DNA of 64,000 nt from Vicinamibacteria bacterium (GTDB taxonomy: Bacteria > Acidobacteriota > Vicinamibacteria > Marinacidobacterales > Marinacidobacteraceae), in assembly GCA_963668695.2 (NCBI GenBank), contig CAXXLQ010000004.1, positions 288,001 through 352,000 on the forward strand, read 5' to 3'. The notes beneath the pieces are model-generated. The model saw only the letters and a list, made by a program, of their open reading frames with translations, ran no database searches and had not been told where the DNA came from. Positions 1 through 64,000 of the stretch are shown here, in pieces. Numbering within the stretch: the stretch's first letter is position 1; each line of letters begins with the position of its first letter. The translations under genes and the position numbers were made by a program.

Positions 1-609
1 GTGGGCGAGCGCTCCACGCAGCAGGGCGACGAGCTGTTTCGGATCCCCCGCGAAGGAGCGGGCCACGTAGGTGGCTCCGAGCTCGATTGCCATGCCGCAC
101 AGATCGATGCTGGGCAGCTTGTTCACCTCACCGGAACGGAGCGCCGCGTCTTCGTCGGCGGTCGCCGAGAACTGCCCCTTGGTCAGGCCGTACACCCCGT
201 TGTTCTCGACGATGTAGATCAGGGGCAGGTTTCGCCGAACCAGGTGCACGAACTGGCCAATCCCGATTGAGGCGGTGTCGCCATCGCCGGACACCCCGAT
301 CGCCACCAACTGGCGGTTGGCAAGCACCGCCCCGGTCGCGACCGACGGCATGCGCCCGTGGACCGCGTTGAAGCCGTGACTGTGATTCAGGAAGTACGCC
401 GGCGTCTTGGAGGAGCAGCCGATTCCCGAGAGCTTGGCAACCTGGTGGGGACGAACGTCGGACTCGAACAACGCGCGAATCAACTGGCTGGAAATCGCAT
501 CGTGGCCGCATCCCTTGCACAGGGTGGACGGCTTGCCCTTGTAGTCGGACGGCGTGAGACCCAACCGATTGACCCGGCGCGGTCGTGAAGAGGCATCTGG
601 AGTAGGCAT
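1..609 (-). CDS. korB: 2-oxoacid:ferredoxin oxidoreductase beta subunit (partial, runs off window start)
   Basis: Not in the ORF track. Manual translation from ATG 609 gives MPTPDASS...STLCKGCGHD...SGIGCSSKTP...HGRMPS...SGDGDTASIG...ENNGVYGLTKGQ, with the TPP-binding GDGD...NN motif. Lies downstream of the alpha subunit. Substrate cannot be determined. Confidence 0.93.
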   Translation of the reverse strand, partial: MPTPDASSRPRRVNRLGLTPSDYKGKPSTLCKGCGHDAISSQLIRALFESDVRPHQVAKLSGIGCSSKTPAYFLNHSHGFNAVHGRMPSVATGAVLANRQLVAIGVSGDGDTASIGIGQFVHLVRRNLPLIYIVENNGVYGLTKGQFSATADEDAALRSGEVNKLPSIDLCGMAIELGATYVARSFAGDPKQLVALLRGALAH

Positions 610-630
610 CAGGGGACTCCCGGTGCTAAG

Positions 631-845
631 TAGCCTATGGGCAAAGTCGCTTGAGCGCAGAGAGCGGTGAGGCGGCCGGCTGACAAGGCGCGCGAGGGAG
701 GAGCCCCCACCGGGAGAACTGGCCCGAGTGTATTTCGACCGAAGCGCAACGATGAGCGAAGCGCAGCGCCAGTTCTCCCGGTGGGGGGGCGGTTCAGCCG
801 GGATGCATCGCCGCTTGAACGCCGCGTGACTTTGTCCATAGGCTG
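631..845. mobile_element. MITE-like repeat family A, carrying two 19-bp motif insertions (704-722, 769-787)
   Basis: Terminal inverted repeats TAGCCTATGGGCAAAGTC...GACTTTGTCCATAGGCTG. CTAA at 846-849 overlaps the alpha-subunit stop codon. Confidence 0.85.
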
Positions 846-2699
846 CTAAACGGCGCCGATCTCCATCTCGGTCACGTAGTCCACAATGGTTTGCGCATCC
901 ATGGGGTGGCCGCTGAAGTGACGCAGGGTCCGAAGCACTCCCCGCGGAATCCGGTCGCCGTATTCGGCGCGCAGAAGCTGGAACATCTGTCCATCACGGT
1001 TCTGATCCAGGACCACGACTCGCTGCCGCGAGGTAATGAAGTCCAGCACCGATGGGGAGAACGGTAGCGCCCGGAGACGCAGGTAGTCCATTTCGATGGC
1101 CGCATCGTCCCGGAGCCGGGTCCGGGCTTCCTCGATGGCCGGATCGGACGAACCAAAGCCGATGATGCCGAGCGGGCTCGCGGAATCCAGCTGGTCCACA
1201 ACGGGCGCTGGAACCATCTCTCGGGCCGTTTCGAACTTCCGGTCGAGCCGGGTCATGATCCGGACGTACGCCTCTTCGCTCTCGGTGTATTCCGCGCTCT
1301 CGTCGTGTCCACTGCCCCTCGTGAAGTACGCGGCACCGGGGTGGTCCGTGCCGGGAAGCGTCCGATACGGGATCGCGTCGCCGTCCACATCCGCGTAGCG
1401 CTGGAAGGATCCCAGGCGTTCCAGATCCTCGCGGGTGAGGACCTTGCCGCGGTCCATCGGACGATCCGGATACTCGAAGGGCTCGGTACCCCAGATGTTC
1501 ATCCCGAGGTCCAGATCGGAGAGCACGAAAACAGGCGTCTGGAGCCGCTCGGCGAGATCAAAGGCCTTCCAGCCGAACTCGAAGCATTCCCGAGTCGAGG
1601 CAGGAATCAGGCAGACGTGTTTCGTGTCTCCGTGGGAGAGGGTGTAGGTGGAGAGAATGTCTCCCTGGGCCGTTCGCGTCGGCAGACCGGTCGAGGGGCC
1701 CACCCGCTGGATGTTCCAGATGACCAGGGGAATCTCGGCGTAGTAGCCGAGCCCGACGAACTCGGACATCAGAGAGATCCCCGGGCCCGAAGTGGCGGTC
1801 ATGGCCCGGGTTCCGGCCCAGCCGGCGGCAAGCGCCATCCCGACGGCCGCCAATTCGTCCTCGGCCTGAACAACCGCGTACGTCGCCTTGCCGTCCGAGT
1901 CCTTCCGGTAACGCTTGAGGAATCCCGTGAGCTGTTCGACGACGCTGGAAGAGGGAGTGATGGGATACCAGGTCGCGACGCTCACTCCACCAAACATGGC
2001 GCCGAGCGCGGCTGCGGCGTTTCCGTCGATGAGGATCTTGCCGCGGTTCTTGTCCATGCGCTCGAGAGTGAAGCGATCCCGCTTGACCAGGTTCTCGCGG
2101 GCGTGGCGGATTCCAATCTCCACCGCCCGGCGGTTCAACTCGACCGCCGCCTTCTTGCGCCGGAACTGGCTGTCTATGGCTCCGAAAATCTCCTCGATGT
2201 CGATCGAAAGGAGTTCTGCCAGCAATCCGACATAAATCATGTTCGCGAGGAGCTTGCGCAATCGAACTTCGCGGGTCACTTCCGCGGCCAGCTCCTGAAA
2301 GGGCGCCGGGTAGAACACCAGGTCGTCGCGGCGGCGCTCCAGGCGCAGGCTTTGTTCGTAGACCACGGCGCTGCCAGGGCTCAGGGACTCGACATCCCGG
2401 ATAGCGGTCTGGGGATTGAGCGCGACCAGGTACTCCACGTTCCGCTTCCGGGCAATCCAGCCGTCCCGGTTCGCGCGAATCGTGAACCAGGTCGGCAATC
2501 CCGCGATGTTGGACGGGAACAGGTTCTTTCCGCCGACCGGAATTCCCATGCGGAACAGCGCCCTGAGCAGGACGAGGTTTGCCGACTGGCTTCCGGAGCC
2601 GTTTACGGTGGCGACCTGGATGGTCAGGTCGTTGACGATGCGCTCTGGCTCGACCTCGCTGGGAGCAACTTCTTCAGCGAGCGCCGTTTTATTGGACAT
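846..2699 (-). CDS. korA: 2-oxoacid:ferredoxin oxidoreductase alpha subunit (fused gamma-alpha)
   Basis: NGSGSQSAN, YPITPSS, QAEDELAA, TSGPGISLM and QRVGPSTGLPT motifs. Confidence 0.95.
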   Translation of the reverse strand: MSNKTALAEEVAPSEVEPERIVNDLTIQVATVNGSGSQSANLVLLRALFRMGIPVGGKNLFPSNIAGLPTWFTIRANRDGWIARKRNVEYLVALNPQTAIRDVESLSPGSAVVYEQSLRLERRRDDLVFYPAPFQELAAEVTREVRLRKLLANMIYVGLLAELLSIDIEEIFGAIDSQFRRKKAAVELNRRAVEIGIRHARENLVKRDRFTLERMDKNRGKILIDGNAAAALGAMFGGVSVATWYPITPSSSVVEQLTGFLKRYRKDSDGKATYAVVQAEDELAAVGMALAAGWAGTRAMTATSGPGISLMSEFVGLGYYAEIPLVIWNIQRVGPSTGLPTRTAQGDILSTYTLSHGDTKHVCLIPASTRECFEFGWKAFDLAERLQTPVFVLSDLDLGMNIWGTEPFEYPDRPMDRGKVLTREDLERLGSFQRYADVDGDAIPYRTLPGTDHPGAAYFTRGSGHDESAEYTESEEAYVRIMTRLDRKFETAREMVPAPVVDQLDSASPLGIIGFGSSDPAIEEARTRLRDDAAIEMDYLRLRALPFSPSVLDFITSRQRVVVLDQNRDGQMFQLLRAEYGDRIPRGVLRTLRHFSGHPMDAQTIVDYVTEMEIGAV

Positions 2700-2954
2700 C
2701 AGGCGATTCTTCGGGACAAGAGCCGCTTCACGGTTCGGGCAGGGGGACGGCGAGACTTTGCTTTGGGGAATCCACGCAGGCTCCCGGGAAACCGAACAAC
2801 CAACGGGGTCGTGTGCCGGAGCGTTGCCGCATCCGGGCGCACCCCGGAGGTGCGGCAGTGTATCCCAATCTCAACCCTGAATTCAGAAAACTGGAGGCCG
2901 GGCGGACTGGAACTCTGAGGGGCACTAGACTTCCTTCTCCCGGGGAACGAACGG

Positions 2955-3779
2955 ATGCGACCCACCTGGCAGGGCAACCTCAAGTTGGCCCTCGTGCTCG
3001 TACCGGTGCGAGCCTACCCGGCGGCCCGCACGAGAACCGTCGCGATGAACCAGTTGCACAAGGAGTGCAAGGCTCGGGTGCGGTTGCAGAAGCGCTGCAC
3101 CTCCTGTGATCAGGATCTCGAACGGGACGAGATCGTTCGCGGTTATGAGTTCGCGAAGGACCAGTACGTGCTGATCCAGGAAGAGGACCTTTCCGCTCTG
3201 CAGCTCCCCTCACACAGAACCCTGGACATCGTCCAGTTCGTCGAGGAATCGGAGATCAATCCGCTCTACTACCACGGCTCCTACTACCTGGCGCCGGCGG
3301 GTGAGGTCGCGGCCGGGCCCTTCCACACCATCCTCAAAGCGATGCAGACGTCGAAGCGGGTAGCCATCGCCCAGGTCGTGCTCAGCGGCAAGGAAAAGGT
3401 GGTGGCGATTCGGCCCTCGGAAGGCGTGTTCGTGATGTCCTTCCTGCACTATGAGGACGAGGTGCGGCAGGTGCCTGATATCGACGACCTGCCGGCGGCG
3501 AGGGAACCAAACGGCGCGGAGACCGCGATGGCCCGGCAGCTGCTGGACTCCTATGCGCGGCCGTTTGACCTGAGCGCGTTCGAGGACGGCTATCGAAAGC
3601 GCTTCCTGGAGATCGTGGAGGCCAAGAGTCGCGGTCAGGAACTGGTCACCACTCCAAGCGTCGAGCCGCGTCGGGTTGTCAACCTCATGGATGCCTTGAA
3701 ATCGAGCCTCGCGAGGATCGAGGCCGAGGGATTGGGCGAAGGTGATCCGGCGCTCGGCGAGGAGCGGCGGGCAAGCTGA
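2955..3779 (+). CDS. ku: NHEJ DNA end-binding protein Ku
   Basis: MRPTWQGNLKLALVLVPV, EIVRGYE, TLDIVQFV, YYLAP and VVNLMDALKSSL motifs. Confidence 0.95.
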   Translation: MRPTWQGNLKLALVLVPVRAYPAARTRTVAMNQLHKECKARVRLQKRCTSCDQDLERDEIVRGYEFAKDQYVLIQEEDLSALQLPSHRTLDIVQFVEESEINPLYYHGSYYLAPAGEVAAGPFHTILKAMQTSKRVAIAQVVLSGKEKVVAIRPSEGVFVMSFLHYEDEVRQVPDIDDLPAAREPNGAETAMARQLLDSYARPFDLSAFEDGYRKRFLEIVEAKSRGQELVTTPSVEPRRVVNLMDALKSSLARIEAEGLGEGDPALGEERRAS

Positions 3780-3868
3780 CCGACTCGAATCCCGAAACCC
3801 GGGACGCGGATTGGCCCGCGCCCTCGGAAGGTCAGCCAATACTCCCGCCCGAATGGCTCGCGCGGGGA

Positions 3869-4810
3869 GTGAAGCCCATGCTCGCCGGTGTGGGCCGTCC
3901 GTTCGATTCGCCGGATCACCTCTTTGACGCCAAGTGGGATGGCCTACGTTCGATCGCGTTCTTCGGGCCGGTGGTCCGGCTCCAGGCGCGAAGTCTCCGG
4001 GACCAGACCCGACAGTTCCCGGAACTCGCGGCGGCCCTTTCCGAACTTCCCGGGGCCGGGGTCATCGACGGGGAGATCGTGGTCATGGACGGGGACCGCT
4101 CCAGCTTTCCGCTGGTCATGGAGCGCAATCGGCTGCGGTCGGAGACCGCGATTCGGCGCGCCGCGACAAATGCCCCCGCGTGGTTCGTCGCCTTCGATCT
4201 GCTCCATCGTGACGGCAGACGGCTTACCGCCGCCCCCCTTGTCGGACGACGGCGGGCCTTGCGCGCTCTGCTTCCCGGTGCCGGAGGGCGGATCTTCGCG
4301 AATCCGCTCGTGGTCGGCGACGGTCTCCGCTTCTTCGCCGCGATGCGCGAGCGGAGTATGGAAGGGATGGTCGCCAAGCGGCTCCAAAGTGCGTACCGCA
4401 TCGGCGAGCGCAGCGAAGACTGGCTGAAGATCAAGATCCGTCCGCGACTGAGTTGTGTGGTCTTCGGCACCCTGCACCGGACACCGGGAGGGCCGGTGCG
4501 TTCGCTGGTGGTGGGGGCGTTCGGGCCGGAGGGGCCGGTATGGCTCGGGAATGTGGGTAGCGGACTCGACGACGCTACCCGGATGGAGCTGGCGCGGCAG
4601 CTCGACAGCCTCGAATGCCCCCCTCCCCCTGGTTTCGATCCCACCGGGGAGGGGCACATCCGTTACGTGAGACCCCTCCTGGTGGCCTCAGTCGAGTACC
4701 TCGAGCTGACCCCGGCAGGGCACCTCCGCCATCCCGCCTTCATGGGGTTCGAAGATCGAGACCCGCGCTCGTGCCGCGTGCCGGTCACAGCACGTCCAGC
4801 AGATCCCTGA
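3869..4810 (+). CDS. ligD: ATP-dependent DNA ligase (stand-alone LigD/LigC-type ligase domain)
   Basis: KWDG adenylation motif, IDGEIV, AFDLL, EGMVAKR, WLKIK, GNVGSG, LRHPAF. No polymerase or phosphoesterase domain. Adjacent to ku. Confidence 0.88.
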   Translation: MKPMLAGVGRPFDSPDHLFDAKWDGLRSIAFFGPVVRLQARSLRDQTRQFPELAAALSELPGAGVIDGEIVVMDGDRSSFPLVMERNRLRSETAIRRAATNAPAWFVAFDLLHRDGRRLTAAPLVGRRRALRALLPGAGGRIFANPLVVGDGLRFFAAMRERSMEGMVAKRLQSAYRIGERSEDWLKIKIRPRLSCVVFGTLHRTPGGPVRSLVVGAFGPEGPVWLGNVGSGLDDATRMELARQLDSLECPPPPGFDPTGEGHIRYVRPLLVASVEYLELTPAGHLRHPAFMGFEDRDPRSCRVPVTARPADP

Positions 4811-5372
4811 TGATGCGGGCCGTCAGGCCCCAGATGTCGTAGTCGCGGTAGTGGTACCGAAAGACAACACGGGATCTACCGACCGCACCCCCGACCATTG
4901 CAGTGCGCTGAACCTCGGTGGTCTCGCACCCGGGAAGCAGGAGCGTCCGTAACGGAACCTCGAAGACCGCGTCCACTTCGGGGCCAGTTCGAAGGACGGC
5001 CGAGGAAGGGATCGCGACTACGAAGGGGACCAGCCGAAACCCCTCCACGGTGAGTCGATCGTCGAGCCTGCCGAGAACCCGCACCTCGGCAGGATCGAGC
5101 CCGATTTCCTCACGCCCCTCCCGCAGGGCAGCCGCCAATTCGGATGGATCCTCGGGATCGATCATTCCTCCGGGGAACGCGATATCTCCCGGCTGGCGGC
5201 GAAGATCCGACGCGCGCCGGGTAAGCACCAGCCCGTAATCGCCTTCTCGGGGGACCAGCGGAACAAGCACCGCTGCCGCCCGCGACGTCCCTTCGAAGCG
5301 CCTCGGAGAACGAAGCGCGAGGCGGGAAGCGATCCGGTCGGGAAGGGTCTGGGTTTCGATTGTGGGGGGCAA
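4785..5372 (-). CDS. Nudix hydrolase, CoA pyrophosphatase type
   Basis: AAVLVPL, LTRRAS, AFPGG...AALREGREEIGL Nudix box, IWGLTARII. Confidence 0.9.
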   Translation of the reverse strand: MPPTIETQTLPDRIASRLALRSPRRFEGTSRAAAVLVPLVPREGDYGLVLTRRASDLRRQPGDIAFPGGMIDPEDPSELAAALREGREEIGLDPAEVRVLGRLDDRLTVEGFRLVPFVVAIPSSAVLRTGPEVDAVFEVPLRTLLLPGCETTEVQRTAMVGGAVGRSRVVFRYHYRDYDIWGLTARIIRDLLDVL

Positions 5373-5415
5373 GCTTCCGCGCGGCGAGGCAGCGAGAGGT
5401 CAATATACTCGCCGC

Positions 5416-5898
5416 GTGTCGGAGCGTTTCCTGGTACGAGCGGCCATAGTCGCCAGCCTCCTGATCTTCGGCGGGACGGCCTACGGGCAACCCATGATCC
5501 AGGTCGGCTCGGGCGGAGAATCAAGGGGCGAGAGGGAGGAATGGGTTTTCGGCGCCGGCTACAACTTCGATTTCCCGCTGCTTCCCTTCGAAGTCGGTGG
5601 CCTGATTCAGAGCGGAACGGGTGTCGAAACCGAGGAGTCAGGCCGCGAATTCCCGGTGCGGGCCTTCGTCACGGGAAGAATGGGAATGCTGCCCCTTCCG
5701 GGATTCAGCGTCTACCTGGGCGGAGGAGCGGGAATCGCAATCCGGCTGGGCGGTGATGCCGAGACCGAAGCGGCGCCCGCCGGAATGGCGTTCGGCGGAT
5801 TCGAGGTCGGGAGGCTCCATCTGGAACTTCAACTACAAAGAGAGTTTCACGAGGAACCCGTGAACCGATGGGTTACGGCCATCGGGGTTACGTTCTGA
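5416..5898 (+). CDS. Small secreted, probable outer-membrane beta-barrel protein
   Basis: Signal peptide ending AYG-Q, amphipathic beta strands, C-terminal ...IGVTF. GTG start chosen because TATACT lies 6 nt upstream. Confidence 0.6.
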   Translation: MSERFLVRAAIVASLLIFGGTAYGQPMIQVGSGGESRGEREEWVFGAGYNFDFPLLPFEVGGLIQSGTGVETEESGREFPVRAFVTGRMGMLPLPGFSVYLGGGAGIAIRLGGDAETEAAPAGMAFGGFEVGRLHLELQLQREFHEEPVNRWVTAIGVTF

Positions 5899-6902
5899 GC
5901 GAATCCGTCACGTTTTCCGCGCCGACGCGGGTGGATCTGGCGGGCGGCACTCTCGACATCTGGCCGGTGGGCCTGCTGGTGCCTCGCGCCGCAACCGTCA
6001 ACGTAGCCATCAGCCTCCGGGCTCGCGCCACGGTCACTCGGGGACCCCGATACCGGGTGGTGAACCAGCAGCGCGGACTTGAGCTGTCCGCCGATTCGCC
6101 AGAGGCGTTCTTTCGCCACCCGTTCGCTGCAGTGGCTGGCCGGCTCCTGGATTTCTTCCGGCATTCCGGTCCTTTCGAAGTCCATTTCGAGACCTCGGCT
6201 CCGCCGGGCTCGGGCCTCGGAGGATCATCCTCGCTGGGCATGGCGATCGCGGGCGCCCTGAACCGGATCTGCGATACCCGTTGGACCATCCCGCAACTCG
6301 TCCGGATCGTGATGGACGCCGAAGTCCGGATTCTGAGGACCGCCACCGGAGCCCAGGATCAGTTTGCCGCCGGGCTCGGAGGAGCGCGGGTGCATCACTG
6401 GGAGAGTCCGGAGCCCCGATCCGAACCCCTTCCCTGGCTCGACGGCGGAACCGATCCCCTCGAAGACCGGTTCGTCCTGGTGTTCACCGGCGAAGCGCAT
6501 TCTTCTGCAGATCCCAACGGAAGTGTGCTGGAACGAATCTTCGCCGGGGAGCCCGCCGCGGTCCGAGGCATCGAGGTGATCGCGGAAGCGGCCTTCGGAA
6601 TGCGGGCCGCACTGCTCAGGCGGGACTGGGACCAGGTCGCGGAAATGCTCGGCCTCGAGTGGGGCGCCCGGCGAGCACTGTCGGAAATGGTGACCACCGC
6701 GACGATCGAGCGTCTGAGCGGCGCGATGCTGCAAGCAGGAGCCCGAGCAGTCAAGGCATGCGGCGCCGGCGGCGGAGGAACCATGATCGCCATCGCTCCC
6801 CCCGAGAAACGGTCAGCCGTCGCGGCCGCTGCTCGCGCCGCCGGAGGTGAGGTTCTGAAGGCGGCCAGCGATCCCGTGGGACTGCGCTGTGAGTCGTCGT
6901 AA
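5868..6902 (+). CDS. GHMP family sugar kinase (HddA/heptose-7-phosphate kinase-like)
   Basis: APTRVDLAGGTLD, PPGSGLGGSSS, GAQDQ, KACGAGGGG. Start may instead be CTG 5895, overlapping the upstream TGA. Confidence 0.88.
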   Translation: MGYGHRGYVLSESVTFSAPTRVDLAGGTLDIWPVGLLVPRAATVNVAISLRARATVTRGPRYRVVNQQRGLELSADSPEAFFRHPFAAVAGRLLDFFRHSGPFEVHFETSAPPGSGLGGSSSLGMAIAGALNRICDTRWTIPQLVRIVMDAEVRILRTATGAQDQFAAGLGGARVHHWESPEPRSEPLPWLDGGTDPLEDRFVLVFTGEAHSSADPNGSVLERIFAGEPAAVRGIEVIAEAAFGMRAALLRRDWDQVAEMLGLEWGARRALSEMVTTATIERLSGAMLQAGARAVKACGAGGGGTMIAIAPPEKRSAVAAAARAAGGEVLKAASDPVGLRCESS

Positions 6903-7210
6903 TGGAACCTGCCGAACATGCCGTCTGCGGCCTCGCCGAGCTCAAGACGGAATCCGCGATCGCCGTCGATGTGGGCGACCAGCGGATCGCCGTCTACTGG
7001 TACGAGAACCGCATCTACGCTCTGAGCGAGACCTGTCCCCATCGGGGCGGCCCGCTTCACCTTGGCCGCGTCAAGAACGGCATCGTTATCTGCCCGTGGC
7101 ACCTGTGGCAGTTTGATCTCATCACCGGCTGCTCTCCGGTGAACCCGAACTCCTGCGTTCCCACCTACCCGGTCCGCATCGAGAACGGGATGGTGCTGGT
7201 GCAGGTCTAG
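6902..7210 (+). CDS. Rieske [2Fe-2S] ferredoxin (NirD-like)
   Basis: CPHRGG...CPWHLW Rieske motifs. Confidence 0.9.
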   Translation: MEPAEHAVCGLAELKTESAIAVDVGDQRIAVYWYENRIYALSETCPHRGGPLHLGRVKNGIVICPWHLWQFDLITGCSPVNPNSCVPTYPVRIENGMVLVQV

Positions 7211-7354
7211 GACACCGAACCGCGGACACCGAACCGCGGACTCAACCGCGAGCCGGAAGCAGCGGGAACGATCCAGTCCGTCCCGGCGCCGTCCTCCGGT
7301 AGCGGACGAGACCTGGTTCACGCGTGGGCCTCGTGAAAGTCGCTCGAAGGCGCC

Positions 7355-8300
7355 CCCTGACGCGAGCAAGAAACAAACGGCAGCGAACTTGTTCGCTGCC
7401 CGCCTGACCGGGGGGAAAGTGTGAAAGGGGGGCCACTGCCCCCCGTTCACAAAAAGATACCGACGAATCGGAACTTGCCGCCGCACGACCGACAGTTGAA
7501 TGTCGACGCCCTGATCGAGCGAAAACCACACCAGCGAACTTGTTCGCTGCCCGCATGACCGGGGGGAAAGTGTGAAAGGGGGGCCCCTGCCCTCCGTTCA
7601 CAAAAAGATAACGACGAATCGGAACTTGCCGCCGCACGCCCGACAGTAGATGTCGATGCCCTGAACGAGCGAAAAAACGGCAGCGAACTCTGTTCGCTGC
7701 CCGCCTGACCGGGGGGAAAGGGTGAAAGGGGGGCCACTGCCCCCCGTTCACAAAAAGATACCGACGAATCGGAACTTGCCGCCGCGCGCCCGACAGTCGG
7801 ATGCCGACGCCCTGATCGAGCGAAAACCACACCAGCGAACTTGTTCGCTGCCCGCCTGACCGGGGGGAAAGTGTGAAAGGGGGGCATCCCCAGGGGCATC
7901 CCCCCTTTCACATAAAGGCAACTACGAATCGGAACTCGCCGCAGCACGCCCCACAGTGGGTGTCGATGCCCTGAACGAACAAAAACAACGGCAGCGAACT
8001 CGTTCGCTGCCCGCCTGACCGGGGGGAAAGCGTGAAAGGGGGGCCACTGCCCCCCGTTCACAAAAATGCAACGACGAATCGGAACTTGCCACCGCGCACC
8101 CGACAGTAGATGTCGACGCCCTGATCGAGCGAAAAAACCGGCAGCGAACTCGTTCGCTGCCCGCGTGACCGGGGGGAAAGTGTGAAAGGGGGGCCCCTGC
8201 CCCCCGTTCACAAAAATGCAACGACGAATCGGAACTTGCCGCCGCGCGCCGCAGGCGCGCAAGGAAGTTTCGAATCGCGGCGCGAAGCGCCGGGCGGTCC
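7355..8300. repeat. Tandem array of six ~150-bp hairpin-rich units (repeat family B)
   Basis: CAGCGAAC..GTTCGCTG hairpin recurs at 7381, 7532, 7681, 7833, 7992 and 8142, each followed by GGGGGAAAG(T/G/C)GTGAAAGGGGG...CC(G/T)TTCACA. Confidence 0.92.
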
Positions 8301-8351
8301 TCGGACGGGGCCCCAATCCAATTAGAGAAAGTGATCCGGAACTATTCCGGA

Positions 8352-9218
8352 TCAAGGCCCCGTCCGGGGACCGCTCGACGTCAACCCGGCGGCGGCGCGA
8401 AGCTCCTCGTAGCGCTCCGGCGGCAGATCCGAGCCGAAGCGCCTTCCATGCTTCGCCTCGTGGAAGTCCGAGCCGCCGCTCACCATCAGGCCCAGCGAGT
8501 CCGCCACCCTGAGATAGCGCTCGCGCTCGTCCTTGTCCTGCTCGACGTGGTACGCCTCGAGCGCCCGAACCCCGGTCTCCCGGAGCATGGCAGGAAGCGC
8601 GGATTGGTCCCGGAGGTATTTCGGGTGCGCGACGGAGCTGATTCCCCCCGCGGCGTGCAGCATCTTCGCCGCCTCCGCAACCTCGATTTTCCAGCCGTAC
8701 CGCACGTGCCCGATTTGCTCGTCACCGAGATACTTGTCGAACGCCTCCGCCCGGTTCCGGACCACCCCCTTCCGAATCAGCGCATCCGCCACGTGGGGAC
8801 GACCAAGCGAGCGACCCGTGGACATCGCCGCGACCTCCTCGAAGAGGAGCGGGACGCCCGCGGCCGTGAGCTGCTTGCACGTTTCGGAGATCCGGTCCTG
8901 GCGGCGGGCGCAAGCCTCCTCAAAGAGTGCGGTCAGCGTCCGATCCTCGGGATCCACAAAGAGACCCAACAGATGGACCGACTCGTCTCCCCACTGGCAA
9001 CTCACCTCGACCCCGGGAACCAACTCGATCCCACATTCCGCGGCGGCGACCCGGGCTGCCGGGATTCCCGTCATGGTGTCGTGGTCGGTCAGCGCCAGCA
9101 CGGTCACCCCATCCCGAGCCGCGGCTTCGACGGCTGAACGCGGTGAGAGGACTCCATCCGATTCGGTGGAGTGGGAGTGGAGATCGATGTTCGGGGCACG
9201 GATTGCAGGGAAGGTCAT
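8352..9218 (-). CDS. PHP-domain phosphoesterase (TrpH/YciV-like)
   Basis: DLHSHSTESDG, LTDHDT, GVEVS, HLLG, GRPHVA, AHP and GGSDFH motifs. Confidence 0.92.
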   Translation of the reverse strand: MTFPAIRAPNIDLHSHSTESDGVLSPRSAVEAAARDGVTVLALTDHDTMTGIPAARVAAAECGIELVPGVEVSCQWGDESVHLLGLFVDPEDRTLTALFEEACARRQDRISETCKQLTAAGVPLLFEEVAAMSTGRSLGRPHVADALIRKGVVRNRAEAFDKYLGDEQIGHVRYGWKIEVAEAAKMLHAAGGISSVAHPKYLRDQSALPAMLRETGVRALEAYHVEQDKDERERYLRVADSLGLMVSGGSDFHEAKHGRRFGSDLPPERYEELRAAAGLTSSGPRTGP

Positions 9219-9330
9219 TCGACGGGCAGAAAGTTTAGTCGCCAGCGTGACGGCTTCATCCCGGACCGCTAGAATCCGTAATGCTTGATCAGCCGCAACC
9301 AGGCTTGGAATCACCAAAGGAGCGAACCCC

Positions 9331-9654
9331 ATGCTTAACTTGACCGATGTCGCCGTTACCAAGGTCGCCGAGTTCCTCTCGAAGCACGGTCGTCCGAACG
9401 CCCTTCTACGGGTTCGCGTGGTCGGCGGAGGGTGCTCCGGCTTCCAGTACCAGTTGGCCCTCGACGATGAGTCCTCCACGGGGGACCAGGTCATCGAGCA
9501 GAACGGGGTCCGGATGCTGATCGACGAGCGCAGCCTGCCCTATCTGCAGGGAACCGAAATCGACTACGTCGAAGACATCATGGGGGCCGGGTTCCGCTTC
9601 AACAATCCCAACGCCGTCTCGAGTTGCGGCTGCGGAGAGTCCTTCCAGGTCTGA
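9331..9654 (+). CDS. A-type Fe-S carrier (IscA/SufA/ErpA/HesB family)
   Basis: GGGCSGFQY and NPNAVSSCGCGESF motifs. Confidence 0.96.
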   Translation: MLNLTDVAVTKVAEFLSKHGRPNALLRVRVVGGGCSGFQYQLALDDESSTGDQVIEQNGVRMLIDERSLPYLQGTEIDYVEDIMGAGFRFNNPNAVSSCGCGESFQV

Positions 9655-9739
9655 GCTCCCCGCAGGGAAGCTGGCACTTGCCCCGCCCAGGTAGTCGGGG
9701 GGCGGGGGTGCTCTTCGGCGTCTCCTTGGGCGTCCCCTG

Positions 9740-10504
9740 GTGATCGGCGCCACCATCGCCGTTCTGACCGCGCGCCTCGCGGCGGGGAGCCTCCTGGTCG
9801 CGGGAATCATCCACGCGGCACATCGGGTTCCGGAGGGCTACCTCCGGCTGGTGGCGCGCGGAGCCGCGCTGGCAATGGCCCTCGGGCTGCTGGCCGGACG
9901 AAGCCGCCCGGAAGCCCCGTTCTGGGCGCTCCTGTTGGCCGGCGCCATCCTGCTGGCGTTCACCGTTCCCCGGTTCGGAGCCCGTCCCCGAACTCTCGCG
10001 GGCTGTATGGTGGGAATCGGTTTCCTTGGAGCCCTGCTGCCGCCTCTGCAGGCGCCGGATCTGCCTGGGTTGGCGCTCGCCGCCAACCTGTCGGGGGGCG
10101 CGCTCCTCGGGGGTGTCGTCGCCACGATGCTCCTCGGGCATTGGTATCTCGTGGAGACTTCACTCTCGATCCGACCGCTGTCGGTAGGATCCAGCCTCTT
10201 CAGCGGCGCTGTCGCACTTCGTATCGGTGTCGTAATCATCGCGCTGATCTACGGCGGAGTCGCGGCGTTACGCATCGCGGATCTCTCCGATCTGATCTAT
10301 TCGACCCCGGCTCTCTTCTTCGGGTTTCGGGTCCTGACCGGGCTGCTTTTCCCGGCTTTCCTGGCCGTCATGATTCGGAACACCGTGCGGATTCGGTCGA
10401 CGCAGTCGGCGACCGGACTACTCTACGTAGCGCTCATTCTGGTCCTCTTCGGCGAACTCACCGCAGCTTTCCTGGAGGTGGCGACCGGCGGCCGACTGGT
10501 CTGA
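9740..10504 (+). CDS. Multi-pass membrane protein of unknown function
   Basis: About 7-8 hydrophobic segments, with conserved-looking MLLGHWYL and RSTQSATGLLY motifs. Confidence 0.75.
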   Translation: MIGATIAVLTARLAAGSLLVAGIIHAAHRVPEGYLRLVARGAALAMALGLLAGRSRPEAPFWALLLAGAILLAFTVPRFGARPRTLAGCMVGIGFLGALLPPLQAPDLPGLALAANLSGGALLGGVVATMLLGHWYLVETSLSIRPLSVGSSLFSGAVALRIGVVIIALIYGGVAALRIADLSDLIYSTPALFFGFRVLTGLLFPAFLAVMIRNTVRIRSTQSATGLLYVALILVLFGELTAAFLEVATGGRLV

Positions 10505-10517
10505 GGCGGAGGATGTA

Positions 10518-11840
10518 GTGGATACTCGAAGCGCCCTACCAACAAGGTCACCGACTCGAAGCCTTTCCCGCCGCCGCCTGTTGGCCGGCGTTCCCGGTCT
10601 CGCGCTGTTGCCCATTCTTCCGGTGGGTCGTCTCGCCGCCGGAGAACCGCCGGAACCCGGCGCCAGCGAGGAACTGCCGGATTGGGTGCGCCTGGCCCGG
10701 GAAGAAGTCCCGGCAGCCACCGCAAGTCCGTATTTTCAAACCGGCGGCATCGGCCCCTCACCACGTTCCGTGGTCGAGGATGTGGGGGCCCGGCTGAACT
10801 TTCAAAACCGAAGTCCCGCCGCCGCCGACATTGCCGAGGTGATGGGGCGGATCGAGCCGGATCTCCGGTCCCAGCTTGCACGGGTGTTCGGCGCGGGCGA
10901 CGACGAGGTAGCGCTCACTCATTCCACCTCGGAAGGGATTTCCATCGTCGCCTGGAGCCTTGATTGGCGTCCCGGAGACGAAGTCGTCATTTCGAACACC
11001 GAACACCCGGCGAACGTCTTTCCCTGGTACGTCCTTCGAGACCGCTTCGGGATCGTGATTCGGGAGATCGACCTCAGCCCCGGCACGGATGTCGTGGCCG
11101 AGGTTCGGGAACAGCTCTCTCCCAAGACCCGGGTGGTCAGCCTCAGCCACGTTTCCCGGAACAACGGCCGGACGCTCCGCACCGAAGATTCCGCGCGGCT
11201 CGCGGAGCTCCTCCGCGCCCGGGGTGTCCGTTATCACCTTGACGGGGCGCAGGGACCCGGCTGTGTGGCGACCGATTTCGCCGAGCTCGGCTGCGATTGC
11301 TACTCGACTTGCGGACACAAGTGGCTCCTCGGTCCCAAGGGCACCGGCGCGCTCTTCGTCCGGCGGGCCGTTCTGGACGAAGTTCAACTGAGTTGGGCAG
11401 GAGCGCACAGCCACGAAACCATGGACTACGAGGGCAACTACACCCTGCTGCCGAGCGCCGCCCGCTACGAGTTCGGGACCCGGGCACTGGCCGACTTCTA
11501 CGGCTTCGGGCAAGCCGTGCAGTGGATGGAAGACATCGGCCTCGAACGCATCCTCACCCGGATCCAGGACCTCATGAGCTATGGCATCGACGCCGTTCGA
11601 CGGACACGGGAACTCGAACTCGCTTCGCCCGCGGATCCGGCCGACCGCTCGGGGATCCTGGTGGTCCGGCTACCTGAAGGCTGCGACCCGATGGTCCTCT
11701 ATCGAGGTCTCGGCCGGGAGGATGGAATCCTGGCCTCGCCGGTCCGCGGCGAACGGGACTTTCGACTCTCGGTGCACTTCTTCAACACCCGGGAGGAGAT
11801 CTCCTCGGCGGTCGAGGCCATCGTCTCCCGGTGCGCCTGA
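10518..11840 (+). CDS. Class V PLP-dependent enzyme with Tat signal (SufS/isopenicillin-N-epimerase-like)
   Basis: SRRRLL Tat signal, THSTSEG, EHPAN, DGAQ, GHKWLLGPKGTG, RYEFGT, RLSVHFFNT. Confidence 0.88.
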   Translation: MDTRSALPTRSPTRSLSRRRLLAGVPGLALLPILPVGRLAAGEPPEPGASEELPDWVRLAREEVPAATASPYFQTGGIGPSPRSVVEDVGARLNFQNRSPAAADIAEVMGRIEPDLRSQLARVFGAGDDEVALTHSTSEGISIVAWSLDWRPGDEVVISNTEHPANVFPWYVLRDRFGIVIREIDLSPGTDVVAEVREQLSPKTRVVSLSHVSRNNGRTLRTEDSARLAELLRARGVRYHLDGAQGPGCVATDFAELGCDCYSTCGHKWLLGPKGTGALFVRRAVLDEVQLSWAGAHSHETMDYEGNYTLLPSAARYEFGTRALADFYGFGQAVQWMEDIGLERILTRIQDLMSYGIDAVRRTRELELASPADPADRSGILVVRLPEGCDPMVLYRGLGREDGILASPVRGERDFRLSVHFFNTREEISSAVEAIVSRCA

Positions 11841-11866
11841 GTAATCCGGGCCCGCAGAGAGCCTAA

Positions 11867-12298
11867 CAGCCTGTGGCGAAACCCACGCGGCGTTCAACCG
11901 GCGATCCATCCCGGCCAAACAGCCTGTGATGAAACCCGCGCGGCGTTCAACCGGCGATCCATCCCGGCCAAACAGCCTGTGATGAAACCCGCGCGGCGTT
12001 CGGCCGGCGATCCATCCCGGCTGACCGCGTCGCTGCGCGCCGCTCATCGTTGCGTTTCGGTCGAAATACACCAGGTATTCCTCCCTCACGCGCCTTGTCA
12101 GCCAGGCGCCTCACCGGCCTCGGCGCTCACCCGGGTTCCACCACAGGCTGTTCACCACTCCGCTTCGCTGCGTTCTGCGTTGCGTTTCGGTCGAAATACA
12201 CCCGGGCCAGTTCTCCCGGTGGGGGCTCCTCCCTCACGCGCCTTGTCAGCCGGGCGCCTCACCGGCCTCGGCGCTCACGCGGGTTCCACCACAGGCTG
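11867..12298. mobile_element. Compound family A repeat with tandem ~51-bp end duplications
   Basis: CTAA direct repeat at 11863-11866 and 12299-12302. Ends CAGCCTG...CAGGCTG. Confidence 0.88.
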
Positions 12299-12316
12299 CT
12301 AAGCGGGGCGACGAGA

Positions 12317-12775
12317 TTGGGCAAACGAGCGCCCGAGGTGGGCTTTTATTGTGACGCCTGCGACCGATACTCCACCTGGACACCACCCTTCGCGGAAGGC
12401 GACGACCGGTGCCGGCACTGCGGCCACCGGAATCCGCCTGCGGCGGCGGAGGGTTTCTCGGGCGGCGCCGCCTTTGCCTCCTGTCCGCAATGCGGGAATC
12501 CCGAGCTGTACCAGAAGAAGGACGTTCCCCAACAGATCGGTTGCGCAGTGGTCCTGAGCGCCATCGCACTCGCCACGATTGCCTACGCGCTCTGGGACTT
12601 TCCTGGAGCGTTCGTGGTCTTCGCCTCCGTCGCGCTCCTCGACTTCCTCATCTATCGCCGGTTGGGAAGCGTCACGGTCTGTTACCGCTGCCACGCGGAA
12701 TTCCGCAGGTTCCCGGCAAACCCCGCGCATGGAGACTTCGATATGCACCGCGCGGAAGAGTACGAAGCGGAATAG
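12317..12775 (+). CDS. Cys-rich (four CxxC) zinc-ribbon membrane protein of unknown function
   Basis: CDAC, CRHC, CPQC, LYQKKDVPQ, two transmembrane helices, VCYRCH. Start is TTG 12317 or GTG 12338. Confidence 0.75.
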   Translation: MGKRAPEVGFYCDACDRYSTWTPPFAEGDDRCRHCGHRNPPAAAEGFSGGAAFASCPQCGNPELYQKKDVPQQIGCAVVLSAIALATIAYALWDFPGAFVVFASVALLDFLIYRRLGSVTVCYRCHAEFRRFPANPAHGDFDMHRAEEYEAE

Positions 12776-12792
12776 ACGCAGGCGGGTGTTAA

Positions 12793-12971
12793 CAGCCTGT
12801 GGTGAAACCCACGTGAGCGCCGAGACCGGTGAGGCGCCCGGCTGACAAGGCGCGTGAGGGAGGAATACCGGGTGTATTTCGACCGAAACGCAACGATGAG
12901 CGGCGCGAAGCGACGCGGTTCAGCCGGGATGGATCGCCGGTCGAACGCCGTGTGGGTTTTGCCACAGGCTG
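12793..12971. mobile_element. Family A MITE, minimal 179-bp form without the 19-bp motif
   Basis: TTAA on both sides (12789-12792, 12972-12975). Terminal inverted repeats CAGCCTGTGG...CCACAGGCTG. Confidence 0.92.
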
Positions 12972-12975
12972 TTAA

Positions 12976-13298
12976 CAGCCTGTGGTGAAACCCAAGCGGC
13001 GTTCCCGAGCCAGAAGCGACGGGGATCGGGTGCTCCCGCCCCCCGTCCCTTCCGCTCCGGGGTCTACGCGGTGCTTGCGCCCCGCTCCGGAAACGAGCGG
13101 CGATCCATCCCGGCTGAATCACTCCGCTTCGCTCCGTTCTGCGTTGCGTTTCGGTCGAAATACACTCGGGCCAGTTCTCCCGGTGGGGGCTCCTCCCTCA
13201 CGCGCCTTGTCAGCCGGACCCCCACCGGGAGAACTGGGCCTCGCCCCCACCGGGAGGACTGACCGCTCTCGGCGCTCACCCGGGTCCACCACAGGTTG
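12976..13298. mobile_element. Family A MITE, inverted, with a ~90-bp family D module and three 19-bp motifs
   Basis: Flanked by TTAA at 12972-12975 and 13299-13302. Confidence 0.88.
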
Positions 13299-14468
13299 TT
13301 AAAGATCCCCGACGCCCGCAAGGACCTTTCGGCTGAATGGCTGCGTGCCGCTCTCGTCGCGGGAGGCCGTCCGGACTGTCCGCCGATCCGGGAGCTGACC
13401 TGCGAGACCATCGGGGAAGGGATCGGACTGATCGGAGAAATCCTGCGCTGCGAACTGACCTTCGTCGAGGGCACCCGACCTTCCGACAGCGTGATCGTGA
13501 AACTCCCCAGCAGAAAACGCACGAACCGGAAACTCGGCCGCAGGTGGAGGCTGTACCGCCGCGAGTACAGCTTCTACCGCCACCTGGCGTCCGAACTACC
13601 GCTCCGCACCCCGGCGCTCCTCTACGGTGATTTCGAAGCTCGAAGCCACCGTTTCGTCCTCGTTCTCGAGGATCTCCGCGGCATGGCCCCAGCGGACCAG
13701 GTCGAGGGCGCGAACCCTCGACAGGTGAGGCGCGCCGTGCGGGCGGCGGCCCAACTCCACGCAAAATACTGGGACCGGGTCGAACCTCTGGCCGCCTCGG
13801 GTCTTGATGAGACGATGGCTCCGGGGGTCTGGCTGGGCGTGCAGATCCTGTATCTGTTGAGCCTGCCGCGGAGTCTGCCGCGCCTCTCGGCTTGGTGGTC
13901 CGAAGAGGTGCAGGATCTGGCGGAGGAGTACGGACTTCGGCTGGCAGACCACCTCGCTCACCTGGCTGGAGAACCGCTGACATTCGTTCATGGCGACTAC
14001 CGCCTCGACAACATGTTCTTCGGGGAAGACGGCAAGGACGACTTCGCGGTGGTGGACTGGCAAAACAGCGGGGTCTCGAGCGGCCTCTACGACGTGGCCT
14101 ACTTCCTCGCGGGCAGCGTCTCGACGGAGGTCCGCCGCGCGGTCGAAAAAGACGCGCTCCGGGAGTATCACGACATCGTTTGCAGTCTGGGCACGCGGGA
14201 CTTCACGTTCGAGCACTGCTGGCGGCTCTACCGCGAGACCCTGCTGGGCTGCCTGGTGTTGCCGGTGGTTGCCGCCGGCCAACTGCTGGAAGAGCCCCCG
14301 GAACGGCAACTGCGACTCGAGGACGCGATCGCGAAGCGGACCGCGGCAGCGGTCCAGGATCGAGATGCCGGCGCGTTCCTGCCCCCTCTCCCGCCACTGC
14401 TGAGCCGGGCAGGGCTCCGGCGCGCTCTCTGCCGGGGCGGTTACCGGGTCTATCGGGCGCTCCCCTAG
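13296..14468 (+). CDS. APH/choline-kinase-like phosphotransferase (EcKinase/DUF1679-like)
   Basis: VIVK, REYSFY, LVLEDL, HGDYRLDNMFF, VVDWQ, DVAYFL. Confidence 0.88.
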   Translation: MLKIPDARKDLSAEWLRAALVAGGRPDCPPIRELTCETIGEGIGLIGEILRCELTFVEGTRPSDSVIVKLPSRKRTNRKLGRRWRLYRREYSFYRHLASELPLRTPALLYGDFEARSHRFVLVLEDLRGMAPADQVEGANPRQVRRAVRAAAQLHAKYWDRVEPLAASGLDETMAPGVWLGVQILYLLSLPRSLPRLSAWWSEEVQDLAEEYGLRLADHLAHLAGEPLTFVHGDYRLDNMFFGEDGKDDFAVVDWQNSGVSSGLYDVAYFLAGSVSTEVRRAVEKDALREYHDIVCSLGTRDFTFEHCWRLYRETLLGCLVLPVVAAGQLLEEPPERQLRLEDAIAKRTAAAVQDRDAGAFLPPLPPLLSRAGLRRALCRGGYRVYRALP

Positions 14469-14720
14469 CAGCCTGTGGATAAAGTGGCGTGAGCGCCGAG
14501 AGCGGCCAGTTCTCCCGGTGGGGGCGAGGCCCAGTTCTCCCGGTGGGGGTCCGGCTGACAAGGCGCGTGAGGGAGGAGCCCCCACCGGGAGAACTGGCCC
14601 GGGTGTATTCCGACCGAAACGCAACGATGAGCGACGCGAAGCGACGCGGTTCAGCCGGGATGCATCGCCGCTCGAGCCCCCACCGGGAGAACTGGGCCGC
14701 GTGACTTTGTCCACAGGCTG
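14469..14720. mobile_element. Family A MITE with four 19-bp motif insertions
   Basis: CTAG (containing the upstream gene's stop) on the left and CTAA on the right. Terminal inverted repeats intact. Confidence 0.9.
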
Positions 14721-14751
14721 CTAACAGCCCGTCGCCGGTCCAGCTTTTCCC

Positions 14752-16137
14752 ATGCCGCAAACCGAAGAAGGGCGGTTCACCACCGGCTCGACGATGCGCC
14801 ACGTGGTCGTCATGACCACGACCGCCTCCGTCGGGTTCATGTTCCTGTTCCTGGTGGACTTCCTTGCGCTGTTCTACATCTCGCTGCTCCGCGACGTACG
14901 TCTCGTAGCCGCCGTCGGACTCGCCTCCTTCGTCCAGCACGTCGTCAGTGCCGTGGCCATCGGCCTCGCCGTCGCCGCGACCGCGCTCGTCAGCCAGGCG
15001 CTGGGCGCGCGCAACCGGTCGCTGGCGCGCAGCCGGACCACCTCGTGCCTGACCGCTTCTTTCGTGACCCTCACCGTCATCGCCGGCGCGGTGTTCGTCT
15101 TTCGCCAGGAGGCCGTCGGCCTGCTCATCGAAGCCGGGCCGGTCACGGAGGTGGCCAGCCGCTACCTGGCGTGGATCCTTCCGTCGCTGCCACTACTGGG
15201 TATTGGAATAAGCACCGCGGCGATTCTCAGAGCCGAGGGCGACGCCCGGCGGGCCCTGATCGTCACGATGGTCGCCGGCGGGGTGGCGTTCGTGCTGGAT
15301 CCGCTGGTGATCCTGGGGCTGGGACTCGGGGTGGACGGCGCGGCCTGGGTGGTGATTCTCGCCAGGCTCGTCACCGCGCTGGTGGGACTCCACTTCTTGA
15401 TCGGTGTCCATGGCCTGGCCGCTCCGCTCCGGGTAGCCGGAGTGTCACGCGACCTCCGTGCGATCTTCGCGGTGGGCGGACCGGCGGTGCTGGCCCAACT
15501 GTCGACACCTTCCGGCTTCCTGTTGCTGACCGCCTGGGTCGGGCGCTTCGGAGAAAGCGCCGTCGCGGGCTGGTCCGTGGTGACGCGACTGGTCGTGCTC
15601 GGGTTCTCCGGCATCATCGCACTGTCGGTAGCGGTGGGAGGCATCTTCGGCCAGAACTACGGCGCCCGAAAGCTGGAGCGGGTAGTGGCCACCTTTCGGG
15701 ACAGCCTGGTCTTCGGTGTCCTCTACGCGCTGGCGGCGTGGGCGGTGCTTTGGATCGGGACCGACGCCGTCGTCTGGGCGTTCGGGATGTCCGGCGAGGG
15801 CGCCAGGATCGTCCGGGCCTTCTGCCGGATCGGGGCCGGCGGGTTCGTCCTCGCGGGGGCGGCCTACGTGGCGACGGCGGCCTTCAACAATCTGGGCCGT
15901 CCGCTCTGGGCCACGATGCTCAACTGGTCGAGGGCCGGGCTGGCGATTCCTGCCATGCTGCTGCTAGCGGTGGGCACGCTGGAAGGCAGGGTGATCCTGT
16001 TCGCGCTCGACGGCCCCGGCGTGGTCTACGCCCAGGCCCTCGGGAGCAGTCTGGTCGGGGTGATCGGCGCCGGGGTGGGATGGCGCTTCGTGAAGGCCGT
16101 GGCGAGAGAGCGTCTGTCGGCGGGTTCGGATCCCTAG
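14752..16137 (+). CDS. MATE family efflux transporter
   Basis: About 12 transmembrane helices, with SQALGA, ILRAEGD, LDPL.I and GQNYGA motifs. Confidence 0.92.
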   Translation: MPQTEEGRFTTGSTMRHVVVMTTTASVGFMFLFLVDFLALFYISLLRDVRLVAAVGLASFVQHVVSAVAIGLAVAATALVSQALGARNRSLARSRTTSCLTASFVTLTVIAGAVFVFRQEAVGLLIEAGPVTEVASRYLAWILPSLPLLGIGISTAAILRAEGDARRALIVTMVAGGVAFVLDPLVILGLGLGVDGAAWVVILARLVTALVGLHFLIGVHGLAAPLRVAGVSRDLRAIFAVGGPAVLAQLSTPSGFLLLTAWVGRFGESAVAGWSVVTRLVVLGFSGIIALSVAVGGIFGQNYGARKLERVVATFRDSLVFGVLYALAAWAVLWIGTDAVVWAFGMSGEGARIVRAFCRIGAGGFVLAGAAYVATAAFNNLGRPLWATMLNWSRAGLAIPAMLLLAVGTLEGRVILFALDGPGVVYAQALGSSLVGVIGAGVGWRFVKAVARERLSAGSDP

Positions 16138-16602
16138 CAGCCGGTGGTGGGACCCGGGTCAGCGCCGAGCCCGGCCAGTCCTCCCGGTGGGGGCGAGGCC
16201 CAGTTCTCCCGGTGGGGGTCCGGCTGACAAGGCGCGTGAGGGAGGAGCCCCCACCGGGAGAACTGGCCCGGGTGTACTCCGACCGAAACGCAACGATGAG
16301 CGGCGCGCAGCGACGCGGTTCAGCCGGGATGGATCGCCGGCCGAGCCCCCACCGGGAGAACTGGGCCGCGTGGGTTTCACTACCGGTTGTTTCGCCGGGA
16401 TGGATCGCCGGGCGAGCCCCCACCGGGAGAACTGGGCCGCGCGAGTTTCATTACAGGCTGTTTCGCCGGGATGGATCGCCGGGCGAGCCCCCACCGGGAG
16501 AACTGGGCCGCGCGAGTTTCATTACAGGCTGTTTCGCCGGGATGGATCGCCGGGCGAGCCCCCACCGGGAGAACTGGGCCGCGTGGGTTCCACCACCGGC
16601 TG
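16138..16602. mobile_element. Family A MITE with ~71-bp internal tandem amplification, seven 19-bp motifs in total
   Basis: Begins after CTAG (MATE stop). The unit GCCGGGATGGATCGCCGG..GAGCCCCCACCGGGAGAACTGGGCCGCG repeats four times. Confidence 0.88.
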
Positions 16603-16614
16603 CCGGCAGCCCCC

Positions 16615-19236
16615 TCAGGCCGGAACCAGCTCGGCTCTGTCCGCCACCCCGCGCGGAGCGACCTCAATCGTTCCGCCGGCATCGCTCCGCACCTCGACCA
16701 AGGCTCCGGGCGGAAGCACCCCGCCAACGATCATCCGCGCGACCGGTGTCTCGACCCGGTGCTGGATGACCCGCCGAACGGGACGGGCGCCATAGAGCGG
16801 GTCGTACCCCTCGGCGGCAAGGACTCTGAGGGCGTCCTCGGTCACCTCGAGCGTGAGGTCTTGCTCGCGGACCCGTTCACGGAGCCGGTCCAGCTGGAGG
16901 TTCACGATTTCGGTCACCTGGTCCCGGGTGAGGCTCCGGAACACGACGGTTTCGTCCACCCGGTTCAGGAACTCGGGCGGGAACTCGCGCCGAAGCTCCG
17001 AAATCACTTCGCGCTTCATCTCGTCATATCCGCGTCCCGCCTCGGCAAGCGCCAGCACCCGCTCACTCCCGACGTTCGACGTCATGATGAGTACCGTGTT
17101 GCGGAAGTTGACCAGCCGGCCGTGCGAGTCGGTGAGCCGGCCGTCGTCGAGCACCTGAAGCAGCACGGTCCGCACCTGTGGGTGGGCCTTTTCGATTTCA
17201 TCCAGCAGGACAACCGCGAACGGCCGGCGGCGCACCGCCTCCGTCAACTGGCCACCCTCTTCGAAGCCGACATATCCGGGGGGCGCCCCGGTCAGCCGGG
17301 ACACCGAGTGCTTCTCGGTGTACTCGGACATGTCCAGGCGCACCACGGCGTGCTCGTCATCGAAGAGTTCGGCGGCGAGCGCGCGGGCGAGTTCGGTCTT
17401 TCCCACCCCGGTGGGGCCGGCGAACAGGAAGGCGCCGAGCGGCCGATCCGGATCCTGGACGCCGGCGCGAGCGCGGACCACCGCGTCGGCCACCGCCCGT
17501 ACCCCTTCGTCCTGTCCGATGACCCGGCGGTGGAGCAGGTCTCCCAGCCGCAGCAGTTTTTCCCGCTCGCCTTCGAGCAGCCGGTCCACCGGGATACCCG
17601 TCGACCGCGCAACCACCGAGGCTACGTCGGAGGCGTCCACCTCCTCACGAAGGAGACGACCGTCCTGCCCACCGAGCCGCGTCTCCGCGGCCGTCAGTTC
17701 GCGTTTCAGTTCCTCGATGGTCCCGTACCGGAGTTCGGCCGCCCGGCCGAGGTCCTGCTCGCGTTCAGCCCGCTCCATCTGGAGGTTCGCCTCTTCGATC
17801 CGCTCGCGAAGCCTCCGCACCCCAAGGAGCTGCGCTTTCTCGCCCTGCCACTGGGTGCGGAGGGCTCGCGCCTCCTCTTCGAGGTCGGCGATCCGCCGTT
17901 CGAGTTCCGTGAGTCGCTTGCGCGAAGCGTCGTCCTTTTCCTTCTTCAGCGCCTCACGCTCGATCTGAAGCGACAGGAGCCTCCGCTCCACCTCGTCGAG
18001 ACTGGTGGGAACACTGTCCATCTCGGTCCGCAGGCGGGCGCCCGCCTCGTCCACCAGATCGATGGCCTTGTCGGGCAGGAAGCGGCCGGAGATGTAACGG
18101 CTGGACATGGACGCCGCGGCCAGGAGCGCGCCGTCCTGGATCCGGACGCCGTGGTGGACCTCGTAGCGCTCCTTGAGGCCGCGCAGGATGGTCACGGTGT
18201 CCGGGACGGAGGGCTCATCAACCACCACGGTCTGGAACCGCCGTTCGAGCGCGGCATCCTTTTCGATGTACTGGCGGTATTCGTCCAGGGTGGTCGCCCC
18301 GATGCAGTGCAGGTCCCCCCGGGCGAGCGCCGGCTTCAGCAGGTTGGAGGCATCCATCGCGCCGTCGGTTCGGCCGGCGCCGACGACGGTATGCAACTCG
18401 TCGACGAAGAGAATGACCCTTCCGTCCGACTCCTGCACGGCGCCAAGCACCGCCCTGAGCCGCTCTTCGAACTCGCCCCGGAACTTCGCACCGGCGATGA
18501 GCGCCCCCATATCGAGCGCCACGACCTGCCGGTCGCGGAGCCCTTCGGGTACGTCACCCTTCACGATCCGGAGCGCCAGCCCCTCCGCGATGGCCGTCTT
18601 GCCGACTCCCGGTTCCCCGAGCAGCACCGGGTTGTTCTTGGTACGCCGAGACAGGATCTGCATGACCCGCCGGATCTCATCGTCACGACCGATGACCGGG
18701 TCCAGTTTGTCGGCACGGGCGAGGGACGTCAGGTCCCGCCCGTATTTCTGGAGTGGCTCGTAGGCGCTCTCGGGGTTGGGGCTTGAGGCGCGTGCGGGAC
18801 CGCGCACCGCCTTGATCGCTCCTTCGAGCCTCTTCCGGTCCACTCCGACGGCGCGGAGAGCATGGCTGGCCGCCGACTTCTGCAAGACCAGAGCGAGGAG
18901 GAGATGTTCCACGCTCAGGAACTCGTCCCCGAGCCTTCGCGCCTCCTCCGACGCGGTGTGAATCACCTTGGCGAGCCCCTGGGATGCGGAAGGCGAGCCC
19001 TCGGCTGCGTAGTGCTGCACCGGCAGCGCACCAAGGGCCGTGTCCAGGTTGCGACCCAGAGCGGAGGGTTCGACGTCCAGCCGGCGAAGGAGCCGGAGAG
19101 CAAGCCCATCGGGCGCATCGTCGAGCAAGGCGGCGAGCAGGTGCTCGGGAGTGGTTTCCGGGTTTGGGCGCCCTCCTGCGAGGCTTGCAGCCCGCGACAG
19201 TGCAGCGCCAGCACGTTCGGTAGCGGAAAGAGACAT
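16615..19236 (-). CDS. clpB: ATP-dependent chaperone ClpB
   Basis: Clp N-repeats, GEPGVGKT, coiled-coil M domain, [22 protein letters not shown]. Confidence 0.97.
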
Positions 19237-19402
19237 GATCTATCTACTCCATACTCATTAAATCTGATGTGTAGTATAGCCGATTCTCCTGACAAAGCAC
19301 ACAGAACCGAGGGAACAAGGACCGGCGGGCTCGCCCCGGCGCGCCGGCTCCGCTCGCTGGGGCACTCCAGCCGGGTGGCGGGGGCTAACGGCCAGGCGCT
19401 AA

Positions 19403-19853
19403 CAGCCGGTGGTGGAACCCGCGTGAGCGCCGAGGCCGGCGAGGCCCAGTTCTCCCGGTGGGGGTCCGGCTGACAAGGCGCGTGAGGAAGGAATACCGGG
19501 TGTATTTCGACCGAAACGCAACGATGAGCGGCACGCAGCGACGCGGTCAACAGCCGGTGGTGGAACCCGCGTGAGCGCCGAGGCCGGCGAGGCCCAGTTC
19601 TCCCGGTGGGGGTCCGGCTGACAAGGCGCGTGAGGGAGGAATACCGAGTGTATTTCGACCGAAACGCAACGCTGAGCGACGCGAAGCGACGCGGTTCAGC
19701 CGGGATGGATCGCCGGTCGAACGCCGCGCGAGTTTCATTACAGGCTGTTTCGCCGGGATGGATCGCCGGCCGAACGCCGCGCGGGTTTCATTACAGGCTG
19801 TTTCGCCGGGATGGATCGCCGGCCGAACGCCGCCTAGGTTTCACAACCGGCTG
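19403..19853. mobile_element. Compound family A repeat upstream of clpB
   Basis: Two overlapping bodies plus tandem end duplications. Starts after CTAA. Confidence 0.85.
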
Positions 19854-20064
19854 TTTCGGGACCCTCGCGTCCGGACGCACCGACGAAACCAGAACAGGTC
19901 AGGACCGGCAGGCGCGGGTAGCGGGGATAGCGCGCGTCCGAGAACGAACGCTCGCAAAGGGTGAAACGGGTGCGGCGCGACGCCACGATCCGGGCGTGGC
20001 AGCAGGTCTCGCAGAGCCCGGCGAGATGGCCCGCAGACACGACCGGTTCGCGCGGCTGGCTCAT
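19834..20064 (-). CDS. Small Cys-rich conserved hypothetical protein
   Basis: ATG preceded by GGAAGGGGGG. Sequence GLCETCCHAR...LCERS..DARYPRYPRLPVLTCSGF. Stop codon lies inside the adjacent repeat. Confidence 0.7.
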   Translation of the reverse strand: MSQPREPVVSAGHLAGLCETCCHARIVASRRTRFTLCERSFSDARYPRYPRLPVLTCSGFVGASGREGPETAGCET

Positions 20065-20086
20065 CCCCCCTTCCCGACGCAGCCGC

Positions 20087-21277
20087 TCAGATGATGCCGC
20101 GGGCCCGGCCGCATTCCGCAAACGCGGCGACCGCCCGGTCCACCTGCTCGTCGTCATGGGCGGCAGACAACTGCACCCGGATCCGGGCCTTTCCGCGCGC
20201 GACCACGGGAAAGCTGAACCCGATGACGTAGATCCCGCGTTCGAGCAGATCGTCCGCCATGCCGCTCGCGAGACGGGCGTCGCCGAGCATGACGGGGACG
20301 ATGGGGTGCTCGCCCGCCGGAATTGTGAACCCGGCGGCCGTCATGGCTTCGCGAAACCGCCGGGTGTTCCGACGGAGCCGCTGTCTGGGCTCTTCGGTGG
20401 CCGAAAGGAGCGAAACGACCTCGATCGCAGCCGAGACGATGGCCGGGGCCAGGGTGTTCGAGAAGAGATAGGGGCGGCTCCGCTGGCGGAGCAGCGCGAC
20501 GATCTCGCCGCGTCCCGACGTGAACCCGCCAGCAGCTCCGCCGAGGGCCTTCCCGAGCGTGGAGGTGATGATGTCCACCCGCTCGGAGACCCCGAACCGC
20601 TCCGGCGTTCCGCGCCCGGTTTCTCCGATGAAGCCGGTGGCGTGCGAGTCGTCCACCATGACGAGCGCCTGGTGACGGTCGGCGAGGTCGCAGATCGCAT
20701 CGAGCGGCGCCAGGGTTCCGTCCATGCTGAAGACCCCGTCGGTCGCGATCAGTTTGCGCCGCGCGCCGGAGCACTCATCGAGTTTGGCGGCGAGGTCGTC
20801 CATGTCGCGGTTCCGGTAGCGGAAGCGCTGGGCCCGGCAAAGGCGCACGCCGTCGATGATGCTGGCGTGGTTCAGTTCGTCGCTGAGGATGGCGTCATCG
20901 GGACCGAGAATGGTCTCGAAGAGGCCACCGTTCGCATCAAAGCACGAGCTGTAGAGGATGGTGTCCTCGGTGCCCAGAAACTCGGCAATCCGCCGCTCCA
21001 ACTCGCGGTGAATGTCCTGGGTGCCGCAGATGAAGCGGACCGAGCTGAGCCCGAACCCGCGCTCGTCGAGCCCCCGGCGGGCGGCGGCGAGCACCCGCGG
21101 ATCGTTCCCGAGACCGAGGTAGTTGTTGGCGCAGAAGTTGAGGACTTCACGTCCCCCGACCCGGATCAGGGCTCCCTGAGGGGAGGCGATCAGGCGTTCC
21201 CGTTTCTCCAGACCCGCGTCCTGGATCGCGGTCACCTCGCCGCGGATGGAAGAAAGGACTTCAGCGTTCATGGGCAT
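20087..21277 (-). CDS. kbl: Glycine C-acetyltransferase (2-amino-3-ketobutyrate CoA ligase)
   Basis: [57 protein letters not shown]. Confidence 0.96.
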
Positions 21278-21445
21278 GATTCCTCGGGGGCGAGACTCTA
21301 TCCGGTGGCAGGCGGCGTCAGGGAGGGCGACGCGCCGACCAGGGACCGCCGGCCAGGGACGGCGGCGCATCGGCCAGGGACCGCCGGCCAGTTCTCCCGG
21401 TGGGGGAGTCCAGACCGGCATCGCGGCCCGCCGGGCCGCGAAACT

Positions 21446-22035
21446 CAGGTCGCAGTAGCAGGACTGGCGGGACGCCAACATGTCGCACTAGCCGGTTCCG
21501 CCGGATATACATGTCGCACTAGCGGGATCGGCGGGACGCCAACATGTCGCACTAGCCGGATCTGCCGGGCGAACATGTCGCACTAGCGGGATCGGCGGAA
21601 CGCGAACATGTCGCACTAGCCGGATCTGCCGGGCGAACATGTCGCACTAGCGGGATCGGCGGGACGCCAACATGTCGCACTAGCCGGTTCCGCCGGATGT
21701 ACATGTCGCACTAGCGGGATCGGCGGGACGCCAACATGTCGCACTAGCCGGTTCCGCCGGATGTACATGTCGCACTAGCGGGATCGGCGGGACGCCAACA
21801 TGTCGCACTAGCCGGTTCCGCCGGGCGAACATGTCGGCCTAGCAGGACCGGCAGGACGCCAACATGTCGCACTAGCCGGATCTGCCGCGCGAACATGTCG
21901 CAATAGCAGGGTCGGCGGAACGCGAACATGTCGCACTAGCCGGATCTGCCGCGCGAACATGTCGCACTACCGGGATCAGCGGGACGCCAACATGTCGCAG
22001 TAGCCGGATCTGCCGGGCGAACATGTCGCTCTAGC
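21446..22035. repeat. Array of 19 ACATGTCGCACTAGC cores with alternating 16/18-bp linkers (64-bp dimer period)
   Basis: Read directly from the sequence. Linkers alternate between CGGATCTGCCGGGCGA-type and GGGATCGGCGGGACGCCA-type. Confidence 0.95.
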
Positions 22036-22087
22036 GATTCGACAAACCCTGATTCGAAATCTCGGGGGGCTCCGGTAGGCTGTCGCC

Positions 22088-22663
22088 GTGGCCGACGACG
22101 GGAGACAGCGGGCAGAGCTGCGGGGCGCGATCCGGGAAGAGGGATTCCGTCTCGGGTTCTCCGCGGTCGGATTCGCCCCACCTCGGATGCCCGAAGCCGG
22201 CCGGCAGTTCGAAAAGTGGCTGGACGATGGGAACCACGGGACCATGCACTGGATGGCCACGGATCCCGGCCGGCGGAGCGACGCCACGAGGACACGGGTT
22301 CGCGACGGGAACGATTCGGCCGCATTGCCAGAGCGGACCGTCGTGGCCTGCGGACTCAACTACTACCAGGGGGGTCCGGCCTCCGCGCCCTCCGGCGGCG
22401 GGGTGGTTTCCCAATACGCTCAAGGCGAGGACTACCACCGGGTGCTGGATTCGAAGCTCCGCGCCCTTGCGGCGTTCGCCCAAGCCCGCGCCATCAAAGC
22501 CGGCCTGCTGCCCGAGCGCTCGCCGGGCGCGCGCCGGCGCATCCCGACCCTCGTGGATCACGGACCGCTGCTTGAGAAGGCGTTCGCGGAACGGGCTGGC
22601 CTGGGATGGATCGGCAAGCACTCGAACGTGATCGCCACCCGGGGCAGCTCGTGGTTCTTCCTC
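22088..22663 (+). pseudogene. queG: Truncated epoxyqueuosine reductase (N-terminal half)
   Basis: WLDDGNHGTMHWM, SQYAQGEDYHRVL, VDHGPLLEKAFAERAGLGWIGKHS..GSSWFFL. Homology then stops and the 4Fe-4S CxxCxxC half is absent. Confidence 0.85.
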
Positions 22664-22860
22664 CGGCGGACGGGTGCGCCCCTACGGGAAGCCGCCCGGT
22701 CGGACCAAGCCCATCACCGCTGCGCGTTTCGCGGCCCTGCGGGCCGCGATGCCGACCGGAGGTCGGCGGTCCCCTCACTCCCCGCGCTTGCCGCCGTTCA
22801 GCACTCCGCCTTTCACCAGCCTTCGGCTGGCAGTGCCGGTCTTCAGGCCCCCTATAGGAT

Positions 22861-23060
22861 CACGGGCGTTGTGTAGGAGGCGGTTTCGCCTCCTACTTCA
22901 TCAACTTCGGTTGGCCGATCCGCCGGGAGTACCAAGAGGCCCCGGTGCCGCAAGCACCTGTGGTGGACCAGTACCCCGACGGATGGCCGTGATGGGACAC
23001 CCTGTGGAGAGTTGTGCCGATCGAGCACCAATATAGGGCTTGACTGCCATCGCGGCAAGG
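22861..23060 (+). ncRNA. Candidate IS110 bridge RNA (non-coding left end)
   Basis: 5' hairpin at 22873-22896. Segments match the donor junction (GGAGAGT 23006-23012, TATAGG 23032-23037) across an inner hairpin. Target-like segments at 22920-22947. Confidence 0.5.
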
Positions 23061-23072
23061 CGGACCGCTCGA

Positions 23073-23769
23073 CACCGGCGACGGCGCGGAAGGTGCGGTG
23101 CTCCACCTGGGAGAAGCTGCTGCGGCACTACGGGGTGACCCGGATCAGCGCGGACCGGGTGGTTGCGTTGTTTCGTGAGGAGGCGCTGACGGTGGCGCCC
23201 GGGGCCACCGCCGCGGCGGTGGAGACGATTCGGACGGCGTTGGCCCTGCTGGAGGTTGTGAACGCGGAGATCGCGCGTGCGGAGAAGCAGATGACGCAGT
23301 TCCTGGATGCGCTGTCGGAGACGGAAGCGGTGGGAGGCGGCGCGGGCGCGACGGCTCCGGATCCGGTCACCATCCTGCGGTCTCGGAAGGGGTTGGGAGA
23401 CAAGGCGCTGGCGCGGCTGTTCGCCTGGGGATTCGAGGCGGTGTGCGCCGGGGACCACGGCCGGTTGCGAGCGGCCTCCGGGGCGGCCCCCCCGTCCGGG
23501 TGCAGTCCGGAGAGCGCGACACGGCCCGGATGCGGCGTGCGGTGCCCTACTCGCTGCAGCAGGCCGCCTACCTCCTGGCACGCGGGGTGTTGCGCTGGGA
23601 CGAGGACGTGAAGGCATACAGCCGGAAGCTGAAGGACGCGGGGAAGACGACGGCCCGGCGGCATCGCGCCATCGCCGACCAGCAGTTCCGGGTGTTATGC
23701 GCGATGGCGCGACACCGCACCTTCTTCGACCCGAACTTCGCCGCCAGGAGCCCAAAATCCGCCGCCTGA
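23073..23769 (+). pseudogene. IS110 transposase/recombinase remnant (C-terminal half, frameshifted)
   Basis: TPATARKVR...ILRSRKGLG...SGAAP / PVRVQSGE...ARRHRAIAD...TFFDP. Frameshift at the C7 run 23487-23493. N-terminal DEDD RuvC domain missing. Confidence 0.82.
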
Positions 23770-23774
23770 CTTAA

Positions 23775-23953
23775 CAGCCTGTGGCGAAACCCACGCGGCG
23801 TTCAACCGGCGATCCATCCCGGCTGAACCACTCCGCTTCGCTGCGTTCTGCGTTGCGTTTCGGTCGAAATACACCCGGTATTCCTCCCTCACGCGCCTTG
23901 TCAGCCGGGCGCCTCACCGGCCTCGGCGCTCACGCGGGTTCCACCACAGGCTG
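23775..23953. mobile_element. Family A MITE (179 bp, no 19-bp motif) inserted inside the IS110 right end
   Basis: Perfect TTAA duplication at 23771-23774 and 23954-23957. Confidence 0.92.
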
Positions 23954-24038
23954 TTAACCCTCCCTTCCTCCTTGCATTCTCCAGGAGAGTCCACCGGGAG
24001 AACTGGCCGGCGGTCCCTGCCGGACGGATCCTCGGCGC

Positions 24039-25436
24039 CTAGCGAATCGCGGCCTGCATCTCCTCGACGCTCACGAACTTCACCCGCGGACGGCCCTCGG
24101 CCTTGCCGCGCGCCACCTCGAGGGCGTCCAGCGCCTTCCAGTCGGCGAACGAGAAGTAGGTGGGAACGCGCTCGGCCACGAAGCGCTCCGCCGACTCGGC
24201 GGACGGGGATTCCGGGTGCCAGTGCTTGCCGGCCGCGACGTCCTCGAGCAGCACCCGCACGGTCTCCAGGGCGTCGGGCTTGTTGGTGCCGATCACCCCG
24301 GTGGGACCGCGCTTGATCCAACCGGCGCAGTACTGGCCTTCCTGGTGCTCCCCGTCCGGGGAGTCGAGCACCCGGCCGACCGCGTGCGGGATGACTCCCC
24401 AGTCATCGCGGAACGGCACGTCGGGTAGCGCGACCCCCCGGTAGCCGACCGAACGGAACACCAGACCGGCAGCGAGATCCTCGAAATGATCGGTGGCGCG
24501 CGGGCGGACCGTGCCCCGTTCGTTGCGGTAGAGCTCGTTCTTCACGAGCTTGACCCGGGTAACCGCACCATCTTCGCCGGCAATCAGTTCCACTGGGGAA
24601 ACGAGGAACCGGACGGTCAGCGTTCGCAGTTTGCCGGACCGTTTTTCGGCGGCGTACTGCTGGAGGATCTCGACCTTCCTCGGGGCCGACCTGTCGGCGC
24701 CGGAATCCACCCATTCCTGGCTCACCGCATCAAGCGCCGCTTCTTCTTCGAAGACCCGGATGTCGGCGCCCGCGAGTTCCCCGAGCTCCTTGATCTCGGG
24801 ATTGCTGAACGCAGCCTGCGCCGGACCCCGCCGGCCGAGCATGTGGATCTCGCGAATCCGGCTCTCCGCGAGCTGCTCCAGCGCGTAATCAGCGATGTCG
24901 GTCGTTTTCAGCTCGTCCACGGAACGGGCCAGCACCCGGCAGACATCCACTGCCACATTGCCGACCCCGACGACCGCGACCGATTCCTGGGAAAGGTCGA
25001 ACTCCCGATCCCGGTAGTCCGGGTGACCGTTGTACCAGGCCACGAACTCGGTCGCCGCGTGGCTCCTGCCGAGGGACTCGCCGGGAATCCGCATGGCCCG
25101 GTCCACCTGCGCCCCCACGCAATAGAGGACCGCGTGGTAGTGGCGCCGGACATCGGCCAGCCGGATGTCGCTCCCGAACTCGACGCCCCCGTAGAAGCGG
25201 AAGCGCGGGTTCTGCGCGGTGCGCTCGTAGGCGCGGGTCACCGACTTGATCTTCTGGTGATCGGGAGCCACCCCGCCGCGCACCAGACCGTAGGGGGTCG
25301 GCAGGCGGTCGTAGAGGTCCACCTCCACGGTGACCCCAGCGGCCTTGAAGAGATGATCGGTTGCGTAGAAGCCGGTCGGGCCGGATCCGAAGACCGCGAC
25401 CCGCAGCGGGTGTTCGGGGGTGCCGGGTTTCGTCAC
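24039..25436 (-). CDS. Ferredoxin/adrenodoxin-NADP+ reductase (FprA-like)
   Basis: GSGPTGFY, PYGLVRGGVAPDH, FVAWYNGHPD, GVGNVAVD, GRRGP, GWIKRGPTGVIGTN. Confidence 0.93.
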   Translation of the reverse strand: MTKPGTPEHPLRVAVFGSGPTGFYATDHLFKAAGVTVEVDLYDRLPTPYGLVRGGVAPDHQKIKSVTRAYERTAQNPRFRFYGGVEFGSDIRLADVRRHYHAVLYCVGAQVDRAMRIPGESLGRSHAATEFVAWYNGHPDYRDREFDLSQESVAVVGVGNVAVDVCRVLARSVDELKTTDIADYALEQLAESRIREIHMLGRRGPAQAAFSNPEIKELGELAGADIRVFEEEAALDAVSQEWVDSGADRSAPRKVEILQQYAAEKRSGKLRTLTVRFLVSPVELIAGEDGAVTRVKLVKNELYRNERGTVRPRATDHFEDLAAGLVFRSVGYRGVALPDVPFRDDWGVIPHAVGRVLDSPDGEHQEGQYCAGWIKRGPTGVIGTNKPDALETVRVLLEDVAAGKHWHPESPSAESAERFVAERVPTYFSFADWKALDALEVARGKAEGRPRVKFVSVEEMQAAIR

Positions 25437-25524
25437 TTGGGCGCGGAGTATAGGGCGACCGAGAGCCGCTCTTCGGCGGCTATCACGGCGCGTTGCCGCC
25501 GGAACGGTTCGGCGCCTCCGGGTG

Positions 25525-26328
25525 TCAGCGCTGGCGGAGAAGCGCGAGTATTTCATCGCGGGTGACGATCGTCCGGCCTTCCTCCAGAAAGGGAAGCACA
25601 TCCTTCACGACCTGTTCCCAGGCAACGGTTTCCAGACGGCGCGCCGCGTCATCGCGCCATGCTTTGGCCGTCGGCTGAAGACCCCGGGAGGCGCAACTCC
25701 GGCGCAGCGCCGCATCGAGCAACGCAAAGTTGGGCGCGGGCCATTCCGGATCCGCCAGGTACCAGGCAAGGTCGTAGACATCCCGCCCCTTCGCGTAGGG
25801 GCGGCACAGGATCGCATGCAGTTTGCCCGCAAGGAGCGATGCTCGATCGTGGTGACGGAGCCGGAGGCTGACGTGCCGCCGGATCGTTCGCGTCTCGGTG
25901 ACCGCGCCCGCTGGCGGATTCGTGTCCACTTCCATCTTGATCGCCAGCTTCTGGGTGGGATGCGGAGCGAGGCGCGCCTCATACAAGAGACCCGGGAAGC
26001 GCAGCCAGGCGGCATGGACCGCGCCGCGGTCGCGGAGTGCGGCTTCGACCTCATAGCCCTCGCGGCGGAATTGGCGAGCGACCTCCGTCTGCCAGCCCTC
26101 GATGTCATAGGCATCGCGGTCACCCTCGAGCGCGAAGTCGAGATCCTCGGAGTAGCGCGGAAGCCGGAAGAGGAAACGGAGGGCGGTACCGCCGCAGAAG
26201 GCGAGCGGGCCGGTCGCGCCGAGGCGCTGCAACGTCTCCAGGACGCGGGCCTGCAGGTATTCGCGCATTACGTTGCGGCCGTGGGCCAGTCCCGCTTCGC
26301 GCGCAAGCTGGAGCGCGTGGTCCTTCAC
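25525..26328 (-). CDS. AbiEii-family nucleotidyltransferase toxin (type IV TA)
   Basis: FCGGTALRF, RYSEDLDF, IKMEVD, KLHA...KGRDVYDL. Confidence 0.92.
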   Translation of the reverse strand: MKDHALQLAREAGLAHGRNVMREYLQARVLETLQRLGATGPLAFCGGTALRFLFRLPRYSEDLDFALEGDRDAYDIEGWQTEVARQFRREGYEVEAALRDRGAVHAAWLRFPGLLYEARLAPHPTQKLAIKMEVDTNPPAGAVTETRTIRRHVSLRLRHHDRASLLAGKLHAILCRPYAKGRDVYDLAWYLADPEWPAPNFALLDAALRRSCASRGLQPTAKAWRDDAARRLETVAWEQVVKDVLPFLEEGRTIVTRDEILALLRQR

Positions 26329-26969
26329 AGACGCAATTCCCGAAACTTCAGGGCGGGATCGTCAACCCGCGAGCCCAGCACCCGGGCCGCTCTCCCGAGT
26401 TTCGGACTCCCGGCAGCGTTCGCGAGCCGCATCAACTCTACGGAGGAAAACGCCTCCAGATCCAGCCGGAGTTCGTCAATCCAGGCCGGGTCATCGCCGT
26501 CGGGGTGGAACCAGGCGAGATCCAGGAACGCCTTTTCCGGGGTGGCGACGAACGCCCATTGGTCCCGAACGAACTCCAGCCGACGATAGCCGGTCCGCAG
26601 CGAAGGCTTCAGGAACCGGAAGGAGAAACGCCCGAGAGGGGTCTCGCGGAGGCAGGGCCTGCCCGGGCCGCAACTGGTGACCTCGAAGACGGCCTCGGGG
26701 ATTGCGCCGTAGTGGGCGAGCGCCGCCACCCCGCTGACATAGCTGCCGGGAGAGATCCGGTTGGCGACGAGGAAAGGCTCGGGATGCGCCTTTTGGTACG
26801 GGGGCGCGAGCGCGTAGAGCCCCCGGCGGAGTTGAAGGATTTTGCCGCTCCGCCGCCAGCGGTCGAGCTGCCCGGCGAGGCTGAACCGTCGCCGCTCGTC
26901 GGCCGCGAGCAGGCCGGTCTCGAACACCGGTTCGTCGCCGACGATCTGGAGAAGCTCCTCGAATGACAT
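26325..26969 (-). CDS. AbiEi-family antitoxin / transcriptional regulator
   Basis: LRRGLY, PGSYVS..AL..YGAIPE, ATPEKAFLD. ATGA overlap with the toxin gene. Confidence 0.88.
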   Translation of the reverse strand: MSFEELLQIVGDEPVFETGLLAADERRRFSLAGQLDRWRRSGKILQLRRGLYALAPPYQKAHPEPFLVANRISPGSYVSGVAALAHYGAIPEAVFEVTSCGPGRPCLRETPLGRFSFRFLKPSLRTGYRRLEFVRDQWAFVATPEKAFLDLAWFHPDGDDPAWIDELRLDLEAFSSVELMRLANAAGSPKLGRAARVLGSRVDDPALKFRELRL

Positions 26970-27004
26970 TGCCGTAAATATACGGTAATGCTGAGTTATT
27001 GCAA
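26967..27004 (-). promoter_or_regulatory. Leaderless sigma70-type promoter with overlapping inverted-repeat operator
   Basis: Minus strand reads TTGCAA-16-TATATT-7-ATG. Inverted repeat CATTGCCGTA-4-TACGGTAATG (26967-26990) covers the -10 box and start codon. Confidence 0.7.
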
Positions 27005-27148
27005 CATATCGATCATCGGAAGGCAGCCATCATTCCGAAGGTTCAGCATCGTCCCTCTCGCTGTCCTCTCGCGCCGCGATGCCGGCCGGATGCCAGCGTT
27101 CCCTGTCCTGCCGCGCCGCCCTCCGCGAGCCGCGTTCCCCGAGCGGGA

Positions 27149-30100
27149 CTACCTTCCGATGACGCGATAGACGGCCGGGATAACGAGCAGGGTCAGAGCG
27201 GTGGAAAGGACCAGGCCGCCGATCACCGCGATCGCCATCGGAGTCCGCAGCTCGCTGCCCTCCCCGAGGCCGATAGCCATGGGAAGAAGACCCAGGACGG
27301 TGGTCGAGGTGGTCATCAGGATCGGTCGGAGTCGGACCTTCCCCGCCTCCCGCAGCGCGTCCAACTTCGCCATGCCGCCGCGACGGAGGCGGTTGGTGGT
27401 GTCGAGCAGCAGGATGGCGTTGTTCACCACGATGCCCGCCAGCATGATGACCCCGATCAGCACCACCACACTCACCGTCACCGAGAACAGCTTGAGGGCG
27501 AAGATCACCCCGACGAGGGAAAACGGAACGGAGAAAAGGATCACGAACGGATGGAGCAGCGACTCGAACTGCGAGGCCATCACCAGGTAGACCATGAACA
27601 CCGCGAGCAGGATCGCGAACTGCATGCTCGCAAAGGAGGTCTCCATCTCCTCCTGCTGGCCGCCGAGCCGCCAACTGAAGCTGGCGGGCATCCCAATGCC
27701 CGCCATCAGGGCCTCGATGTCGGTGGCCACGCTTCCGAGATCCCGCCCGAGGATGTTCGCGGTGATCGTGGCCACCCGCTCGCCGTCGGCGCGGCGGATT
27801 TCCGCGGGGCCGATCACTTCGTCCACATCGGCCACGCTCGAAAGCGGGATCGTGGCGGCGGCATCGTCGGAGATGTTCAGATTCCGCAGATCCTCAATGC
27901 TGTCGCGGAAGGATTCGTCGCTGCGGAGACGGATGTCGATGGAACGGTCGTCCCGCTGGATGTCGGTGGCTACATCGCCAAGCACCTTGGTGCGGATGAG
28001 GTTGCCGAGCTGGTTCACGTTGTATCCAAGCGACGCCACCCGGTCGCGGTGGAACCGGATCTGTAGTTCGGGGTTCCCACCCTCGGTGGACGACTTGACG
28101 TCCACGAGCCCCGGAATCTGCCGGAGGCCGGCGACCGCCTCGTCGGCGGTCCGTTCCAGCTGAGTGAGGTTGAAGCCGCGGATCTCGAGTTCCACCGGGG
28201 TTCGGAAGCTGAAGTAGGACGGCCGCCCGAAGATGTAGAGCAAATCCGGGTCTGCCTCGAGCTGCGGGCGGAGCTCCGCAATCGCCGCCTCTTCCCGGTC
28301 GCGGTCCACCGGAGGATCCAGCACCACGGTAATCTGGCCGATGTTCTCCCGGAGTTCTCCGGCTGCCCCGCCCTGCTGGCTGCTGGTCCCCACCGTTGCG
28401 TAGACCGTGCGTACTCCGGGGATCTCACGGGCCGCTTGCTCAAGATGCATAAGGCGCCGGGAATTGAGATCCAGGTGGGTGCCGGCGGGAAGCTCGGTGT
28501 CCACGAAGAACTCTCCCTGGACCAACTCGGGCACGAGTTCCGTCCCGAGCGAAGGGACCACGTAGAGCGCCCCGGCGAAGAGCACGATGGCAGGGGTTCC
28601 CACCCGGAACGGATGATTGAGGGCCCCGTTCAGAACCGGCGGATAGGCGCGGACGACGCCGTTGTACGCCAACTGGAAGAGCCGGCTCGGCAGCCAGAGG
28701 ATCCCCTTGATGACGAGATCGACACCCTTGAAGATCCCGAAGACGACCCACATCACACCCCGGCTCACCGCTGAAACGACCCGCCCGAAAAGGCGGCCGG
28801 CCGCGGTCCTGAAAATCGCGGCTTCCGTCGCGGGGGCCGGACGGAATTCGCGCGAGGCGAGCATCGGGATCAGCGTGAGCGCGACGAGCAGCGAAACCGC
28901 GAGCGAGAAGGTCACCGTGAGCGCCTGGTCTCCGAACAACTGCCCCGCGATCCCCTCGACGAACACGATCGGCACGAAAACGCAGACCGTCGTCATCGTG
29001 CTGGCGATCACCGCCTGTCCGACCTCGCCGGTTCCGGCCCGGGAAGCCTCGACGAGACCAAGTCCCTCATGCCGTTTCCGCTTGATCGCTTCGAGCACCA
29101 CGATCGAGTTGTCCACCAGCAGCCCGATGCCCAGGGTGATGCCGCCGAGCGACATGATGTTGAGCGAGACGCCCGACACATACATCAGGAAGAAGGTTCC
29201 GATGACGGAAATCGGAATGGAGATCCCGATGATCGCAGTGGACCGAAGTTCCCCGAGGAAGAGGATCAGTACCAAGATCGCGAGGATGCCCCCGAACACC
29301 GCGGTCTGGAGCACCTCGGACACCGACTGGCGGATGTAGCGCGCCTGGTCGGTGACCAGGGTCAGCGCGAGATCCTCGCCCACCCGGCCCAGGCGCTCCT
29401 GAAGTTCTTCGACGCGGGCCATGACGTCGTCCGCCACGGTGACGGTGTTCGTCCCCCCCTCCTTGTACACGGCGATCTCGATCGATTCGAGGCCGTCGAT
29501 GCGGGTGATGACCTCCCGTTCCTTGGCGCCCCGGCTAATGGTGGCTATGTCGTCGAGCCGGATCACGGTGCGCTCGGCATCCACCACGATGTCCCGCATG
29601 TCCTCGGGACGCTCGAATTCGTTGATCGTTCGGACCAGGTACTCGGTTCCACCGTCGAGCAGGCGCCCGGCGGTCAGGTTGACATTCTCCTGAGCGAGCC
29701 GGTTCACCACTGCGGGAATCGAGAGCCCGAGGCTCGCCACCTTCCGCTCGTCGATTTCGACGTGGATTTCCTCTTCCAGGCCGCCGCTGACGAGCACCGC
29801 CGCCACCCCTTCGACGCGCTCGAGGTTGCGCTGGATCTCCTGTTCCGCAATGAGCCTGAGTCGGACGAGGTCCTCGCTTCCGGTCAGCCCGAAGCGGAGG
29901 ATCGGGTCCAGCGAAGGATCGAAACGCAGGAGCGTCGGTCGCGGCGCGTCAAGCGGGAGCCGCACCACGTCGAGCCGTTCGCGCACGTCCAGCGCGGCCA
30001 TGTCCATGTCCGTTCCCCAACCGAACTCCAAAGTGACTTCGCTGACGTCGGGCCGGGAGGAAGAAACGACCCGATTCACGTTGTTGACCACCCCGACCGC

Positions 30101-30307
30101 GTTTTCGATGGGCCTGGTGATCAGGTTTTCGATCTCGCTGGGCGCGGCGCCCTCGTACTCGGTGCGGACGTTCAGCGACGGGTAGGTAATGTCCGGCAGC
30201 AGATCCACGGACAGGCGGTCGAAACCGACCACCCCGAACACCACGATGGCGATGAACAGCACCACGACGGTGACGGGCCGCCGGATGGAAAAGTCGACGA
30301 TGCGCAT
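27149..30307 (-). CDS. RND efflux permease (AcrB/MdtB-like), in frame with the upstream adaptor
   Basis: MRIVDFSIRRPV, GLLVDNSIVVLE, ASQFESLLHPF, RLRPILMTT. Confidence 0.93.
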   Translation of the reverse strand: MRIVDFSIRRPVTVVVLFIAIVVFGVVGFDRLSVDLLPDITYPSLNVRTEYEGAAPSEIENLITRPIENAVGVVNNVNRVVSSSRPDVSEVTLEFGWGTDMDMAALDVRERLDVVRLPLDAPRPTLLRFDPSLDPILRFGLTGSEDLVRLRLIAEQEIQRNLERVEGVAAVLVSGGLEEEIHVEIDERKVASLGLSIPAVVNRLAQENVNLTAGRLLDGGTEYLVRTINEFERPEDMRDIVVDAERTVIRLDDIATISRGAKEREVITRIDGLESIEIAVYKEGGTNTVTVADDVMARVEELQERLGRVGEDLALTLVTDQARYIRQSVSEVLQTAVFGGILAILVLILFLGELRSTAIIGISIPISVIGTFFLMYVSGVSLNIMSLGGITLGIGLLVDNSIVVLEAIKRKRHEGLGLVEASRAGTGEVGQAVIASTMTTVCVFVPIVFVEGIAGQLFGDQALTVTFSLAVSLLVALTLIPMLASREFRPAPATEAAIFRTAAGRLFGRVVSAVSRGVMWVVFGIFKGVDLVIKGILWLPSRLFQLAYNGVVRAYPPVLNGALNHPFRVGTPAIVLFAGALYVVPSLGTELVPELVQGEFFVDTELPAGTHLDLNSRRLMHLEQAAREIPGVRTVYATVGTSSQQGGAAGELRENIGQITVVLDPPVDRDREEAAIAELRPQLEADPDLLYIFGRPSYFSFRTPVELEIRGFNLTQLERTADEAVAGLRQIPGLVDVKSSTEGGNPELQIRFHRDRVASLGYNVNQLGNLIRTKVLGDVATDIQRDDRSIDIRLRSDESFRDSIEDLRNLNISDDAAATIPLSSVADVDEVIGPAEIRRADGERVATITANILGRDLGSVATDIEALMAGIGMPASFSWRLGGQQEEMETSFASMQFAILLAVFMVYLVMASQFESLLHPFVILFSVPFSLVGVIFALKLFSVTVSVVVLIGVIMLAGIVVNNAILLLDTTNRLRRGGMAKLDALREAGKVRLRPILMTTSTTVLGLLPMAIGLGEGSELRTPMAIAVIGGLVLSTALTLLVIPAVYRVIGR

Positions 30308-32332
30308 CGGTCGGGGCTGTCCGTGAGGAGGTGCGGCTGGGCTAGCGCGGACGGCGGCGGCGGCGCGCCGGGCGATGATCTCCTCGATCTGTTCTTCCGT
30401 CATTCCCCGGCTACGGAGTTGTTCGCGCAAAGCTTCAAGCTGCTCGGGTGTTGGTTCGGCGTCCCGGGACGCTCCCTCAGCTGAGGGCAACCCCCAACCG
30501 CGGCGGACCCGCTCCTCGATCTGCTCGTCGGTCAAACCCATGGAGCGCAGGCGAGCGCGAATCGCTTCCTGGGTTTCGGGCGGGAGGCTCTCGAAGGAAT
30601 CCGGTGCAGTGCCTTCTCCCGGCCCGGCGGCCGTCGCGGTCCCGGCGCGCCCGGCCCGTGAACCGGCAGCACGACCCGTCCGCCGCGGTGAGGTGGACGC
30701 CGCGCCCGATCCTGGCGATCCCGGCGGTCCTGGCAGTCCTGGCGGTTCCGCCGCAGTCACCGGCGCGGCCGCCGGAACGGGCGCCGCCGGTGCCGAGGGC
30801 TCCTCGCTGTCTGCCGGAGCGGGAGTTGCCCTCGGGGCTCGGTCCGGGGTGGTCGAACCCGGCGGTGTTGCGGGAGCTTCCCGGGACGTTCGGGCCGCCG
30901 GGGTTTGGTCCGCTACCGGCCGCTCTTCGGCCGGGGAAGCGGTAGGCGCCCCTCCGCCACGCGATTGGGCACCACGCGACGGGACGCCTCCCCCCGGAGG
31001 GCCTCCGCCCGTTTCCATGGCCGCGAGCCGGGTGTCGATTTGCTCGTCGGTCATACCGCGCTCACGCATCCGCTCGCGCATCGCAGCGCGACGCTCCTCG
31101 GACATTCCGGATCCACCCGGCGGGCTCGCGGCGTCCGCCGTGCGGCTCCTGGGCTCCTCCGCCCCCGGGCCGACGAGGATCTGAACCGGAGTGGCATCGG
31201 TCAAACCGTCCTGGCCGACCACGATCACCCGGTCGTTCGCGCTGAGCCCGGCGGTCACCTCAACCCGATCATCCTCTTCATAGCCGAGGGTCACGTTGCG
31301 GCGGTAGGCAACCCCATCCTCCACGACGAAGACCGAGTCGGCGAGGCTCTCCAGGGAGAGGGCGCGTTTGGGCATGATCAGCGCGTTCTGGCGCACGTCG
31401 GTCACGAGCCGCACTCCGGCGAACATCCCGGGGCTGAGCCGTCCGCGCCGGTCCACTTCCAGGGTCACCCGGATCGTCCCGGTCGCGGAGTCCACCACCG
31501 GGCTGATTCGCAGCACCCGGCCCCGGAACAGCTCGCCCGGAAAAGCTTCCACTTCCAGAATCGCCGGCTGGCCGATCGAGAGCCGGGTCAGGTCCCGCTC
31601 GGGCACTCCGATGGTGCAGAGGAGTGGATCGAAGTCGGAGATGCGGAAGAGTTGCTGCCCCACCGCCACTGTTTCCCCAAACTTCACGGCGCGCTGGATG
31701 ATCAGCCCGTCGAAGGGCGCCGCGATTTGGGTATAACTCAGCTGGATCTCGTTTCCGACCAACTGCGCCCGCGCCGATTCCAGACCAGAGCGCGCGCTGT
31801 CGTACACCTCCTGGCTCACGACCGCATTCTCGAGCGACGCCTTCGCCCGGTTGTGGACAAGTTCCGCGTCCTGCAGCGCTACCTTGGCGATCTCCACCTG
31901 CGCGCGCGCCTCAGCTTCATCAATCTGGGCAAGCAACTCGCCCGCCTTCACCTGCATTCCCTCTTCGGTATTGAGAGCCACCAGCGGGCCGCCGGCGCGG
32001 GCCACGATGTCCACCTCGCGTTCCGCTTCCAGGGTGCCGTTCGTCTCGATGAACGCCGAGATCTCGCCGGGCAGGATTTCGACGACTTCGACGGGTACTT
32101 CCGTGCCCGCACTCTCTCCCCCGCCGAATCCGCCCGGTGGACCACCTCCCGGCCTGCCGCCGCCGCCCCCGCCGGAACGGCCCGGGGCAGCCCCTTCCTC
32201 TTCGGAGGATCCGCACGCCAAGGCGCCGGCCAAACCGACCAGGATCAGCGCCTGGAGAAGCTTTCGTCCGGGGATTTTCCAGCCCCGCGGCGAGCGTGTC
32301 GTTGTCTTTGTCTGGGGCACGAATTCCCTCAC
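30308..32332 (-). CDS. RND periplasmic adaptor (MFP) lipoprotein with long low-complexity tail and no in-frame stop before the permease
   Basis: LAGALAC lipobox, GELLAQID, IAAPFDG, LSPGMFA. Confidence 0.88.
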
Positions 32333-35300
32333 TGCGTGACTGGGTTCAGAGCCGGCGCACCGGTCGCTGCGGGCTCAATCGCCGCACGGACCTCCGGGGC
32401 GGTGGTGTAGGGCCAGACCAGCCGCTTGAGGTCGTCGGTCACGGCATAGATCGTGGGAACGAGAAGCAGGGTGAGCAGGGTGGAGGCAGGCAGTCCTCCG
32501 GCCAGCACGAGGCCGATCGGCGCCCATTGTCCGGCGCGCCCATCCACCGACCCGAAGAGCCCCGGCAGGAAGTAGGGCGCCGCGAGCGGCATCAGGCCGC
32601 AGAAGGTAGTCAGGGCGGTCATCATGACCGGCCGTAGCCGGTGCTCGCTCCCAAGAACGAGCGCCTCGTCCCGGGACATGCCCTCGCGGCGGAGGGTGTT
32701 GACGTGCGCGATCAACACGATGGCGTTGTTCACGACGATCCCGGCGAGCAGTACCAGACCCAGCATCGCGGTGTTGCCGAGCGTCTGTCCGGTGAGCTTG
32801 AGCGTTACCGCCACTCCGATGAAAGAGAACGGGATCGAGAACATGATCACCGCCGGATGGAGGAAGCTCTCGAAAAGCGCCACCATGATCAGGTAGATCA
32901 GGAGAAGTGCGAAGGCGAAGGCGAACCCCGCGGCGGAGAAATCCGCCTGGCCCATGCGGCTCCACCGGTCGAAGCTCCACTCGTAACCCGGCGGTAGCGC
33001 GATGTCGGCGAGCTGTTCCCGCACCTGCCCCATGAGCCGGAAAGAAGCTCCCGGAACCGTGGTGTTGGCGCTGATGGTCAGCTTGGGACGGCGATCTTCG
33101 CGCTCGATGCTGCGCGGCCCGCTCACCACCTCGAAGTCGGCCATCGCCCCCACGGGCACCCGGGCGCCGGCCACGAAGACCGGCATGCTGCGGAGGTGAT
33201 CAAGCCGCTCGCGCTGTTCCTCGGGGAACTGAACCACGATGTCCACTTCCCGTTGGTCGCTCTCGATGGTCCCCACCGGTCGCGAAGTCAATGCACTGCG
33301 AACGGTCTGGGCCACCGCATTGGTCCCGGAACCGGAAGCGAGCGCCCGTTCCGCGTGCGGGGTGATATGGAGCTCTTCGGTTCCGCTCTCGAGCGAAGTG
33401 TCCACATCCCGGATCCAGGGAAGCGACGCGAGCCGTTCAACCACGCGGCCCGAAATCAGTTCGAGCACGTCCATGTCGTCGCCCTTCAGGTCCAGCCGGA
33501 TTCCGCTGCCCCCACCGGGACCGTGCCCCCGGCTCTCGGCGATCCGGAAGTCAACCCCGGCGACCGTCGGGAGCATCTCCCGGATCTCGTCCGTAATCTC
33601 CTGGACGCTCCGCTCGGACTCCATTTCATCCACCAGGTAGAGCTCGAACCGACGGCCGCCGCCGCCGTAGCCGCCCCGCGACCGTCCGCCGCCGCGGCGG
33701 AACTCGTAAACCACGTCGGTGATCTCGAGTTCATCGCGCCGCTCTTCGATAAGCGCCGCTACCGACTCCATCACCTCGCGGGTTTCGTCAATCGAGTAGG
33801 CCCGGGGCACATCCACGTTGACGGTCACCTGTCGTTCCACCGTCGAACTGAAGCTGGACCGCTCGGTGTTCTGGTAGAGGATCCAGGCCAGTCCCAACAG
33901 ACCGATCGCGACGCCGAGCGAAACGAACCGATGCTGGAGCGTGCGCCGGACGATCCTTCCGTGGAGACGGCCGAGGAGGCGCATCGTCCGGGAATAGACA
34001 CGCCGCTCGTTGCGGAGGACAACGCCCGCCATCATGGGCACGACCGTGAGCGCCACGAGCAGGGAAGCCACGATCACCACGCTCAGGGTGAACCCGAAGT
34101 CGGTGAAGATGCGGAAGAAGCCCCCCATCGTCGCCCCGAGGAAAACGAGCGGAAGGAACACGCACATGGTGGTCGCCGCACCGGCGACGATCGGCATGGT
34201 CACGGCGGAGACGCCGCGGATCGCCGCCGTGCGGGAGTCTTCCTGGTATTCGGTGAAGTGGCGCGAGATCGAGTCGATGACCACGATCGCGGGATCGGCG
34301 AGCATGCCGACGGCCACCATCAACCCGAAGAGGCTGATCACGTTCAGGGTGGTGTCGACGAGGCCCGTCTGCCGGCCCAGGTACATGATCACGAACGTGG
34401 TGATGATCGAGAGCGGGATCGCCACCGCGACCAGCAGGGTGGTCCGGACCTTCTGCAGGAACAGGAGCAGGATGAGGATGGCGAGCCCTCCGCCAAAGAG
34501 CCCGGCAAGGGCGAGCTGCGACAGCCCCCCGCGAACGTCGACCGAAGAGTCATGGATGTACCGGACGTCGATATCCTCGTACCGGGATATCGACGCGATC
34601 TCCGCCATCTCCGCCTTGACGCCGTCGGCGACATCGAGCACGTTGGCGTTGGACGCCTTGTAGACGCGGAAGGTGACCGCTTCTTCGCCGTTCAGATAGT
34701 CGAACGAAGTCTGGGTGGGGAACTCATAGGTGACGTCGGCGACGTCGCTCAGCCGCAGTCCGCTATCGCCGATCGGGGTTTCGCGGATCTCCTCCGGGCG
34801 GCGGAACTCTCCGACCGTCCTGACGATGAACTTTCGGGATCCGTCGATGATGGTGCCGCCGGAAACATTGACGTTGTTCTGGGACAGAACCGTCGAAATA
34901 TCCCGGACATCCACGTTCAGCGCCGCCATCCGCCGCTGATCCATGCTCACCCGCAATTCCCGTCGGCGGACGCCCCGGACGTCCACGCTGGCCACGCCTT
35001 CAAGGCGCTCGAGCCGGGGCTGCACGAAGTCTTCGGCGAAGTCGAAGAGGCGTTCCCGTTCCCAGGGAGCCCCCAGGTGGAACTGGAGGATGGGGATGTC
35101 GCTGCTCTGGAAGCGCCGGATGTTGATGCGTTCGATGTCGTCGGGAAGGAGATGGCGGACCCGGTCCACCCGGTCGCGGGCCTCCACGACCATCAGATCC
35201 ATGTCCGCCGCTTCGTTGAACTCGATACTCACGTTGCCGCTGTTGGCGTTCGCGGTGGCGGTGAGGACGGTGATGCCCGGGATGGTCCCGAGACTCTCCT

Positions 35301-35562
35301 CAAGCGGCCGAACCACCAGCCGCTCCGTTTCCTCGGGGGAGGAGGACTCGTAATCGACACTCACCCAGAGGCTGTTGGCCCCGAACGAGGGGAGGAATTC
35401 GAGGGGGAGCCGGGTGAGCGAGACGTATCCGAGCACGATCAGCCCCACGGCGATCATGCTGATCGTGACCCGGCGATCCACGGCGAAGCGCGCCAGCGCG
35501 TTGCCGCGTTCCTTGACCTCTTCCTGACTGTGTGAGTGTCGGTGCTGGTCCGGCGCGCTCAT
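32329..35562 (-). CDS. RND efflux permease (second subunit)
   Basis: GMLADPAIVVID, LFESFLHP, GIVVNNAIVL, RLRPVMMT. Confidence 0.93.
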   Translation of the reverse strand: MSAPDQHRHSHSQEEVKERGNALARFAVDRRVTISMIAVGLIVLGYVSLTRLPLEFLPSFGANSLWVSVDYESSSPEETERLVVRPLEESLGTIPGITVLTATANANSGNVSIEFNEAADMDLMVVEARDRVDRVRHLLPDDIERINIRRFQSSDIPILQFHLGAPWERERLFDFAEDFVQPRLERLEGVASVDVRGVRRRELRVSMDQRRMAALNVDVRDISTVLSQNNVNVSGGTIIDGSRKFIVRTVGEFRRPEEIRETPIGDSGLRLSDVADVTYEFPTQTSFDYLNGEEAVTFRVYKASNANVLDVADGVKAEMAEIASISRYEDIDVRYIHDSSVDVRGGLSQLALAGLFGGGLAILILLLFLQKVRTTLLVAVAIPLSIITTFVIMYLGRQTGLVDTTLNVISLFGLMVAVGMLADPAIVVIDSISRHFTEYQEDSRTAAIRGVSAVTMPIVAGAATTMCVFLPLVFLGATMGGFFRIFTDFGFTLSVVIVASLLVALTVVPMMAGVVLRNERRVYSRTMRLLGRLHGRIVRRTLQHRFVSLGVAIGLLGLAWILYQNTERSSFSSTVERQVTVNVDVPRAYSIDETREVMESVAALIEERRDELEITDVVYEFRRGGGRSRGGYGGGGRRFELYLVDEMESERSVQEITDEIREMLPTVAGVDFRIAESRGHGPGGGSGIRLDLKGDDMDVLELISGRVVERLASLPWIRDVDTSLESGTEELHITPHAERALASGSGTNAVAQTVRSALTSRPVGTIESDQREVDIVVQFPEEQRERLDHLRSMPVFVAGARVPVGAMADFEVVSGPRSIEREDRRPKLTISANTTVPGASFRLMGQVREQLADIALPPGYEWSFDRWSRMGQADFSAAGFAFAFALLLIYLIMVALFESFLHPAVIMFSIPFSFIGVAVTLKLTGQTLGNTAMLGLVLLAGIVVNNAIVLIAHVNTLRREGMSRDEALVLGSEHRLRPVMMTALTTFCGLMPLAAPYFLPGLFGSVDGRAGQWAPIGLVLAGGLPASTLLTLLLVPTIYAVTDDLKRLVWPYTTAPEVRAAIEPAATGAPALNPVTQ

Positions 35563-35593
35563 CTTCTTTCTCCCGTCATCGTGCTCTCTCCCG

Positions 35594-36157
35594 TCATCGT
35601 GCTCTCCCTCCGGGGGTCGCCCCTTCCGCGGAATCCTCTACGGAATCGGGGGACCCGTCGTTTCGTCCTCGCTCGCGCATCCAGGCGTCGAAGGTCTGAC
35701 GCTGCGACTCATTGAGGATCTCGCGGATCTGCTCGCGGAACCGCAGCCGCAGTTCGCGGTAGCGAGCGTAGGTGTCATCCCAAAATTCACTGGCTTCGGC
35801 GCGGTTCAACTCGATGAAGGCTTCCATCCGCGCCTGTTGGTCCTCGTCGAGACCGAGGCGGCGGGCGAGTTGTTCGCGGAACCGGCGACTTCGCTCCTCG
35901 CCTTCCCGAGCCTCGCGGCTGCGGGAACGGCCTCGTTCGGCCCCCTCGCCGGCGCGCCGCCCCGACCGGGAGTCGGAGTCGTTCAAATGGCCCATGCGAT
36001 GCTCGCCGCCCGCGCCCCGATGCCTTCTGACGGACGGCGCGAGGTGGCTCGCCAGCACTCCGGCGCCGAAGCCGACAAGCACCAGGAGCAGCGGCATCAA
36101 CCGCTTCCAGCGTCGGTTCGCCGACTCGGACGGCGGGGTCAGGTTCGCTTCGGGCAT
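35594..36157 (-). CDS. Periplasmic helical protein (Spy/CpxP/heavy-metal-sensor-like)
   Basis: N-terminal transmembrane segment, with LGLDEDQ and ILNESQ (LTxxQ-like) motifs. Confidence 0.65.
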   Translation of the reverse strand: MPEANLTPPSESANRRWKRLMPLLLVLVGFGAGVLASHLAPSVRRHRGAGGEHRMGHLNDSDSRSGRRAGEGAERGRSRSREAREGEERSRRFREQLARRLGLDEDQQARMEAFIELNRAEASEFWDDTYARYRELRLRFREQIREILNESQRQTFDAWMRERGRNDGSPDSVEDSAEGATPGGRAR

Positions 36158-36687
36158 CAGCGTTCCCCGGACGGCGAAAAACCGGCCCCAAGCACAATCA
36201 GGAGTACCGGCTCGTCAGTCGGACCTGCCACGGCCAGGGATTCGAAAACCGGGGATCCGAAATCCGGGGATCCGAAATCCGGCGCGGCCAGGATCTGGCC
36301 CTCGAAGTCGAGCAAATCCAGCTCCTCGGCTTCCGCAGTGGCGTTCGCGGGCGTGTCCACTGCCTGCCATTCGGCCTGCCAGACGCTGAGACCGGCGGCA
36401 ATCAACATTCCGGCGGCCACCCCGGTCAGCCGGTATCCCAACTGCCTCCAGGTCCATTGCCGGATCGGTGACAGATCATCACGCCGCTGACGATGCCGAA
36501 CGAGGAATCCGGGATCGGCCTCGCAGCGGACCTGGAGGACTGCGGAAACCTGCTGGAGACGGTGGTACTCCTGCCTGAGCCCCGGGCGGAGCCCCGGATC
36601 GGTGTCGAGGCGCTCCTCGACTCGCCGGGCCACGGCCGGCGGGAGCTCGCCGTCCAGATACGCCGAGAGAACTTCTTGATCGGTCAT
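36157..36687 (-). CDS. Membrane anti-sigma factor
   Basis: LSAYLDGEL...VEERL, one transmembrane helix, downstream of the ECF sigma gene. Confidence 0.8.
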   Translation of the reverse strand: MTDQEVLSAYLDGELPPAVARRVEERLDTDPGLRPGLRQEYHRLQQVSAVLQVRCEADPGFLVRHRQRRDDLSPIRQWTWRQLGYRLTGVAAGMLIAAGLSVWQAEWQAVDTPANATAEAEELDLLDFEGQILAAPDFGSPDFGSPVFESLAVAGPTDEPVLLIVLGAGFSPSGER

Positions 36688-36731
36688 TTCGTTCGGCTCC
36701 GCGGTTCAACCCCTCGGATCAAGCCCTCGGT

Positions 36732-37376
36732 TCAAGCCCTCGGACGAAGGGCGTCGGCCAGGCGCTGGCGCGCCCGATGAATCCGGGACTGTACGGTCCC
36801 GAGCGGAACGCCGCACGACTCGGAGATTTCCCGGTAGGTCATTCCTGCTACTTCCTTCAGCACCAGCGCCTCGCGCTCGTCTGCGGGCAGCGTCCGAAGC
36901 GCTGACTCCACCTCCGTGCGGCGGTGCAGTTCTTCCTCCGGATCAACGCTTCCGGCTTCCGCCTGCACATCTCCGGGCTGCTTCGCCACTTCGATGAGTC
37001 GCCGCTGCCTGCCGGCCCGCCGGAGCGCGTCGTGGGCCGAACGGACCGCGATCCGGCACAGCCAGGCGCCCACCGGCCCCTCTCCCCGATAGCTGGAAGC
37101 GCGCCTGAAGGCCCGGAGAAAGGCCTCCTGGGCCGCGTCTTCGGCCTCGGCCCGATCCCGGAGGATGGCGAGGGCCACCGAACGAACTCGACTCTCGGTG
37201 CGGCGAACGAGTTCGTCGAAGGCGGACAGGTCTCCCGCCTCCCGAAACCTTTGAAACAGGCGGCGCTCCTCTGCATCCTCCAGGGCTCGTTCCTCCCGAA
37301 GTGGATCAACCGGCGCATCCTTCGACTCCTCGGAAGAAAGACGCACTGGACCTGCCCGTTTGTTCGCGTCGCGCAA
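36732..37376 (-). CDS. ECF sigma-70 factor
   Basis: AFDELV, AEDAAQEAFLRA, WLCRIA, YREIS..GVPLGTVQSRIHRAR. Confidence 0.93.
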   Translation of the reverse strand: MRDANKRAGPVRLSSEESKDAPVDPLREERALEDAEERRLFQRFREAGDLSAFDELVRRTESRVRSVALAILRDRAEAEDAAQEAFLRAFRRASSYRGEGPVGAWLCRIAVRSAHDALRRAGRQRRLIEVAKQPGDVQAEAGSVDPEEELHRRTEVESALRTLPADEREALVLKEVAGMTYREISESCGVPLGTVQSRIHRARQRLADALRPRA

Positions 37377-37394
37377 CAGTGGGCGGCAGCCTAG

Positions 37395-37609
37395 CAGCCT
37401 GTGAACAAAGTCACGCGGCGTTCGACCGGCGATCCATCCCGGCTGAACCGCCCCCCCACCGGGAGAACTGGCGCTTCGCCTCGCTCATCGTTGCGCTTCG
37501 GTCGAAATACACTCGGGCCAGTTCTCCCGGTGGGGGCTCCTCCCTCGCGCGCCTTGTCAGCCGGGCGCCTCGCCACTCTCGGCGCTCACGCCACTTTATC
37601 CACAGGCTG
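37395..37609. mobile_element. Family A MITE with two 19-bp motifs
   Basis: CTAG duplication at 37391-37394 and 37610-37613. Confidence 0.92.
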
Positions 37610-37660
37610 CTAGTGCTCCGGTGGACGCCGTGGCCGGGTCCGAACCGCATAATGCGCCGC

Positions 37661-38794
37661 ATGGACGACAAGAAGAATTACCGGATCGAGACCCGGAGCG
37701 TGCACGCCGGCTCCTCCGAGAACCTGGCGGGGGCCGTGGCGCCGCCGATCCACCTCTCGACCACGTTCCGGCGAGATCCCGAGGGGAACCTCGCTTCGGA
37801 CTTCATCTACGGACGCAGCGGCAATCCGGATCGGACGGCGCTCGAGCAGGCGGTCGCCGACCTGGAGGGAGGCGCGGAGTGCGTGAGCTTTGCCTCGGGA
37901 CTCGCCGCCGTTCATTCGCTTCTCCTGACCCTCTCGCCCGGAGATCTCGTCCTGGCGCCGCAGGACGCCTATCACGGGACCGTGCGCCTCGCGAAGGAGT
38001 CTCTCGCTCGCTGGGGGCTCCGGACCCGCTTCACCGATTTCCTGGACCCGGAGGACGTAACCGCCGGCCTTGACGAACGGCCCGCGCTCGCCATCCTGGA
38101 GACCCCCTCGAACCCCACCCTGCGAATCACCGACATCGCGGCCGTCGCCGCCCGCTGCCGCGCCGTGGGAGCGCTGGTCGCCGTGGACAACACCTGGATG
38201 ACACCGGTTCTTCAGCGGCCACTGGCTCTCGGCGCGGACATCGTGATCCACGCCACCACGAAGTACTTCGGCGGGCACAGCGACGTAACCGGCGGAGCGG
38301 TCGTGCTGCGGGAAGGTCTCGAACTCGCCTCACGGCTGCGTTTCGTGCAAACCGAGACCGGCCCGGTGCCATCTCCGTTCGACGCCTGGCTGCTCCGCCG
38401 AGGGATGAGAACCCTGCCCGTCCGGATCCGGGCCCAGTCGGAGACGGCGGGAAAGCTCGCGGAGTTCCTGAGCGGCCATCCCCGCGTGGCGGCGACTTTC
38501 TATCCGGGGCTCGCTTCGGATCCCGGACACGCAGTCCAGACCCGCCAGGGAGACGGTTACGGCGCCATGCTCTCCTTCCGGGCCCTCGGAGGAGAGGATC
38601 ACGCGAAGGGCGTGCTCTCGCGCATCAAACTCTTCACGCGGGCAACGAGCCTGGGCGGCGTCGAAAGCCTGGTAGAGCACCGCGCGCTCGTCGAGGGACC
38701 GGACACCAAGACCCCCCGCGATCTCATTCGGGTGTCCGTCGGATTGGAGCATCCGGCCGATCTGATCGCCGATCTGGACCAAGCCCTGGGATGA
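37661..38794 (+). CDS. Cys/Met metabolism PLP enzyme (cystathionine gamma-synthase/lyase)
   Basis: YGRSGNP, FASGLAA, ETPSNP, VDNTW, HATTKYFGGHSD, SLGGVESL. Confidence 0.93.
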   Translation: MDDKKNYRIETRSVHAGSSENLAGAVAPPIHLSTTFRRDPEGNLASDFIYGRSGNPDRTALEQAVADLEGGAECVSFASGLAAVHSLLLTLSPGDLVLAPQDAYHGTVRLAKESLARWGLRTRFTDFLDPEDVTAGLDERPALAILETPSNPTLRITDIAAVAARCRAVGALVAVDNTWMTPVLQRPLALGADIVIHATTKYFGGHSDVTGGAVVLREGLELASRLRFVQTETGPVPSPFDAWLLRRGMRTLPVRIRAQSETAGKLAEFLSGHPRVAATFYPGLASDPGHAVQTRQGDGYGAMLSFRALGGEDHAKGVLSRIKLFTRATSLGGVESLVEHRALVEGPDTKTPRDLIRVSVGLEHPADLIADLDQALG

Positions 38795-38879
38795 CGACTC
38801 TCCGCTCACCCGCCGGATAGCGCCCTATAGGGGCCTCCGGCCTCCGACCGGCCTCGTCGCGCGCGAGCGCGACGAAACG

Positions 38880-40170
38880 CGCACGGCTCTCCCTGTGGTG
38901 CGGCCCTCACGTTGGCGCAGCGCAGCGTCATCGGCACTGGTTTCGCGCTCCCGCGCGATGCCCGTCGATGACCGGCGTTCCCTTCCCGCGGGTACTTTCC
39001 CGTCCCAAAAACCAATGGCGGCGAACCCGCGAGGGTTCGCGGCCCGCCTGATCGGGGGGAAAGTGTGAAAGGGGGAACTCCCCCTTTCGCAATTAGTAAC
39101 GACCAATCGCGACTTGCCGCAGCCCGCCGGAGGCGGGCAAGGAAGTTGCGGTTGCCGGCGCGAAGCGCCGGGCGGTTCGGAAGGGGGGCGCAACCGACAG
39201 CAAACCGACTGCGCATCACTATCCGAACTGGGCGCCCCCCTTCCGGACCGCTCGACCCGAGGGTGAACCCGGCGGTCCTCTGGTTCCGTCCTACGATGTC
39301 GTAGGTGGGCGTCGCGTGCCAGGCTCGGGCTTCCCGCCCGGCGCCGATTGGCGCCGATTGCGGGAGGCGCGTCCCACCCGGCAGTGGTGACTCCCGTTCG
39401 GTTCCATAAGCCGGAGCGCAGTGGACCACTCGGGTTCATTTCGGATTGTAAACCCCCCGGCGTTCGGTAGCACAACCTTCACCAGCCTCCGGCTGGCGGT
39501 GCCGGCCCCCACCGGGAGAAACCCTCACGATCGGGTCCTCCTCCACACCCTCGCCCGTCATGAAAACGGCGCGTCCCGGGTAGCGGGAGCAGCGATCGGT
39601 CGCGCCCTCCGGGACTCAAAGGTGGTGCGGCCCTCACGTTGGCACAGCGCAGCGTCATCGGCGCTGGTTTCGCGCTCCCGCGCGATGCCGGTCGGAAACC
39701 GGCGTTCCAAGCCGTCCCCGCGCTTCTTCGCGGTCGGCGATGCGCGATCTCGCTGCGCGTCGCGCCCCCGACCCCAATCCCTCCTGCTCCGGGGTCTCCG
39801 CGCGGATCTCGCCGCACTTCGGAAGCCCGGCGCGAAGCGCTGGACGGCCCCCTCCGGGGCTCGTCCGACCTGCTTGATGGATCGCGGCTTGAGACTGCGG
39901 TGCACCAAACAAGGAAAAACTCACGGCGGCGAACCCGGAGGGTTTGACGCCAGCGTGTCCGGGGGGAAAGTGTGAAAGGGGGGCACCCCCCCCTTTCACA
40001 ATCAGTAACGACCAATCGGAACTTGCCGCAGCCCGCCGCAGGCGGGCAAGGAAGTTGCGATTGCCGGCGCGAAGCGCCGGGCGGTTCGGAAGGGGGGGCA
40101 CACCTCCCCTAACACGGATTATTCAACGCCACCCGACCGGACGCCCCCCCTTCCGAACCGCTCGACCGCC
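38880..40170. repeat. Composite repeat region: two related copies (~38890-39260, ~39620-40170) built from family B, C and D modules
   Basis: Shared GTGGTGCGGCCCTCACGTTGGC, GGGGGAAAGTGTGAAAGGGGG and GGCAAGGAAGTTGCG..GCGCGAAGCGCCGGGCGGTTCGGAAGGGGGG blocks. Confidence 0.85.
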
Positions 40171-40256
40171 TGCCGGGAGCGGGGCTCGAACCCGCACGTC
40201 CCGTGAGGGACAAGAGATTTTAAGTCTCCCGCGTCTGCCGATTTCGCCATCCCGGC
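40171..40256 (-). tRNA. tRNA-Leu(UAA)
   Basis: GCCGGGATGGCGAAATCGGCAGACGCGGGAGACTTAAAATCTC, long variable arm, GGTTCGAGCCC. CCA not encoded. Confidence 0.95.
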
Positions 40257-40348
40257 CAGCCTGTCTGGCGGCGATTCCCATCGCCGCAAAGACGGTTACA
40301 CGCACCAGACGCGCCGTCAGCGGCGCATCCGGTCAGGATAAATGGCGG

Positions 40349-40421
40349 AGGCGGCGGGCGGATTCGAACCGCCGAATAGAGGTTTTGCAGACCTCCGCCT
40401 TGGCCACTTGGCTACGCCGCC
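40349..40421 (-). tRNA. tRNA-Cys(GCA)
   Basis: GGCGGCGTAGCCAAGTGG..GAGGTCTGCAAAACCTC..GGTTCGAATCC. Confidence 0.95.
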
Positions 40422-40437
40422 CTGACCTACCCATAAC

Positions 40438-40512
<75 letters not shown>

Positions 40513-40566
40513 CCGGCCTTGGAGAAAGGCGAGCGAGTATACCGCCCCGTCCGAGCCCGACCCGGC

Positions 40567-41025
40567 TCAGAACGCGCCGCGCCGGATCCGTACGGTGGGG
40601 CGGCGAAACACCTCCCGGAGGCGAGCCAGGAGGCGCCGGGGCCGCGTAGCAGGAAACCAGACTTCCACCACATCCATGCGGAGGTGCGATCCCGGGGGGA
40701 TCCTTTTTCGGGACGTTTCCCGCCGCCACATCCGCGCTGCAGAGCGCCGGATCCGGCGGCGCTTTTCGCGGTCGACGCGCTCCGCCGGATCTCCGAAGCC
40801 GCCCCGACGGGTCTTGACCTCGACGACGGCGAGGGTGTCTCCCTCCCATGCCACGATGTCCAGTTCCGCATCGCTTCGCCGGCGGCCGGGACGATAGTTC
40901 CTCGCCACTACCCGGTACCCGGACCGGCGAAGAACCCGGGCGGCGATCCGCTCGCCACGGGCTCCGAGCCTCAAATGTGGCGCTCGTCGCCGGAATGGCC
41001 AGCAAGCAACGCACCGCCGGACCAT
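40567..41025 (-). CDS. YraN family (UPF0102) PD-(D/E)xK protein
   Basis: LGARGE.IAA..L...GY.VVARNYR, ELDIVA, VEVKTR, RMDVV. Start uncertain. Confidence 0.85.
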   Translation of the reverse strand: MVRRCVACWPFRRRAPHLRLGARGERIAARVLRRSGYRVVARNYRPGRRRSDAELDIVAWEGDTLAVVEVKTRRGGFGDPAERVDREKRRRIRRSAARMWRRETSRKRIPPGSHLRMDVVEVWFPATRPRRLLARLREVFRRPTVRIRRGAF

Positions 41026-41039
41026 GGCCGCTCGGGCGC

Positions 41040-42497
41040 TCAGTCCTCGCGCCGCCGCCAAATGGTGCCCGACGAAGAATCCTCGAGAAGGATCCCGCGA
41101 GCGGCCAAATCGTCCCGGATCTCATCGGCGCGAGCGAAGTCCCTTCGTTGGCGCGCCTCCCGTCGCTCACGGATCAACTCGACCAGGTCGGCTGGCTCGT
41201 CGACGCGCTCGCCGGTCTCCGAGTCGGGGGCCATCTCGAAGCTGCCGAAGACCGTGTTCATCCTGCGGATCGCCGCTGCCCAGACTCCCGCCTCGGAGGC
41301 TCCTCCGGGTGCATGGAGCGCCCGGTTCCCTTCCCTCAGAGCGGTGAACACCTCGCTGAGCGCCTTCGACGTGTTCAGATCGTCATCCAGAGCTGCCTCG
41401 AAACGAACAAGGGCTTCGGCAACCCTGGTCGCGGCGCCGCCGGGAGACGCCGTGCCCTCATTCGCGGGGTCTCCCTCGCGGCGGGCCGCCTCGTCCGAAC
41501 GGCGCAGGAACTCGTTGACCCGGCCGATAGCGACTTCCGCCTGCCGGAGGCCGCCCTTCGTGAAGTTCAGTTGCTGGCGGTAGTGCACCCCGGCCAGCAG
41601 GTGACGGATCGTGGCTGGCGCAAAACCCTCGTCGATCAACTCGCGCACGGTGAATTGATTGCCGAGCGATTTGGACATTTTCCGGCCGTCCACCAGCAGG
41701 TGTTCGCAGTGGAACCAGTGACGAACGAAGGGGCTCCCGGTCGCGGCCTCGCTCTGGGCGATCTCGTTCTCGTGGTGCGGGAACACGAGATCCACGCCGC
41801 CGCAGTGCAGGTCGAAACCCGAGCCGAGAAGTTCCAATCCCATTGCTGAACATTCCAGATGCCAACCCGGACGGCCGGCGCCGAAAGGCGCATCCCAGAC
41901 CGGGTCACCCGGTTTCGCCACCTTCCAGAGGACGAAGTCCTGCGCGTCTTCCTTGTCGTACTCGTCGGAGTCCACGCGGGCGCCGGCGAGGCGGTCGGAG
42001 GCCGCCGCGCCGGAGAGCTGCCCGTAGCGGGGGAAGCTCGCAACCCGGAAATAGATGGAGCCGTCGGACTCGTAGGCGACCCCGCCCTCCAGTAGTTGCG
42101 TCACCAGCCGAATCATCGCCTCGATGTACTCGGGGTCGGTGGCTCGCGGATAGTGCTCGGCGCGCTCGATGCCCAGAGCGTCGGCATCGTCGAAGAACTC
42201 TTCGATGTAGCGGGTCGTGTAATCGCGCAGCGGCTCGCCCGCCTCCCCCGCACCCCGGATGGTCTTGTCATCGACGTCCGTGAAGTTCATCGCCTGAAGG
42301 ACCCGGTAGCCCTTGAAACGAAGGAAGCGGCGAAGGACGTCCTGGGCCACAAAGGTACGGAAGTTCCCGATATGTCCCCGGGCGTACACCGTGAGTCCGC
42401 ACGTGTACATCCGGACCTCGTCCGTACGTTTCGGCTGGAAGGGCTGAATGCGGCCGCCGAGGGTGTTGCGGAGCCGGAAGGTGCTTTTCCCGGACAT
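41040..42497 (-). CDS. cysS: Cysteine--tRNA ligase
   Basis: YTCGLTVY, HIGN, GRPGWHLECSAM, FPHHENE, KMSKS. Confidence 0.97.
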   Translation of the reverse strand: MSGKSTFRLRNTLGGRIQPFQPKRTDEVRMYTCGLTVYARGHIGNFRTFVAQDVLRRFLRFKGYRVLQAMNFTDVDDKTIRGAGEAGEPLRDYTTRYIEEFFDDADALGIERAEHYPRATDPEYIEAMIRLVTQLLEGGVAYESDGSIYFRVASFPRYGQLSGAAASDRLAGARVDSDEYDKEDAQDFVLWKVAKPGDPVWDAPFGAGRPGWHLECSAMGLELLGSGFDLHCGGVDLVFPHHENEIAQSEAATGSPFVRHWFHCEHLLVDGRKMSKSLGNQFTVRELIDEGFAPATIRHLLAGVHYRQQLNFTKGGLRQAEVAIGRVNEFLRRSDEAARREGDPANEGTASPGGAATRVAEALVRFEAALDDDLNTSKALSEVFTALREGNRALHAPGGASEAGVWAAAIRRMNTVFGSFEMAPDSETGERVDEPADLVELIRERREARQRRDFARADEIRDDLAARGILLEDSSSGTIWRRRED

Positions 42498-42510
42498 CGA
42501 CTACTCGTGA

Positions 42511-44334
42511 CTACTCGCGTGGACCACGCTTCAGGACGACCAGGGTGAGGTCATCGCGGAGCGGGTTTGGTCCGGAGAAGGCCCGAGCCCGCGAAAGCAG
42601 GTCCCCGCAAATGTCGCGCGCACTCAGCGAGCGAGCGGCGATCAACGCGTCCACGATGCGGGCGTCATCGAAGAGGCCGCCCGCCGGATCCTCAGCCTCG
42701 CTGAGTCCGTCGGTGAACATGGCGACCAGATCCCCGGGAGCAAGTTCGCAGGTGCCGACTTCGGTGTCGATGTCGGGAAACAGGCCGAGCACCGTCGAAC
42801 CCCGATCAAGACGCTCGACGGAACCGTCGGCCCGGACCAACACCGGATGGACATGCCCGGCGTTCAGGTAGTCGAGCCGGCCGGTCGAGGGTTCGAGCCG
42901 GGCCAGGATGGCGGTCATGTAGCGGTTGTCTTCCGTGTTCCGGTGCAGATGGTGATTCAGTTCTTCCGCGGCGCTGGCGATTCCGGACCGACCGTGCCGG
43001 AAGAAAGCGCGCAGCGACGCCTGAACCGAAGCCATGATGAGAGCCGGCCCGGCTCCCTTCCCCGACACGTCAGCGATCGTGACGAATATGGCTCCATCCA
43101 GGGTGAGGTAATCGTAGTAGTCACCCCCGACGGCAAGACAGGGAATGTTGATCCCCCACAGATCCCACCCGGGATATTCCGGAGCCTCCGCTGGCAGAAA
43201 GCGGGTCTGAATCTGGCGCGCCACCTCGAGTTCCTTCTCTTTCTGAATGGAGGCGCGGGTGAGGCGCAGGCTTTCGACCGCGGCTGACGCCTGTCCGGCG
43301 AGAGACGTCAGGAAGGCCCGGTCCGCCGACGAGAGTTCCCGACCGAACCCGGCCGCGCCCAGGAACAATGTCCCCTGCACCGCTCCGGAGCTGAACGGCA
43401 CAATCCAGCCGATCTCCAGTCTCGCCAATTCGCAGGACGTGCTCCAGTGGGAAATATCAGCGGTCGGACGAATCTTGTGCTCGCCGGCCAGGATCTCGGC
43501 GGCGCGCACGAGCGGAGCCCCGTCCTCGTCGGGACGCCTCGGCCCCTTGGCAGCGGCAACCCTCCCGCCGACCACTACGGCCGCCCGGCTGGCCAACACA
43601 TGACCCATCGCACCGTGGAGCAGCAGATCCCAAACCGCCGCCTCATCACGAGCCCGATGCAGCCCGGCAGTCAGGTCCATCAGCGAACGAAGCTGGTAGA
43701 CATGAAGCGAGAGTCGGCGGTTCGCCACCCGCAGTTCCTCGTCCCGGCGGCATTTTTCAAGCGCGGCCGCCGCGGAAGCCGCAAACACCTCGAGGAAATC
43801 GCTCTGCGACCCCGCCAACTCGGGATGGGGCGCGCCCAGCAGAAGTACTCCGCGGAGGCCGTCCCGGGTCTGAAGAAGCGTCGCGGATGACGCCCCCGCG
43901 TCGCGCATCAGCTGGCGAAAAGGAGCAGCGGCAGGTTCCTCTTCCGCATGCTCGCCGCCGGCCCGAAGTACGAGGGATTCCGGGAGGCGGTCGGGCACTT
44001 CCAGTCTCAGATCTTCCCAGCCAGGGGTTCCGGCACCCCGGCGGCCTGCCGGACACAACTGTCCTGCCTCATCGGGCAACAGCATGCCTGCCCAGCGGGC
44101 TCCGGTCTCGCCGAGCGCCACCAGCACAATGAGAGACGCCACCTCAGCTGCGTTCAACCGCTCGAAGGCCGCCGCCGTGAAGTCGGTGAGGGCCAGCAGT
44201 TCCGACACCCGGCGTTCCACCGCGGGGTTCATCTCCCCGAGATGCTGCGCGAACAACCGCTGGTATCGCGCCCCGGAGGACGAAGGCCGGTCCGGTTCGA
44301 TCCTGCGAGCGGTACGCGTGGTCATAAGGGGCAC
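42511..44334 (-). CDS. GAF-like + PP2C (SpoIIE/RsbU-type) phosphatase
   Basis: ARQIQ, VGGDYYD, ADVSGKG, NAGH, FTDGLSE, DDLTLVV. Confidence 0.9.
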   Translation of the reverse strand: MPLMTTRTARRIEPDRPSSSGARYQRLFAQHLGEMNPAVERRVSELLALTDFTAAAFERLNAAEVASLIVLVALGETGARWAGMLLPDEAGQLCPAGRRGAGTPGWEDLRLEVPDRLPESLVLRAGGEHAEEEPAAAPFRQLMRDAGASSATLLQTRDGLRGVLLLGAPHPELAGSQSDFLEVFAASAAAALEKCRRDEELRVANRRLSLHVYQLRSLMDLTAGLHRARDEAAVWDLLLHGAMGHVLASRAAVVVGGRVAAAKGPRRPDEDGAPLVRAAEILAGEHKIRPTADISHWSTSCELARLEIGWIVPFSSGAVQGTLFLGAAGFGRELSSADRAFLTSLAGQASAAVESLRLTRASIQKEKELEVARQIQTRFLPAEAPEYPGWDLWGINIPCLAVGGDYYDYLTLDGAIFVTIADVSGKGAGPALIMASVQASLRAFFRHGRSGIASAAEELNHHLHRNTEDNRYMTAILARLEPSTGRLDYLNAGHVHPVLVRADGSVERLDRGSTVLGLFPDIDTEVGTCELAPGDLVAMFTDGLSEAEDPAGGLFDDARIVDALIAARSLSARDICGDLLSRARAFSGPNPLRDDLTLVVLKRGPRE

Positions 44335-44418
44335 GCCCGCAGCGTCGTCCCGTGCGGTAGAGGAGATCGCGCCGATACGGACCAGCGGGAGCGGCAGTCT
44401 GGGCCCGTCTTCACCGGA

Positions 44419-44892
44419 TCAGGACTCCCGCCCGGACGTGGGACCCGATGAACCGCAACCAGAATCGCGCCGATTGCGTTCGAGCACCCAGCATCCGAGA
44501 CCAGCTCCCAGCTGTTCGTGAACCACGCGGTCCATGAGCCGACGCATGAGATGAACCCCCAACCCGCCCCGGCGCCGCTCGCGCGCCAACCGTCCGAGAT
44601 CCACCCCGGTCGGAAGGCGCCGTGGCGCATCGCCGCGGTGTTCCAGTTCGATCCGCAGCGTCTCGGGCCTCGGCAGAAAGCGCAGCCGAATCGCATGACC
44701 CGGTTTGCCGCGGTATGCATGTTTGACGACGTTGGTCATCGCCTCTCCGACCGCCACCGCGATCTCCTCCGCGGCAGCCGGATCGAAACCTTCAGCAATC
44801 GCCATCCGCCGCGTCGCCTCGTGCACCAGGCTCAGGCACTCGCAGGTTGCCGGAACGTCGATCTGGAGCGGCGCCCTTTCCCCGTTCGACAG
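44419..44892 (-). CDS. RsbW-like anti-sigma factor / Ser kinase (HATPase)
   Basis: AVGEAMTNVVKHAY, RGGLGVHLMRRLMD. No canonical start near the expected position (CTG 44892 is possible). Confidence 0.8.
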   Translation of the reverse strand: MSNGERAPLQIDVPATCECLSLVHEATRRMAIAEGFDPAAAEEIAVAVGEAMTNVVKHAYRGKPGHAIRLRFLPRPETLRIELEHRGDAPRRLPTGVDLGRLARERRRGGLGVHLMRRLMDRVVHEQLGAGLGCWVLERNRRDSGCGSSGPTSGRES

Positions 44893-44893
44893 C

Positions 44894-45244
44894 TCAGTAG
44901 CCTCCAAAGCTGAGAACCGCTTCCTCCTCGGTCTCGAAGGTACGGCACAGGCGGTCGAAGCCCAGCACCCGGAAAATATGGGCGACGGTCTCGGTAAGCG
45001 CGGCCACGCGGATGTCTCCGCCACCCGCCCGGGCTTCTTCGATGAGGCCCATGATCGCCCCGAAGCCGGCACTGGCCACATAAGAAAGATGGGCGCCACT
45101 GATCACGATCCGCACGTCCCCGGCCTCGACGAGCGCGTTCAGCACCCTTTCGAACTCGGCCACGGTGTGCGCATTGATGAAGCCCCGCGGCTCCACCACG
45201 ACCGCCTCGGCGGCGCGGCGGGTGGCGACTTTCAGATCAGGCAT
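44894..45244 (-). CDS. STAS anti-sigma factor antagonist (RsbV-like)
   Basis: GFINAHTV, LSYVASAGFG, IFRVLGF. Confidence 0.9.
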   Translation of the reverse strand: MPDLKVATRRAAEAVVVEPRGFINAHTVAEFERVLNALVEAGDVRIVISGAHLSYVASAGFGAIMGLIEEARAGGGDIRVAALTETVAHIFRVLGFDRLCRTFETEEEAVLSFGGY

Positions 45245-45273
45245 GGGAAAGCATCTCCGACGCAGGGGCGCGT

Positions 45274-46275
45274 CTACCCGGCAAGTACCGCCTCCGCAGC
45301 CCGAGGCAACGCCTCGGGCGCAGGCAACGCGACCAGATCACGAGCTCGCGCCACATCGCGTTCAAGTTGTCTCCGCAGGGCTTCCGGCCCGGCGAAACCC
45401 CGGACCTCTCGCAGATGGGACAGGAAGCGCACCCGGAGGCGGGACACCCCACCGGAGAATCCCATCATGTGCACCTCCAGCGAAGGAGAATCGTCGAAGG
45501 TGGGCCGCGGGCCGTAGTGGACCACCGCCCGGAAGAGATGCCCCTCGGGAGCGGTTACGGCATCCGCGGCGTACACCCCGTGAGGCAGCAGCACGTCGCT
45601 GTCGGCGGAAATGTTCGCGGTCGGGAAACCGAGGCCGCGACCCCGCCCCCGTCCCGGAACCACCGAGCCCTCGATCTCATACGACCAACCCAGGAGGTTC
45701 GTCGCCAAATCGAGCTCACCGGCAGTAAGCGCCCGACGAATCCTGGTCGACGAAACGATCTCCCTTTCCCACGTCACCGACGGCGCTTCGATCACCGAGA
45801 AGCCGTGGCGCTCACCAAGGTCACGAAGCGTCTCCAGACTCCCGGTCCGGCCGCGGCCGAACCGGAAGTTCGCCCCCTGGACCACGGCGGCGGCTCCGAG
45901 CCGGCCGATCAGAAGTCGATTTACGAAGTCGGCGGGCGACGTCCGCGCCATCGCCTCGCCGAACTCGAGCACCACCAGACGTTCGACGCCGGCGGCGGCC
46001 AGCCGCTCGGCCTTCAGGGGAAGACTGGTGATTGTTCTGGGCGCCCGGTCTGGCCGCAGCAGGCGAGCAGGATGAGGATCGAAAGTAACCGCGACGCACT
46101 CGGCGCGGTGTCTCCGCGCTTCCTGTCGGGCCAGGTCAAGGCCCGCCTGGTGACCGCGGTGGACTCCGTCAAAGTTCCCAACGGTAACCACCGCTGATCC
46201 CGCCGCACCGCCGCCCCTGCCCTCACTGGAGTGACGAGACGCAGTTGGCAGTTCGTGAAGCCGCTCGATTCTCAT
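45274..46275 (-). CDS. ribF: Bifunctional riboflavin kinase/FAD synthetase
   Basis: GNFDGVHRGHQ, TFDPHP, SSTRIR, GRGLGFPTAN. Confidence 0.95.
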   Translation of the reverse strand: MRIERLHELPTASRHSSEGRGGGAAGSAVVTVGNFDGVHRGHQAGLDLARQEARRHRAECVAVTFDPHPARLLRPDRAPRTITSLPLKAERLAAAGVERLVVLEFGEAMARTSPADFVNRLLIGRLGAAAVVQGANFRFGRGRTGSLETLRDLGERHGFSVIEAPSVTWEREIVSSTRIRRALTAGELDLATNLLGWSYEIEGSVVPGRGRGRGLGFPTANISADSDVLLPHGVYAADAVTAPEGHLFRAVVHYGPRPTFDDSPSLEVHMMGFSGGVSRLRVRFLSHLREVRGFAGPEALRRQLERDVARARDLVALPAPEALPRAAEAVLAG

Positions 46276-46748
46276 GCGCCGGGCGCCTTCGCGCGTTCCA
46301 TGTAGGCGATCCGCAACTGGTAGAGGGCCTGAGAAACCAGACGGGCGTCACCGGGAGCGAGGCGACCTCTGGTTTTTTCTTCGAGTACCTCCAGCAGGCC
46401 GATCACCGCCTGGAGTCCCTGCAGCGCTTCGGCTTGCTGCGGGCCGGTCGCCGATCCGGACTTGCCGCCTGCCCCGGAAGTCTCCTCCAGAAGCACCGCG
46501 GCCTGGGAAAAGAGCAGGGATATGAGTTGTTTGAACCGAGGGTCTTCCTCGGGTGCGGGACCCGGGTCCGCAGCCGACCCGGCGGGCCCGGAGGGAGGCC
46601 CGGTCGAGGCGCCCGGTTGAGCCCCAAGCAAGGGGGTGGAAGCAGGCGTCTCGTTCCGCGGATCCGCATCCGCGCGGCGGGAACCGTCGGGCGCAAAGGC
46701 ACGGCGGTCCCTGACAACAATTCGCGGAGATCTCTCCTCTTCACTCAT
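46272..46748 (-). CDS. DUF1844-like protein
   Basis: VRDRRAF N-terminus, with IGLLEVLEEKTRGRL..LYQLRIAY. Confidence 0.75.
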   Translation of the reverse strand: MSEEERSPRIVVRDRRAFAPDGSRRADADPRNETPASTPLLGAQPGASTGPPSGPAGSAADPGPAPEEDPRFKQLISLLFSQAAVLLEETSGAGGKSGSATGPQQAEALQGLQAVIGLLEVLEEKTRGRLAPGDARLVSQALYQLRIAYMERAKAPGA

Positions 46749-46853
46749 CCGGTGTCGGGGCCGCGGTGAAAAAGCGGCTCGCCTACGGGAATCCTAGTCC
46801 CGTCACGCGGTCTGCGAGCCGATTGCCGTCTTGAAACGGCAGTTGGCGGTGAA

Positions 46854-47140
46854 CAGCCGGTGAACAAAGTCCGGCGGCATTCCCGAGTCAAGAGGGATCG
46901 GGGCCGGGTGTCCCCGTCCCCCATCCCTCTCGCTCCGGGGTCTCCGCGGTGCTCGCGCCCCGCTACGGAAGCCCGAGCCAGAAGGGATGGGGGTCGGGTA
47001 GCCCCGCCACCCGTCCCTTCCGCTCCGGGGTCTCCGCGGTGCTCGCGCCCCGCTACGGAAGCCCGAGCGGCGATGCATCCCGGCTGAACCGCCCGGCTTC
47101 GCGTGGCTCATCGTTGCGCTTCGCTCGCAATACACTCGGG
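46854..47140. repeat. Truncated family A MITE containing two tandem family D modules
   Basis: CAGCCGGTGAACAAAGTC end, two copies of GCTCCGGGGTCTCCGCGGTGCTCGCGCCCCGCTACGGAAGCCCGAGC, then MITE body up to TACACTCGGG. Confidence 0.8.
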
Positions 47141-47147
47141 CCCCCTC

Positions 47148-47852
47148 ATGAAGAATCCAAGAGACATCTCCCGAGTCCCTGAACCCGCAGCCGCCGGCGC
47201 CGCCGAGGTTGCCGGCCTGATCGAAGTGATGGCGAAGCTGCGGGCCCAGGAGGGCTGCCCCTGGGACCGGGAGCAGACCTGGCAATCCCTGCGTCGCTAT
47301 GTGCTTGAGGAAGCACACGAATTGGTGGACGCCGTGGACCGCGAGGATCCGTCTGCCGTCCTCGAGGAGTGTGGTGACCTGCTGCTCGAGGTGGTCTTCA
47401 TGGCTCAGATCGCCCATGAGGAGGGCCGTTTCGGCATGGCGGAGGTGGCCCACGGGATCACGCGCAAGTTGATCCGCCGCCACCCCCACGTCTTCGGAGG
47501 GCAGGAGCGCGCCTCGAATGCGGACGAAGCACTCGCGAGCTGGGAAGCGATCAAGGCCTCCGAAAAGTCCGGACGCCCCGCGGAACGAGGTCCCCTGCCC
47601 CGGGGTCTTCCGGCGCTGTTGCTTGCTATGAAGGCCATCGAACGCACAGCGGCCTCCAGCCAGGGGGACGGGCCGGACCAGGACGCCATTCTCGCCGCAC
47701 TCACGAAGATGAAGGCCGCGCGGCGGGCCGAAGATCGAGACGCAGTCGAGACGGCCCTCGGCGACCTCCTGCTGGCGGTCGCGCGGGGAGCCCGGCAGGA
47801 TGGATTGGATCCCGAATCGGCTCTCCGGAACGCGGTTCGCCGCATGCCCTGA
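47148..47852 (+). CDS. mazG: Nucleoside triphosphate pyrophosphohydrolase MazG
   Basis: LR..GCPWDREQT..SL..YVLEE..E, EECGDLL, KLIRRHPHVFG. Second domain is degenerate. Confidence 0.92.
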   Translation: MKNPRDISRVPEPAAAGAAEVAGLIEVMAKLRAQEGCPWDREQTWQSLRRYVLEEAHELVDAVDREDPSAVLEECGDLLLEVVFMAQIAHEEGRFGMAEVAHGITRKLIRRHPHVFGGQERASNADEALASWEAIKASEKSGRPAERGPLPRGLPALLLAMKAIERTAASSQGDGPDQDAILAALTKMKAARRAEDRDAVETALGDLLLAVARGARQDGLDPESALRNAVRRMP

Positions 47853-48016
47853 GGGTGGACAATGTGACATCAGCGGCCAGTTCTCCCGGTGGGGGCGAGG
47901 CGTCCCGCTGGCAACGGCGAGGGAGGAGCCCCCACCGGGAGGAAACACGGGGTTCGCTTCGCCGTCCCCGGACGGATCCGGGCAATGGGCGAGGGTGGTG
48001 GTGTGAGTTTCGCGGC

Positions 48017-50581
48017 CTACGGCCGCGATGCCGGTCTGCGGACCGGCGCTCCTGGCGCTCCTTCGGGACGGAACGTGCTCACGGAAATGCGGCCGTCCGC
48101 GCCGATGGCGACGGTCACCGCACCGGATAGATCGGTCCGGTAGATCTGGGCGCCGCTTCTGCTGAGGCGCTCCAGCACGCCGTCATCCGGAAGACGCCGT
48201 CTGGGATCGGCGCGGACCGAAACGAGCGCCACCTGGGGGGCTACCGCGGCGAGGAACTCCGGCGTCGTGGAAGAGCGGCTGCCGTGATGACCGACCTTGA
48301 GCACATCCGAACGCAGAGCCGCGCCATAGCGGTCCAGCAAAACCCGCTCGGTTGCCTCCCCGGCGTCGCCGGTGAGAAGAAGCCGCTTTCCGGCGTAGTC
48401 CACGGCCAGCACGACCGAGCGCTCGTTGGACCGCTCTCGCGGCCCGGGCCGGTGGTCGCCGGAGGCAAGCACCGAGAACCGGGCGCCGCCCAACTCGAAA
48501 CGCTCCCCGGCTCTAAGGCGCCGCAGCGGAATCCCCCGCCGCACCCGCTCGCGGTGTATCTGCCCGACCGCGGTGCGACGATCCTCCACGGTCCCTCCGC
48601 CCTCCCAGAGTTCGTCCACCCCGAAGTTGCGGAACACTGCCGGGAAACCACCAACGTGATCCAGATCCCCGTGGGTGGGAACGGCGGCCCGGAGACGCCG
48701 GTAGCCCATCTCGGCCAGGAACGGAGTAACGATCGCCTCGCCGGCGCTCCATCCATCGAATGCAGTACCCGCGTCGAGGAGTACCGCACCGCCGGCGGGG
48801 AGGCCAAGAACCAGCGCGTCACCCATCCCTACATCCAGCGCGGTGAGCCGAAGTGTCCCGTCCGCAGGCTCCGAGAGCGGCAGCGTGGCCAGACCAAGGA
48901 GAACGATGAGCGCGGCCGGCAGGATTCTTCGCCTACCGCGGAGCGTCAGGACGACGATCGCCGTTCCCAGCCATGCCAGGAGCCAGATAAACGCCGGGCG
49001 GGCCACGGGAAAGGCGCCGAACGAAAGCCCGGCGCCCCATTCGCTCAGCCCGATGAGAGCCTCGGTGGCAATCGTGAGAAGCGCGCCCACCGCGTCCGCC
49101 GGAAGTCCGGTCCCGGCAAGCGCCAGCCAGGCGAACCCAAGACCGAGAACCGGTCCCGCCAACAGACCGGCCGGAACGGCGATCAGCAGCCCGCCGAACA
49201 CGACCCGGCCGAAATGCCAGGCGAGGATGGGGAAGGTAGCGAGCTGCGCCGCGACCGTGACACCCAACGGAACCAGAATCCAGGCGCGCCAGCGGCCCGG
49301 GCGTTCCCACGAGACTTCGGCGGGGTCTTCCGGACGGAAGGCGGCGATGATCCCCAGGGTGGCGGCGAAGCTGAGCTGGAACCCCGCGTCGAGTGCGTTC
49401 CACGGCGACCAGGCGAGCAAAACCAAGGCGGCCAGCCCCAGCCCGTTCATGGCCTCTCCAAAGAGTCCGCGGCGCAACCCCAGGATCACGACCGTCGCCA
49501 TCAGGACAGCGCGCACCACCGAAGGGCGCGCTCCGCAGAGCGCGGCGTAGAGCGGAAGCGCGAACAACAGAATCGCGAGCGCCTTCCGGCGCGGTACGCC
49601 GACCAGTACCGCCATTCCATAGATCAGCAGGCTGAGCAGTCCCACGTGGAGCCCGCTGACCGCCATCAGGTGAAGCGTTCCCGCGTCCCGGAAGGCCCGC
49701 TCCGTCTCCGGCGGAGCCAGGGTGCGATCTCCGATGAGCATCGCTGCCACGACCGCCAGCACGTCGTCGGGGAAGCCTCCACTCTGGAGGCGCTCCCGGC
49801 TCCGGGCTCTGAGAACCTGCAATGCTCGCCAGGGCGCCGGCCCCGGTGCGACTTCCCGGACCAGCACTCCGCTCTTGGTGGAGCCGAAGAGGGCGACCGG
49901 CCCCCGAATCTCGCGCCCCCCCGGGTTTCCCGGCGGGCGCGGTTCGGAAACCCGCGACCAGATGGAGATTCGCGTGCCTCGGGAAAGCCTTCGGAGGTGC
50001 TCCCGGTGATTGCCGTCCACGGTGATCCGCGCCTCCCCGCGCACCGGCCATTCCTGGCGGTTGGCGGCCAGCCGATCCACCTTCAGAGCGATCGAGGTGC
50101 GACGACCGGAATCTTCCGCGTCGTACAGCAGGACTCCCTCGAGCCGGACGGGGCGTGCCAGGCGTTCGGCACCCAGAGCGCGGACGGTCTCCGCAAGGGG
50201 CGACACCGCTCCGGGAGCGGGACGATTGAGGGCGCCAGCCACAAAAGCCGCTACCAGCAGGAGCCCCGTCTTGATGCCGGCGGGGGCCCCGGAGAGTCGG
50301 CCTCCCCGGCGCCGCCGAAGTGGGTTCTCAGCCAGCAGACTCGGGGCGAGCAGGCCGGCCCCGAGCACAAACAGTGCGCCCAGCAGGAATCGCGGCCACA
50401 CCGGCGGTCCGGGCATCACCGCAGAAGCAGCGACCCCTCCCCAGAAAGAGGCGGCCAGCAGGAGCAGCGGGGCAGGCGCGGTTCGGGCGGTGGGCGCGGT
50501 TCGGGCGGTGGGCGCTCCCTCGGAAGGGCCGGCCGGGGGTTCGGTCCGGGTTTCGGGAAGGTGGGGATTTCTGATCTCCAC
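48017..50581 (-). CDS. comEC: Competence protein ComEC/Rec2
   Basis: HLMAVSGLHV, PSVVRA, GFQLSF, LDVGMGD, THGDLDH, KVGHHGS. Start uncertain. Confidence 0.92.
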   Translation of the reverse strand: MEIRNPHLPETRTEPPAGPSEGAPTARTAPTARTAPAPLLLLAASFWGGVAASAVMPGPPVWPRFLLGALFVLGAGLLAPSLLAENPLRRRRGGRLSGAPAGIKTGLLLVAAFVAGALNRPAPGAVSPLAETVRALGAERLARPVRLEGVLLYDAEDSGRRTSIALKVDRLAANRQEWPVRGEARITVDGNHREHLRRLSRGTRISIWSRVSEPRPPGNPGGREIRGPVALFGSTKSGVLVREVAPGPAPWRALQVLRARSRERLQSGGFPDDVLAVVAAMLIGDRTLAPPETERAFRDAGTLHLMAVSGLHVGLLSLLIYGMAVLVGVPRRKALAILLFALPLYAALCGARPSVVRAVLMATVVILGLRRGLFGEAMNGLGLAALVLLAWSPWNALDAGFQLSFAATLGIIAAFRPEDPAEVSWERPGRWRAWILVPLGVTVAAQLATFPILAWHFGRVVFGGLLIAVPAGLLAGPVLGLGFAWLALAGTGLPADAVGALLTIATEALIGLSEWGAGLSFGAFPVARPAFIWLLAWLGTAIVVLTLRGRRRILPAALIVLLGLATLPLSEPADGTLRLTALDVGMGDALVLGLPAGGAVLLDAGTAFDGWSAGEAIVTPFLAEMGYRRLRAAVPTHGDLDHVGGFPAVFRNFGVDELWEGGGTVEDRRTAVGQIHRERVRRGIPLRRLRAGERFELGGARFSVLASGDHRPGPRERSNERSVVLAVDYAGKRLLLTGDAGEATERVLLDRYGAALRSDVLKVGHHGSRSSTTPEFLAAVAPQVALVSVRADPRRRLPDDGVLERLSRSGAQIYRTDLSGAVTVAIGADGRISVSTFRPEGAPGAPVRRPASRP

Positions 50582-50595
50582 CGGACGCCCGTCCC

Positions 50596-51276
50596 CTATT
50601 CGAAGAGGGTCAGCGGTCCGAAGCCCAAGACCTGTCCCACCCGTCGACGGACCGCCTGTTCGTAAGTCTCCCGCCAGGTGGATTCCGGCATGCGTCTCCG
50701 ATACGGCTCGAGTTTGTTGCGCACCGCGCTCTCGATCTCCCCGAGGGTGGCGTCCGGAAGCGCCGCCTGCAGCCGGATCAGAAGAGCGTCTTGAATCCCG
50801 TCGAGCGCTCGCTCGGCTCCGGCCGAAGCGCCCTCGTCCCTCCCGAGACGATCGAGTTCCGCCGCGGCTTCGCAAGCCGCGGCGACCAGTTCGGCGGCGG
50901 TCTTCTCATCCGGGAGGGCCCCTGGCGCGGGAGACCATTTCCGAAGCTGATCCGCGAGTTGCGCGAGGCGATGCCGGACCTCGGTGTTGTCCTCCCGGGA
51001 GCGGCTGCCAGCGCCGGAGCGCTGCATGCGCAGCGCGTCAAACCCGGCCTCTACGGCCGCGGAGCACTCCCCGAGCGACATCCGGGAAGGCGCGCGAGTC
51101 CACCCCGAAAACGCGGTGCGGATCCCCAAGAGCACGACATCCAGGGGAATCCCCCGCTCTTCCCAGCCGCGCACGACATCCCAATCGGCCGGGGCGATGA
51201 ACATCCCGCCTCCTTTATGGTCGAGGAAAGTTCGTTCGACGGCCCGAAAGTAGTCGGGAGAGGCCCGCGGGGTCAC
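50596..51276 (-). CDS. Conserved hypothetical helical protein
   Basis: YF..VE..F....G......ADW.VV..WEERGIPL.VVL.GI motif. Lies in the operon between birA and comEC. Confidence 0.75.
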   Translation of the reverse strand: MTPRASPDYFRAVERTFLDHKGGGMFIAPADWDVVRGWEERGIPLDVVLLGIRTAFSGWTRAPSRMSLGECSAAVEAGFDALRMQRSGAGSRSREDNTEVRHRLAQLADQLRKWSPAPGALPDEKTAAELVAAACEAAAELDRLGRDEGASAGAERALDGIQDALLIRLQAALPDATLGEIESAVRNKLEPYRRRMPESTWRETYEQAVRRRVGQVLGFGPLTLFE

Positions 51277-51277
51277 T

Positions 51278-52222
51278 TCAGCAGCCGGACGTGGGAAGTT
51301 GGGATTCGCGGCACGAACCGCCTGAGGGGCCATGGAGGATCCGGAGCGCTTCGCTCGCGGTTACCACCCGGACAGCCCCGCCGTCGGTCCTGACCCGCAG
51401 ACCTCCTTCCGGGGCCAGCCCGTCTGTCTCCCCCAGCACGCCTCGGGGACCACCGAGCCGAACCTCACAGCGGCACCCCCTCGCGGTCGGGCTGAGCGAC
51501 TCCCAGGCCGCCCGGAGCGACCCCGGATCCTCCTCGAGCACGTTGATGCTGTGTCGCAATGAGGTCACCAGAGCGTGGGCCAGCTCCACCTTATCCACAC
51601 CTTCGGGAAGCCAACCCGGAGGTCGGGCTGCGGACCGGGGGGCCGGGCGCGCGACTTTCCGGTCCCCGGACTCGGAAAGCGAGACCGGAGTCAGATTGAC
51701 CCCGAAACCGATGACCGCAAGGTGCGGGCAGTCCCGCCGGAAGCCGACCTCGGCGAGGACCCCGGCGACCTTCCTGTCCTTCCAATCCAGATCATTCGGC
51801 CACCGAAGCGCGGCGGAGACTCCCGCAACCCGCCGCACCGCCTGCGCCAGCGCGACTCCGGCCGCGAGCGGCAGCAAGGTCAGCGGGTACGCCGGATCCC
51901 CGCCCGAAAGAACGGGGGGCTCGACGAGTACGCTCAGATAGAGCCCGCCGGGTGGCGACACCCAGGTTCGGCCAAAACGTCCCTTCCCGTGGGTCTGCGA
52001 TTCGGCGATCAGCACGCTCCCGGCACAGCGAACCGCTCCGGCGTCGAGGGCCACCGCCTTTGCGAGCTCGTTCGTGGACGAAGCGCGCCGCCAGATGCCC
52101 AAAAACGGCGCCGGCCGCCTTCCCGTGGCGTCAAGGATGGCTTCCCGCCACCGTTTGGGTGTGACTTCTGAAGGAAAGGACGCGGCGGTCGGTTTCGACA
52201 CTGCGGAAGCGGGCTCGGTCAC
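51278..52222 (-). CDS. birA: Biotin--[acetyl-CoA-carboxylase] ligase
   Basis: SSTN, AESQTHGKGRFGRTW.SP.GGLY, RWPND, RKVAGVL. Confidence 0.9.
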   Translation of the reverse strand: MTEPASAVSKPTAASFPSEVTPKRWREAILDATGRRPAPFLGIWRRASSTNELAKAVALDAGAVRCAGSVLIAESQTHGKGRFGRTWVSPPGGLYLSVLVEPPVLSGGDPAYPLTLLPLAAGVALAQAVRRVAGVSAALRWPNDLDWKDRKVAGVLAEVGFRRDCPHLAVIGFGVNLTPVSLSESGDRKVARPAPRSAARPPGWLPEGVDKVELAHALVTSLRHSINVLEEDPGSLRAAWESLSPTARGCRCEVRLGGPRGVLGETDGLAPEGGLRVRTDGGAVRVVTASEALRILHGPSGGSCRESQLPTSGC

Positions 52223-52241
52223 TCCGGTGGGCAACGGGCCG

Positions 52242-52712
52242 TCAGGAATCGGAGCCCGGCACGGCCCGACGGAGGCGAAGCTCGGCGAGCCGCAAACCGA
52301 GGGCCCGGGCCGCCTCGGAAGTCGGGGTATCGGGTCCGAACACCTCCGCGACTCCGATCTCGCGGAGATATGCCACGTCGCGATCCGGAATGAGGCCGCC
52401 GACGAAGACCGGTACGTCCGCGAGTCCGTGCTGCGCGAGTCCCTCGAGGATCCGACGGACCAGCGGGCGATGAGCACCCGAGAGAATGGAGACACCGACC
52501 GCCTCCACATCTTCCTGAAGCGCGGCTTCGACAATTTCTTCGGGTGTTCTCCGCAGCCCGGTGTAGATGACCTCAAAGCCCGCGTCGCGGAGCGCCCTCG
52601 CGACCACCAGCGCACCCCGGTCGTGCCCGTCGAGGCCTGGTTTCGCCACCAGAATCCGGTACGGCGGGTTGGCCGCCGTACCACCGGTGGAACGCCCCGA
52701 GACGCCGCTCAC
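52242..52712 (-). CDS. Cobalamin-binding domain (acyl-CoA mutase small subunit)
   Basis: [27 protein letters not shown]. Confidence 0.93.
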
Positions 52713-55700
52713 ATCGCCCGGCGGTAGCGACCGCCGACCTCGTAAAGCGCTTGTGTGATCTGACCCAGGCTCGTGACCTGTACGGTCTCCATCAGTTCAG
52801 CGAAGACATCGCCGCCGGTACGCGCCACTTCCTGGAGCCTCCGGAGCGCTTCCGGCGCCGCCGCCCGGTGGCGTCGCCGAAACGCCTCCACCCGCGCCAC
52901 CTGGTCCTCTTTCTCCTCCGGTGCGGAGCGCGCGAGCGGAACCTGTTCGGGAGACCCGGAATCCGGCTCCGCCAGGAAGGTGTTCACTCCGATGATCGGA
53001 ATCTCGCCGGAGTCTTTCCGGGTCTCGTACAAGAGCGACTCTTCCTGGATCCGGTTTCGCTGGTACTGGCGCTCCATCGCCGCCAGCACTCCGCCACGGG
53101 CATTGAGACGATCGAATTCCGCGAGTACCGCTTCCTCCACGAGATCCGTGAGCTGAGCGACGACGAACGAACCCGACAAGGGATTCTCGTTCCAGGCCAT
53201 ACCGAACTCGTTGCGGATGATTTTCTGGATGGCCACCGCCCGCCGCACCGATTCCGGAGTGGGAGTGGTGATGGCCTCGTCGTAGGCGTTGGTATGGAGC
53301 GAGTTGCAGTTGTCATTCGTCGCGACGAGCGCCTGAAGCGTCGTCCGGATGTCGTTGAACTGCACCTCCTGGGCGTGGAGCGAACGGCCCGAAGTCTGGA
53401 TGTGGACCTTGAATTTCTGGCTCCGCTCTCCGGCGCGGTAGCGGAGCTTCATGGCGCGCGCCCAGATCCGCCGGGCCACGCGGGCCATGACGGCGTACTC
53501 GGCATCGAGACCGTTGCTGAAGAAGAAGGAAAGGTTCGGCGCGAAGGCGTCGATCGGCAGACCCCGGGCGAGGTAGTACTCGACGTAGGTGAAGCCGTTG
53601 GCCAGGGTGAAGGCGAGCTGCGTGATGGGATTCGCCCCCGCCTCGGCGATGTGGTACCCGGAAATGGAAACCGAATAGAAGTTGCGGACCTCGTTCCGGA
53701 TGAAGAACTCCTGGACGTCGCCCATCAGCCGAAGCGCGAAGCCGGTGGAAAAGATGCAGGTGTTCTGAGCCTGGTCCTCCTTGAGGATGTCGGCCTGCAC
53801 CGTCCCGCGCACCGTCTTCAGGGTCGCGGCTTTCAGTTCTGCGGACTCGTCCGCGGAAGGCGGGCGTTCGTGCTCGTCCTCGAAGGCCTGAAGCTCCTGC
53901 CGTACCGCGGCGTTCAGGAACATTGCGAGGATCAGCGGAGCCGGACCGTTGATGGTCATGGAAACGCTGGTCGCCGGATCGGTGAGGCGGAACCCCCGGA
54001 ACAGTTCGCACATGTCGTCGAGGGTGGCGATGGACACGCCCCCTTCGCCGATTTTTCCGAAGATGTCCGGCCGCCGGGCAGGATCGTCTCCGTAGAGGGT
54101 CACGCTGTCGAAGGCGACCGAGAGCCGCTTCGCCGCTTCGGAATCGGCCAGCAGGTGGAACCTCCGGTTGGTGCGCGCCGGGCCGCCTTCCCCGGCGAAT
54201 TGACGCCGCGGACTCTCTTCCTCTCTTCGGAACGGGAAGACTCCGGCGGTGAACGGGTAGTGGCCCGGCAGGTTCTCTTCGAGAAGGAAGCGCAACCTGT
54301 CCCGATTGCCCGTAAAGCCCGGAAGAGCGACCCGCGGAAGCCGGGTTCCGGAGAGAGTTTCCCGGTGGGTACTGAACTCGCGCACCCGGTCCCGAACCTG
54401 AGTTCGGTAGCGGGGCGCCCGATAGCGAGCCGCCAGATCGGACCACCCGGCCAGCAGCTCCCGGCTCTCGGGGTCGAGTTCGGCGCGGACCTCCCGCAGG
54501 CGTGCCTCCAAAGCCGGCACGGGCTGCTCGGCGCCGCCGCCGGCGCGCAGTTCATCGAGTGCCGCCTCGAGGTGCTCGATTCTCGCAGCCCGATCCGCCT
54601 CGGCGGCAACCCGGTCCCTCTCGCCTCGCAGCGTATCGGCAATCTCGGCCAGGTAGCCGGCCCGCGCCGGAGGGATGAGGCGCACGTCGGCGAGCAGATC
54701 GTCGGGACGATCACTGACGTGAGACGGCAGCGCCGTATCCCTTCCGGCCAGTCCCTCCCGGACGACGGCGTAGAGCCGGTCGAGACCCGGGTCCGCAAAC
54801 CGGCTCGCCACCGTCGCCAGAACGGGCGCCGGGGCGTGGCGTGGAAGTGAGCGAGCCCGCTGGAAGGCGCGCCGCACCGCGAAGAGCGCATCCTCGGCGC
54901 CCGGATGATCGGCCTTGTTCAGCGCCACCGCGTCCGCCAGGTCCAGCATGTCGATCTTTTCGAGCTGACTCTCGGCGCCGTAGTCGGAGGTCATCACGTA
55001 GAGGGAGAAATCGCTGATATCCACGATTCGCGAATCGCCCTGCCCGATTCCCCCGGTTTCCACGACCAGCAGACCGCAGCCCGCCGCCCGCAGAATCAGC
55101 AGCGCGTCGTCCACGACGGTGGCGAGTTCCGTCCCCGAGTGGCGGGTGGCCAGACTCCGGACGAACACCTCCGTACCCCCGATCGCGTTGAGCCGAATGC
55201 GGTCTCCCAGTAATGCACCGCCGGTTCGCCGCTTCGAAGGGTCGACCGCGAGCACGCCGATCCGGCTCACCGACCCCGATCCCAGATCCGGTCGTTCAGT
55301 CCGGAATCTGACGAGTAATTCGTCGAGGACCGAACTCTTTCCCGCGCCTCCCGTACCGGTGATCCCCAGTACGGGAGCGGACGACCGAATGTGCCCCGGG
55401 AGCGCGGCTCGGTCGGCGGCGTCAAGCCCCTCACTCTCCGCCAAACTGATCAGCCGGGCAGCCGCGCCGTTCCGGCGAAGCGGATCCTCACCCGCGAGAT
55501 CCTCGCTGAGCGAAGCGAAGGAGGCCCGCGGACGGGCGGCACGGGCCTCGCCGGCGTCTCCCAACATGTCGGCCACGATGCCTTCGATGCCGTCCACCCG
55601 ATCGTCCCCAGGCGAGTAGATCCGCGCCACCCCGTACGCCTCGAGGGCAGCCGCTTCTTCGGGGCGGATCACTCCTCCGCCGCCACCGAAGACCCGGATG

Positions 55701-56023
55701 TTGCCTCGTCCCGCCTCCCGCAACAGATCAACCAGATAGCGGAAGAACTCGTTGTGCCCCCCCTGGTAGGAGGACACGGCGATGGCGTCCGCGTCCTCCT
55801 CGAGCGCCGCGGCGGCTATCTCCCCGGCGGCTCGGTTGTGCCCAAGATGAACGACCTCGGCGCCACCCCGCTGCAACAACCGTCGGAATACATGGATCGA
55901 GGCATCGTGACCGTCAAACAGCGCGGTCCCCGTGATGAAGCGGAGCGGAAGCTCGGCGAGCGGATCGAAAGGGGCCCGGGAGGCCGGAGATCCGGCCGGG
56001 GACAGGGTGACGGACGTGCTCAA
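52709..56023 (-). CDS. icmF: Fused isobutyryl-CoA mutase / MeaI GTPase
   Basis: B12 domain FDGHDASI, GTPase GTGGAGKSS / ETGGIGQ / NKAD, mutase [13 protein letters not shown] and [10 protein letters not shown]. Confidence 0.94.
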
Positions 56024-56028
56024 CTCAA

Positions 56029-56279
56029 CAGCCCGTGGATGGAGTGATGTGAGGGCCGAGACCGGGGAGGCCCAGTTCTCCCGGTGGGGCCAGTCCTCCC
56101 GGTGGGGGCCCGGCTGACAGGGCGCGCGAAGGAGGAATACCCAGCGTATTTCGACTGAAGCGCAACGATGAGCGACGCGAAGCGCCAGTTCTCCCGGTGG
56201 GGGGGCGGTTCAGCCGGGATGCATCGCCGGCCGAGCCCCCACCGGGAGAACCGGGCCACTTGACTTCATTCACGGGCTG
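56029..56279. mobile_element. Family A MITE with four 19-bp motifs (two in tandem)
   Basis: CAGCCCGTG...CACGGGCTG ends. Confidence 0.85.
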
Positions 56280-56406
56280 TTCAGTTTCCAATAGCACTGC
56301 CGCGCCGCGATGACGGCTGGAAACGGCGCTTACCGGACCGTAGCACTCCAGCCGAGGCCGCGGCCTTCTCCCACCGGCCCGGAGGCCACGAACCGCAGCG
56401 GGCTAG

Positions 56407-56657
56407 CAGCCTGTGGTGAAACCCACGTGAGCGCCGAGGTCGGTGAGGCCCAGTTCTCCCGGTGGGGCCAGTCCTCCCGGTGGGGGCCCGGCCGACAAGG
56501 CGCGTGAGGGAGGAGCCCCCACCGGGAGAACTGGCCCGGGTGTATTTCGACCGAAACGCAACGAAGAACGGAGCGAAGCGGAGTGGTTCGGGCGGGATGG
56601 ATCGCCGGCCGAGCCCCCACCGGGAGAACTGGGCCGCGTGGGTTTTGCCACGGGCTG
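56407..56657. mobile_element. Family A MITE with four 19-bp motifs
   Basis: CTAG duplication at 56403-56406 and 56658-56661. The latter contains the IHF/HU stop codon. Confidence 0.9.
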
Positions 56658-56978
56658 CTAGGTCGCCCCCAACGGCTCTTCGCTCGGCTCCCGATTGAGG
56701 CGGTCGCGGAGAGCCTTTCCGGCTCGAAAGAACGGCACCCGTTTCGGAGGCACCGTAATCTGTTCACCCGTTCGCGGATTGCGCGTGAGGCGCGCCTTTC
56801 GGCTTCGTAAACGGAAACTGCCGAATCCGCGAATCTCCACCTCGTCTCCGGAACGAAGAGCCCCGGCGATCGCGCCGAAAACCGCCTCCACGATGAGGTC
56901 AGCTTCGCGACGCGTAATCCCCGTGGCCTCCGACACCTCCGCAGCCAGGCGGGCGCGGGTGATCGCTGTGTCGTTCAC
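56658..56978 (-). CDS. ihfB: IHF/HU family DNA-binding protein
   Basis: EIRGFGSF, RNPRTGE, VPFFRAGK. Directly downstream of rpsA with a GTGA overlap. Confidence 0.88.
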   Translation of the reverse strand: MNDTAITRARLAAEVSEATGITRREADLIVEAVFGAIAGALRSGDEVEIRGFGSFRLRSRKARLTRNPRTGEQITVPPKRVPFFRAGKALRDRLNREPSEEPLGAT

Positions 56979-58837
56979 CTCTTCCAAACGTCTCCGATCT
57001 TGACGGACACCTCACCACCCGATTCGCCGTGTCCGGAATCGCCGTGTCCGGAATATCCCTCCTCGGCAGCCCTGAGCGAGAGTCCCACTTTACGATCATC
57101 ACGGCTGAGCCGCACGATCCGCAACTTGAGCGGCTGCCCCAGGTGCAGCCGTTCCTCCGCCTTGGATGGCGGTGGCTCGTCAATGTCGTTCAGGCGCAAC
57201 AGGCCTTCGATCCCTTCCTCGATCTGGACGAAGGCTCCGAAATCCGCGAAGCGGATCACGGTCCCGTCCACCAGATCGCCTTCCTGATGCCGGGTGAAGA
57301 AGCCCTCCCAGGCATCATCCGAAAGCTGCTTGAGTCCGAGCGACAGGCGGCGGTTCTCGGGATCGATGCTCAGCACCACGGTCTCCACCTCGTCGCCGAC
57401 GTTGAGGACTTCGGAAGGATGGTTCACCCGCTTGTTCCAACTGAGGTCGGAAATGTGTATCAGGCCATCAATTGAGCTGTCCACTTCGACGAAGGCGCCG
57501 AAGTCAGTGAACTTTCGTACCGTCCCGGTGAGCCGCGAACCGATGGGGTACTGCTCGGCAAGCCGCGGCCACGGATTCGGTTCCACCTGCTTGAGACCGA
57601 GGCTGATCCGCCGGGACTTGAAGTCGACCCGGAGCACCATGGCTTCGACGAAGTCGCCCTTGGCAAGCAGCTTGGAAGGATGTTTGGTCCGGCTACTCCA
57701 GCTCATCTCGCTCACATGGATGAGTCCCTCAACTCCGGGCTCCATCTCGATGAAAGCGCCGTAGTCGGTGATGCTGACTACCTTCCCACGGACCCGGGTT
57801 CCCACCGCATAGCGCTCGTGGGCGGTCGTCCAGGGATCCACGTTGAGCTGCTTGTAGCCGAGGGAGACCCGCTCCGCCTCCGCATCGAACCGGAGGATGA
57901 CCACCTCGATCTGGTCACCCACCTTCATGAGCTCCGAAGGATGCTCAAGCCGGCGGAAGGACATCTCCCGAATGTGGAGAAGGCCGCAAATGCCACCGAT
58001 GTCCACAAACGCTCCGTACTCGGTGAGATCGCGCACTTCGCCCCGGAACACCCGCCCGACTTCGAGCGCCGCGAGGGTCTTCGTCTTTTCCTCTTCGAGA
58101 ACCACCCGGCGCGAGAGCACGATGTTGCCGCGACGCTTGTTCAGCTTGATGACGCGCAGTTCGAGTTCGCGACCCTTGTAGCTGCCGAGGTTCCGTACGG
58201 GACGCAGATCCACCTGCGAACCGGGGAGAAAGCCGCGCACCCCGATTTCCCCGATATCGACCTCCAGTCCGCCCCGGATCCGGTCAACGACCCGCCCCCG
58301 CACCGGCGTCTGCTTCTCGAAGGCGTCCTCGATCTGGTTCCAGACCTTCATCTTCTCGGCTTTCCGATGGGAAAGCACGAGGTGGCCGCGACGGTTGTCG
58401 GCCCGCTGGACGAGGACATCGATCTCGTCCCCTTCGCGAATCCGGACATTTCCATCGACATCCCGGAATTCGTCAAGCGAGATGATGCCCTCCGACTTGT
58501 AGCCGACATCCACGATCACGTCCGAATCCGTCATGTGGAGGACCGTGCCCGTGACGATGTCTCCTTCCACCATGTGGGTTTCGTACTGGTCCAGGAAGGC
58601 CTCGAATTCGGCAGCCTCCTCCACTGACACCACCGATGGGGCGCCATCCTGAGCAGGGGCGGAGCCGTTTCCCGTCGAGTTCGCGGATTCCGCAACCTCG
58701 GCTACCGCTTCGGGGCCCGCAACCGCCTCTTCAGCCAGGGATTCCGTCGCGTCCCCGGCGATAGCCGCGGGAGTCTGCTCCCCGGCCAACTCACTACCGA
58801 CCGCCACGGCGGCCGCTCCCTCATCCGTTTCGGGCAT
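56975..58837 (-). CDS. rpsA: 30S ribosomal protein S1
   Basis: Six S1 repeats (VDVGYKSEG, YGAF.., GL.H..E.S.). ATG preceded by GAGAGAGGG. Confidence 0.96.
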   Translation of the reverse strand: MPETDEGAAAVAVGSELAGEQTPAAIAGDATESLAEEAVAGPEAVAEVAESANSTGNGSAPAQDGAPSVVSVEEAAEFEAFLDQYETHMVEGDIVTGTVLHMTDSDVIVDVGYKSEGIISLDEFRDVDGNVRIREGDEIDVLVQRADNRRGHLVLSHRKAEKMKVWNQIEDAFEKQTPVRGRVVDRIRGGLEVDIGEIGVRGFLPGSQVDLRPVRNLGSYKGRELELRVIKLNKRRGNIVLSRRVVLEEEKTKTLAALEVGRVFRGEVRDLTEYGAFVDIGGICGLLHIREMSFRRLEHPSELMKVGDQIEVVILRFDAEAERVSLGYKQLNVDPWTTAHERYAVGTRVRGKVVSITDYGAFIEMEPGVEGLIHVSEMSWSSRTKHPSKLLAKGDFVEAMVLRVDFKSRRISLGLKQVEPNPWPRLAEQYPIGSRLTGTVRKFTDFGAFVEVDSSIDGLIHISDLSWNKRVNHPSEVLNVGDEVETVVLSIDPENRRLSLGLKQLSDDAWEGFFTRHQEGDLVDGTVIRFADFGAFVQIEEGIEGLLRLNDIDEPPPSKAEERLHLGQPLKLRIVRLSRDDRKVGLSLRAAEEGYSGHGDSGHGESGGEVSVKIGDVWKR

Positions 58838-59267
58838 ACCCTCTCTCATTGAACAAAAAAACCTCTTGGTTAAGCGGGGGAGTTCGGGCGTACGGGGGAA
58901 CCCATCCGCGCCGAAGACCCCTCTTACCCCGCTCAGACACTCTCCATGAACCTTCAGGCCCGGCGGCGAACGCCGTAGTGACGCGGGGAGTCGCCCATAG
59001 TAGGCGCGCACACGACCGCTTGTCAACGGAGCGGGGCGAGGGGTAGTGTCTCGCTTTGAAAAGACACTACCGGGCGAGCGCGGGGGCGCACGGCACTCCG
59101 CCTCCGGTTTTCCGTCCGGAGGCCGACTTTCCCCGGGTGATAGAATTTTCCGGCTTACTTTGCGTCGCCCGCTCGCTTTTGGGAAAGAGCGGACTCCGCA
59201 GGACCGGCGCGTCCGGTCAAGGAACTCCGTCAGGGTTCATCCGTCAAAGAAGGTCACGCACTCGCAC

Positions 59268-61055
59268 ATGTCACAAGGTTTCGATTTCGCCATCGCCATT
59301 GGAGGTGCTGCCGGGCAGGGAATTGCCACGCCCGGCAACATCCTTGCCCGGATGTTCGTTCGCCGGGGGCTCCACCTGAACGCTTACAACGCGTATCAGT
59401 CCATCATCCGGGGTGGACACATTCTCCTGACCATGCGGGTTCGGGAACAGGAGGCGCTCTCGCACGGTGATCGGATCGACCTGCTCCTTTGCCTGAACCA
59501 GGACACCATGACGCGCCATCTGCGCCATCTGGGCCCCGGTGCCCACGCGGTGTACAACGCCGACACCATCACCCCCGGAGAGCACCAGGCCGGCGTTCAT
59601 CTCTGTGGCATGCCGGTGAGCGAGTTCACCGGGGACGCCAAGAACAAGCTGGCGCAGAACACTGCCGCGCTGGGCGTAATGGCCCATGTGCTCGGACTCG
59701 ATTTCGAGGTGCTCGAGGGCGCGCTCGTCCTTCAGTTCGCGAGAAAAGGCGAGGCGGTGGTTTCTTCGAACGTCGCCGTAGCCCGCGCCGGTTACGAGTA
59801 CGCGAGCGCCCACTTCACGGCGCTGGCGAACCCCCTGCCCAAGAACCCGGAGCCGCTCGCGGTGTGGACCGGGAACGACGCCCTGGCGATGGGAGGGGCG
59901 GCCGCGGGGGTCAAGTTCTATTGCGCCTATCCCATGAGCCCCGCGACCGGAGTGCTCCACTGGATGGCCAAGAACGCCCGCGAGCTCGGGATCATGGTGC
60001 GCCAGGTCGAGGACGAGATCGGAGTCGCCAACATGGCGATAGGCGCCGCCCATACCGGCGCCCGCACGATGTGCGCCACCTCGGGCGGCGGTTTCGCGCT
60101 CATGACCGAAGCCATCGGATCGGCGGCCATGATGGAGATCCCGGTGGTCTTCATCAACGTAATGCGCGCCGGGCCTTCGACCGGAGTTCCCACGAAGACC
60201 GAGCAGGGAGATCTCTGGCAGGCGCTGGGAGCCAGCCAGGGCGACTTCGAACGGATTGTGGTGGCGCCCCAGAGTGCTCACGATGCTTTCACCACGATCG
60301 GTGAGGTGTTCAACCTCATCGATCGCTACCAGTGTCCGGCCATCGTCCTCTCCGATCTGCTCATTTCCGAAGGAACCTTCAGCGTTCCGCCGGGCGACAT
60401 CGACATGTTCCCGCCCATCGATCGCGGGCAGCTGATCCGCGAGGCGAATGGTGCTGCGGGGCCCTACAACCGCTACCTGGATACCAGCGACGGTATCTCC
60501 CCGCGGGCCGTACCCGGGGTTCCGGGCCATGTCCATGTGGTCGCCACCGACGAACACGACGAGGAAGGCATCCTCATTTCGGACGAGTTCACGAACCCGA
60601 TCAAGCGCCGCCAGATGGTGGAGAAGCGGGCTCGGAAGATGGACGACTACCTCTCACGCGTTCCCGCCCCCGAACTCGAAGGGGAGAAGGACGCGGAGGT
60701 CACTCTGGTGGGCTGGGGTTCCACGGCCGGAGTCATCAGCGAAGCGATGGAACAGCTCCAAGCGGACGGAGTGAAGGTAAACCGGGTCGCCGTGAAGTGG
60801 ATTCTGCCTTTCCACGCCGAAGCCATCATCAAGGCGCTCTCCGGTGCTCGGAAGACGCTCATCATCGAAAACAACTACTCGGGACAGTTCCACCGGTTCC
60901 TGCGGAGTGAGACGGGTATTACCGCCGACGGACACATCCGCAAGTACGATGGCGAGCCGTTCATGCCGCATCACATCGCCGGCGGTGTCCGGGCGCATCT
61001 CGAAGACGCAGTCCCCGGCGGCGTGTTCGTGCCGGACCAGGAAATAATTGTCTAG
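59268..61055 (+). CDS. korA: 2-oxoacid:ferredoxin oxidoreductase alpha subunit (second copy)
   Basis: GGAAGQG, YPMSPA, QVEDEI, TSGGGFALM, RAGPSTGVPT. Confidence 0.94.
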   Translation: MSQGFDFAIAIGGAAGQGIATPGNILARMFVRRGLHLNAYNAYQSIIRGGHILLTMRVREQEALSHGDRIDLLLCLNQDTMTRHLRHLGPGAHAVYNADTITPGEHQAGVHLCGMPVSEFTGDAKNKLAQNTAALGVMAHVLGLDFEVLEGALVLQFARKGEAVVSSNVAVARAGYEYASAHFTALANPLPKNPEPLAVWTGNDALAMGGAAAGVKFYCAYPMSPATGVLHWMAKNARELGIMVRQVEDEIGVANMAIGAAHTGARTMCATSGGGFALMTEAIGSAAMMEIPVVFINVMRAGPSTGVPTKTEQGDLWQALGASQGDFERIVVAPQSAHDAFTTIGEVFNLIDRYQCPAIVLSDLLISEGTFSVPPGDIDMFPPIDRGQLIREANGAAGPYNRYLDTSDGISPRAVPGVPGHVHVVATDEHDEEGILISDEFTNPIKRRQMVEKRARKMDDYLSRVPAPELEGEKDAEVTLVGWGSTAGVISEAMEQLQADGVKVNRVAVKWILPFHAEAIIKALSGARKTLIIENNYSGQFHRFLRSETGITADGHIRKYDGEPFMPHHIAGGVRAHLEDAVPGGVFVPDQEIIV

Positions 61056-61122
61056 GAAATAGTTGTCTAGGAAATGATCGTTTAGCACCCCCACCCCGCC
61101 GGAGACACCAACAGGAGACCCA

Positions 61123-62019
61123 ATGACTATCGAACTCAGGGAAAAGCCACTGACCGCCAAAGACTTCAAGGGGAAGGTCGACCCGGACTGGTGTCCAGGC
61201 TGCGGCGACTTCGCTCTGTTGCGGGCCACCCAGGTGTCCGTGGCCGATCTGGGCCTTTCCCCGCACCAGATCGTGTGCGTGAGCGGGATCGGTTGTTCCT
61301 CGAACTTCCCCGGTTACTTCAACTCCTACGGTATGCACACCCTCCACGGGCGGTCGCTCGCGGTAGCCACCGGGGTGAAGATGGCCAACCAGACGCTCAC
61401 CGTCCTGGTCACCGGCGGCGATGGAGACGGCTATGGCATCGGCGGCAACCACTTCACCCACACGGCCCGCCGCAACGTGGATCTCACTTACCTGGTGATG
61501 AACAATCAGATCTACGGGCTCACCACCGGACAGATCTCCCCGAGCAGCAGCCTGGGAATGAAGACCAAGAGCACGCCGTTCGGGAACATCGAGCGACCGG
61601 TGAATCCGATCACCTCGGCCATCATGAACGGAGCCACCTATGTGGCGCGCGGGTTCTCCGGCAACATGAAGCAGCTGGTCCGGCTGATCAAGGGCGCCAT
61701 CGAGCATCGGGGATTCGCGGTGATTGATGTCTTCAGTCCGTGTGTCACCTTCAACCGCGACAACACCTACGACTTCTTCCGCCAGCGGATCTCACTGCTC
61801 GAGGATGAGAACCACGATCCCTCGGATTGGAAAACCGCGTGCGAACGGGCAATGGAGTGGGACGAGAAGATCTACACCGGGCTCTTCTATCAGGATCAGG
61901 CGGTCCCGCCGCTGCACGCGCTCGAGCCGATTCTGGACGGCGGGGCGCTGCCGGTTTCCCACGTTTCGGAAGCCATCACCCAAGAGCAGCGGGACCGCAT
62001 CGTCCAGCGGATGATGTAG
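61123..62019 (+). CDS. korB: 2-oxoacid:ferredoxin oxidoreductase beta subunit (second copy)
   Basis: WCPGCGDF, SGIGCSS, GGDGDG, NNQIYGLTTGQ, SPCVTFN. Confidence 0.95.
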   Translation: MTIELREKPLTAKDFKGKVDPDWCPGCGDFALLRATQVSVADLGLSPHQIVCVSGIGCSSNFPGYFNSYGMHTLHGRSLAVATGVKMANQTLTVLVTGGDGDGYGIGGNHFTHTARRNVDLTYLVMNNQIYGLTTGQISPSSSLGMKTKSTPFGNIERPVNPITSAIMNGATYVARGFSGNMKQLVRLIKGAIEHRGFAVIDVFSPCVTFNRDNTYDFFRQRISLLEDENHDPSDWKTACERAMEWDEKIYTGLFYQDQAVPPLHALEPILDGGALPVSHVSEAITQEQRDRIVQRMM

Positions 62020-62139
62020 GCGTGGCGTGCGGGGCCGGCGCGCCGCACCCACCGACCCGATGCCGCGGCCCAATACCGTACCCGCCGTAATCCGGACCGT
62101 TCCGGCGGCGCTCCCCCGGACCGGGCGACGCACTGACGA

Positions 62140-62490
62140 CGGCGAACATGGCTCGCAGTCGTCAGTTCGGGGGAAAGTGTGAAAGGGGCCCTCCCCTTTC
62201 ACAAGAAGACAACGTGAACAGGAACTCGCCGCCGCCCGCCAACAGCGGGCAAGGGAGTTGCGATTCCCGAGCCAGGAGCGGCTGGGAGTCGGGTCTCCCG
62301 ACCCCACCCCCTCCCGCTCCGGGGTCTCCGTGCGGCTCCCGCCGCACTTCGGAAGCCCGAGCCAGGAGCGGCTGGGAGTCGGGTCTCCCGACCCCACCCC
62401 CTCCCGCTCCGGGGTCTCCGTGCGGCTCCCGCCGCACTTCGGAAGCCCGGCGCGCAGCGCCGCGCGGTTCGGGCGCGGGGGGCCGAATTC
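62140..62490. repeat. Family B repeat with two tandem ~90-bp family D modules inserted
   Basis: GGGGAAAGTGTGAAAGGGG..CCCCTTTCACA, followed by an exact duplication of CCCGAGCCAGGAGCGGCTGGGAGTC...CGGAAGCCCG. Confidence 0.85.
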
Positions 62491-62497
62491 AGTACCC

Positions 62498-63436
62498 GTG
62501 GTGATCCAGCCCGTTCCCGCGGCATCCCCCCGCGCCCGGACCGCGCGACGGGCGGAGGCGGCGCTCGCGATCGTCGTTCTCGTCTGGGCGGCGAGCCCGA
62601 GCATGGTCAAGTATGGGGTGGACATGGGAAATCCCTACGCCTTCAACCTCGCGCGCCTCGTCCCGGCGTCCCTGGTCCTCCTCTTCGCCGTGGCGAGGAC
62701 CCCGGCTCTCAGGAAGTTCGAGTGGCGCGACGCCTGGTCTGTTTTCGTGTTGGGCGTCGCCGGGCATGTCGTCTTCCAGGTCGGATTCATTCACGGAACC
62801 CATGCGTCGTCGGCGACCAGTTCGGCCCTCATCCTGGCTCTGACCCCGGTGGCCATCGCGGTCCTGGCCTGGGTGACCCGGGTCGAGCGCTTCTGCCAAC
62901 CCGCCGCTATCGGGCTCATTCTCGCGATGGTCGGGATCGTCTTCATCTCCGCGGCGGAATCCAGCCTGACCGCGCACCTCGGCAATCTCGCGCTCTTCGC
63001 CGCGATGATCGGGTGGGCCGTGTACACCGTCCGGGGAAAGTCCCTCGTCCACAAGTACGGCGCCCTGCGGGTAACGGCGTGGAGTTCGGCGGTCGCATCG
63101 GTCCTGCTGCTGTTGCCCAGCCCCTTCCTCCTCACGCTCTCCGACTTCGGGCGCCCCCCCGTGGAGTGGTGGGCTGCCGCACTCTTGTCCGGGATTACCG
63201 CGATCGGTCTGGGGAACATGCTGTGGATGTACGCGACCGCGCGGGTGGGGCCCACGCTCACGGGCGTCTATTCGAGTGTCCTTCCCATACCGTCAATACT
63301 GATCTCCTGGCTGTGGCTCGGAGAGGCTCTGGAGGCCGCCCAGATCGGCGGGGCAATTCTGATCATCGCGGGGATAGCTTTCGCCCGCATACACCCGGCG
63401 TGGGCGAGTAGAGTTCCGGGTCGGGCGACGGCCTGA
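62498..63436 (+). CDS. DMT/EamA family transporter
   Basis: About 10 transmembrane helices in two EamA repeats (LTPV..AVLA, WLWLGE..QIGG). Start uncertain. Confidence 0.88.
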   Translation: MVIQPVPAASPRARTARRAEAALAIVVLVWAASPSMVKYGVDMGNPYAFNLARLVPASLVLLFAVARTPALRKFEWRDAWSVFVLGVAGHVVFQVGFIHGTHASSATSSALILALTPVAIAVLAWVTRVERFCQPAAIGLILAMVGIVFISAAESSLTAHLGNLALFAAMIGWAVYTVRGKSLVHKYGALRVTAWSSAVASVLLLLPSPFLLTLSDFGRPPVEWWAAALLSGITAIGLGNMLWMYATARVGPTLTGVYSSVLPIPSILISWLWLGEALEAAQIGGAILIIAGIAFARIHPAWASRVPGRATA

Positions 63437-63505
63437 GCAGGCCGTCAACGAAGAGTTCGGCCCACGCCGGTTGCGACGGACAGCAAGTCCGTTCAGGAGA
63501 ATGCA

Positions 63506-64000
63506 ATGAGCACGGAATTCCGACTGAAGACAGGTCTTGCCGACATGCTGAAGGGCGGCGCGATCATGGACGTCACCAACGCCGAACAGGCGCGCATTGC
63601 CGAAGACGCCGGCGCGGTGAGCGTGATGGCTCTCGAGCGGGTGCCGGCCGATATCCGCAGGGACGGCGGGGTGGCCCGGATGTCCTCCCCGGAGAAGATC
63701 CGGGAAATCATTGAAACGGTAAGCATCCCGGTGATGGCCAAGGTGCGCATCGGCCACTTCGTCGAGGCCCAGATTCTTCAGGAGATGGGGGTGGACTTCG
63801 TTGACGAGAGTGAAGTGCTGACACCGGCCGACGAAGAAAACCACATCGACAAGCACGCCTTCGAGGTGCCTTTCGTGTGCGGCTGCCGCAACCTCGGGGA
63901 GGCGCTCCGCCGGATTGGGGAAGGGGCGGCGCTCATTCGTACCAAGGGCGAAGCCGGTTCCGGCAACATCGTGGAAGCTGTCCGGCACTTGCGCCATATC
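63506..64000 (+). CDS. pdxS: Pyridoxal 5'-phosphate synthase lyase subunit (partial, runs off window end)
   Basis: Manual translation: [58 protein letters not shown]. Confidence 0.96.

Follow-up and report, generated by a model that had tools for sequence, protein, structure and literature searches.

The small dispersed repeats (SDRs) of Nostoc are the nearest precedent for the motif described here, an apt comparison already drawn in an earlier note on this DNA. The families SDR4-6 of Nostoc punctiforme and other Nostocaceae are reportedly 21-27 nt long and present in 5-117 copies. Enterobacterial BIMEs are said to be mosaics of REP/PU units and short extra motifs. The BIME motifs hold fixed places relative to the PU. 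Rickettsia palindromic elements are palindromes of 100-150 bp that insert in frame into genes and are often found there. The DNA uptake sequences of Neisseriaceae and Pasteurellaceae have cores of 9-12 nt that originate by substitution, and they are frequent in coding DNA.

Nostoc SDRs are treated in PMC5861425, and PMC3116915 names SDRs as elements whose origin a REPIN/RAYT-type explanation might cover. [quoted passage not shown] In this process, single-stranded DNA anneals at replication forks.

The motif analyzed here is a 19-bp word, the core of a unit of 20-22 nt with 1,613 copies in the 4.1-Mb genome G000. Like the Nostoc SDRs, the unit is tens of bases long, dispersed, non-coding, nested in other repeats and hairpins, free of target duplication, and present or absent at matching sites of relatives. 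The host phylum, however, is Acidobacteriota, and the likeness is one of behavior only. The unit is also slightly shorter, and it forms one family of ~1,600 copies against the 5-117 reported for the SDRs. Furthermore, a gene insertion that 24 orthologues lack shows the polarity here, and independence from host-repeat subfamilies has been measured. BIMEs share the intergenic mosaic structure with short modules in many combinations around hairpin units, but here one 20-nt module, in either orientation, is found at many positions of hosts that are unrelated and include a gene. As with Rickettsia palindromic elements, a small repeat is tolerated in frame in a conserved gene, that of an RND transporter, although this is the one credible gene copy among the 1,613. 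The motif resembles DNA uptake sequences in being a short exact word found about once per 2.5 kb in both orientations, conserved family-wide and often in inverted pairs. It differs in being a 20-nt word gained by insertion and, despite its over-representation, almost absent from genes, for which reason we rejected this assignment.

Other classes were also rejected for the motif itself. It is not a MITE, having no inverted ends, internal palindrome, or target duplication and lying far below ~50-500 bp. REPINs, as described in PMC3116915, are likewise very small, non-autonomous, high-copy, lineage-confined, intergenic repeats, but the 20-nt unit is far shorter and is neither a palindrome nor a hairpin, and neither G000 nor the motif-rich G004 yielded a Y1/RAYT transposase gene (PF01797). 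In relatives, RAYTs may act on the REP-like hairpins that host the motif and not on the motif itself. SPDIR microindels, in the two preprints, also exchange a few bases for a short ectopic patch with no target duplication or dedicated transposase. Their patches vary and each event is unique, whereas here one fixed word with constant boundaries recurs ~1,600 times; 292 of 320 fills of a single MITE site (C74) are identical. A plain SPDIR microindel was therefore rejected, although patch replacement fits.

Copies in the analyzed window

The window is the whole 64,000-nt stretch of DNA that was analyzed. It contains 31 matches to the 19-mer at up to two mismatches (23 exact, seven with one, one with two), where 100 shuffles gave a chance expectation of 0. 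The matches span 704 to 56632, each at a place given in the earlier note, and two partial copies (39496-39510 and 47929-47941) bring the count to 33, close to the ~34 counted previously. All window copies are intergenic, as had been claimed, but genome-wide the claim fails for one in-frame gene copy outside the window.

The main host is a 179-bp element that resembles a MITE. Two motif-free copies were correctly recognized earlier: 12793-12971 (+), the reference backbone, a single long hairpin with a DNA fold of -63 kcal/mol (z -8.6), and 23775-23953 (-). Filled copies carry the motif at named sites. The copy at 630-850 (+) is filled at C74 (704-722, +) and D120 (769-787, -), and a truncated copy at 12150-12303 (-) at C74 (12207-12225, - in the window). 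The copy at 13065-13300 (-) has motifs at C74 (13171-13189, -), B43 (13219-13237, +), and A37 (13244-13262, +, two mismatches). Four sites are filled in 14466-14727 (+): A37 (14506, -), B43 (14531, -), C74 (14579, +), and E154 (14677, +). The predicted fold pairs the motifs at A37 and E154 and those at B43 and C74. The copy at 16135-16600 (+) is filled at A37 (16175), B43 (16200), C74 (16248), and E154 (16346), and the right end of its MITE is repeated as three 71-nt tandem copies, each with a motif (16417, 16488, 16559). Two neighboring copies at 19402-19747 (+) each have a motif at B43 (19446-19464 and 19594-19612, both -). The copy at 37394-37609 (-) has motifs 37453-37471 (+) and 37518-37536 (-) at D120 and C74. 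Tandem pairs at B43, also reported earlier, occur in 56030-56270 (+; pair 56072-56108, -), which is further filled at D120 (56185, -) and E154 (56236, +, one mismatch), and in 56406-56660 (+; pair 56450-56486, -), with C74 (56516, +) and E154 (56614, +). One base is shared by the two units of a pair, and the period is therefore 18 nt.

Unrelated hosts are also occupied. At 21388-21406 (-), the motif lies in the second hairpin of a REP-like element, as GCGATGCCGGTCTGGACT[motif]CCGGCGGTCCC. The empty form at 48007-48052 (+) has two hairpins, the second being the palindrome GCCGGTCTGCGGACCGGC, and the comparison of these two loci made in the earlier note is correct. The partial copies that it placed at 39506 and 47929 exist, but not as decayed motifs: each consists of the initial 13-15 motif bases, which continue into a longer repeat module. 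A composite element has its left end in 39496-39665 (+), where 15 bases from the start of the motif (39496-39510) lead into the module ACCCTCACGATCGGGTCC..., followed by a REP-like hairpin. In 47877-47941 (no strand assigned), a motif at 47877-47895 (-) lies in a MITE fragment, and the first 13 bases of another (47929-47941, +) lie at a C74-type left flank and lead into another module.

A uniform unit across the genome

The G000 assembly is 91.7% complete and has four contigs. A genome-wide k-mer count, suggested in the earlier note, showed the motif to be more abundant than that note reported and to be the commonest 14-mer of the genome, with the two orientations about equally frequent. The unit is G-CCCCCACCGGGAGAACTGG-(C/G)C; 87% of copies have G immediately before the motif, and 92% have C at the second position after it. 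The sites, which the earlier note also proposed to count, number at least nine in the 179-bp hairpin MITE, so that "five or more" internal sites was right in there being several but too low a count. The motif also occupies mirror-image positions in the REP hairpin and ~80 flank contexts. Insertion of the unit replaces 1-3 bases, with no target duplication at any junction examined. Three junctions described previously were reproduced: GGA-ATA-CCGG to GGA-G[motif]C-CCGG, CGA-AC-GCCG to CGA-G[motif]-GCCG, and GCG-ACG-CGG to GCG[reverse motif]GG-CGG. In the palindromic REP hairpin, the A of AAG-A-CCGGC in one arm is replaced by G[motif] in 32 copies, and the symmetric T of the other arm by [reverse motif]C in 22.

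The unit boundaries are constant across the ~80 flank contexts, including non-homologous ones, and divergence per site is 0.43% in the motif versus 11% in the adjoining MITE backbone. The motif copies form one homogeneous family. Crudely called ORFs cover 78% of the genome and contain 206 of the 1,613 copies, nearly all of them in 5' over-extensions of the ORF calls. As to depletion from coding sequence, which the earlier note proposed to test, one credible gene copy remains.

Polarity of insertion

The remaining gene copy, shared by G000 and its closest relative, G001, lies in frame within an RND transporter gene and adds six residues to a loop. Of 26 orthologues from seven genera, 24 have no motif. 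The empty sequence is GAGCCCG-CG-CGGGAT and the filled one GAGCCCG-G[motif]-CGGGAT. Strain-variant contigs show clean presence/absence differences at orthologous loci: ATA is exchanged with G[motif]C at two adjacent MITEs, the flanks being identical over >100 bp, and GC with A[motif] at three loci. In the congener G010, ~200 candidate MITE loci, among those listed mostly of the empty 179-nt form, accompany 13 motifs. In G020, of another genus, one motif accompanies at least 43 MITE copies, the unfilled form being dominant, and G000 has ~2 motifs per MITE. Motif abundance is independent of host MITE abundance in these three genomes. The MITE sites used also differ between genera.

The motif is an added unit and not an ancestral part of the MITE, as the earlier note held; its description of the motif as having no target duplication, palindrome, or coding capacity also agrees with our data. 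The converse, in which short forms arise by deletion from a motif-bearing ancestor or all sites derive from slippage of one ancestral copy, is very improbable. Slippage does act on existing copies, since the tandem copy number at B43, which reaches five, differs between strain variants in 18-nt steps, and in one case a motif had lost 15 nt by an imprecise internal deletion. As a general explanation, however, this is contradicted by the empty RND orthologues, by the spread of sites, in either orientation, over as much as 120 nt and over unrelated hosts, and by the difference in site sets between genera. The empty forms hold other bases (ATA, AC, GC) where the unit sits and are therefore not simple deletions.

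Independence from the host MITE

The 626 full-length MITE copies in G000 represent almost every combination of the five major sites; 149 of them have no motif. Motif state correlates with MITE subfamily haplotypes at |phi| of at most 0.17, whereas backbone markers correlate among themselves at 0.6-0.97. S63 and S96, two markers that span C74, have a mutual phi of 0.83, yet the motif state of C74 correlates with them at -0.07 and -0.03, and with an SNP only 5 nt away at -0.04. These values and the near-complete set of combinations indicate many events of motif gain or loss in MITE copies that had already diversified. The same sites change state repeatedly. The earlier note had insertions amplified by MITE copying; insertion once with MITE copying thereafter is thus not supported as the main route.

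Composite elements and candidate enzymes

A composite element of 230-400 nt, running from CCCCCACCGGGAGAA to AACTGG, shares its ends with the motif: joining its left end (13-15 nt) to its right end (4-6 nt) gives the motif. This is what a transposon-like reading predicts, and the main rival of templated copying is accordingly a minimal non-autonomous element, in which the two ends of the composite, joined together, would make up the unit, and a recombinase or transposase encoded elsewhere would recognize those ends and move both forms in trans. We regard this as unlikely, though a serious possibility. Approximately 28 left ends and 25 right ends were found, 13 pairs lying 145-375 nt apart, and composites occupy exactly the sites of the motif (E154, C74, and a33 of the MITE, and the REP hairpin). 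AA is common to both composite junctions, as for a crossover core. The fixed unit boundaries in non-homologous contexts are also consistent with such an element, the mirror-image insertions in a palindromic target suggest target-sequence recognition, and the >100-fold spread in copy number between congeners is like that of mobile-element bursts.

The search for enzymes and relatives of the composite argues the other way. Neither G000 nor the matches obtained from 15 congeners yielded a composite that encodes a protein. Composite-type left ends were found in genus g1 only, with none in the motif-rich G018 and G019 of other genera. A reverse transcriptase (PF00078), whose gene had been suggested as a place to look for a template, has no candidate in G000, and a retro-element product (retron, group II intron, or DGR) was rejected on this ground. 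The single IS110 gene of G000 (PF01548) is inserted in a REP hairpin, and its element has ends unrelated to the motif, so that an IS110/IS1111 (bridge-RNA guided) element was rejected as well; moreover, a 20-bp duplex would probably be unable to form IS110-type circular intermediates. One TnpB-like hit is sub-threshold. Across 27 family genomes, IS110 genes (11 genomes) and Y1 genes (14 genomes, with PF01797 absent from motif-rich G004, G018, and G019) do not track motif abundance. We also know of no transposase that deletes 1-3 target bases. Separately, an Rfam 15 search of eight composite loci and the window matched tRNAs only, so neither the motif-bearing composite nor the MITE was assigned to a known RNA family.

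Conservation of the word

The exact 19-mer is present in all 15 genomes of the genus and in four further genera of the family, and was found in none of 16 genomes from two other families. The surrounding MITE backbone has diverged: the match of the G020 MITE is ~70% to a G019 copy, against 77-84% to paralogues within G020. Such persistence could reflect a functional word, such as a site bound by a nucleoid or regulatory protein, or a recombination or uptake signal, kept by selection or drive with insertions from generic mutation as raw material. The rank of the motif among 14-mers, the balance of its orientations, and the predicted pairing of motifs in opposite MITE arms fit this idea, which we nevertheless consider improbable. 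Copy number ranges from 13 to 1,526 among congeners with complete or near-complete genomes and falls to 0 or 1 in some members of the family, variation that an essential site would not show, and nearly a quarter of the full-length MITE copies (the 149 above) have no motif. The scarcity in genes contrasts with DNA uptake sequences. Private mutations occur at 0.87% per site in the motif and 1.05% in the backbone, about equal rates that give no sign of stronger purifying selection within G000. Selection alone does not create identical 20-nt insertions.

Proposed motif-specific templated copying

Our best explanation, offered tentatively and held with slightly less than even confidence, is that the unit is an ultra-small repeat of SDR type, spread through templated copying of short patches in a motif-specific way. 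Two tiers of copying from existing units would be involved. Rarely, a short patch would write the unit into a non-homologous site, mostly in hairpin-forming repeats and once in a gene. Frequently, the unit would pass between paralogous copies of one host repeat with its position kept. A few flanking bases may guide the patch, leaving neighboring SNPs behind. The chemistry is our guess: single-stranded patches may anneal at replication forks or extruded hairpins, as in SPDIR. Since G000 lacks a detectable reverse transcriptase or Y1 transposase, no such enzyme competes with this explanation.

Several observations count against templated copying, namely the identical boundaries in ~80 flank contexts and the identity of the motif with the joined ends of composites at the same sites. 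RecA, DprA, and MutS are all present, so a repair defect does not explain a raised patch rate. The backbone haplotypes are intact, so MITE copies show no general exchange of short patches. A motif-specific factor would thus be required to single out the 20-nt word for copying over other MITE segments, and none was found in our search.

The exact word has been kept in five genera despite the diverged MITE backbone, which may point to constraint over passive copying. The 20-base unit of this sponge-associated acidobacterium is among the smallest mobile-like DNA units known.

Copy number and extent of the motif

The 19-nt motif CCCCCACCGGGAGAACTGG is present in the window in 31 copies at up to two mismatches (23 exact, seven with one mismatch, and one with two), where 100 dinucleotide-preserving shuffles gave an expectation of 0. 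The genome-wide count that the earlier note called for confirms and extends this observation. In the genome studied, G000 (a 4.10-Mb assembly in four contigs, 67% G+C), of which the window is the segment C4:288001-352000, there are 1,613 copies (1,123 exact, 403 with one mismatch, and 87 with two), approximately one per 2.5 kb, although the counts are inflated by a few percent because strain variants duplicate about 280 kb of the assembly. The motif core is the commonest 14-mer of G000, with 1,366 occurrences versus 551 for the best 14-mer of the MITE backbone. Among the G000 copies, the preceding base is G in 87%, and the motif is followed by C or G, then C (92%), and then C (73%). These conserved flanking bases indicate that the unit is longer than 19 nt. 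At position 74 of the MITE, where fills were ascertained by length alone, 292 of 320 are the identical 22-mer GCCCCCACCGGGAGAACTGGCC.

All copies seen had been described as intergenic. With a crude GC3-based gene caller covering 77.7% of G000, 206 of the 1,613 copies lie wholly within called ORFs; nearly all of them are in 5' over-extensions of the ORF calls. The description holds in the window. It fails for one gene outside the window: the 24 copies deeper inside ORFs include only one credible locus, listed twice owing to a strain-variant contig. A link to tRNA genes or attachment sites is rejected, as the word is in none of the 58 tRNA/tmRNA genes of G000 predicted by Aragorn, and just one of these genes has a copy within 150 nt. 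Replichore or strand bias is also rejected, since G000 has no positional strand bias. The apparent 70:0 strand bias in G018, from another genus of the family, was shown by reverse-complement search to be a listing artefact.

Host repeats and insertion sites

The main host is a 179-bp MITE that folds as a single long hairpin (DNA fold -63 kcal/mol, z -8.6) and is present in G000 in 662 copies by core anchoring, of which 626 are full-length. When motifs were removed and the remainder was aligned to the empty form, the motif mapped to at least nine backbone positions, more than the five or more first claimed, with one fixed orientation per position. It is in the plus orientation at positions 33/34 (11 copies), 74 (~300), 138 (3), and 154 (~192), and in the minus orientation at positions 37 (~190), 43 (~350, tandem pairs included), 110 (3), 120 (~57), and 126 (9). 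Apparent sites past position 160 were excluded, since in tandem arrays they could belong to the neighbouring MITE. Empty copies make up 149 of the 626, and nearly all combinations of the five major sites (37, 43, 74, 120, and 154) are present. The MITE right end with its site-154 motif also occurs as four head-to-tail copies with a 71-nt period at window 16346-16577; similar arrays are found elsewhere in G000 (e.g., C4:1953171-1953312 and C4:2067531-2067672).

Outside MITE loci lie 324 of the 1,613 copies, mostly in a REP-like element of two hairpins, the second of which is the palindrome GCCGGTCTGAAGACCGGC. In its 3' arm an A is replaced by the unit (AAG-A-CCGGC to AAG-G[motif]-CCGGC; 32 copies), and in its 5' arm a T is replaced in the exact mirror image (22 copies); these counts derive from a loose regular expression with 466 matches, many of the empty or other ones being false. 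Simple inversion does not account for the mirror form, because the asymmetric loop retains its orientation, and the two forms are thus two independent events following one rule. Insertion into a palindrome loop as a general rule is rejected: across 80 flank contexts (single-linkage clustering of 16+16-nt flanks) the mean stem is 3.18 bp, versus 3.20 (sd 0.13) for permuted flanks.

Insertion polarity in a gene and in relatives

The coding copy lies in an RND/AcrB-like transporter gene of 1,052 residues at C4:393184-396339. It is in frame, and the protein reads ...HGGEPGPHRENWRDAAI... Orthologues are found in 26 of 26 other family genomes searched, spanning seven genera. The six motif-encoded residues are absent from 24 of the 26 (...HGGEPA------RDAAV...) and are present only in G000 and in G001, the genome closest to it. 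In the underlying DNA, GAGCCCG-CG-CGGGAT (empty) corresponds to GAGCCCG-G[motif]-CGGGAT (filled): 20 bases stand in place of 2, which lengthens the gene by 18. The gene copy is an insertion at a unique, non-repeat site. This site (CCCGCGCGGG) and the REP site are both palindromic.

Relatives give the same polarity for the MITE. The congener G010, assembled in two contigs, has approximately 200 candidate MITE loci, and those listed are mostly in the empty 179-nt form at 89-94% identity; motifs number only 13 there, and REP hairpins account for 9-10. A single motif accompanies at least 43 MITE copies in the closed genome G020, which belongs to another genus. The sole motif-bearing MITE of G020 (G020:C1:1117292-1117497) is just 77-84% identical to the 40 other near-full-length copies there and may be an old copy or one acquired from another lineage. 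In G018 and G019, which represent two further genera, the motif is at other MITE positions and site 74 is empty; in G018, it is also found in a different REP variant, as 44-nt tandem units.

A fixed unit of 20-22 nt is inserted into pre-existing DNA, where it replaces 1-3 bases and duplicates nothing. The transporter gene, which lacks the motif in 24 of 26 orthologues, supports the earlier proposal of a very small mobile insertion. The opposite reading, in which the motif is an ancestral component of the MITE or arose by local slippage, is contradicted as a general explanation by the polarity of the gene insertion and by the dominance of empty MITEs in G010, and we consider it very improbable.

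Motif states and MITE subfamilies

The MITE backbone falls into subfamilies. Markers at positions 11, 16, 17, 18, 63, 96, 163, 164, and 168 are linked across the element (phi 0.6-0.97), including markers 63 and 96, which flank site 74 (phi 0.83). Motif states do not follow these haplotypes: phi with position 11 is 0.11 at site 37, 0.15 at site 43, 0.03 at site 74, -0.11 at site 120, and 0.06 at site 154. Even a SNP 5 nt from site 74 gives phi -0.04 (197:96 in filled and 206:84 in empty copies). The motif states are weakly intercorrelated (0.20-0.26 among sites 43, 74, and 154), and site 154 is partly restricted, in that several backbone alleles never co-occur with the motif. As motif states are nearly uncorrelated with haplotype, the motif must have entered or left MITEs many times after the subfamilies formed, which argues against the earlier view that it was amplified by MITE copying. 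The process takes along no flanks longer than approximately 10-20 nt, and general exchange among MITE copies is rare.

Variants of the terminal inverted repeats (positions 11-18 and 163-168; e.g., window 12803-12810 and 12955-12960) are themselves tightly linked (phi 0.58-0.76). The two ends thus stay matched within each MITE subfamily, which would be expected if they had to pair or be recognised jointly.

Counting all departures from the majority base, the site-74 fill diverges by 0.43% per site and the adjacent 40 nt by 11.2%. Rare or private alleles amount to 0.87% per site in the motif versus 1.05% in the backbone, and 13% of random column sets reach a rate no higher than that of the motif. 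The 25-fold deficit in total divergence therefore comes from missing old subfamily variants, not from fewer private mutations, and the motif forms one young, homogeneous family over older host diversity. Since private variants are about equal in motif and backbone, stronger purifying selection on the motif within G000 is rejected. A functional word kept by selection or drive seems improbable to us.

Turnover between strain variants

The strain variants that make up the doubled ~280 kb of the assembly are 97.6-99.7% identical; such doubling agrees with the 9.3% contamination figure of G000 and allows strains to be compared within one assembly. Contig C1 pairs with C4:304-421 kb at ~99.5% identity and covers the window region C4:304-352 kb; C3 pairs with C4:3505-3538 kb (97.6-99.7%); and C4:13.6-148 kb pairs with C4:3783-3913 kb at ~99%, the two ends of C4 overlapping by ~130 kb. 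By manual reading, 20 of the 30 indels of at least 6 nt between the variants are in motif or MITE sequence (an automated motif flag marks 7). Two adjacent MITEs read GGA-ATA-CCGGG in C3 versus GGA-G[motif]C-CCGGG in C4, with flanks identical over more than 100 bp. Three loci have GC at site 43 in one variant and the unit in the other. There are also two tandem copy-number changes in 18-nt steps and one imprecise 15-nt deletion within a motif. The MITE pair that differs between C3 and C4 (C4:3524.4k) has no counterpart at the orthologous locus of G001, G004, or G009, so that the MITE insertion is recent and the motif change is unrooted. Unit insertion recurs at the same host positions, independently of host subfamily, and is ongoing at the strain level.

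Contigs that are otherwise 99.5% identical also differ by strain-specific segments of 2-14 kb (e.g., C1:9649-12081 versus C4:411550-411581), one of which ends at a REP-like hairpin.

Composite elements sharing the motif ends

At approximately 28 loci, the first 13-15 motif bases are followed by ACCCTCATGATCGGGTCC...; a manual reading of 51 pattern matches gives approximately 25 loci that end in ...GCATTTTCACAGCAACTGG. In 13 cases, both ends are found 145-375 nt apart. These composites enclose a REP-like hairpin, in which a motif may or may not be nested, and occupy exactly the motif positions; at MITE site 154, one reads CCGAG|CCCCCACCGGGAGAA...CAGCAACTGG|GCCGCGTGGG. Joined together, the left and right ends of the composite give the motif, and AA is common to both junctions. 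Either the word is a minimal composite or the composite inserts into the word. The partial motifs at window 39496 and 47929 do carry part of the motif sequence but are composite left ends. Directly downstream of the composite fragment and REP-like hairpins at 39496-39730 lies a three-tRNA gene cluster (window 40171-40512, minus strand).

Composite-type left ends are present in the genus of G000, and none were seen in G018 or G019. Of the 21 matches that the 15-mer has in G010, motifs can account for at most approximately 8, and the 8 matches listed include 5 of the composite type, so composite-type left ends appear to outnumber motifs. Three such ends (the first 15 motif bases, then A) with a 383-nt period at G010:C1:649278-650059 suggest a tandem composite array in a motif-poor genome. 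Neither G000 nor the matches in 15 congeners yielded a protein-coding version of the composite, and Rfam families gave no match to the composites or the window except for tRNAs.

The shared ends bear on whether the word is a minimal element moved in trans by a putative recombinase. Such an element would explain the ends common to the composite, the fixed boundaries, and the mirror-image use of targets. We regard this as possible, if doubtful.

Candidate enzymes and mechanisms

No reverse transcriptase and no Y1/RAYT transposase was found in G000, and its one TnpB-like match is sub-threshold. Its sole IS110-family recombinase gene (C4:482399-482872, outside the window) belongs to an element that interrupts a REP-like element in its second hairpin (GCCGACCGGAGGTC|...|GGCG), and each junction shows GGTC. 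The inserted element has a non-coding left end of ~270 nt, and neither of its ends is related to the motif. As a candidate bridge-RNA element, it would target the same hairpins that the motif uses. Among 27 family genomes, IS110 genes are found in 11 and Y1 genes in 14, and neither tracks motif abundance. Reverse transcriptase, Y1, TnpB, and IS110 are rejected as candidates on these grounds. Loss of repair genes is likewise rejected, since DprA, MutS, and RecA are present in G000 and congeners.

RAYT-like Y1 genes were found in 12 of 14 congeners searched, but not in G000 or G004. The Y1 gene of G001 (G001:C17:2353610-2356840) encodes HVHVL and a downstream Tyr-containing YHDR stretch, and REP-like hairpins adjoin it.

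Short-patch copying of the word from existing copies, with a motif-specific factor required, could well account for these data, and is the reading to which we tentatively incline. New copies would be made from old copies as short patches, rarely at non-homologous sites and frequently from one paralogous host repeat to another, guided there by a few flanking bases. [quoted passage not shown] The SPDIR preprint (bioRxiv 10.1101/2023.11.22.568220) describes single strands that anneal at microhomologies and are incorporated like Okazaki fragments. SPDIR does not predict a fixed unit, hence the need for the additional factor.

A bolder possibility, which we hold with considerable reserve, is dedicated new machinery that places a single fixed word of 20 bases in hairpin-forming repeats and occasionally in genes. 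A nucleic-acid template would be the most plausible guide for such machinery, because all 20 positions are kept alike. The word is far too short for two-end transposase binding or circularisation, so that the mechanism, if true, would be a new class of DNA mobility, and no smaller unit of actively mobile DNA would be known. The small dispersed repeats (SDRs) of Nostoc would probably be explained by it as well.

Distribution

Relatives were searched for the word with at most one mismatch. It is found in 15 of 15 other genomes of the genus at 7-740 copies each, compared with 1,526 in G000, and in 5 of 9 genomes from other genera of the family; it was found in none of 16 genomes of two other families of the same order. 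Assemblies of 1-4 contigs give 0, 0, 0, 1, 13, 58, 78, 114, 255, 665, 740, and 1,526 copies, and low counts in fragmented assemblies may reflect collapsed repeats. With one genome per species, the matches listed for the exact 19-mer are almost only from Acidobacteriota or Vicinamibacteria; two matches in other phyla are no more than chance would give for a 19-mer in 596 Gb, by our own arithmetic. Viral contigs gave no exact match to the word, and a search of the available paper texts found no match to the 19-mer or the genus name.

Contigs from four public runs of four studies (X1, X8, and X15 among them) matched window 11800-21800. Its unique parts are 99-100% identical in contigs from several studies, one labelled as a sponge metagenome. 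The public short-read contigs over this region all stop at MITE borders.

Relation to known systems and implications

Elhai et al. (2008) reportedly asked how sequences of ~20-30 bases become mobile, a question to which we know of no answer. By their defining tests, the present word is not a MITE, a REPIN, an IS110 element, a retro-element, an SPDIR microindel, or an uptake sequence. Its closest precedent is the SDRs of Nostocaceae, listed in the REPIN paper (PMC3116915) among repeats of unexplained origin. The word behaves like an SDR, and the likeness drawn in the earlier note holds. Unlike those repeats, however, it is in another phylum and forms one family with more than 10 times the copy numbers reported for SDRs, its insertion polarity has been shown, and its independence from the host repeat has been measured.

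The word is a second, independent case of the SDR type, and it adds ~1,600 copies of a single family, a polarised gene insertion, and ongoing turnover between strain variants. The genome group of G000 makes the mechanism testable: relatives spanning 0 to ~1,500 copies allow comparative genomics for a factor that tracks motif activity, and, because junctions follow fixed rules, biochemical tests have precise predictions to work from. Together with its host repeats, the word breaks short-read assemblies of these sponge symbionts, inflates strain differences, and can add residues to proteins.

Follow-up and report, generated by a model that had tools for sequence, protein, structure and literature searches.

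A defective IS110-family element in a Vicinamibacteria genome

The DNA examined in the current study, hereafter the window, is a 64,000-nt stretch (C4:288001-352000) of the main contig of a Vicinamibacteria genome (G000; 4.1 Mb, 67% GC, four contigs, 91.7% complete). Between positions 22853 and 23992 of its plus strand, the window carries a defective IS110-family element of 1140 bp, termed IS-B, whose limits follow from its flanks and from alignment to an intact relative in a sister species (G004). The element begins with a left end containing a bridge-RNA-like non-coding region (22853-23061, +), delimited by left-end alignment, predicted fold, and guide matches. Next comes a recombinase gene (23069-23769, +; stop codon at 23767-23769), of which only the C-terminal half is present, the DEDD domain having been deleted, as judged from the open reading frames, Pfam profiles, and alignment to G004. 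Genome-wide homology identifies the following segment (23770-23958, +) as a nested 189-bp MITE of a subfamily that lacks the 19-mer motif discussed below; it is short and non-coding, bears the terminal inverted repeats TTAACAGCCTGTGG/CCACAGGCTGTTAA, and has more than 40 near-full matches in the genome. The element closes with a right end (23959-23992, +) that includes the left donor GGAGAGT (23984-23990) and the core CC (23991-23992), as read from the junctions, the guides, and the G004 alignment.

The intact G004 copy measures 1988 bp and aligns to IS-B positions 1-217 and 218-918, with 82% DNA identity between the window open reading frames and the intact relatives. Positions 219-824 of the G004 copy (606 bp), which span the final portion of the left end together with the start codon and DEDD domain, are missing from IS-B. 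IS-B positions 919-1105 correspond to the nested MITE and its final 35 nt to the right end. In this assembly, the reading frame also changes at a C-run near 23487. A profile search of G000 yielded no DEDD_Tnp_IS110 (PF01548) match at the IS-B locus, and the window open reading frame 23443-23769 matched Transposase_20 (PF02371) at E 0.039 and 14.8 bits, under the 21.3-bit cut-off; the intact relatives matched DEDD_Tnp_IS110 at 4e-28 and Transposase_20 at 1.4e-8 and 35.4 bits (L026). Terminal inverted repeats are absent, as the ends TATAGGATC... and ...GGAGAGTCC are not inverted, and the junctions have only CC in common; the same is true of all 14 relatives in which both ends are readable. An earlier note on this DNA had assigned the element to the IS110 family, the members of which recombine at a 2-nt core and lack terminal inverted repeats, and both the domains of the intact relatives and the junction letters agree with that description. 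IS-B is a dead copy, with a 606-bp deletion, a frameshifted C-terminal half, and a nested MITE. Since its DEDD domain has been deleted, it is the remnant of an IS110 member rather than a working member, and it is a defective new member of the known IS110 bridge-RNA kind. After its insertion, this copy lost the DEDD domain and gained the nested MITE, with the frameshift as read in this assembly.

In G000, the left-end string is confined to the window copy and its haplotig, and a second remnant (C4:792954-793879) has a different 5' truncation and the same MITE and right end, followed by ACCGGGAGAACCGG. A full-length second IS-B copy on contig C1 has flanks identical to those of the window copy; because C1 is a 99.5% haplotig of C4:304-421 kb with the same insertion, this copy is not independent. 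Contig C3 likewise repeats another 33 kb at 97.6-99.7%. The sole intact IS110-family gene of G000 belongs to a paralogue, IS-A, which is 38% identical.

The insertion splits a 19-mer at a CC core

At the left junction, CCCCC (22848-22852) gives way to TATAGGATC from 22853, and at the right junction GGAGAGTCC, ending at 23992, is followed by ACCGGGAGAACTGGCCGGCGGTCCC (23993-24017). In silico removal of 22853-23992 restores the 19-mer CCCCCACCGGGAGAACTGG. The insertion point lies at the CC core, separating CCCCC from ACCGGGAGAACTGG, and CC is all that the right end and the left flank have in common. Both junctions, the exact rebuilding of the motif, and the shared CC core had been claimed in the earlier note, and each proved to be as described when the letters were checked. 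The left target half (22833-22852, +), assigned from the junction and from guide matches, consists of a REP-like repeat arm, GTGCCGGTCTTCAGG, and CCCCC, with AGGCCC as the left target and CC at 22851-22852 as the core. The right target half (23993-24017, +), assigned from the junction and from 25-mer counts, consists of ACCGGGAGAACTGG and the other REP-like repeat arm, CCGGCGGTCCC. Motif and 25-mer matches also identify an uninterrupted paralogous target, comprising the 19-mer and the same downstream flank, on the minus strand at 21377-21406, consistent with the uninterrupted copy previously placed at 21388-21406. Within the window there are two occurrences of the 25-mer ACCGGGAGAACTGGCCGGCGGTCCC, at 23993-24017 (+) and 21377-21401 (-), and as none is expected by chance, the uninterrupted copy that shares this downstream flank is genuine.

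Short contigs from two public runs (X1 and X4), one of which is possibly the source sample of the window, cross the left junction without difference (22744-22874). No circle junction or empty allele was seen among the public-run contigs aligned to the locus, which are very fragmented there. Joints in the public runs that connect 22747-22754 to 23990-23992 were considered as an empty or excised allele and rejected; their letters match the paralogous copy near 21388, and these joints thus demonstrate no empty allele.

Related elements occupy the same motif

Relatives were sought in the family genomes with a 165-aa piece of the recombinase at E <= 1e-10. Three sister species of the class Vicinamibacteria encode copies of the IS-B clade at 64-81% identity (G004, n=3; G009, n=5; G014, n=7), and intact relatives were found in these species, an intact copy containing both IS110 domains. 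None was detected in 21 other family genomes at this threshold, and the weaker recombinase matches in G004, G007, G008, and G010 are IS-A-like or more distant. The flanks were surveyed for 16 elements from four species, with both ends readable in 14 and the right end alone in 2. All 14 readable left junctions consist of (C)CCCC followed by TATA(G/C)GATC, and the right junctions of the same 14 copies consist of GGA(G/A)AGTCC followed by ACCGGGAGAA(CTGG). The two copies with only a right end continue into ACCGGGAGAAC, so the right half of the motif follows 16 of 16 right ends and the left half precedes 14 of 14 left ends. Both motif halves flank the other copies with two readable ends as well. 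Beyond ~10-25 nt, the flanks of the copies diverge, and the insertions are therefore independent. No split 19-mer was present at the other (non-clade) IS110 loci examined. As all of the clade copies examined sit in the 19-mer, the proposal that this motif is the target of the element is well founded.

The left end resembles a bridge RNA with matching guides

The left ends of the clade can be aligned over ~215 nt, in which the stems are conserved and the loop segments variable. In a hand-drawn two-loop structure of 30 pairs, 94.6% of the cells are paired, compared to 32-48% with the partners slid. Only 4 of the 30 pairs covary because most stems are invariant. RNAalifold alone recovers the first loop, and Rfam contains no family for the left end, its sole match (E 0.26) being attributable to chance. 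We read the loops with the published bridge-RNA model, in which (PMC11208160) LTG and LDG carry the top-strand sense left of the core, while RTG and RDG are complementary to the core plus the right side. The predicted target loop of IS-B would accordingly contain the LTG AGGCCCC (22937-22943, +), a hairpin (22944-22958), and the RTG GGTGG (22962-22966), and the predicted donor loop the LDG GGAGAGT (23006-23012, +) and the RDG TATAGG (23032-23037). Across the clade, the LTG (AGGCCCC or GAGCCCC) matches the left flank over 6-7 nt, the RTG (CGGTGG) matches CCACCG, the LDG ((T)GGAGAGT or CGTGGAAAGT) matches the right end over 5-10 nt, and the RDG ((G)TATAGG) matches CC plus TATA(C) over 6-7 nt.

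The LTG also covaries with the flank, both being AGGCCCC in G000 and G004 and both GAGCCCC in G009 and G014. The paralogous IS-A clade has the LTG ACCGGAGG and the RTG ACGCCGG, and its target site is ACCGGAGG-TC-CGGCGT; a third clade, from G018, has the guide ATGGAGCGC and sits in TATGGAGCGCC, with the junction at its end. The RNA guidance that the earlier note had claimed is hence probable as far as sequence can tell, given a predicted left-end fold and guides that match flanks and ends and covary between clades. One RNA-library contig spans 22571-23014 at a depth of 5, a signal not distinguishable from DNA carry-over. Overall, the guides specify ~12 of the 19 nt (AGG/GAG-CCCCC-ACCG). On C4, 75 of the 80 sites of the 12-mer AGGCCCCCACCG and 627 of the 641 sites of the 12-mer GAGCCCCCACCG fall within the 19-mer (<=2 mismatches), and because the specified 12-mers are nearly confined to the 19-mer, the position of the element inside the motif needs no extra explanation.

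Based upon these features, the ancestors of IS-B would have been integrated by a DEDD recombinase guided by the left-end RNA. Its target loop would specify ~12 nt, (A/G)(G/A)G(G/C)CCC-CC-ACCG, a sequence found almost only inside the abundant CCCCCACCGGGAGAACTGG, such that the element would land between CCCCC and ACCGG at the CC core. For the locus as a whole, ordinary RNA-guided targeting of a pre-existing host repeat by a now-dead IS110 copy is very probably the best explanation. Conceivably, the motif halves could instead belong to the element, which would then have its true ends further out and no separate target, and the same halves do flank every element copy. This is extremely improbable, as there are more than 1000 uninterrupted 19-mers, the sequence outside the motif halves varies among element copies, and the halves correspond exactly to the guides of the target loop, as a target would, with the donor-loop guides matching TATAGG and GGAGAGT.

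Among known systems, IS621 and its E. coli REP target are the closest to IS-B, with ISPpu9 and ISPpu10 and their REP targets also close. The IS621 report (Durrant et al. 2024; PMC11208160) describes a DEDD recombinase with an RNA from the non-coding end, whose two internal loops carry the guides LTG/RTG and LDG/RDG, scarless insertion at a 2-nt core, and a natural target that is an abundant intergenic host repeat, all of which have counterparts here. In contrast, the core of IS621 is CT rather than CC, its target is a palindromic REP rather than a hairpin-less 19-mer, and both core bases are paired in its model (PMC11208160), whereas no copy of the present clade has an LTG match that reaches the second core C, the match falling short of it by one base. 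The predicted recombinase described here also represents a divergent branch, with Transposase_20 scoring only 35 bits in the intact copies. ISPpu9 and ISPpu10 of Pseudomonas putida insert in REP sequences (PMC12288879; bioRxiv 10.64898/2026.03.19.712850) and resemble the present clade in that a genome contains several copies of an IS110-family element, each placed in an identical copy of the same conserved intergenic repeat; they differ in host phylum and target, and the copy in the window has arisen by deletion and contains a nested MITE. Neither 16-mer of the motif was found in the papers searched, and this clade may already be listed among the natural IS110 targets of the bridge-RNA papers. 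In Neisseria, the 20-bp dRS3 repeats serve as integration sites for the IS110-like (Piv-type) enzyme of Nf prophages. They are similar to the 19-mer in that a repeat of ~20 bp, present in hundreds of copies, is the landing site for an IS110-type recombinase, but dRS3 has inverted ends around a variable center, whereas the 19-mer is asymmetric and often lies inside MITEs. The IS-B clade would represent a divergent natural bridge-RNA clade with a directly readable target, and three paralogous clades in one bacterial family, each with guides for a different host repeat, provide useful natural covariation data, although they are not surprising.

The element very probably targets the 19-mer rather than seeding it

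The high abundance claimed for the motif is readily apparent. Within the window there are 32 matches at <=3 mismatches, 24 of them exact, compared to 0.05 expected, and none of 100 shuffles reaches 32. Genome-wide, there are 1123 exact copies, 1073 of which are on C4, where they are equally divided between the strands (539 and 534) at a density of ~1 per 3.6 kb; at <=2 mismatches, C4 contains 1548. The ends of C4 duplicate each other over ~130 kb, and these counts are consequently inflated by a few percent. The 19-mer was found in 20 of the 24 family relatives searched and is exact across at least four genera. No exact match was obtained among IMG/VR viral contigs. When folded with its flanks, the 19-mer yields -3 to -4.2 kcal/mol (z 0.12-0.40), which is no better than shuffles. 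An apparent strand polarity along the chromosome was traced to an artefact of how places were listed and was discarded.

The earlier note had further proposed that the element seeds its own target, each 19-mer being either an excision footprint of the IS110 element or a landing pad laid by its recombinase, in which case motif abundance should track the clade. Several observations are in keeping with such a scenario: the clade sits in the motif in all copies examined, the motif is truly inserted into unrelated repeats (see below), and the net gain of 18-19 nt is near the size of the minimal donor site (22 bp in PMC11208160). However, abundance does not follow the clade. In counts at <=1 mismatch, with fragmented assemblies of low count left out, G000 has 1526 19-mers and only clade remnants. 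Among genomes without the clade, there are 710 in G001, 665 in G008, 255 in G018 (which has another IS110 clade), and 58 in the one-contig genome G019, which has no PF01548 match at all, in addition to 13 in G010 and 1 in G020. G004, with three clade copies, has 740, and no more than 114 and 78 are present in G009 (five copies) and G014 (seven copies), the two genomes richest in intact copies. Furthermore, the motif is unlike the donor ends TATAGG...GGAGAGT, with which it shares CC alone, and the guides cover only ~12 of its 19 nt. Motif insertion sites exhibit no duplicated core and have lost 1-3 nt, and the motif varies between 97-99.5% identical haplotigs of G000, which has no intact clade copy. 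Bridge recombination is described as scarless (PMC11208160), and an excision footprint is thus not expected. From the phyletic counts, donor ends that share only CC, and scarless excision, we conclude that the motif is the target of the element and not its product. Self-seeding, whether by the element or by its machinery, is not supported and is very improbable.

The 19-mer behaves as a separately inserted block

On C4, 892 of the 1073 exact copies adjoin MITE-homologous DNA, the MITE family being represented by ~630 matches (HSPs) to its central part. The MITE-borne 19-mers occupy 5-6 fixed positions in both orientations, and each of these positions is also empty in other MITE copies. Most non-MITE 19-mers in G000 are in several kinds of REP-like hairpin, and in G018 and G019 the same 19-mer is found at other MITE positions and in other REP-like hairpins, amounting to ~20 different sequence contexts in these three genomes with constant block boundaries (CCCCC...CTGG). 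The MITE and the motif are distributed alike across the bacterial family, but G020 has at least 22 MITE matches and 1 motif, while G010 has 160 MITE candidates and 13 motifs. With m denoting the 19-mer, comparison of empty and filled sites reveals the replacement of ATA by G-m-C at site A, AC by G-m at site B, GC by A-m at site D, and GC by C-m at site E, each with a net gain of 18 nt, and of A by G-m at site C and in the REP-like repeats, with a net gain of 19 nt. No target duplication was detected in the sites compared, and 1-3 nt were replaced. Tandem 19-mer pairs with an 18-nt period number 146. A model of core duplication (a "nano-IS110") was also considered and rejected, as it fits only contexts in which m is followed by CC and fails for sites B, D, and E and for the AcrB-type gene described next.

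One copy is located within a conserved protein-coding gene. At C4:394434, a full-length AcrB-family gene (ACR_tran positions 3-1020 of 1021) carries the 19-mer in frame, read as PHRENW. The orthologous region matches over 420 nt in both G000 and G001, and the remaining 26 family genomes give matches of 384-402 nt. In G008, the locus reads GAGCCCG-CG-CGGGATG, where CG is the center of the palindrome CCCGCGCGGG, and in G000 and G001 (2 of 28 family genomes) it reads GAGCCCG-G[19-mer]-CGGGATG, which is longer by a net 18 nt. The motif has truly been gained here in non-repeat DNA, and this is the only verified case from a scan for 19-mers inside long open frames, which is noisy at 67% GC. The motif is polymorphic among close sequences as well. 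The G000 haplotigs differ at orthologous MITEs, twice at site A and once at site D, and G000 and G001, which are 95-97% identical in syntenic blocks, differ by nine motif-bearing indels in both directions (collinear alignments, 400 kb of G001). In one orthologous MITE, G000 carries the 19-mer at four sites (five units) that are all empty in G001, which looks like conversion of a whole MITE copy. The earlier inference that the target does not belong invariably to a single host repeat is borne out by its presence or absence at many MITE and REP-like positions and, once, in a unique gene.

Possible routes of 19-mer spread

The abundance of the 19-mer results mainly from riding inside the ~630-copy MITE family, and this hitch-hiking, together with gene conversion, explains the copy numbers. 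As a block, the 19-mer has also reached rare new sites without involvement of the IS. There, host repair or recombination would copy the block from existing copies where 4-6 nt are shared, with gene conversion among MITE copies following. Such templated repair or recombination at microhomology, combined with MITE gene conversion, is in our view the most likely route, albeit one proposed tentatively. It is consistent with the lack of target duplication and the replacement of 1-3 nt at filled versus empty sites, and Ku is present in the window (2988-3521). In addition, the stretch shared between an empty site and the interior of the motif averages 4.9 nt over 12 sites, compared to 3.85 for random 14-mers (resampling P ~0.004), the sites having been chosen post hoc and hand-typed and the control being unmatched for repeat composition. 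A selected host function may be superimposed on this spread.

The exact conservation of the 19-mer in four or more genera may point to a function or to a dedicated process. In the latter case, the 19-mer would be a tiny mobile unit, with a net length of 18 nt, that is moved by a putative dedicated machinery, with IS110 merely homing in on it. We regard this as rather unlikely, even if it would account for constant boundaries in ~20 contexts and both orientations, the regular gain of 18 nt, the tandem pairs with their 18-nt period, the clean insertion at the center of CCCGCGCGGG in the AcrB-family gene, the exact conservation among genera, and the presence/absence differences between nearly identical haplotigs. 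Candidate machinery is wanting in the 91.7% complete G000, which has no reverse transcriptase (RVT_1, PF00078) match, no multi-copy IS >1 kb, and no Y1/RAYT transposase (PF01797) match in a search that was positive in 6 of 14 control genomes. Moreover, the motif has neither a hairpin nor inverted ends, the absence of target duplication with a variable 1-3 nt replaced is repair-like rather than transposition-like, and most of the polymorphism is in MITE copies, where gene conversion suffices. REP/REPIN-RAYT systems differ on similar grounds, as the 19-mer is not a hairpin-forming imperfect palindrome and no RAYT gene was found in G000. A multi-copy autonomous element bounded by the motif was also sought and not found; the recurrent 1.5-kb spacing reflects a host gene for a membrane protein that is flanked by two MITEs, and the remaining long repeats stem from duplications in the assembly. 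In its most developed form, the 19-mer would be the smallest kind of mobile DNA, a block of ~18 nt put into hairpin-prone or palindromic DNA (MITEs, REP-like repeats, an efflux-pump gene) by a putative dedicated activity and kept identical across several Vicinamibacteria genera, with IS110 bridge RNAs tuned to it as a safe landing pad; this picture is unlikely.

Another possibility is that the 19-mer is a selected host signal, such as a protein-binding site or a DNA-uptake-type sequence, the abundance of which reflects its function. DNA uptake sequences (DUS/USS) are short motifs that occur at ~1 per kb, equally on both strands, and are conserved within a bacterial family. The equal strands and the density of the 19-mer on C4, its presence in 20 of 24 relatives, and its conservation in the family while contexts differ are compatible with a host signal. 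However, the 19-mer arises by block insertion rather than by point mutation, close relatives manage with 13 (G010) or 1 (G020), and G000 lacks replichore polarity; a primary signal function is quite improbable.

Whichever route applies, the behavior of the 19-mer is a genuine curiosity. The target is the more interesting residue of this analysis, being asymmetric, non-folding, the same across genera, and separately inserted as a block, in one instance in frame in a conserved gene. Should the 19-mer be moved by a dedicated process, it would constitute a new type of very small mobile DNA; should it be copied by host repair, as we favor, it would be a clean natural example of short-repeat seeding by templated repair. 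Weighing against the latter route, the sharp constant boundaries and the regular gain of 18 nt are not predicted by loose microhomology copying. Rickettsia palindromic elements provide a precedent for in-frame insertions in genes, and mobile GC clusters are found in yeast mitochondrial DNA. Those elements are 30-150 bp and palindromic, unlike the non-folding block of 18-21 nt described here; what they share with it is a short repeat found between genes and also in frame in a conserved protein gene, here as PHRENW in the AcrB-type pump.

Distribution of the motif and assembly duplication

The 19-mer targeted by the IS110-family element is found both in tandem arrays and within coding sequence. 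Arrays with a 71-bp period are located at window 16346-16577 and at many other C4 loci, accounting for 101 adjacent pairs on this contig, and each unit combines a single 19-mer with 52 nt of MITE-derived, permuted sequence, which suggests unequal recombination between motif copies as the origin of these arrays. Copy counts in the G000 assembly are slightly inflated, because parts of C4 are represented again, at 97.6-99.7% identity, by two haplotigs, C1 (144 kb) and C3 (31 kb), and the C4 ends are duplicated, with C4:9-148 kb repeated at C4:3775-3913 kb. The haplotigs also serve as natural strain comparisons. Within an AcrB-family transporter gene (C4:393184-396339; locus L106:1685-4840), the 19-mer at C4:394434 is translated in frame as PHRENW, leaving the reading frame uninterrupted. 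Among 28 family genomes, the 18-nt gain in this gene is present solely in G000 and its relative G001, and its position is the centre of the palindrome CCCGCGCGGG.

IS-B copies and the upstream region

The second remnant of IS-B, the defective IS110-family element of the window, is bracketed on both sides by a direct repeat of ~75 bp (GGCGTGGGAGCCGTCCCCGGGGTGGG...; locus L003:1215-1290 and 2520-2600, around 792.7 and 794.0 kb of C4). For the window copy, the C-run at 23487, where the frame switches, differs by a 2-nt indel in a contig of the public sequencing run X8, and the frameshift may accordingly be strain-dependent or may reflect an assembly error in the homopolymer. Just upstream, a QueG (epoxyqueuosine reductase) fragment (22088-22657) retains the DUF1730 part only (1.7e-12) and its frame continues into a cluster of REP-like hairpins (22660-22850); judged from these features, the gene appears truncated. 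Between the aminotransferase gene and this fragment lies a further tandem array (21449-22036), comprising 9.2 copies of a 64-bp unit in which two 32-nt halves alternate, each starting with ACATGTCGCACTAGC.

Other IS110 clades and repair capacity

The sole intact IS110-family element of the G000 genome is the paralogous IS-A (C4:482109-483885; locus L022:1209-2985), which is inserted into a REP-like repeat, ACCGGAGG-TC-CGGCGTTCC, and carries its own bridge-RNA-like region at the left end. Its relatives number six in G004 and eight in G008, both genomes of the same family. In G018, which belongs to another genus, a third clade is represented by three copies with a 541-aa open frame (loci L145, L148 and L149). 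Its left flank TATGGAGCGCC is matched by ATGGAGCGC, a loop segment within the clade's own left end, which gives this clade a repeat target different from those above. With respect to repair, the Ku gene at window 2988-3521 (PF02735, 5.2e-44) indicates, on the basis of gene content, that an end-joining route is available in the host organism.

Follow-up and report, generated by a model that had tools for sequence, protein, structure and literature searches.

Does an IS110-group insertion sequence whose recombinase is without its catalytic part still encode an intact bridge RNA, and, if so, is that RNA a retained functional module or part of a recently inactivated relic? This question is raised by a locus within a 64,000-nucleotide stretch of DNA from a Vicinamibacteria bacterium (hereafter the window, to which positions refer). 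An initial annotation, made from the letters alone, had proposed that positions 22861-23060 hold the guide RNA of an IS110-group element, and had suggested that the region be folded, that a covariance model be built from homologous left ends, and that covariation be sought between the loop segments and the target and donor sequences. The assignment as a guide RNA is borne out by the match to our covariance model (R1), by the fold, by covariation and by the guide matches.

The Element and Its Locus

The window contains a single copy of an IS110-group insertion sequence at 22853-23990 on the plus strand, inserted in a REP-like repeat of very high copy number. The ends and flanks of the element were located by comparison of copies and by conserved end motifs: the upstream flank, ending in TTCAGGCCCCC, is followed by TATAGG, and the last letters of the element, TTGCATTCTCCAGGAGAGT, are followed by CC and ACCGGGAGAAC. 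The left target flank, GGTCTTCAGGCCCCC (22838-22852, plus strand), is one half of the REP-like repeat with the CC core at its end, and the intact relative L093 is preceded by the same type of flank. The non-coding left end, which begins with TATAGG (22853-23066, plus strand), shares 93% identity with its counterparts in intact elements of genome G004; these elements are the closest relatives at the DNA level, with 82% identity over the coding remnant. On the basis of the sequence and the comparison of ends, the right end (23959-23990, plus strand) was found to contain a -35-like TTGCAT (23972-23977) and to terminate in GGAGAGT (23984-23990), and a TTG[AC]NN motif was observed 12-13 nt before the core in 16 of the 16 right ends found. 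It is followed by the core CC and the right target flank ACCGGGAGAAC (23991-24003, plus strand), which sequence and repeat counts place in the REP-like repeat.

The repeat is represented by CCACCGGGAGAAC, with 1,373 copies in the 4.1-Mb genome and 28 in the window, whereas the genome counts of AGGCCCCCACCG and AGGCCCCACCG are 84 and 11, respectively. It is an unusually dense REP-like repeat family that serves as an IS110 target. Insertion is sequence-specific and without long terminal inverted repeats, multi-copy relatives having common flanks and the target being a repeat. The conserved 14-nt right arm of the target, which the initial annotation had offered as a possible sign of a longer recognition site, is instead explained by this genome-wide repeat of 1,373 copies, as the right target guide pairs with only about 6 nt of it. 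Several distinct contexts were also observed upstream of CCACCGGGAGAAC, for example, AGGGAGGAGCCC (280 times) and CCGGCCGAGCCC (194 times).

A DNA search with the full 1,171-nt query matched the own genome twice, at the window locus and in contig C1 (G000 L002, positions 136841-138009). Contig C1 is 144.5 kb long and duplicates part of C4, and the C1 copy has the same flanking genes as the window locus at 99.87% identity. The 100% "second copy" in C1 was therefore rejected as a sign of transposition, and we regard C1 as a redundant haplotype or strain contig and not as a second insertion. The C1/C4 duplication is assembly redundancy or strain heterogeneity, in agreement with the contamination estimate of 9.3%; differences between the two contigs were observed in a homopolymer run and in tandem-repeat number. 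A third copy in the own genome, L003, is 96% identical, differently truncated and without any left end, and the only intact IS110-family gene of this genome is L021, which encodes 415 aa with PF01548 and PF02371. As for candidates of an empty site, a record joining 22748 to 23991 with nine other letters was set aside, because it looks like another REP copy.

Some additional observations concern the surroundings of these copies. The L003 remnant is flanked by direct repeats of about 70 bp (GGCGTGGGAGCCGTCCCC...), located by eye at about 1228-1300 and 2478-2545. Upstream of the window element, a queG-like gene (22088-22660) has a PF08331 match at residues 83-136; its similarity fades beyond about 22660, the interval up to the convergent oxidoreductase gene (24039-25601) shows no 3' half, and the queG-like gene appears to be truncated by the cluster of the repeat and the insertion sequence. 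At about 21400-22030, staggered 50-aa open reading frames reveal a tandem array of units of about 64 bp, and the window and the C1 haplotype have different numbers of these units, a difference of about 260 bp.

Homology and Fold of the Bridge RNA

A structurally intact bridge RNA, about 195 nt long, is encoded by the left end of the element at about 22866-23059 on the plus strand. Its core, composed of a target-binding arm and a donor-binding arm (22910-23059, plus strand), is matched over the full length by covariance model R1, which was built from an alignment (A2) of 13 left ends adjoining intact recombinase genes, with the window excluded, and has 152 positions and 26 pairs. The match covers model positions 1-152 of 152 with a score of 120.1 bits (E 1.2e-23), and copies beside intact genes score 102.7-153 bits. 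No Rfam match was obtained over 19000-26000 at E up to 1; thus, the family assignment rests on our own model and the literature.

Comparison with relatives places the region outside coding sequence. The non-coding stretch 5' of the L021 gene is visibly homologous to 22861-23060, and the 3' end of the homologous RNA in relatives falls about 60 nt short of the start codon of intact genes of 415-422 aa; in the window, the bridge RNA precedes a recombinase remnant on the same strand. Recombinase matches were found in 10 of 61 genomes (protein search of the own genome and 60 relatives), with the loci oriented by tblastn in this high-GC DNA, and the remnant shows 65-71% protein identity to the recombinases of G009 and G014. 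A conserved 22-nt motif was also encountered in two Brevundimonas MAG contigs, where the matches were dismissed as due to chance, with unrelated surroundings and no R1 match.

Variations in the distribution and layout of the family were observed as well. A contig labelled as a Gemmatimonadaceae MAG (L124) carries a G010-type element with a bridge RNA of 132.9 bits and a recombinase 89% identical to that of L028, which represents either horizontal transfer or a binning error. In G037 (L031, L037 and L045), some 1.2 kb separate the bridge RNA from the left end upstream of it, and in one G004/G008 lineage (L033 and L025) about 340 bp are inserted between the left terminus and the 5' hairpin, indicating that insertions are tolerated within the left end.

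The strings named in the initial annotation were all recovered at the positions it gave, namely GTAGGAGGCG-GTTT-CGCCTCCTAC at 22873-22896, CCGCCGGGAGTAC at 22920-22932, AGGCCCC at 22937-22943, CCCGGTG at 22941-22947, GGAGAGT at 23006-23012 and TATAGG at 23032-23037. Folding of the region revealed a 5' hairpin followed by two arms; the single-sequence fold (z -3.16) was matched by 0 of 200 shuffles, and it agrees with the two arms obtained by RNAalifold on a MAFFT alignment of 14 sequences, in which 15 of 27 pairs have two-sided changes.

The 5' stem-loop (22873-22896, plus strand), supported by sequence and fold, consists of a perfect 10-bp stem and the loop GTTT. A hairpin with a differing stem sequence occupies the equivalent place in all eight lineages folded, two of which fold no better than shuffles. 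The target-binding arm (22919-22983, plus strand) was delimited by fold and covariation, and has a basal stem (22919-22932 with 22971-22983), a 5' loop strand (22933-22943), an inner hairpin (22944-22958) and a 3' loop strand (22959-22970); its helix 1 comprises 12 pairs, seven of them with two-sided changes, and 97.7% of the cells are paired. The segment CCGCCGGGAGTAC, which had been interpreted as a guide because of its resemblance to the target, turned out to be the 5' strand of this basal stem: it pairs with GTACCCCGACGG and is near-invariant among lineages with unrelated targets, and thus belongs to the scaffold. The donor-binding arm (22986-23056, plus strand), delimited in the same way, has a basal stem (22986-22994 with 23048-23056; helix 4, nine pairs) and an inner hairpin, GUGC (23014-23017) with GCAC (23025-23028), which was left out of the pair counts because it has no single column register.

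In a larger alignment of 25 rows (A3), which was fitted to the model and is hence biased toward structure, 94.6% of 627 cells are paired, compared with 26.7-51.7% when the partners are slid by one to three columns, and both-sided (compensatory) changes occur in 15 of 26 pairs, values reached by 0 of 500 shuffles; the MAFFT-based count is similar. Between the window and the intact L093, there are 14 differences over 214 nt, and none disrupts a helix. These include a compensatory pair at 23015/23027 (U-A in the window, C-G in L093) and a U.G versus C-G difference at 22932, where the window has C-G.

A perfect 10-bp hairpin is not rare by itself, as the window contains 30 inverted repeats of at least 10 nt with at most 12 nt between the arms, and short matches taken alone are weak evidence, since a 6-7-mer match within 200 nt is also not rare. 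It is the covariance match, the fold compared with shuffles, the hairpin in eight of eight lineages and the tracking of the guides that make the matches more than chance.

Guides, Core and Specificity

The specificity of the four guides was assessed in a matrix of the longest exact match of each loop strand to each junction, which covers 12-13 elements of about five target classes, kin not being independent. The left target guide, AGGCCCC (22937-22943, plus strand), has the same sense as the left flank and would pair with the bottom strand; its cognate match is 7 nt, compared with 3-5 nt to the flanks of other classes, and the similarity of this string to the left target flank had been recognized correctly in the initial annotation. 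The right target guide, UGGUGG (22961-22966, plus strand), is complementary to CC-ACCG of the right flank with one G.U pair and has a cognate match of 6 nt versus 3-4 nt in other classes; relatives have CGGUGG in its place. In the donor-binding loop, the 5'-side guide GGAGAGT (23006-23012, plus strand; LDG in IS621 nomenclature) is identical to the right end at 23984-23990 over 7 nt, and the 3'-side guide UAUAGGG (23032-23038, plus strand; RDG) is complementary to the core and left end, (C)CCTATA, over 6-7 nt. The interpretation of this part as a donor-binding loop, with GGAGAGT corresponding to the right end, TATAGG complementary to core plus left end, and a GTGC..GCAC hairpin between them, was thus sound. 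The 5' donor guides of relatives match their own right ends over 8-10 nt, with 7 nt in the window and 8 nt in G004.

A different right-flank guide had been suggested, CCCGGTG, and this is not upheld: the segment consists of the end of the left guide and the inner stem GGUGC/GCACC, and covariation places the right guide at 22961-22966, on the 3' side of the loop as in IS621. In L021, the right flank has no match to the segment corresponding to CCCGGTG, but is matched over 8 nt by the 3' strand.

For three of the four guides, the matrices are block-diagonal, with 6-10 nt in cognate classes versus mostly 2-5 nt for the others, so that covariation of loop segments with target or donor is seen for these three across lineages. 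The close relatives L031 and L030 differ jointly in right target guide and right flank, the own match being 8 nt versus 5 nt. The 3' donor guide gives 6-7 nt for almost every pair, because the start of the left end (TATA) is conserved elsewhere, and it separates only the G037/G050 lineage, in which it covaries as GUACAGGG with CCCTGTAC. Several exceptions to the matrices were also observed. The left target guides of L088 and L032 reach 7 nt to another class; the match of L033 to its own left flank is only 5 nt; and, in L027, the 5' donor guide has an exact match of only 5 nt to its own right end versus 8-9 nt to the window class, owing to one G/A position read as wobble. A run of five C makes the exact place of the core ambiguous, and, subject to this, the left target guide extends over one to two core bases, with the 5' donor guide reaching the core by U.G wobble only. 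All four guides of the window copy are still intact and cognate to the element's own flanks and ends.

If it works as its IS621 homologue does, the bridge RNA would consist of the 5' hairpin followed by two stem-loops that both contain an internal loop. The second loop would pair with the joined ends of the element, GGAGAGU with the right end and UAUAGGG with the core and left end, and the RNA-bound DEDD/serine recombinase would then exchange strands at the CC core.

The Internal Deletion and the Recombinase Remnant

Homology to intact left ends continues up to about 23066, and from 23069 the DNA aligns to the recombinase at residue ~191. The deletion junction was thus placed at 23066-23068 (plus strand) by alignment to L093 and comparison with L003, and the missing DNA was estimated from the coordinates of L027 and L093 at about 0.6 kb. 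The deletion starts 10 nt past the last helix of the bridge RNA and removes the ribosome-binding region and codons 1 to ~190, including the whole DEDD/RuvC domain (PF01548, at residues 9-166 in relatives). No PF01548 match was found in the window frames, in the in-frame C1 variant or at the locus in a six-frame genome search, and the loss of the RuvC half, as described in the initial annotation, is therefore confirmed. Inspection of the junction by eye gave no convincing microhomology or core-flanked guide match.

According to open reading frames and protein alignment, the remnant itself (23069-23769, plus strand) comprises the linker and the Transposase_20 domain and is frameshifted in a C7 run at 23487-23493. 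Being 2 nt shorter, the C1 variant stays in frame, with a PF02371 match of 22.7 bits against a cut-off of 21.3, whereas a Pfam search of the two remnant frames of the window gave no match because the frameshift splits PF02371. As the start and the whole DEDD/RuvC domain are deleted, the copy is presumably unable to move by itself; the RNA gene and both ends are still intact.

Between the stop codon and the right end lies a 187-bp hairpin repeat (23772-23958) with TTAA on both sides, of which at least 37 further copies at ≥90% exist in the genome. It is also present in L003, and its acquisition therefore predates the loss of the element's ability to copy itself. The repeat, which was also found in the 19606-19750 region, has the terminal inverted repeats CAGCCTGTGG, and the further genome copies, counted among the 40 of 731 candidates that were scored, are matches of 179 nt or more at no less than 90% identity. 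The fold of the repeat is a single long hairpin, stronger on the minus strand (z -9.08 versus -4.66), and there is no Rfam match. Summed contig depths over its 3' half range from 47 to 4,280 in four RNA runs of three studies, with 0-25 over its neighbors; possibly, it is an abundant hairpin RNA or an active MITE.

Promoters and Expression

No sigma-70-like promoter was found on the plus strand within 22500-24100. By analogy with IS621, the -10-like TATAGG of the left end and the -35-like TTGCAT of the right end would form a promoter only in the circular form, and the lack of a plus-strand promoter in the linear copy fits such a junction-only arrangement. The sole promoter-like site in 22500-24100 is antisense (23058-23030, minus strand, TTGCCG-17-TATATT), and, as it shares sequence with the TATA-rich 3' donor guide, it may be a mere by-product of that guide.

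A metatranscriptome contig (X17) of 444 nt with a depth of 5.2 spans 22571-23014; it gives neither ends nor strand, and DNA carry-over is possible. As the contig starts upstream of the element, it suggests at most read-through, by which the region may be transcribed. Other RNA runs have no cover over the bridge RNA and are uninformative either way.

Relic or Retained Module

We consider it probable that the account as a whole is the following: an IS110 copy in a REP-like repeat carries an intact IS621-like bridge RNA and has suffered a DEDD-deleting loss of about 0.6 kb, and it is more likely a recently inactivated relic than a retained functional module. Against a pure relic, the closer conservation of the left end (93%) than of the coding remnant (82%) relative to G004, together with the compensatory pair, indicates that the RNA was under structural constraint at least until recently, window-specific changes not being datable relative to the deletion; the helix-preserving differences from L093, with the C-G pair at 22932, count in the same direction. 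In the own genome, the deleted form was observed at one locus only, plus the redundant C1 haplotype; its junction does not occur in 15 other genomes of the genus, and the 34-nt junction sequence was found 0 times in public metagenome and genome contig collections, which may omit the records of the own genome.

The fate of the RNA in other defective copies agrees with this. Among 55 R1 matches in 15 of the 61 genomes, sorted by eye, 41 have as neighbor a full-length open gene or one whose match begins at residue 33, three lie beside a gene with a stop or frameshifts, one beside an insertion-split gene, and six beside internally deleted or truncated genes (five loci: the window with its C1 twin, L084, L074, L083 and L091); one has no gene found (L085), and three are at contig ends or not examined. 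Defective loci that retain the RNA are L084, L074, L083 and L063, and those in which it is lost or truncated are L091, L003, L086 and L039. In L091, the 3' half of the donor loop is gone, and the gene fragments L003, L086 and L039 are without any RNA, which implies that decay takes away either part. The initial annotation's suggestion that the RNA was kept so that the copy could be mobilized or supply guide in trans is accordingly not supported, given a single locus, a junction absent elsewhere and relatives that keep or lose the RNA haphazardly; neither retention of the RNA by selection nor mobilization of the copy was indicated by any result.

In a fuller version of that suggestion, the deleted copy could be a working non-autonomous element, the RNA of which is expressed and loaded on a recombinase made elsewhere, mobilizing the copy or adding target specificity to a paralogue; we regard this as unlikely. 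The ends, the core and four cognate guides are all intact, the bridge RNA of IS621 functions in trans (PMC11208160), and recombinase-only IS110s of about 800 bp, for which RNA in trans is suggested, are described in a preprint (10.64898/2026.08.14.744561). Target-like sites are plentiful, as shown by the 84 copies of AGGCCCCCACCG; a contig from an RNA library covers part of the region; and the genome has an intact recombinase, L021, whose RNA has the same conserved scaffold. However, L021 is only 37% identical to the remnant over the shared part, with its own RNA and other donor guides, and no second insertion was found in the own genome, in the 15 congeners or in public contigs. In addition, 22500-24100 holds no sigma-70-like plus-strand promoter, and the same preprint reports truncated-recombinase elements as inactive.

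Two relatives extend this idea beyond the window. L084 of G004 (1939-2458) is a mini-element of about 520 bp composed of the left end, the complete bridge RNA (128.2 bits), a fusion of codons 1-29 with codons 369-417, and the right end, and L074 of G037 is a further internally deleted element with left end, RNA and right end. Internally deleted copies that keep left end, bridge RNA and right end arose at least three times in this clade (window, L084 and L074), and the window copy shares with MITE-like derivatives the retention of both ends together with the loss of transposase function. Such copies could be non-autonomous "mini bridge elements," the RNA recruiting the recombinase of another copy for their own movement or for extra target specificity among >1,000 REP-like sites, a proposal we think slightly more doubtful than that of a working copy at the window locus. 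The L084 junction occurs once in G004 and not in G007, G008 or G010, so that the mini-element is likewise single-copy, and neither of these two deleted forms was found at a second site.

Two further explanations would dispense with a guide RNA altogether. The left end could be mainly a 5' untranslated leader that controls translation or stability of the recombinase mRNA, with incidental guide-like matches, as the long 5' UTR of ISPpu9 folds and inhibits translation (PMC12288879) and the RNA ends about 60 nt before the start codon in intact relatives. A pure leader would not have loops that covary with target and donor across at least five target classes, and the architecture is that of the IS621 bridge RNA, which makes this explanation very improbable. 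Even less credence can be given to degenerate recombinase coding sequence or chance structure, for which one might cite an open frame of 120 aa (22674-23036) and a TTG-started frame from 23012 that cross the region. There is no Pfam match, the substitutions preserve base pairs, and the region aligns not to transposase coding sequence, as degeneration of the gene would imply, but to non-coding DNA upstream of the start codons of intact genes; this alignment and the R1 match led us to reject it. A recently inactivated relic with an intact bridge RNA remains the preferred explanation.

Relation to Known Systems and Significance

The closest known system is IS621 and the IS110 group, as described in PMC11208160 and PMC11208158, in which the RNA likewise lies in a long non-coding left end on the strand of the DEDD plus Transposase_20 recombinase. 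In the published account of IS621 (PMC11208160), the RNA also has a 5' hairpin and then two internal-loop stem-loops, the 5' strands of the loops are same-sense to the left target and right end, and the 3' strands are complementary to the core plus right target and left end; a REP-like repeat as target, a TTG..-type -35 in the right end and a TATA..-type -10 in the left end are further likenesses. The window family differs in that it is distinct in sequence and has no Rfam match. In addition, its core is apparently CC (TC in the L021 lineage) rather than CT, its guides cover the core partially, and the window copy is without the N-terminal domain of the recombinase.

Ssr9 of ISPpu9 in Pseudomonas putida offers a second comparison, as it also belongs to an IS110-family element in REP sequences (PMC12288879). 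Small-RNA pieces with boxes resembling the ends of the insertion sequence exist there apart from the transposase gene, and the authors propose that they are MITE-like and mobilized in trans (PMC12288879). However, according to the same source, Ssr9 is not a bridge RNA and is dispensable for transposition, and ssr9 modules are multi-copy and form circles, whereas the window retains the bridge RNA itself, in a deleted element that is single-copy and shows no evidence of circles. Compact IS110s without a 5' UTR, as reported in the preprint (10.64898/2026.08.14.744561), have recombinase and bridge RNA in separate loci, implying trans action; they represent the reciprocal case, a recombinase without RNA. 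The seekRNA or bridge RNA of the IS1111 group shares the recombinase family and the guide logic, but is described (PMC11208160) as encoded past the gene, within a right end, in elements that have long subterminal inverted repeats, in contrast to the left-end position in the window. In the parts of the IS110 bridge RNA literature consulted here, recombinase-deleted, RNA-retaining copies are not described as a class, and the supplementary tables of Durrant 2024 may already list the family.

The locus itself looks like ordinary decay of an insertion sequence. Its significance lies first in the fact that a bridge RNA was recognizable from raw sequence, and second in the natural family to which it belongs, which in marine Acidobacteriota MAGs comprises about five target classes, with both CC and TC cores and a target repeat of >1,000 copies, and which provides potential orthologues for work on bridge recombinases. 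If a paralogous recombinase could make use of the bridge RNA of a dead element in trans, decay would not render IS110 copies inert.
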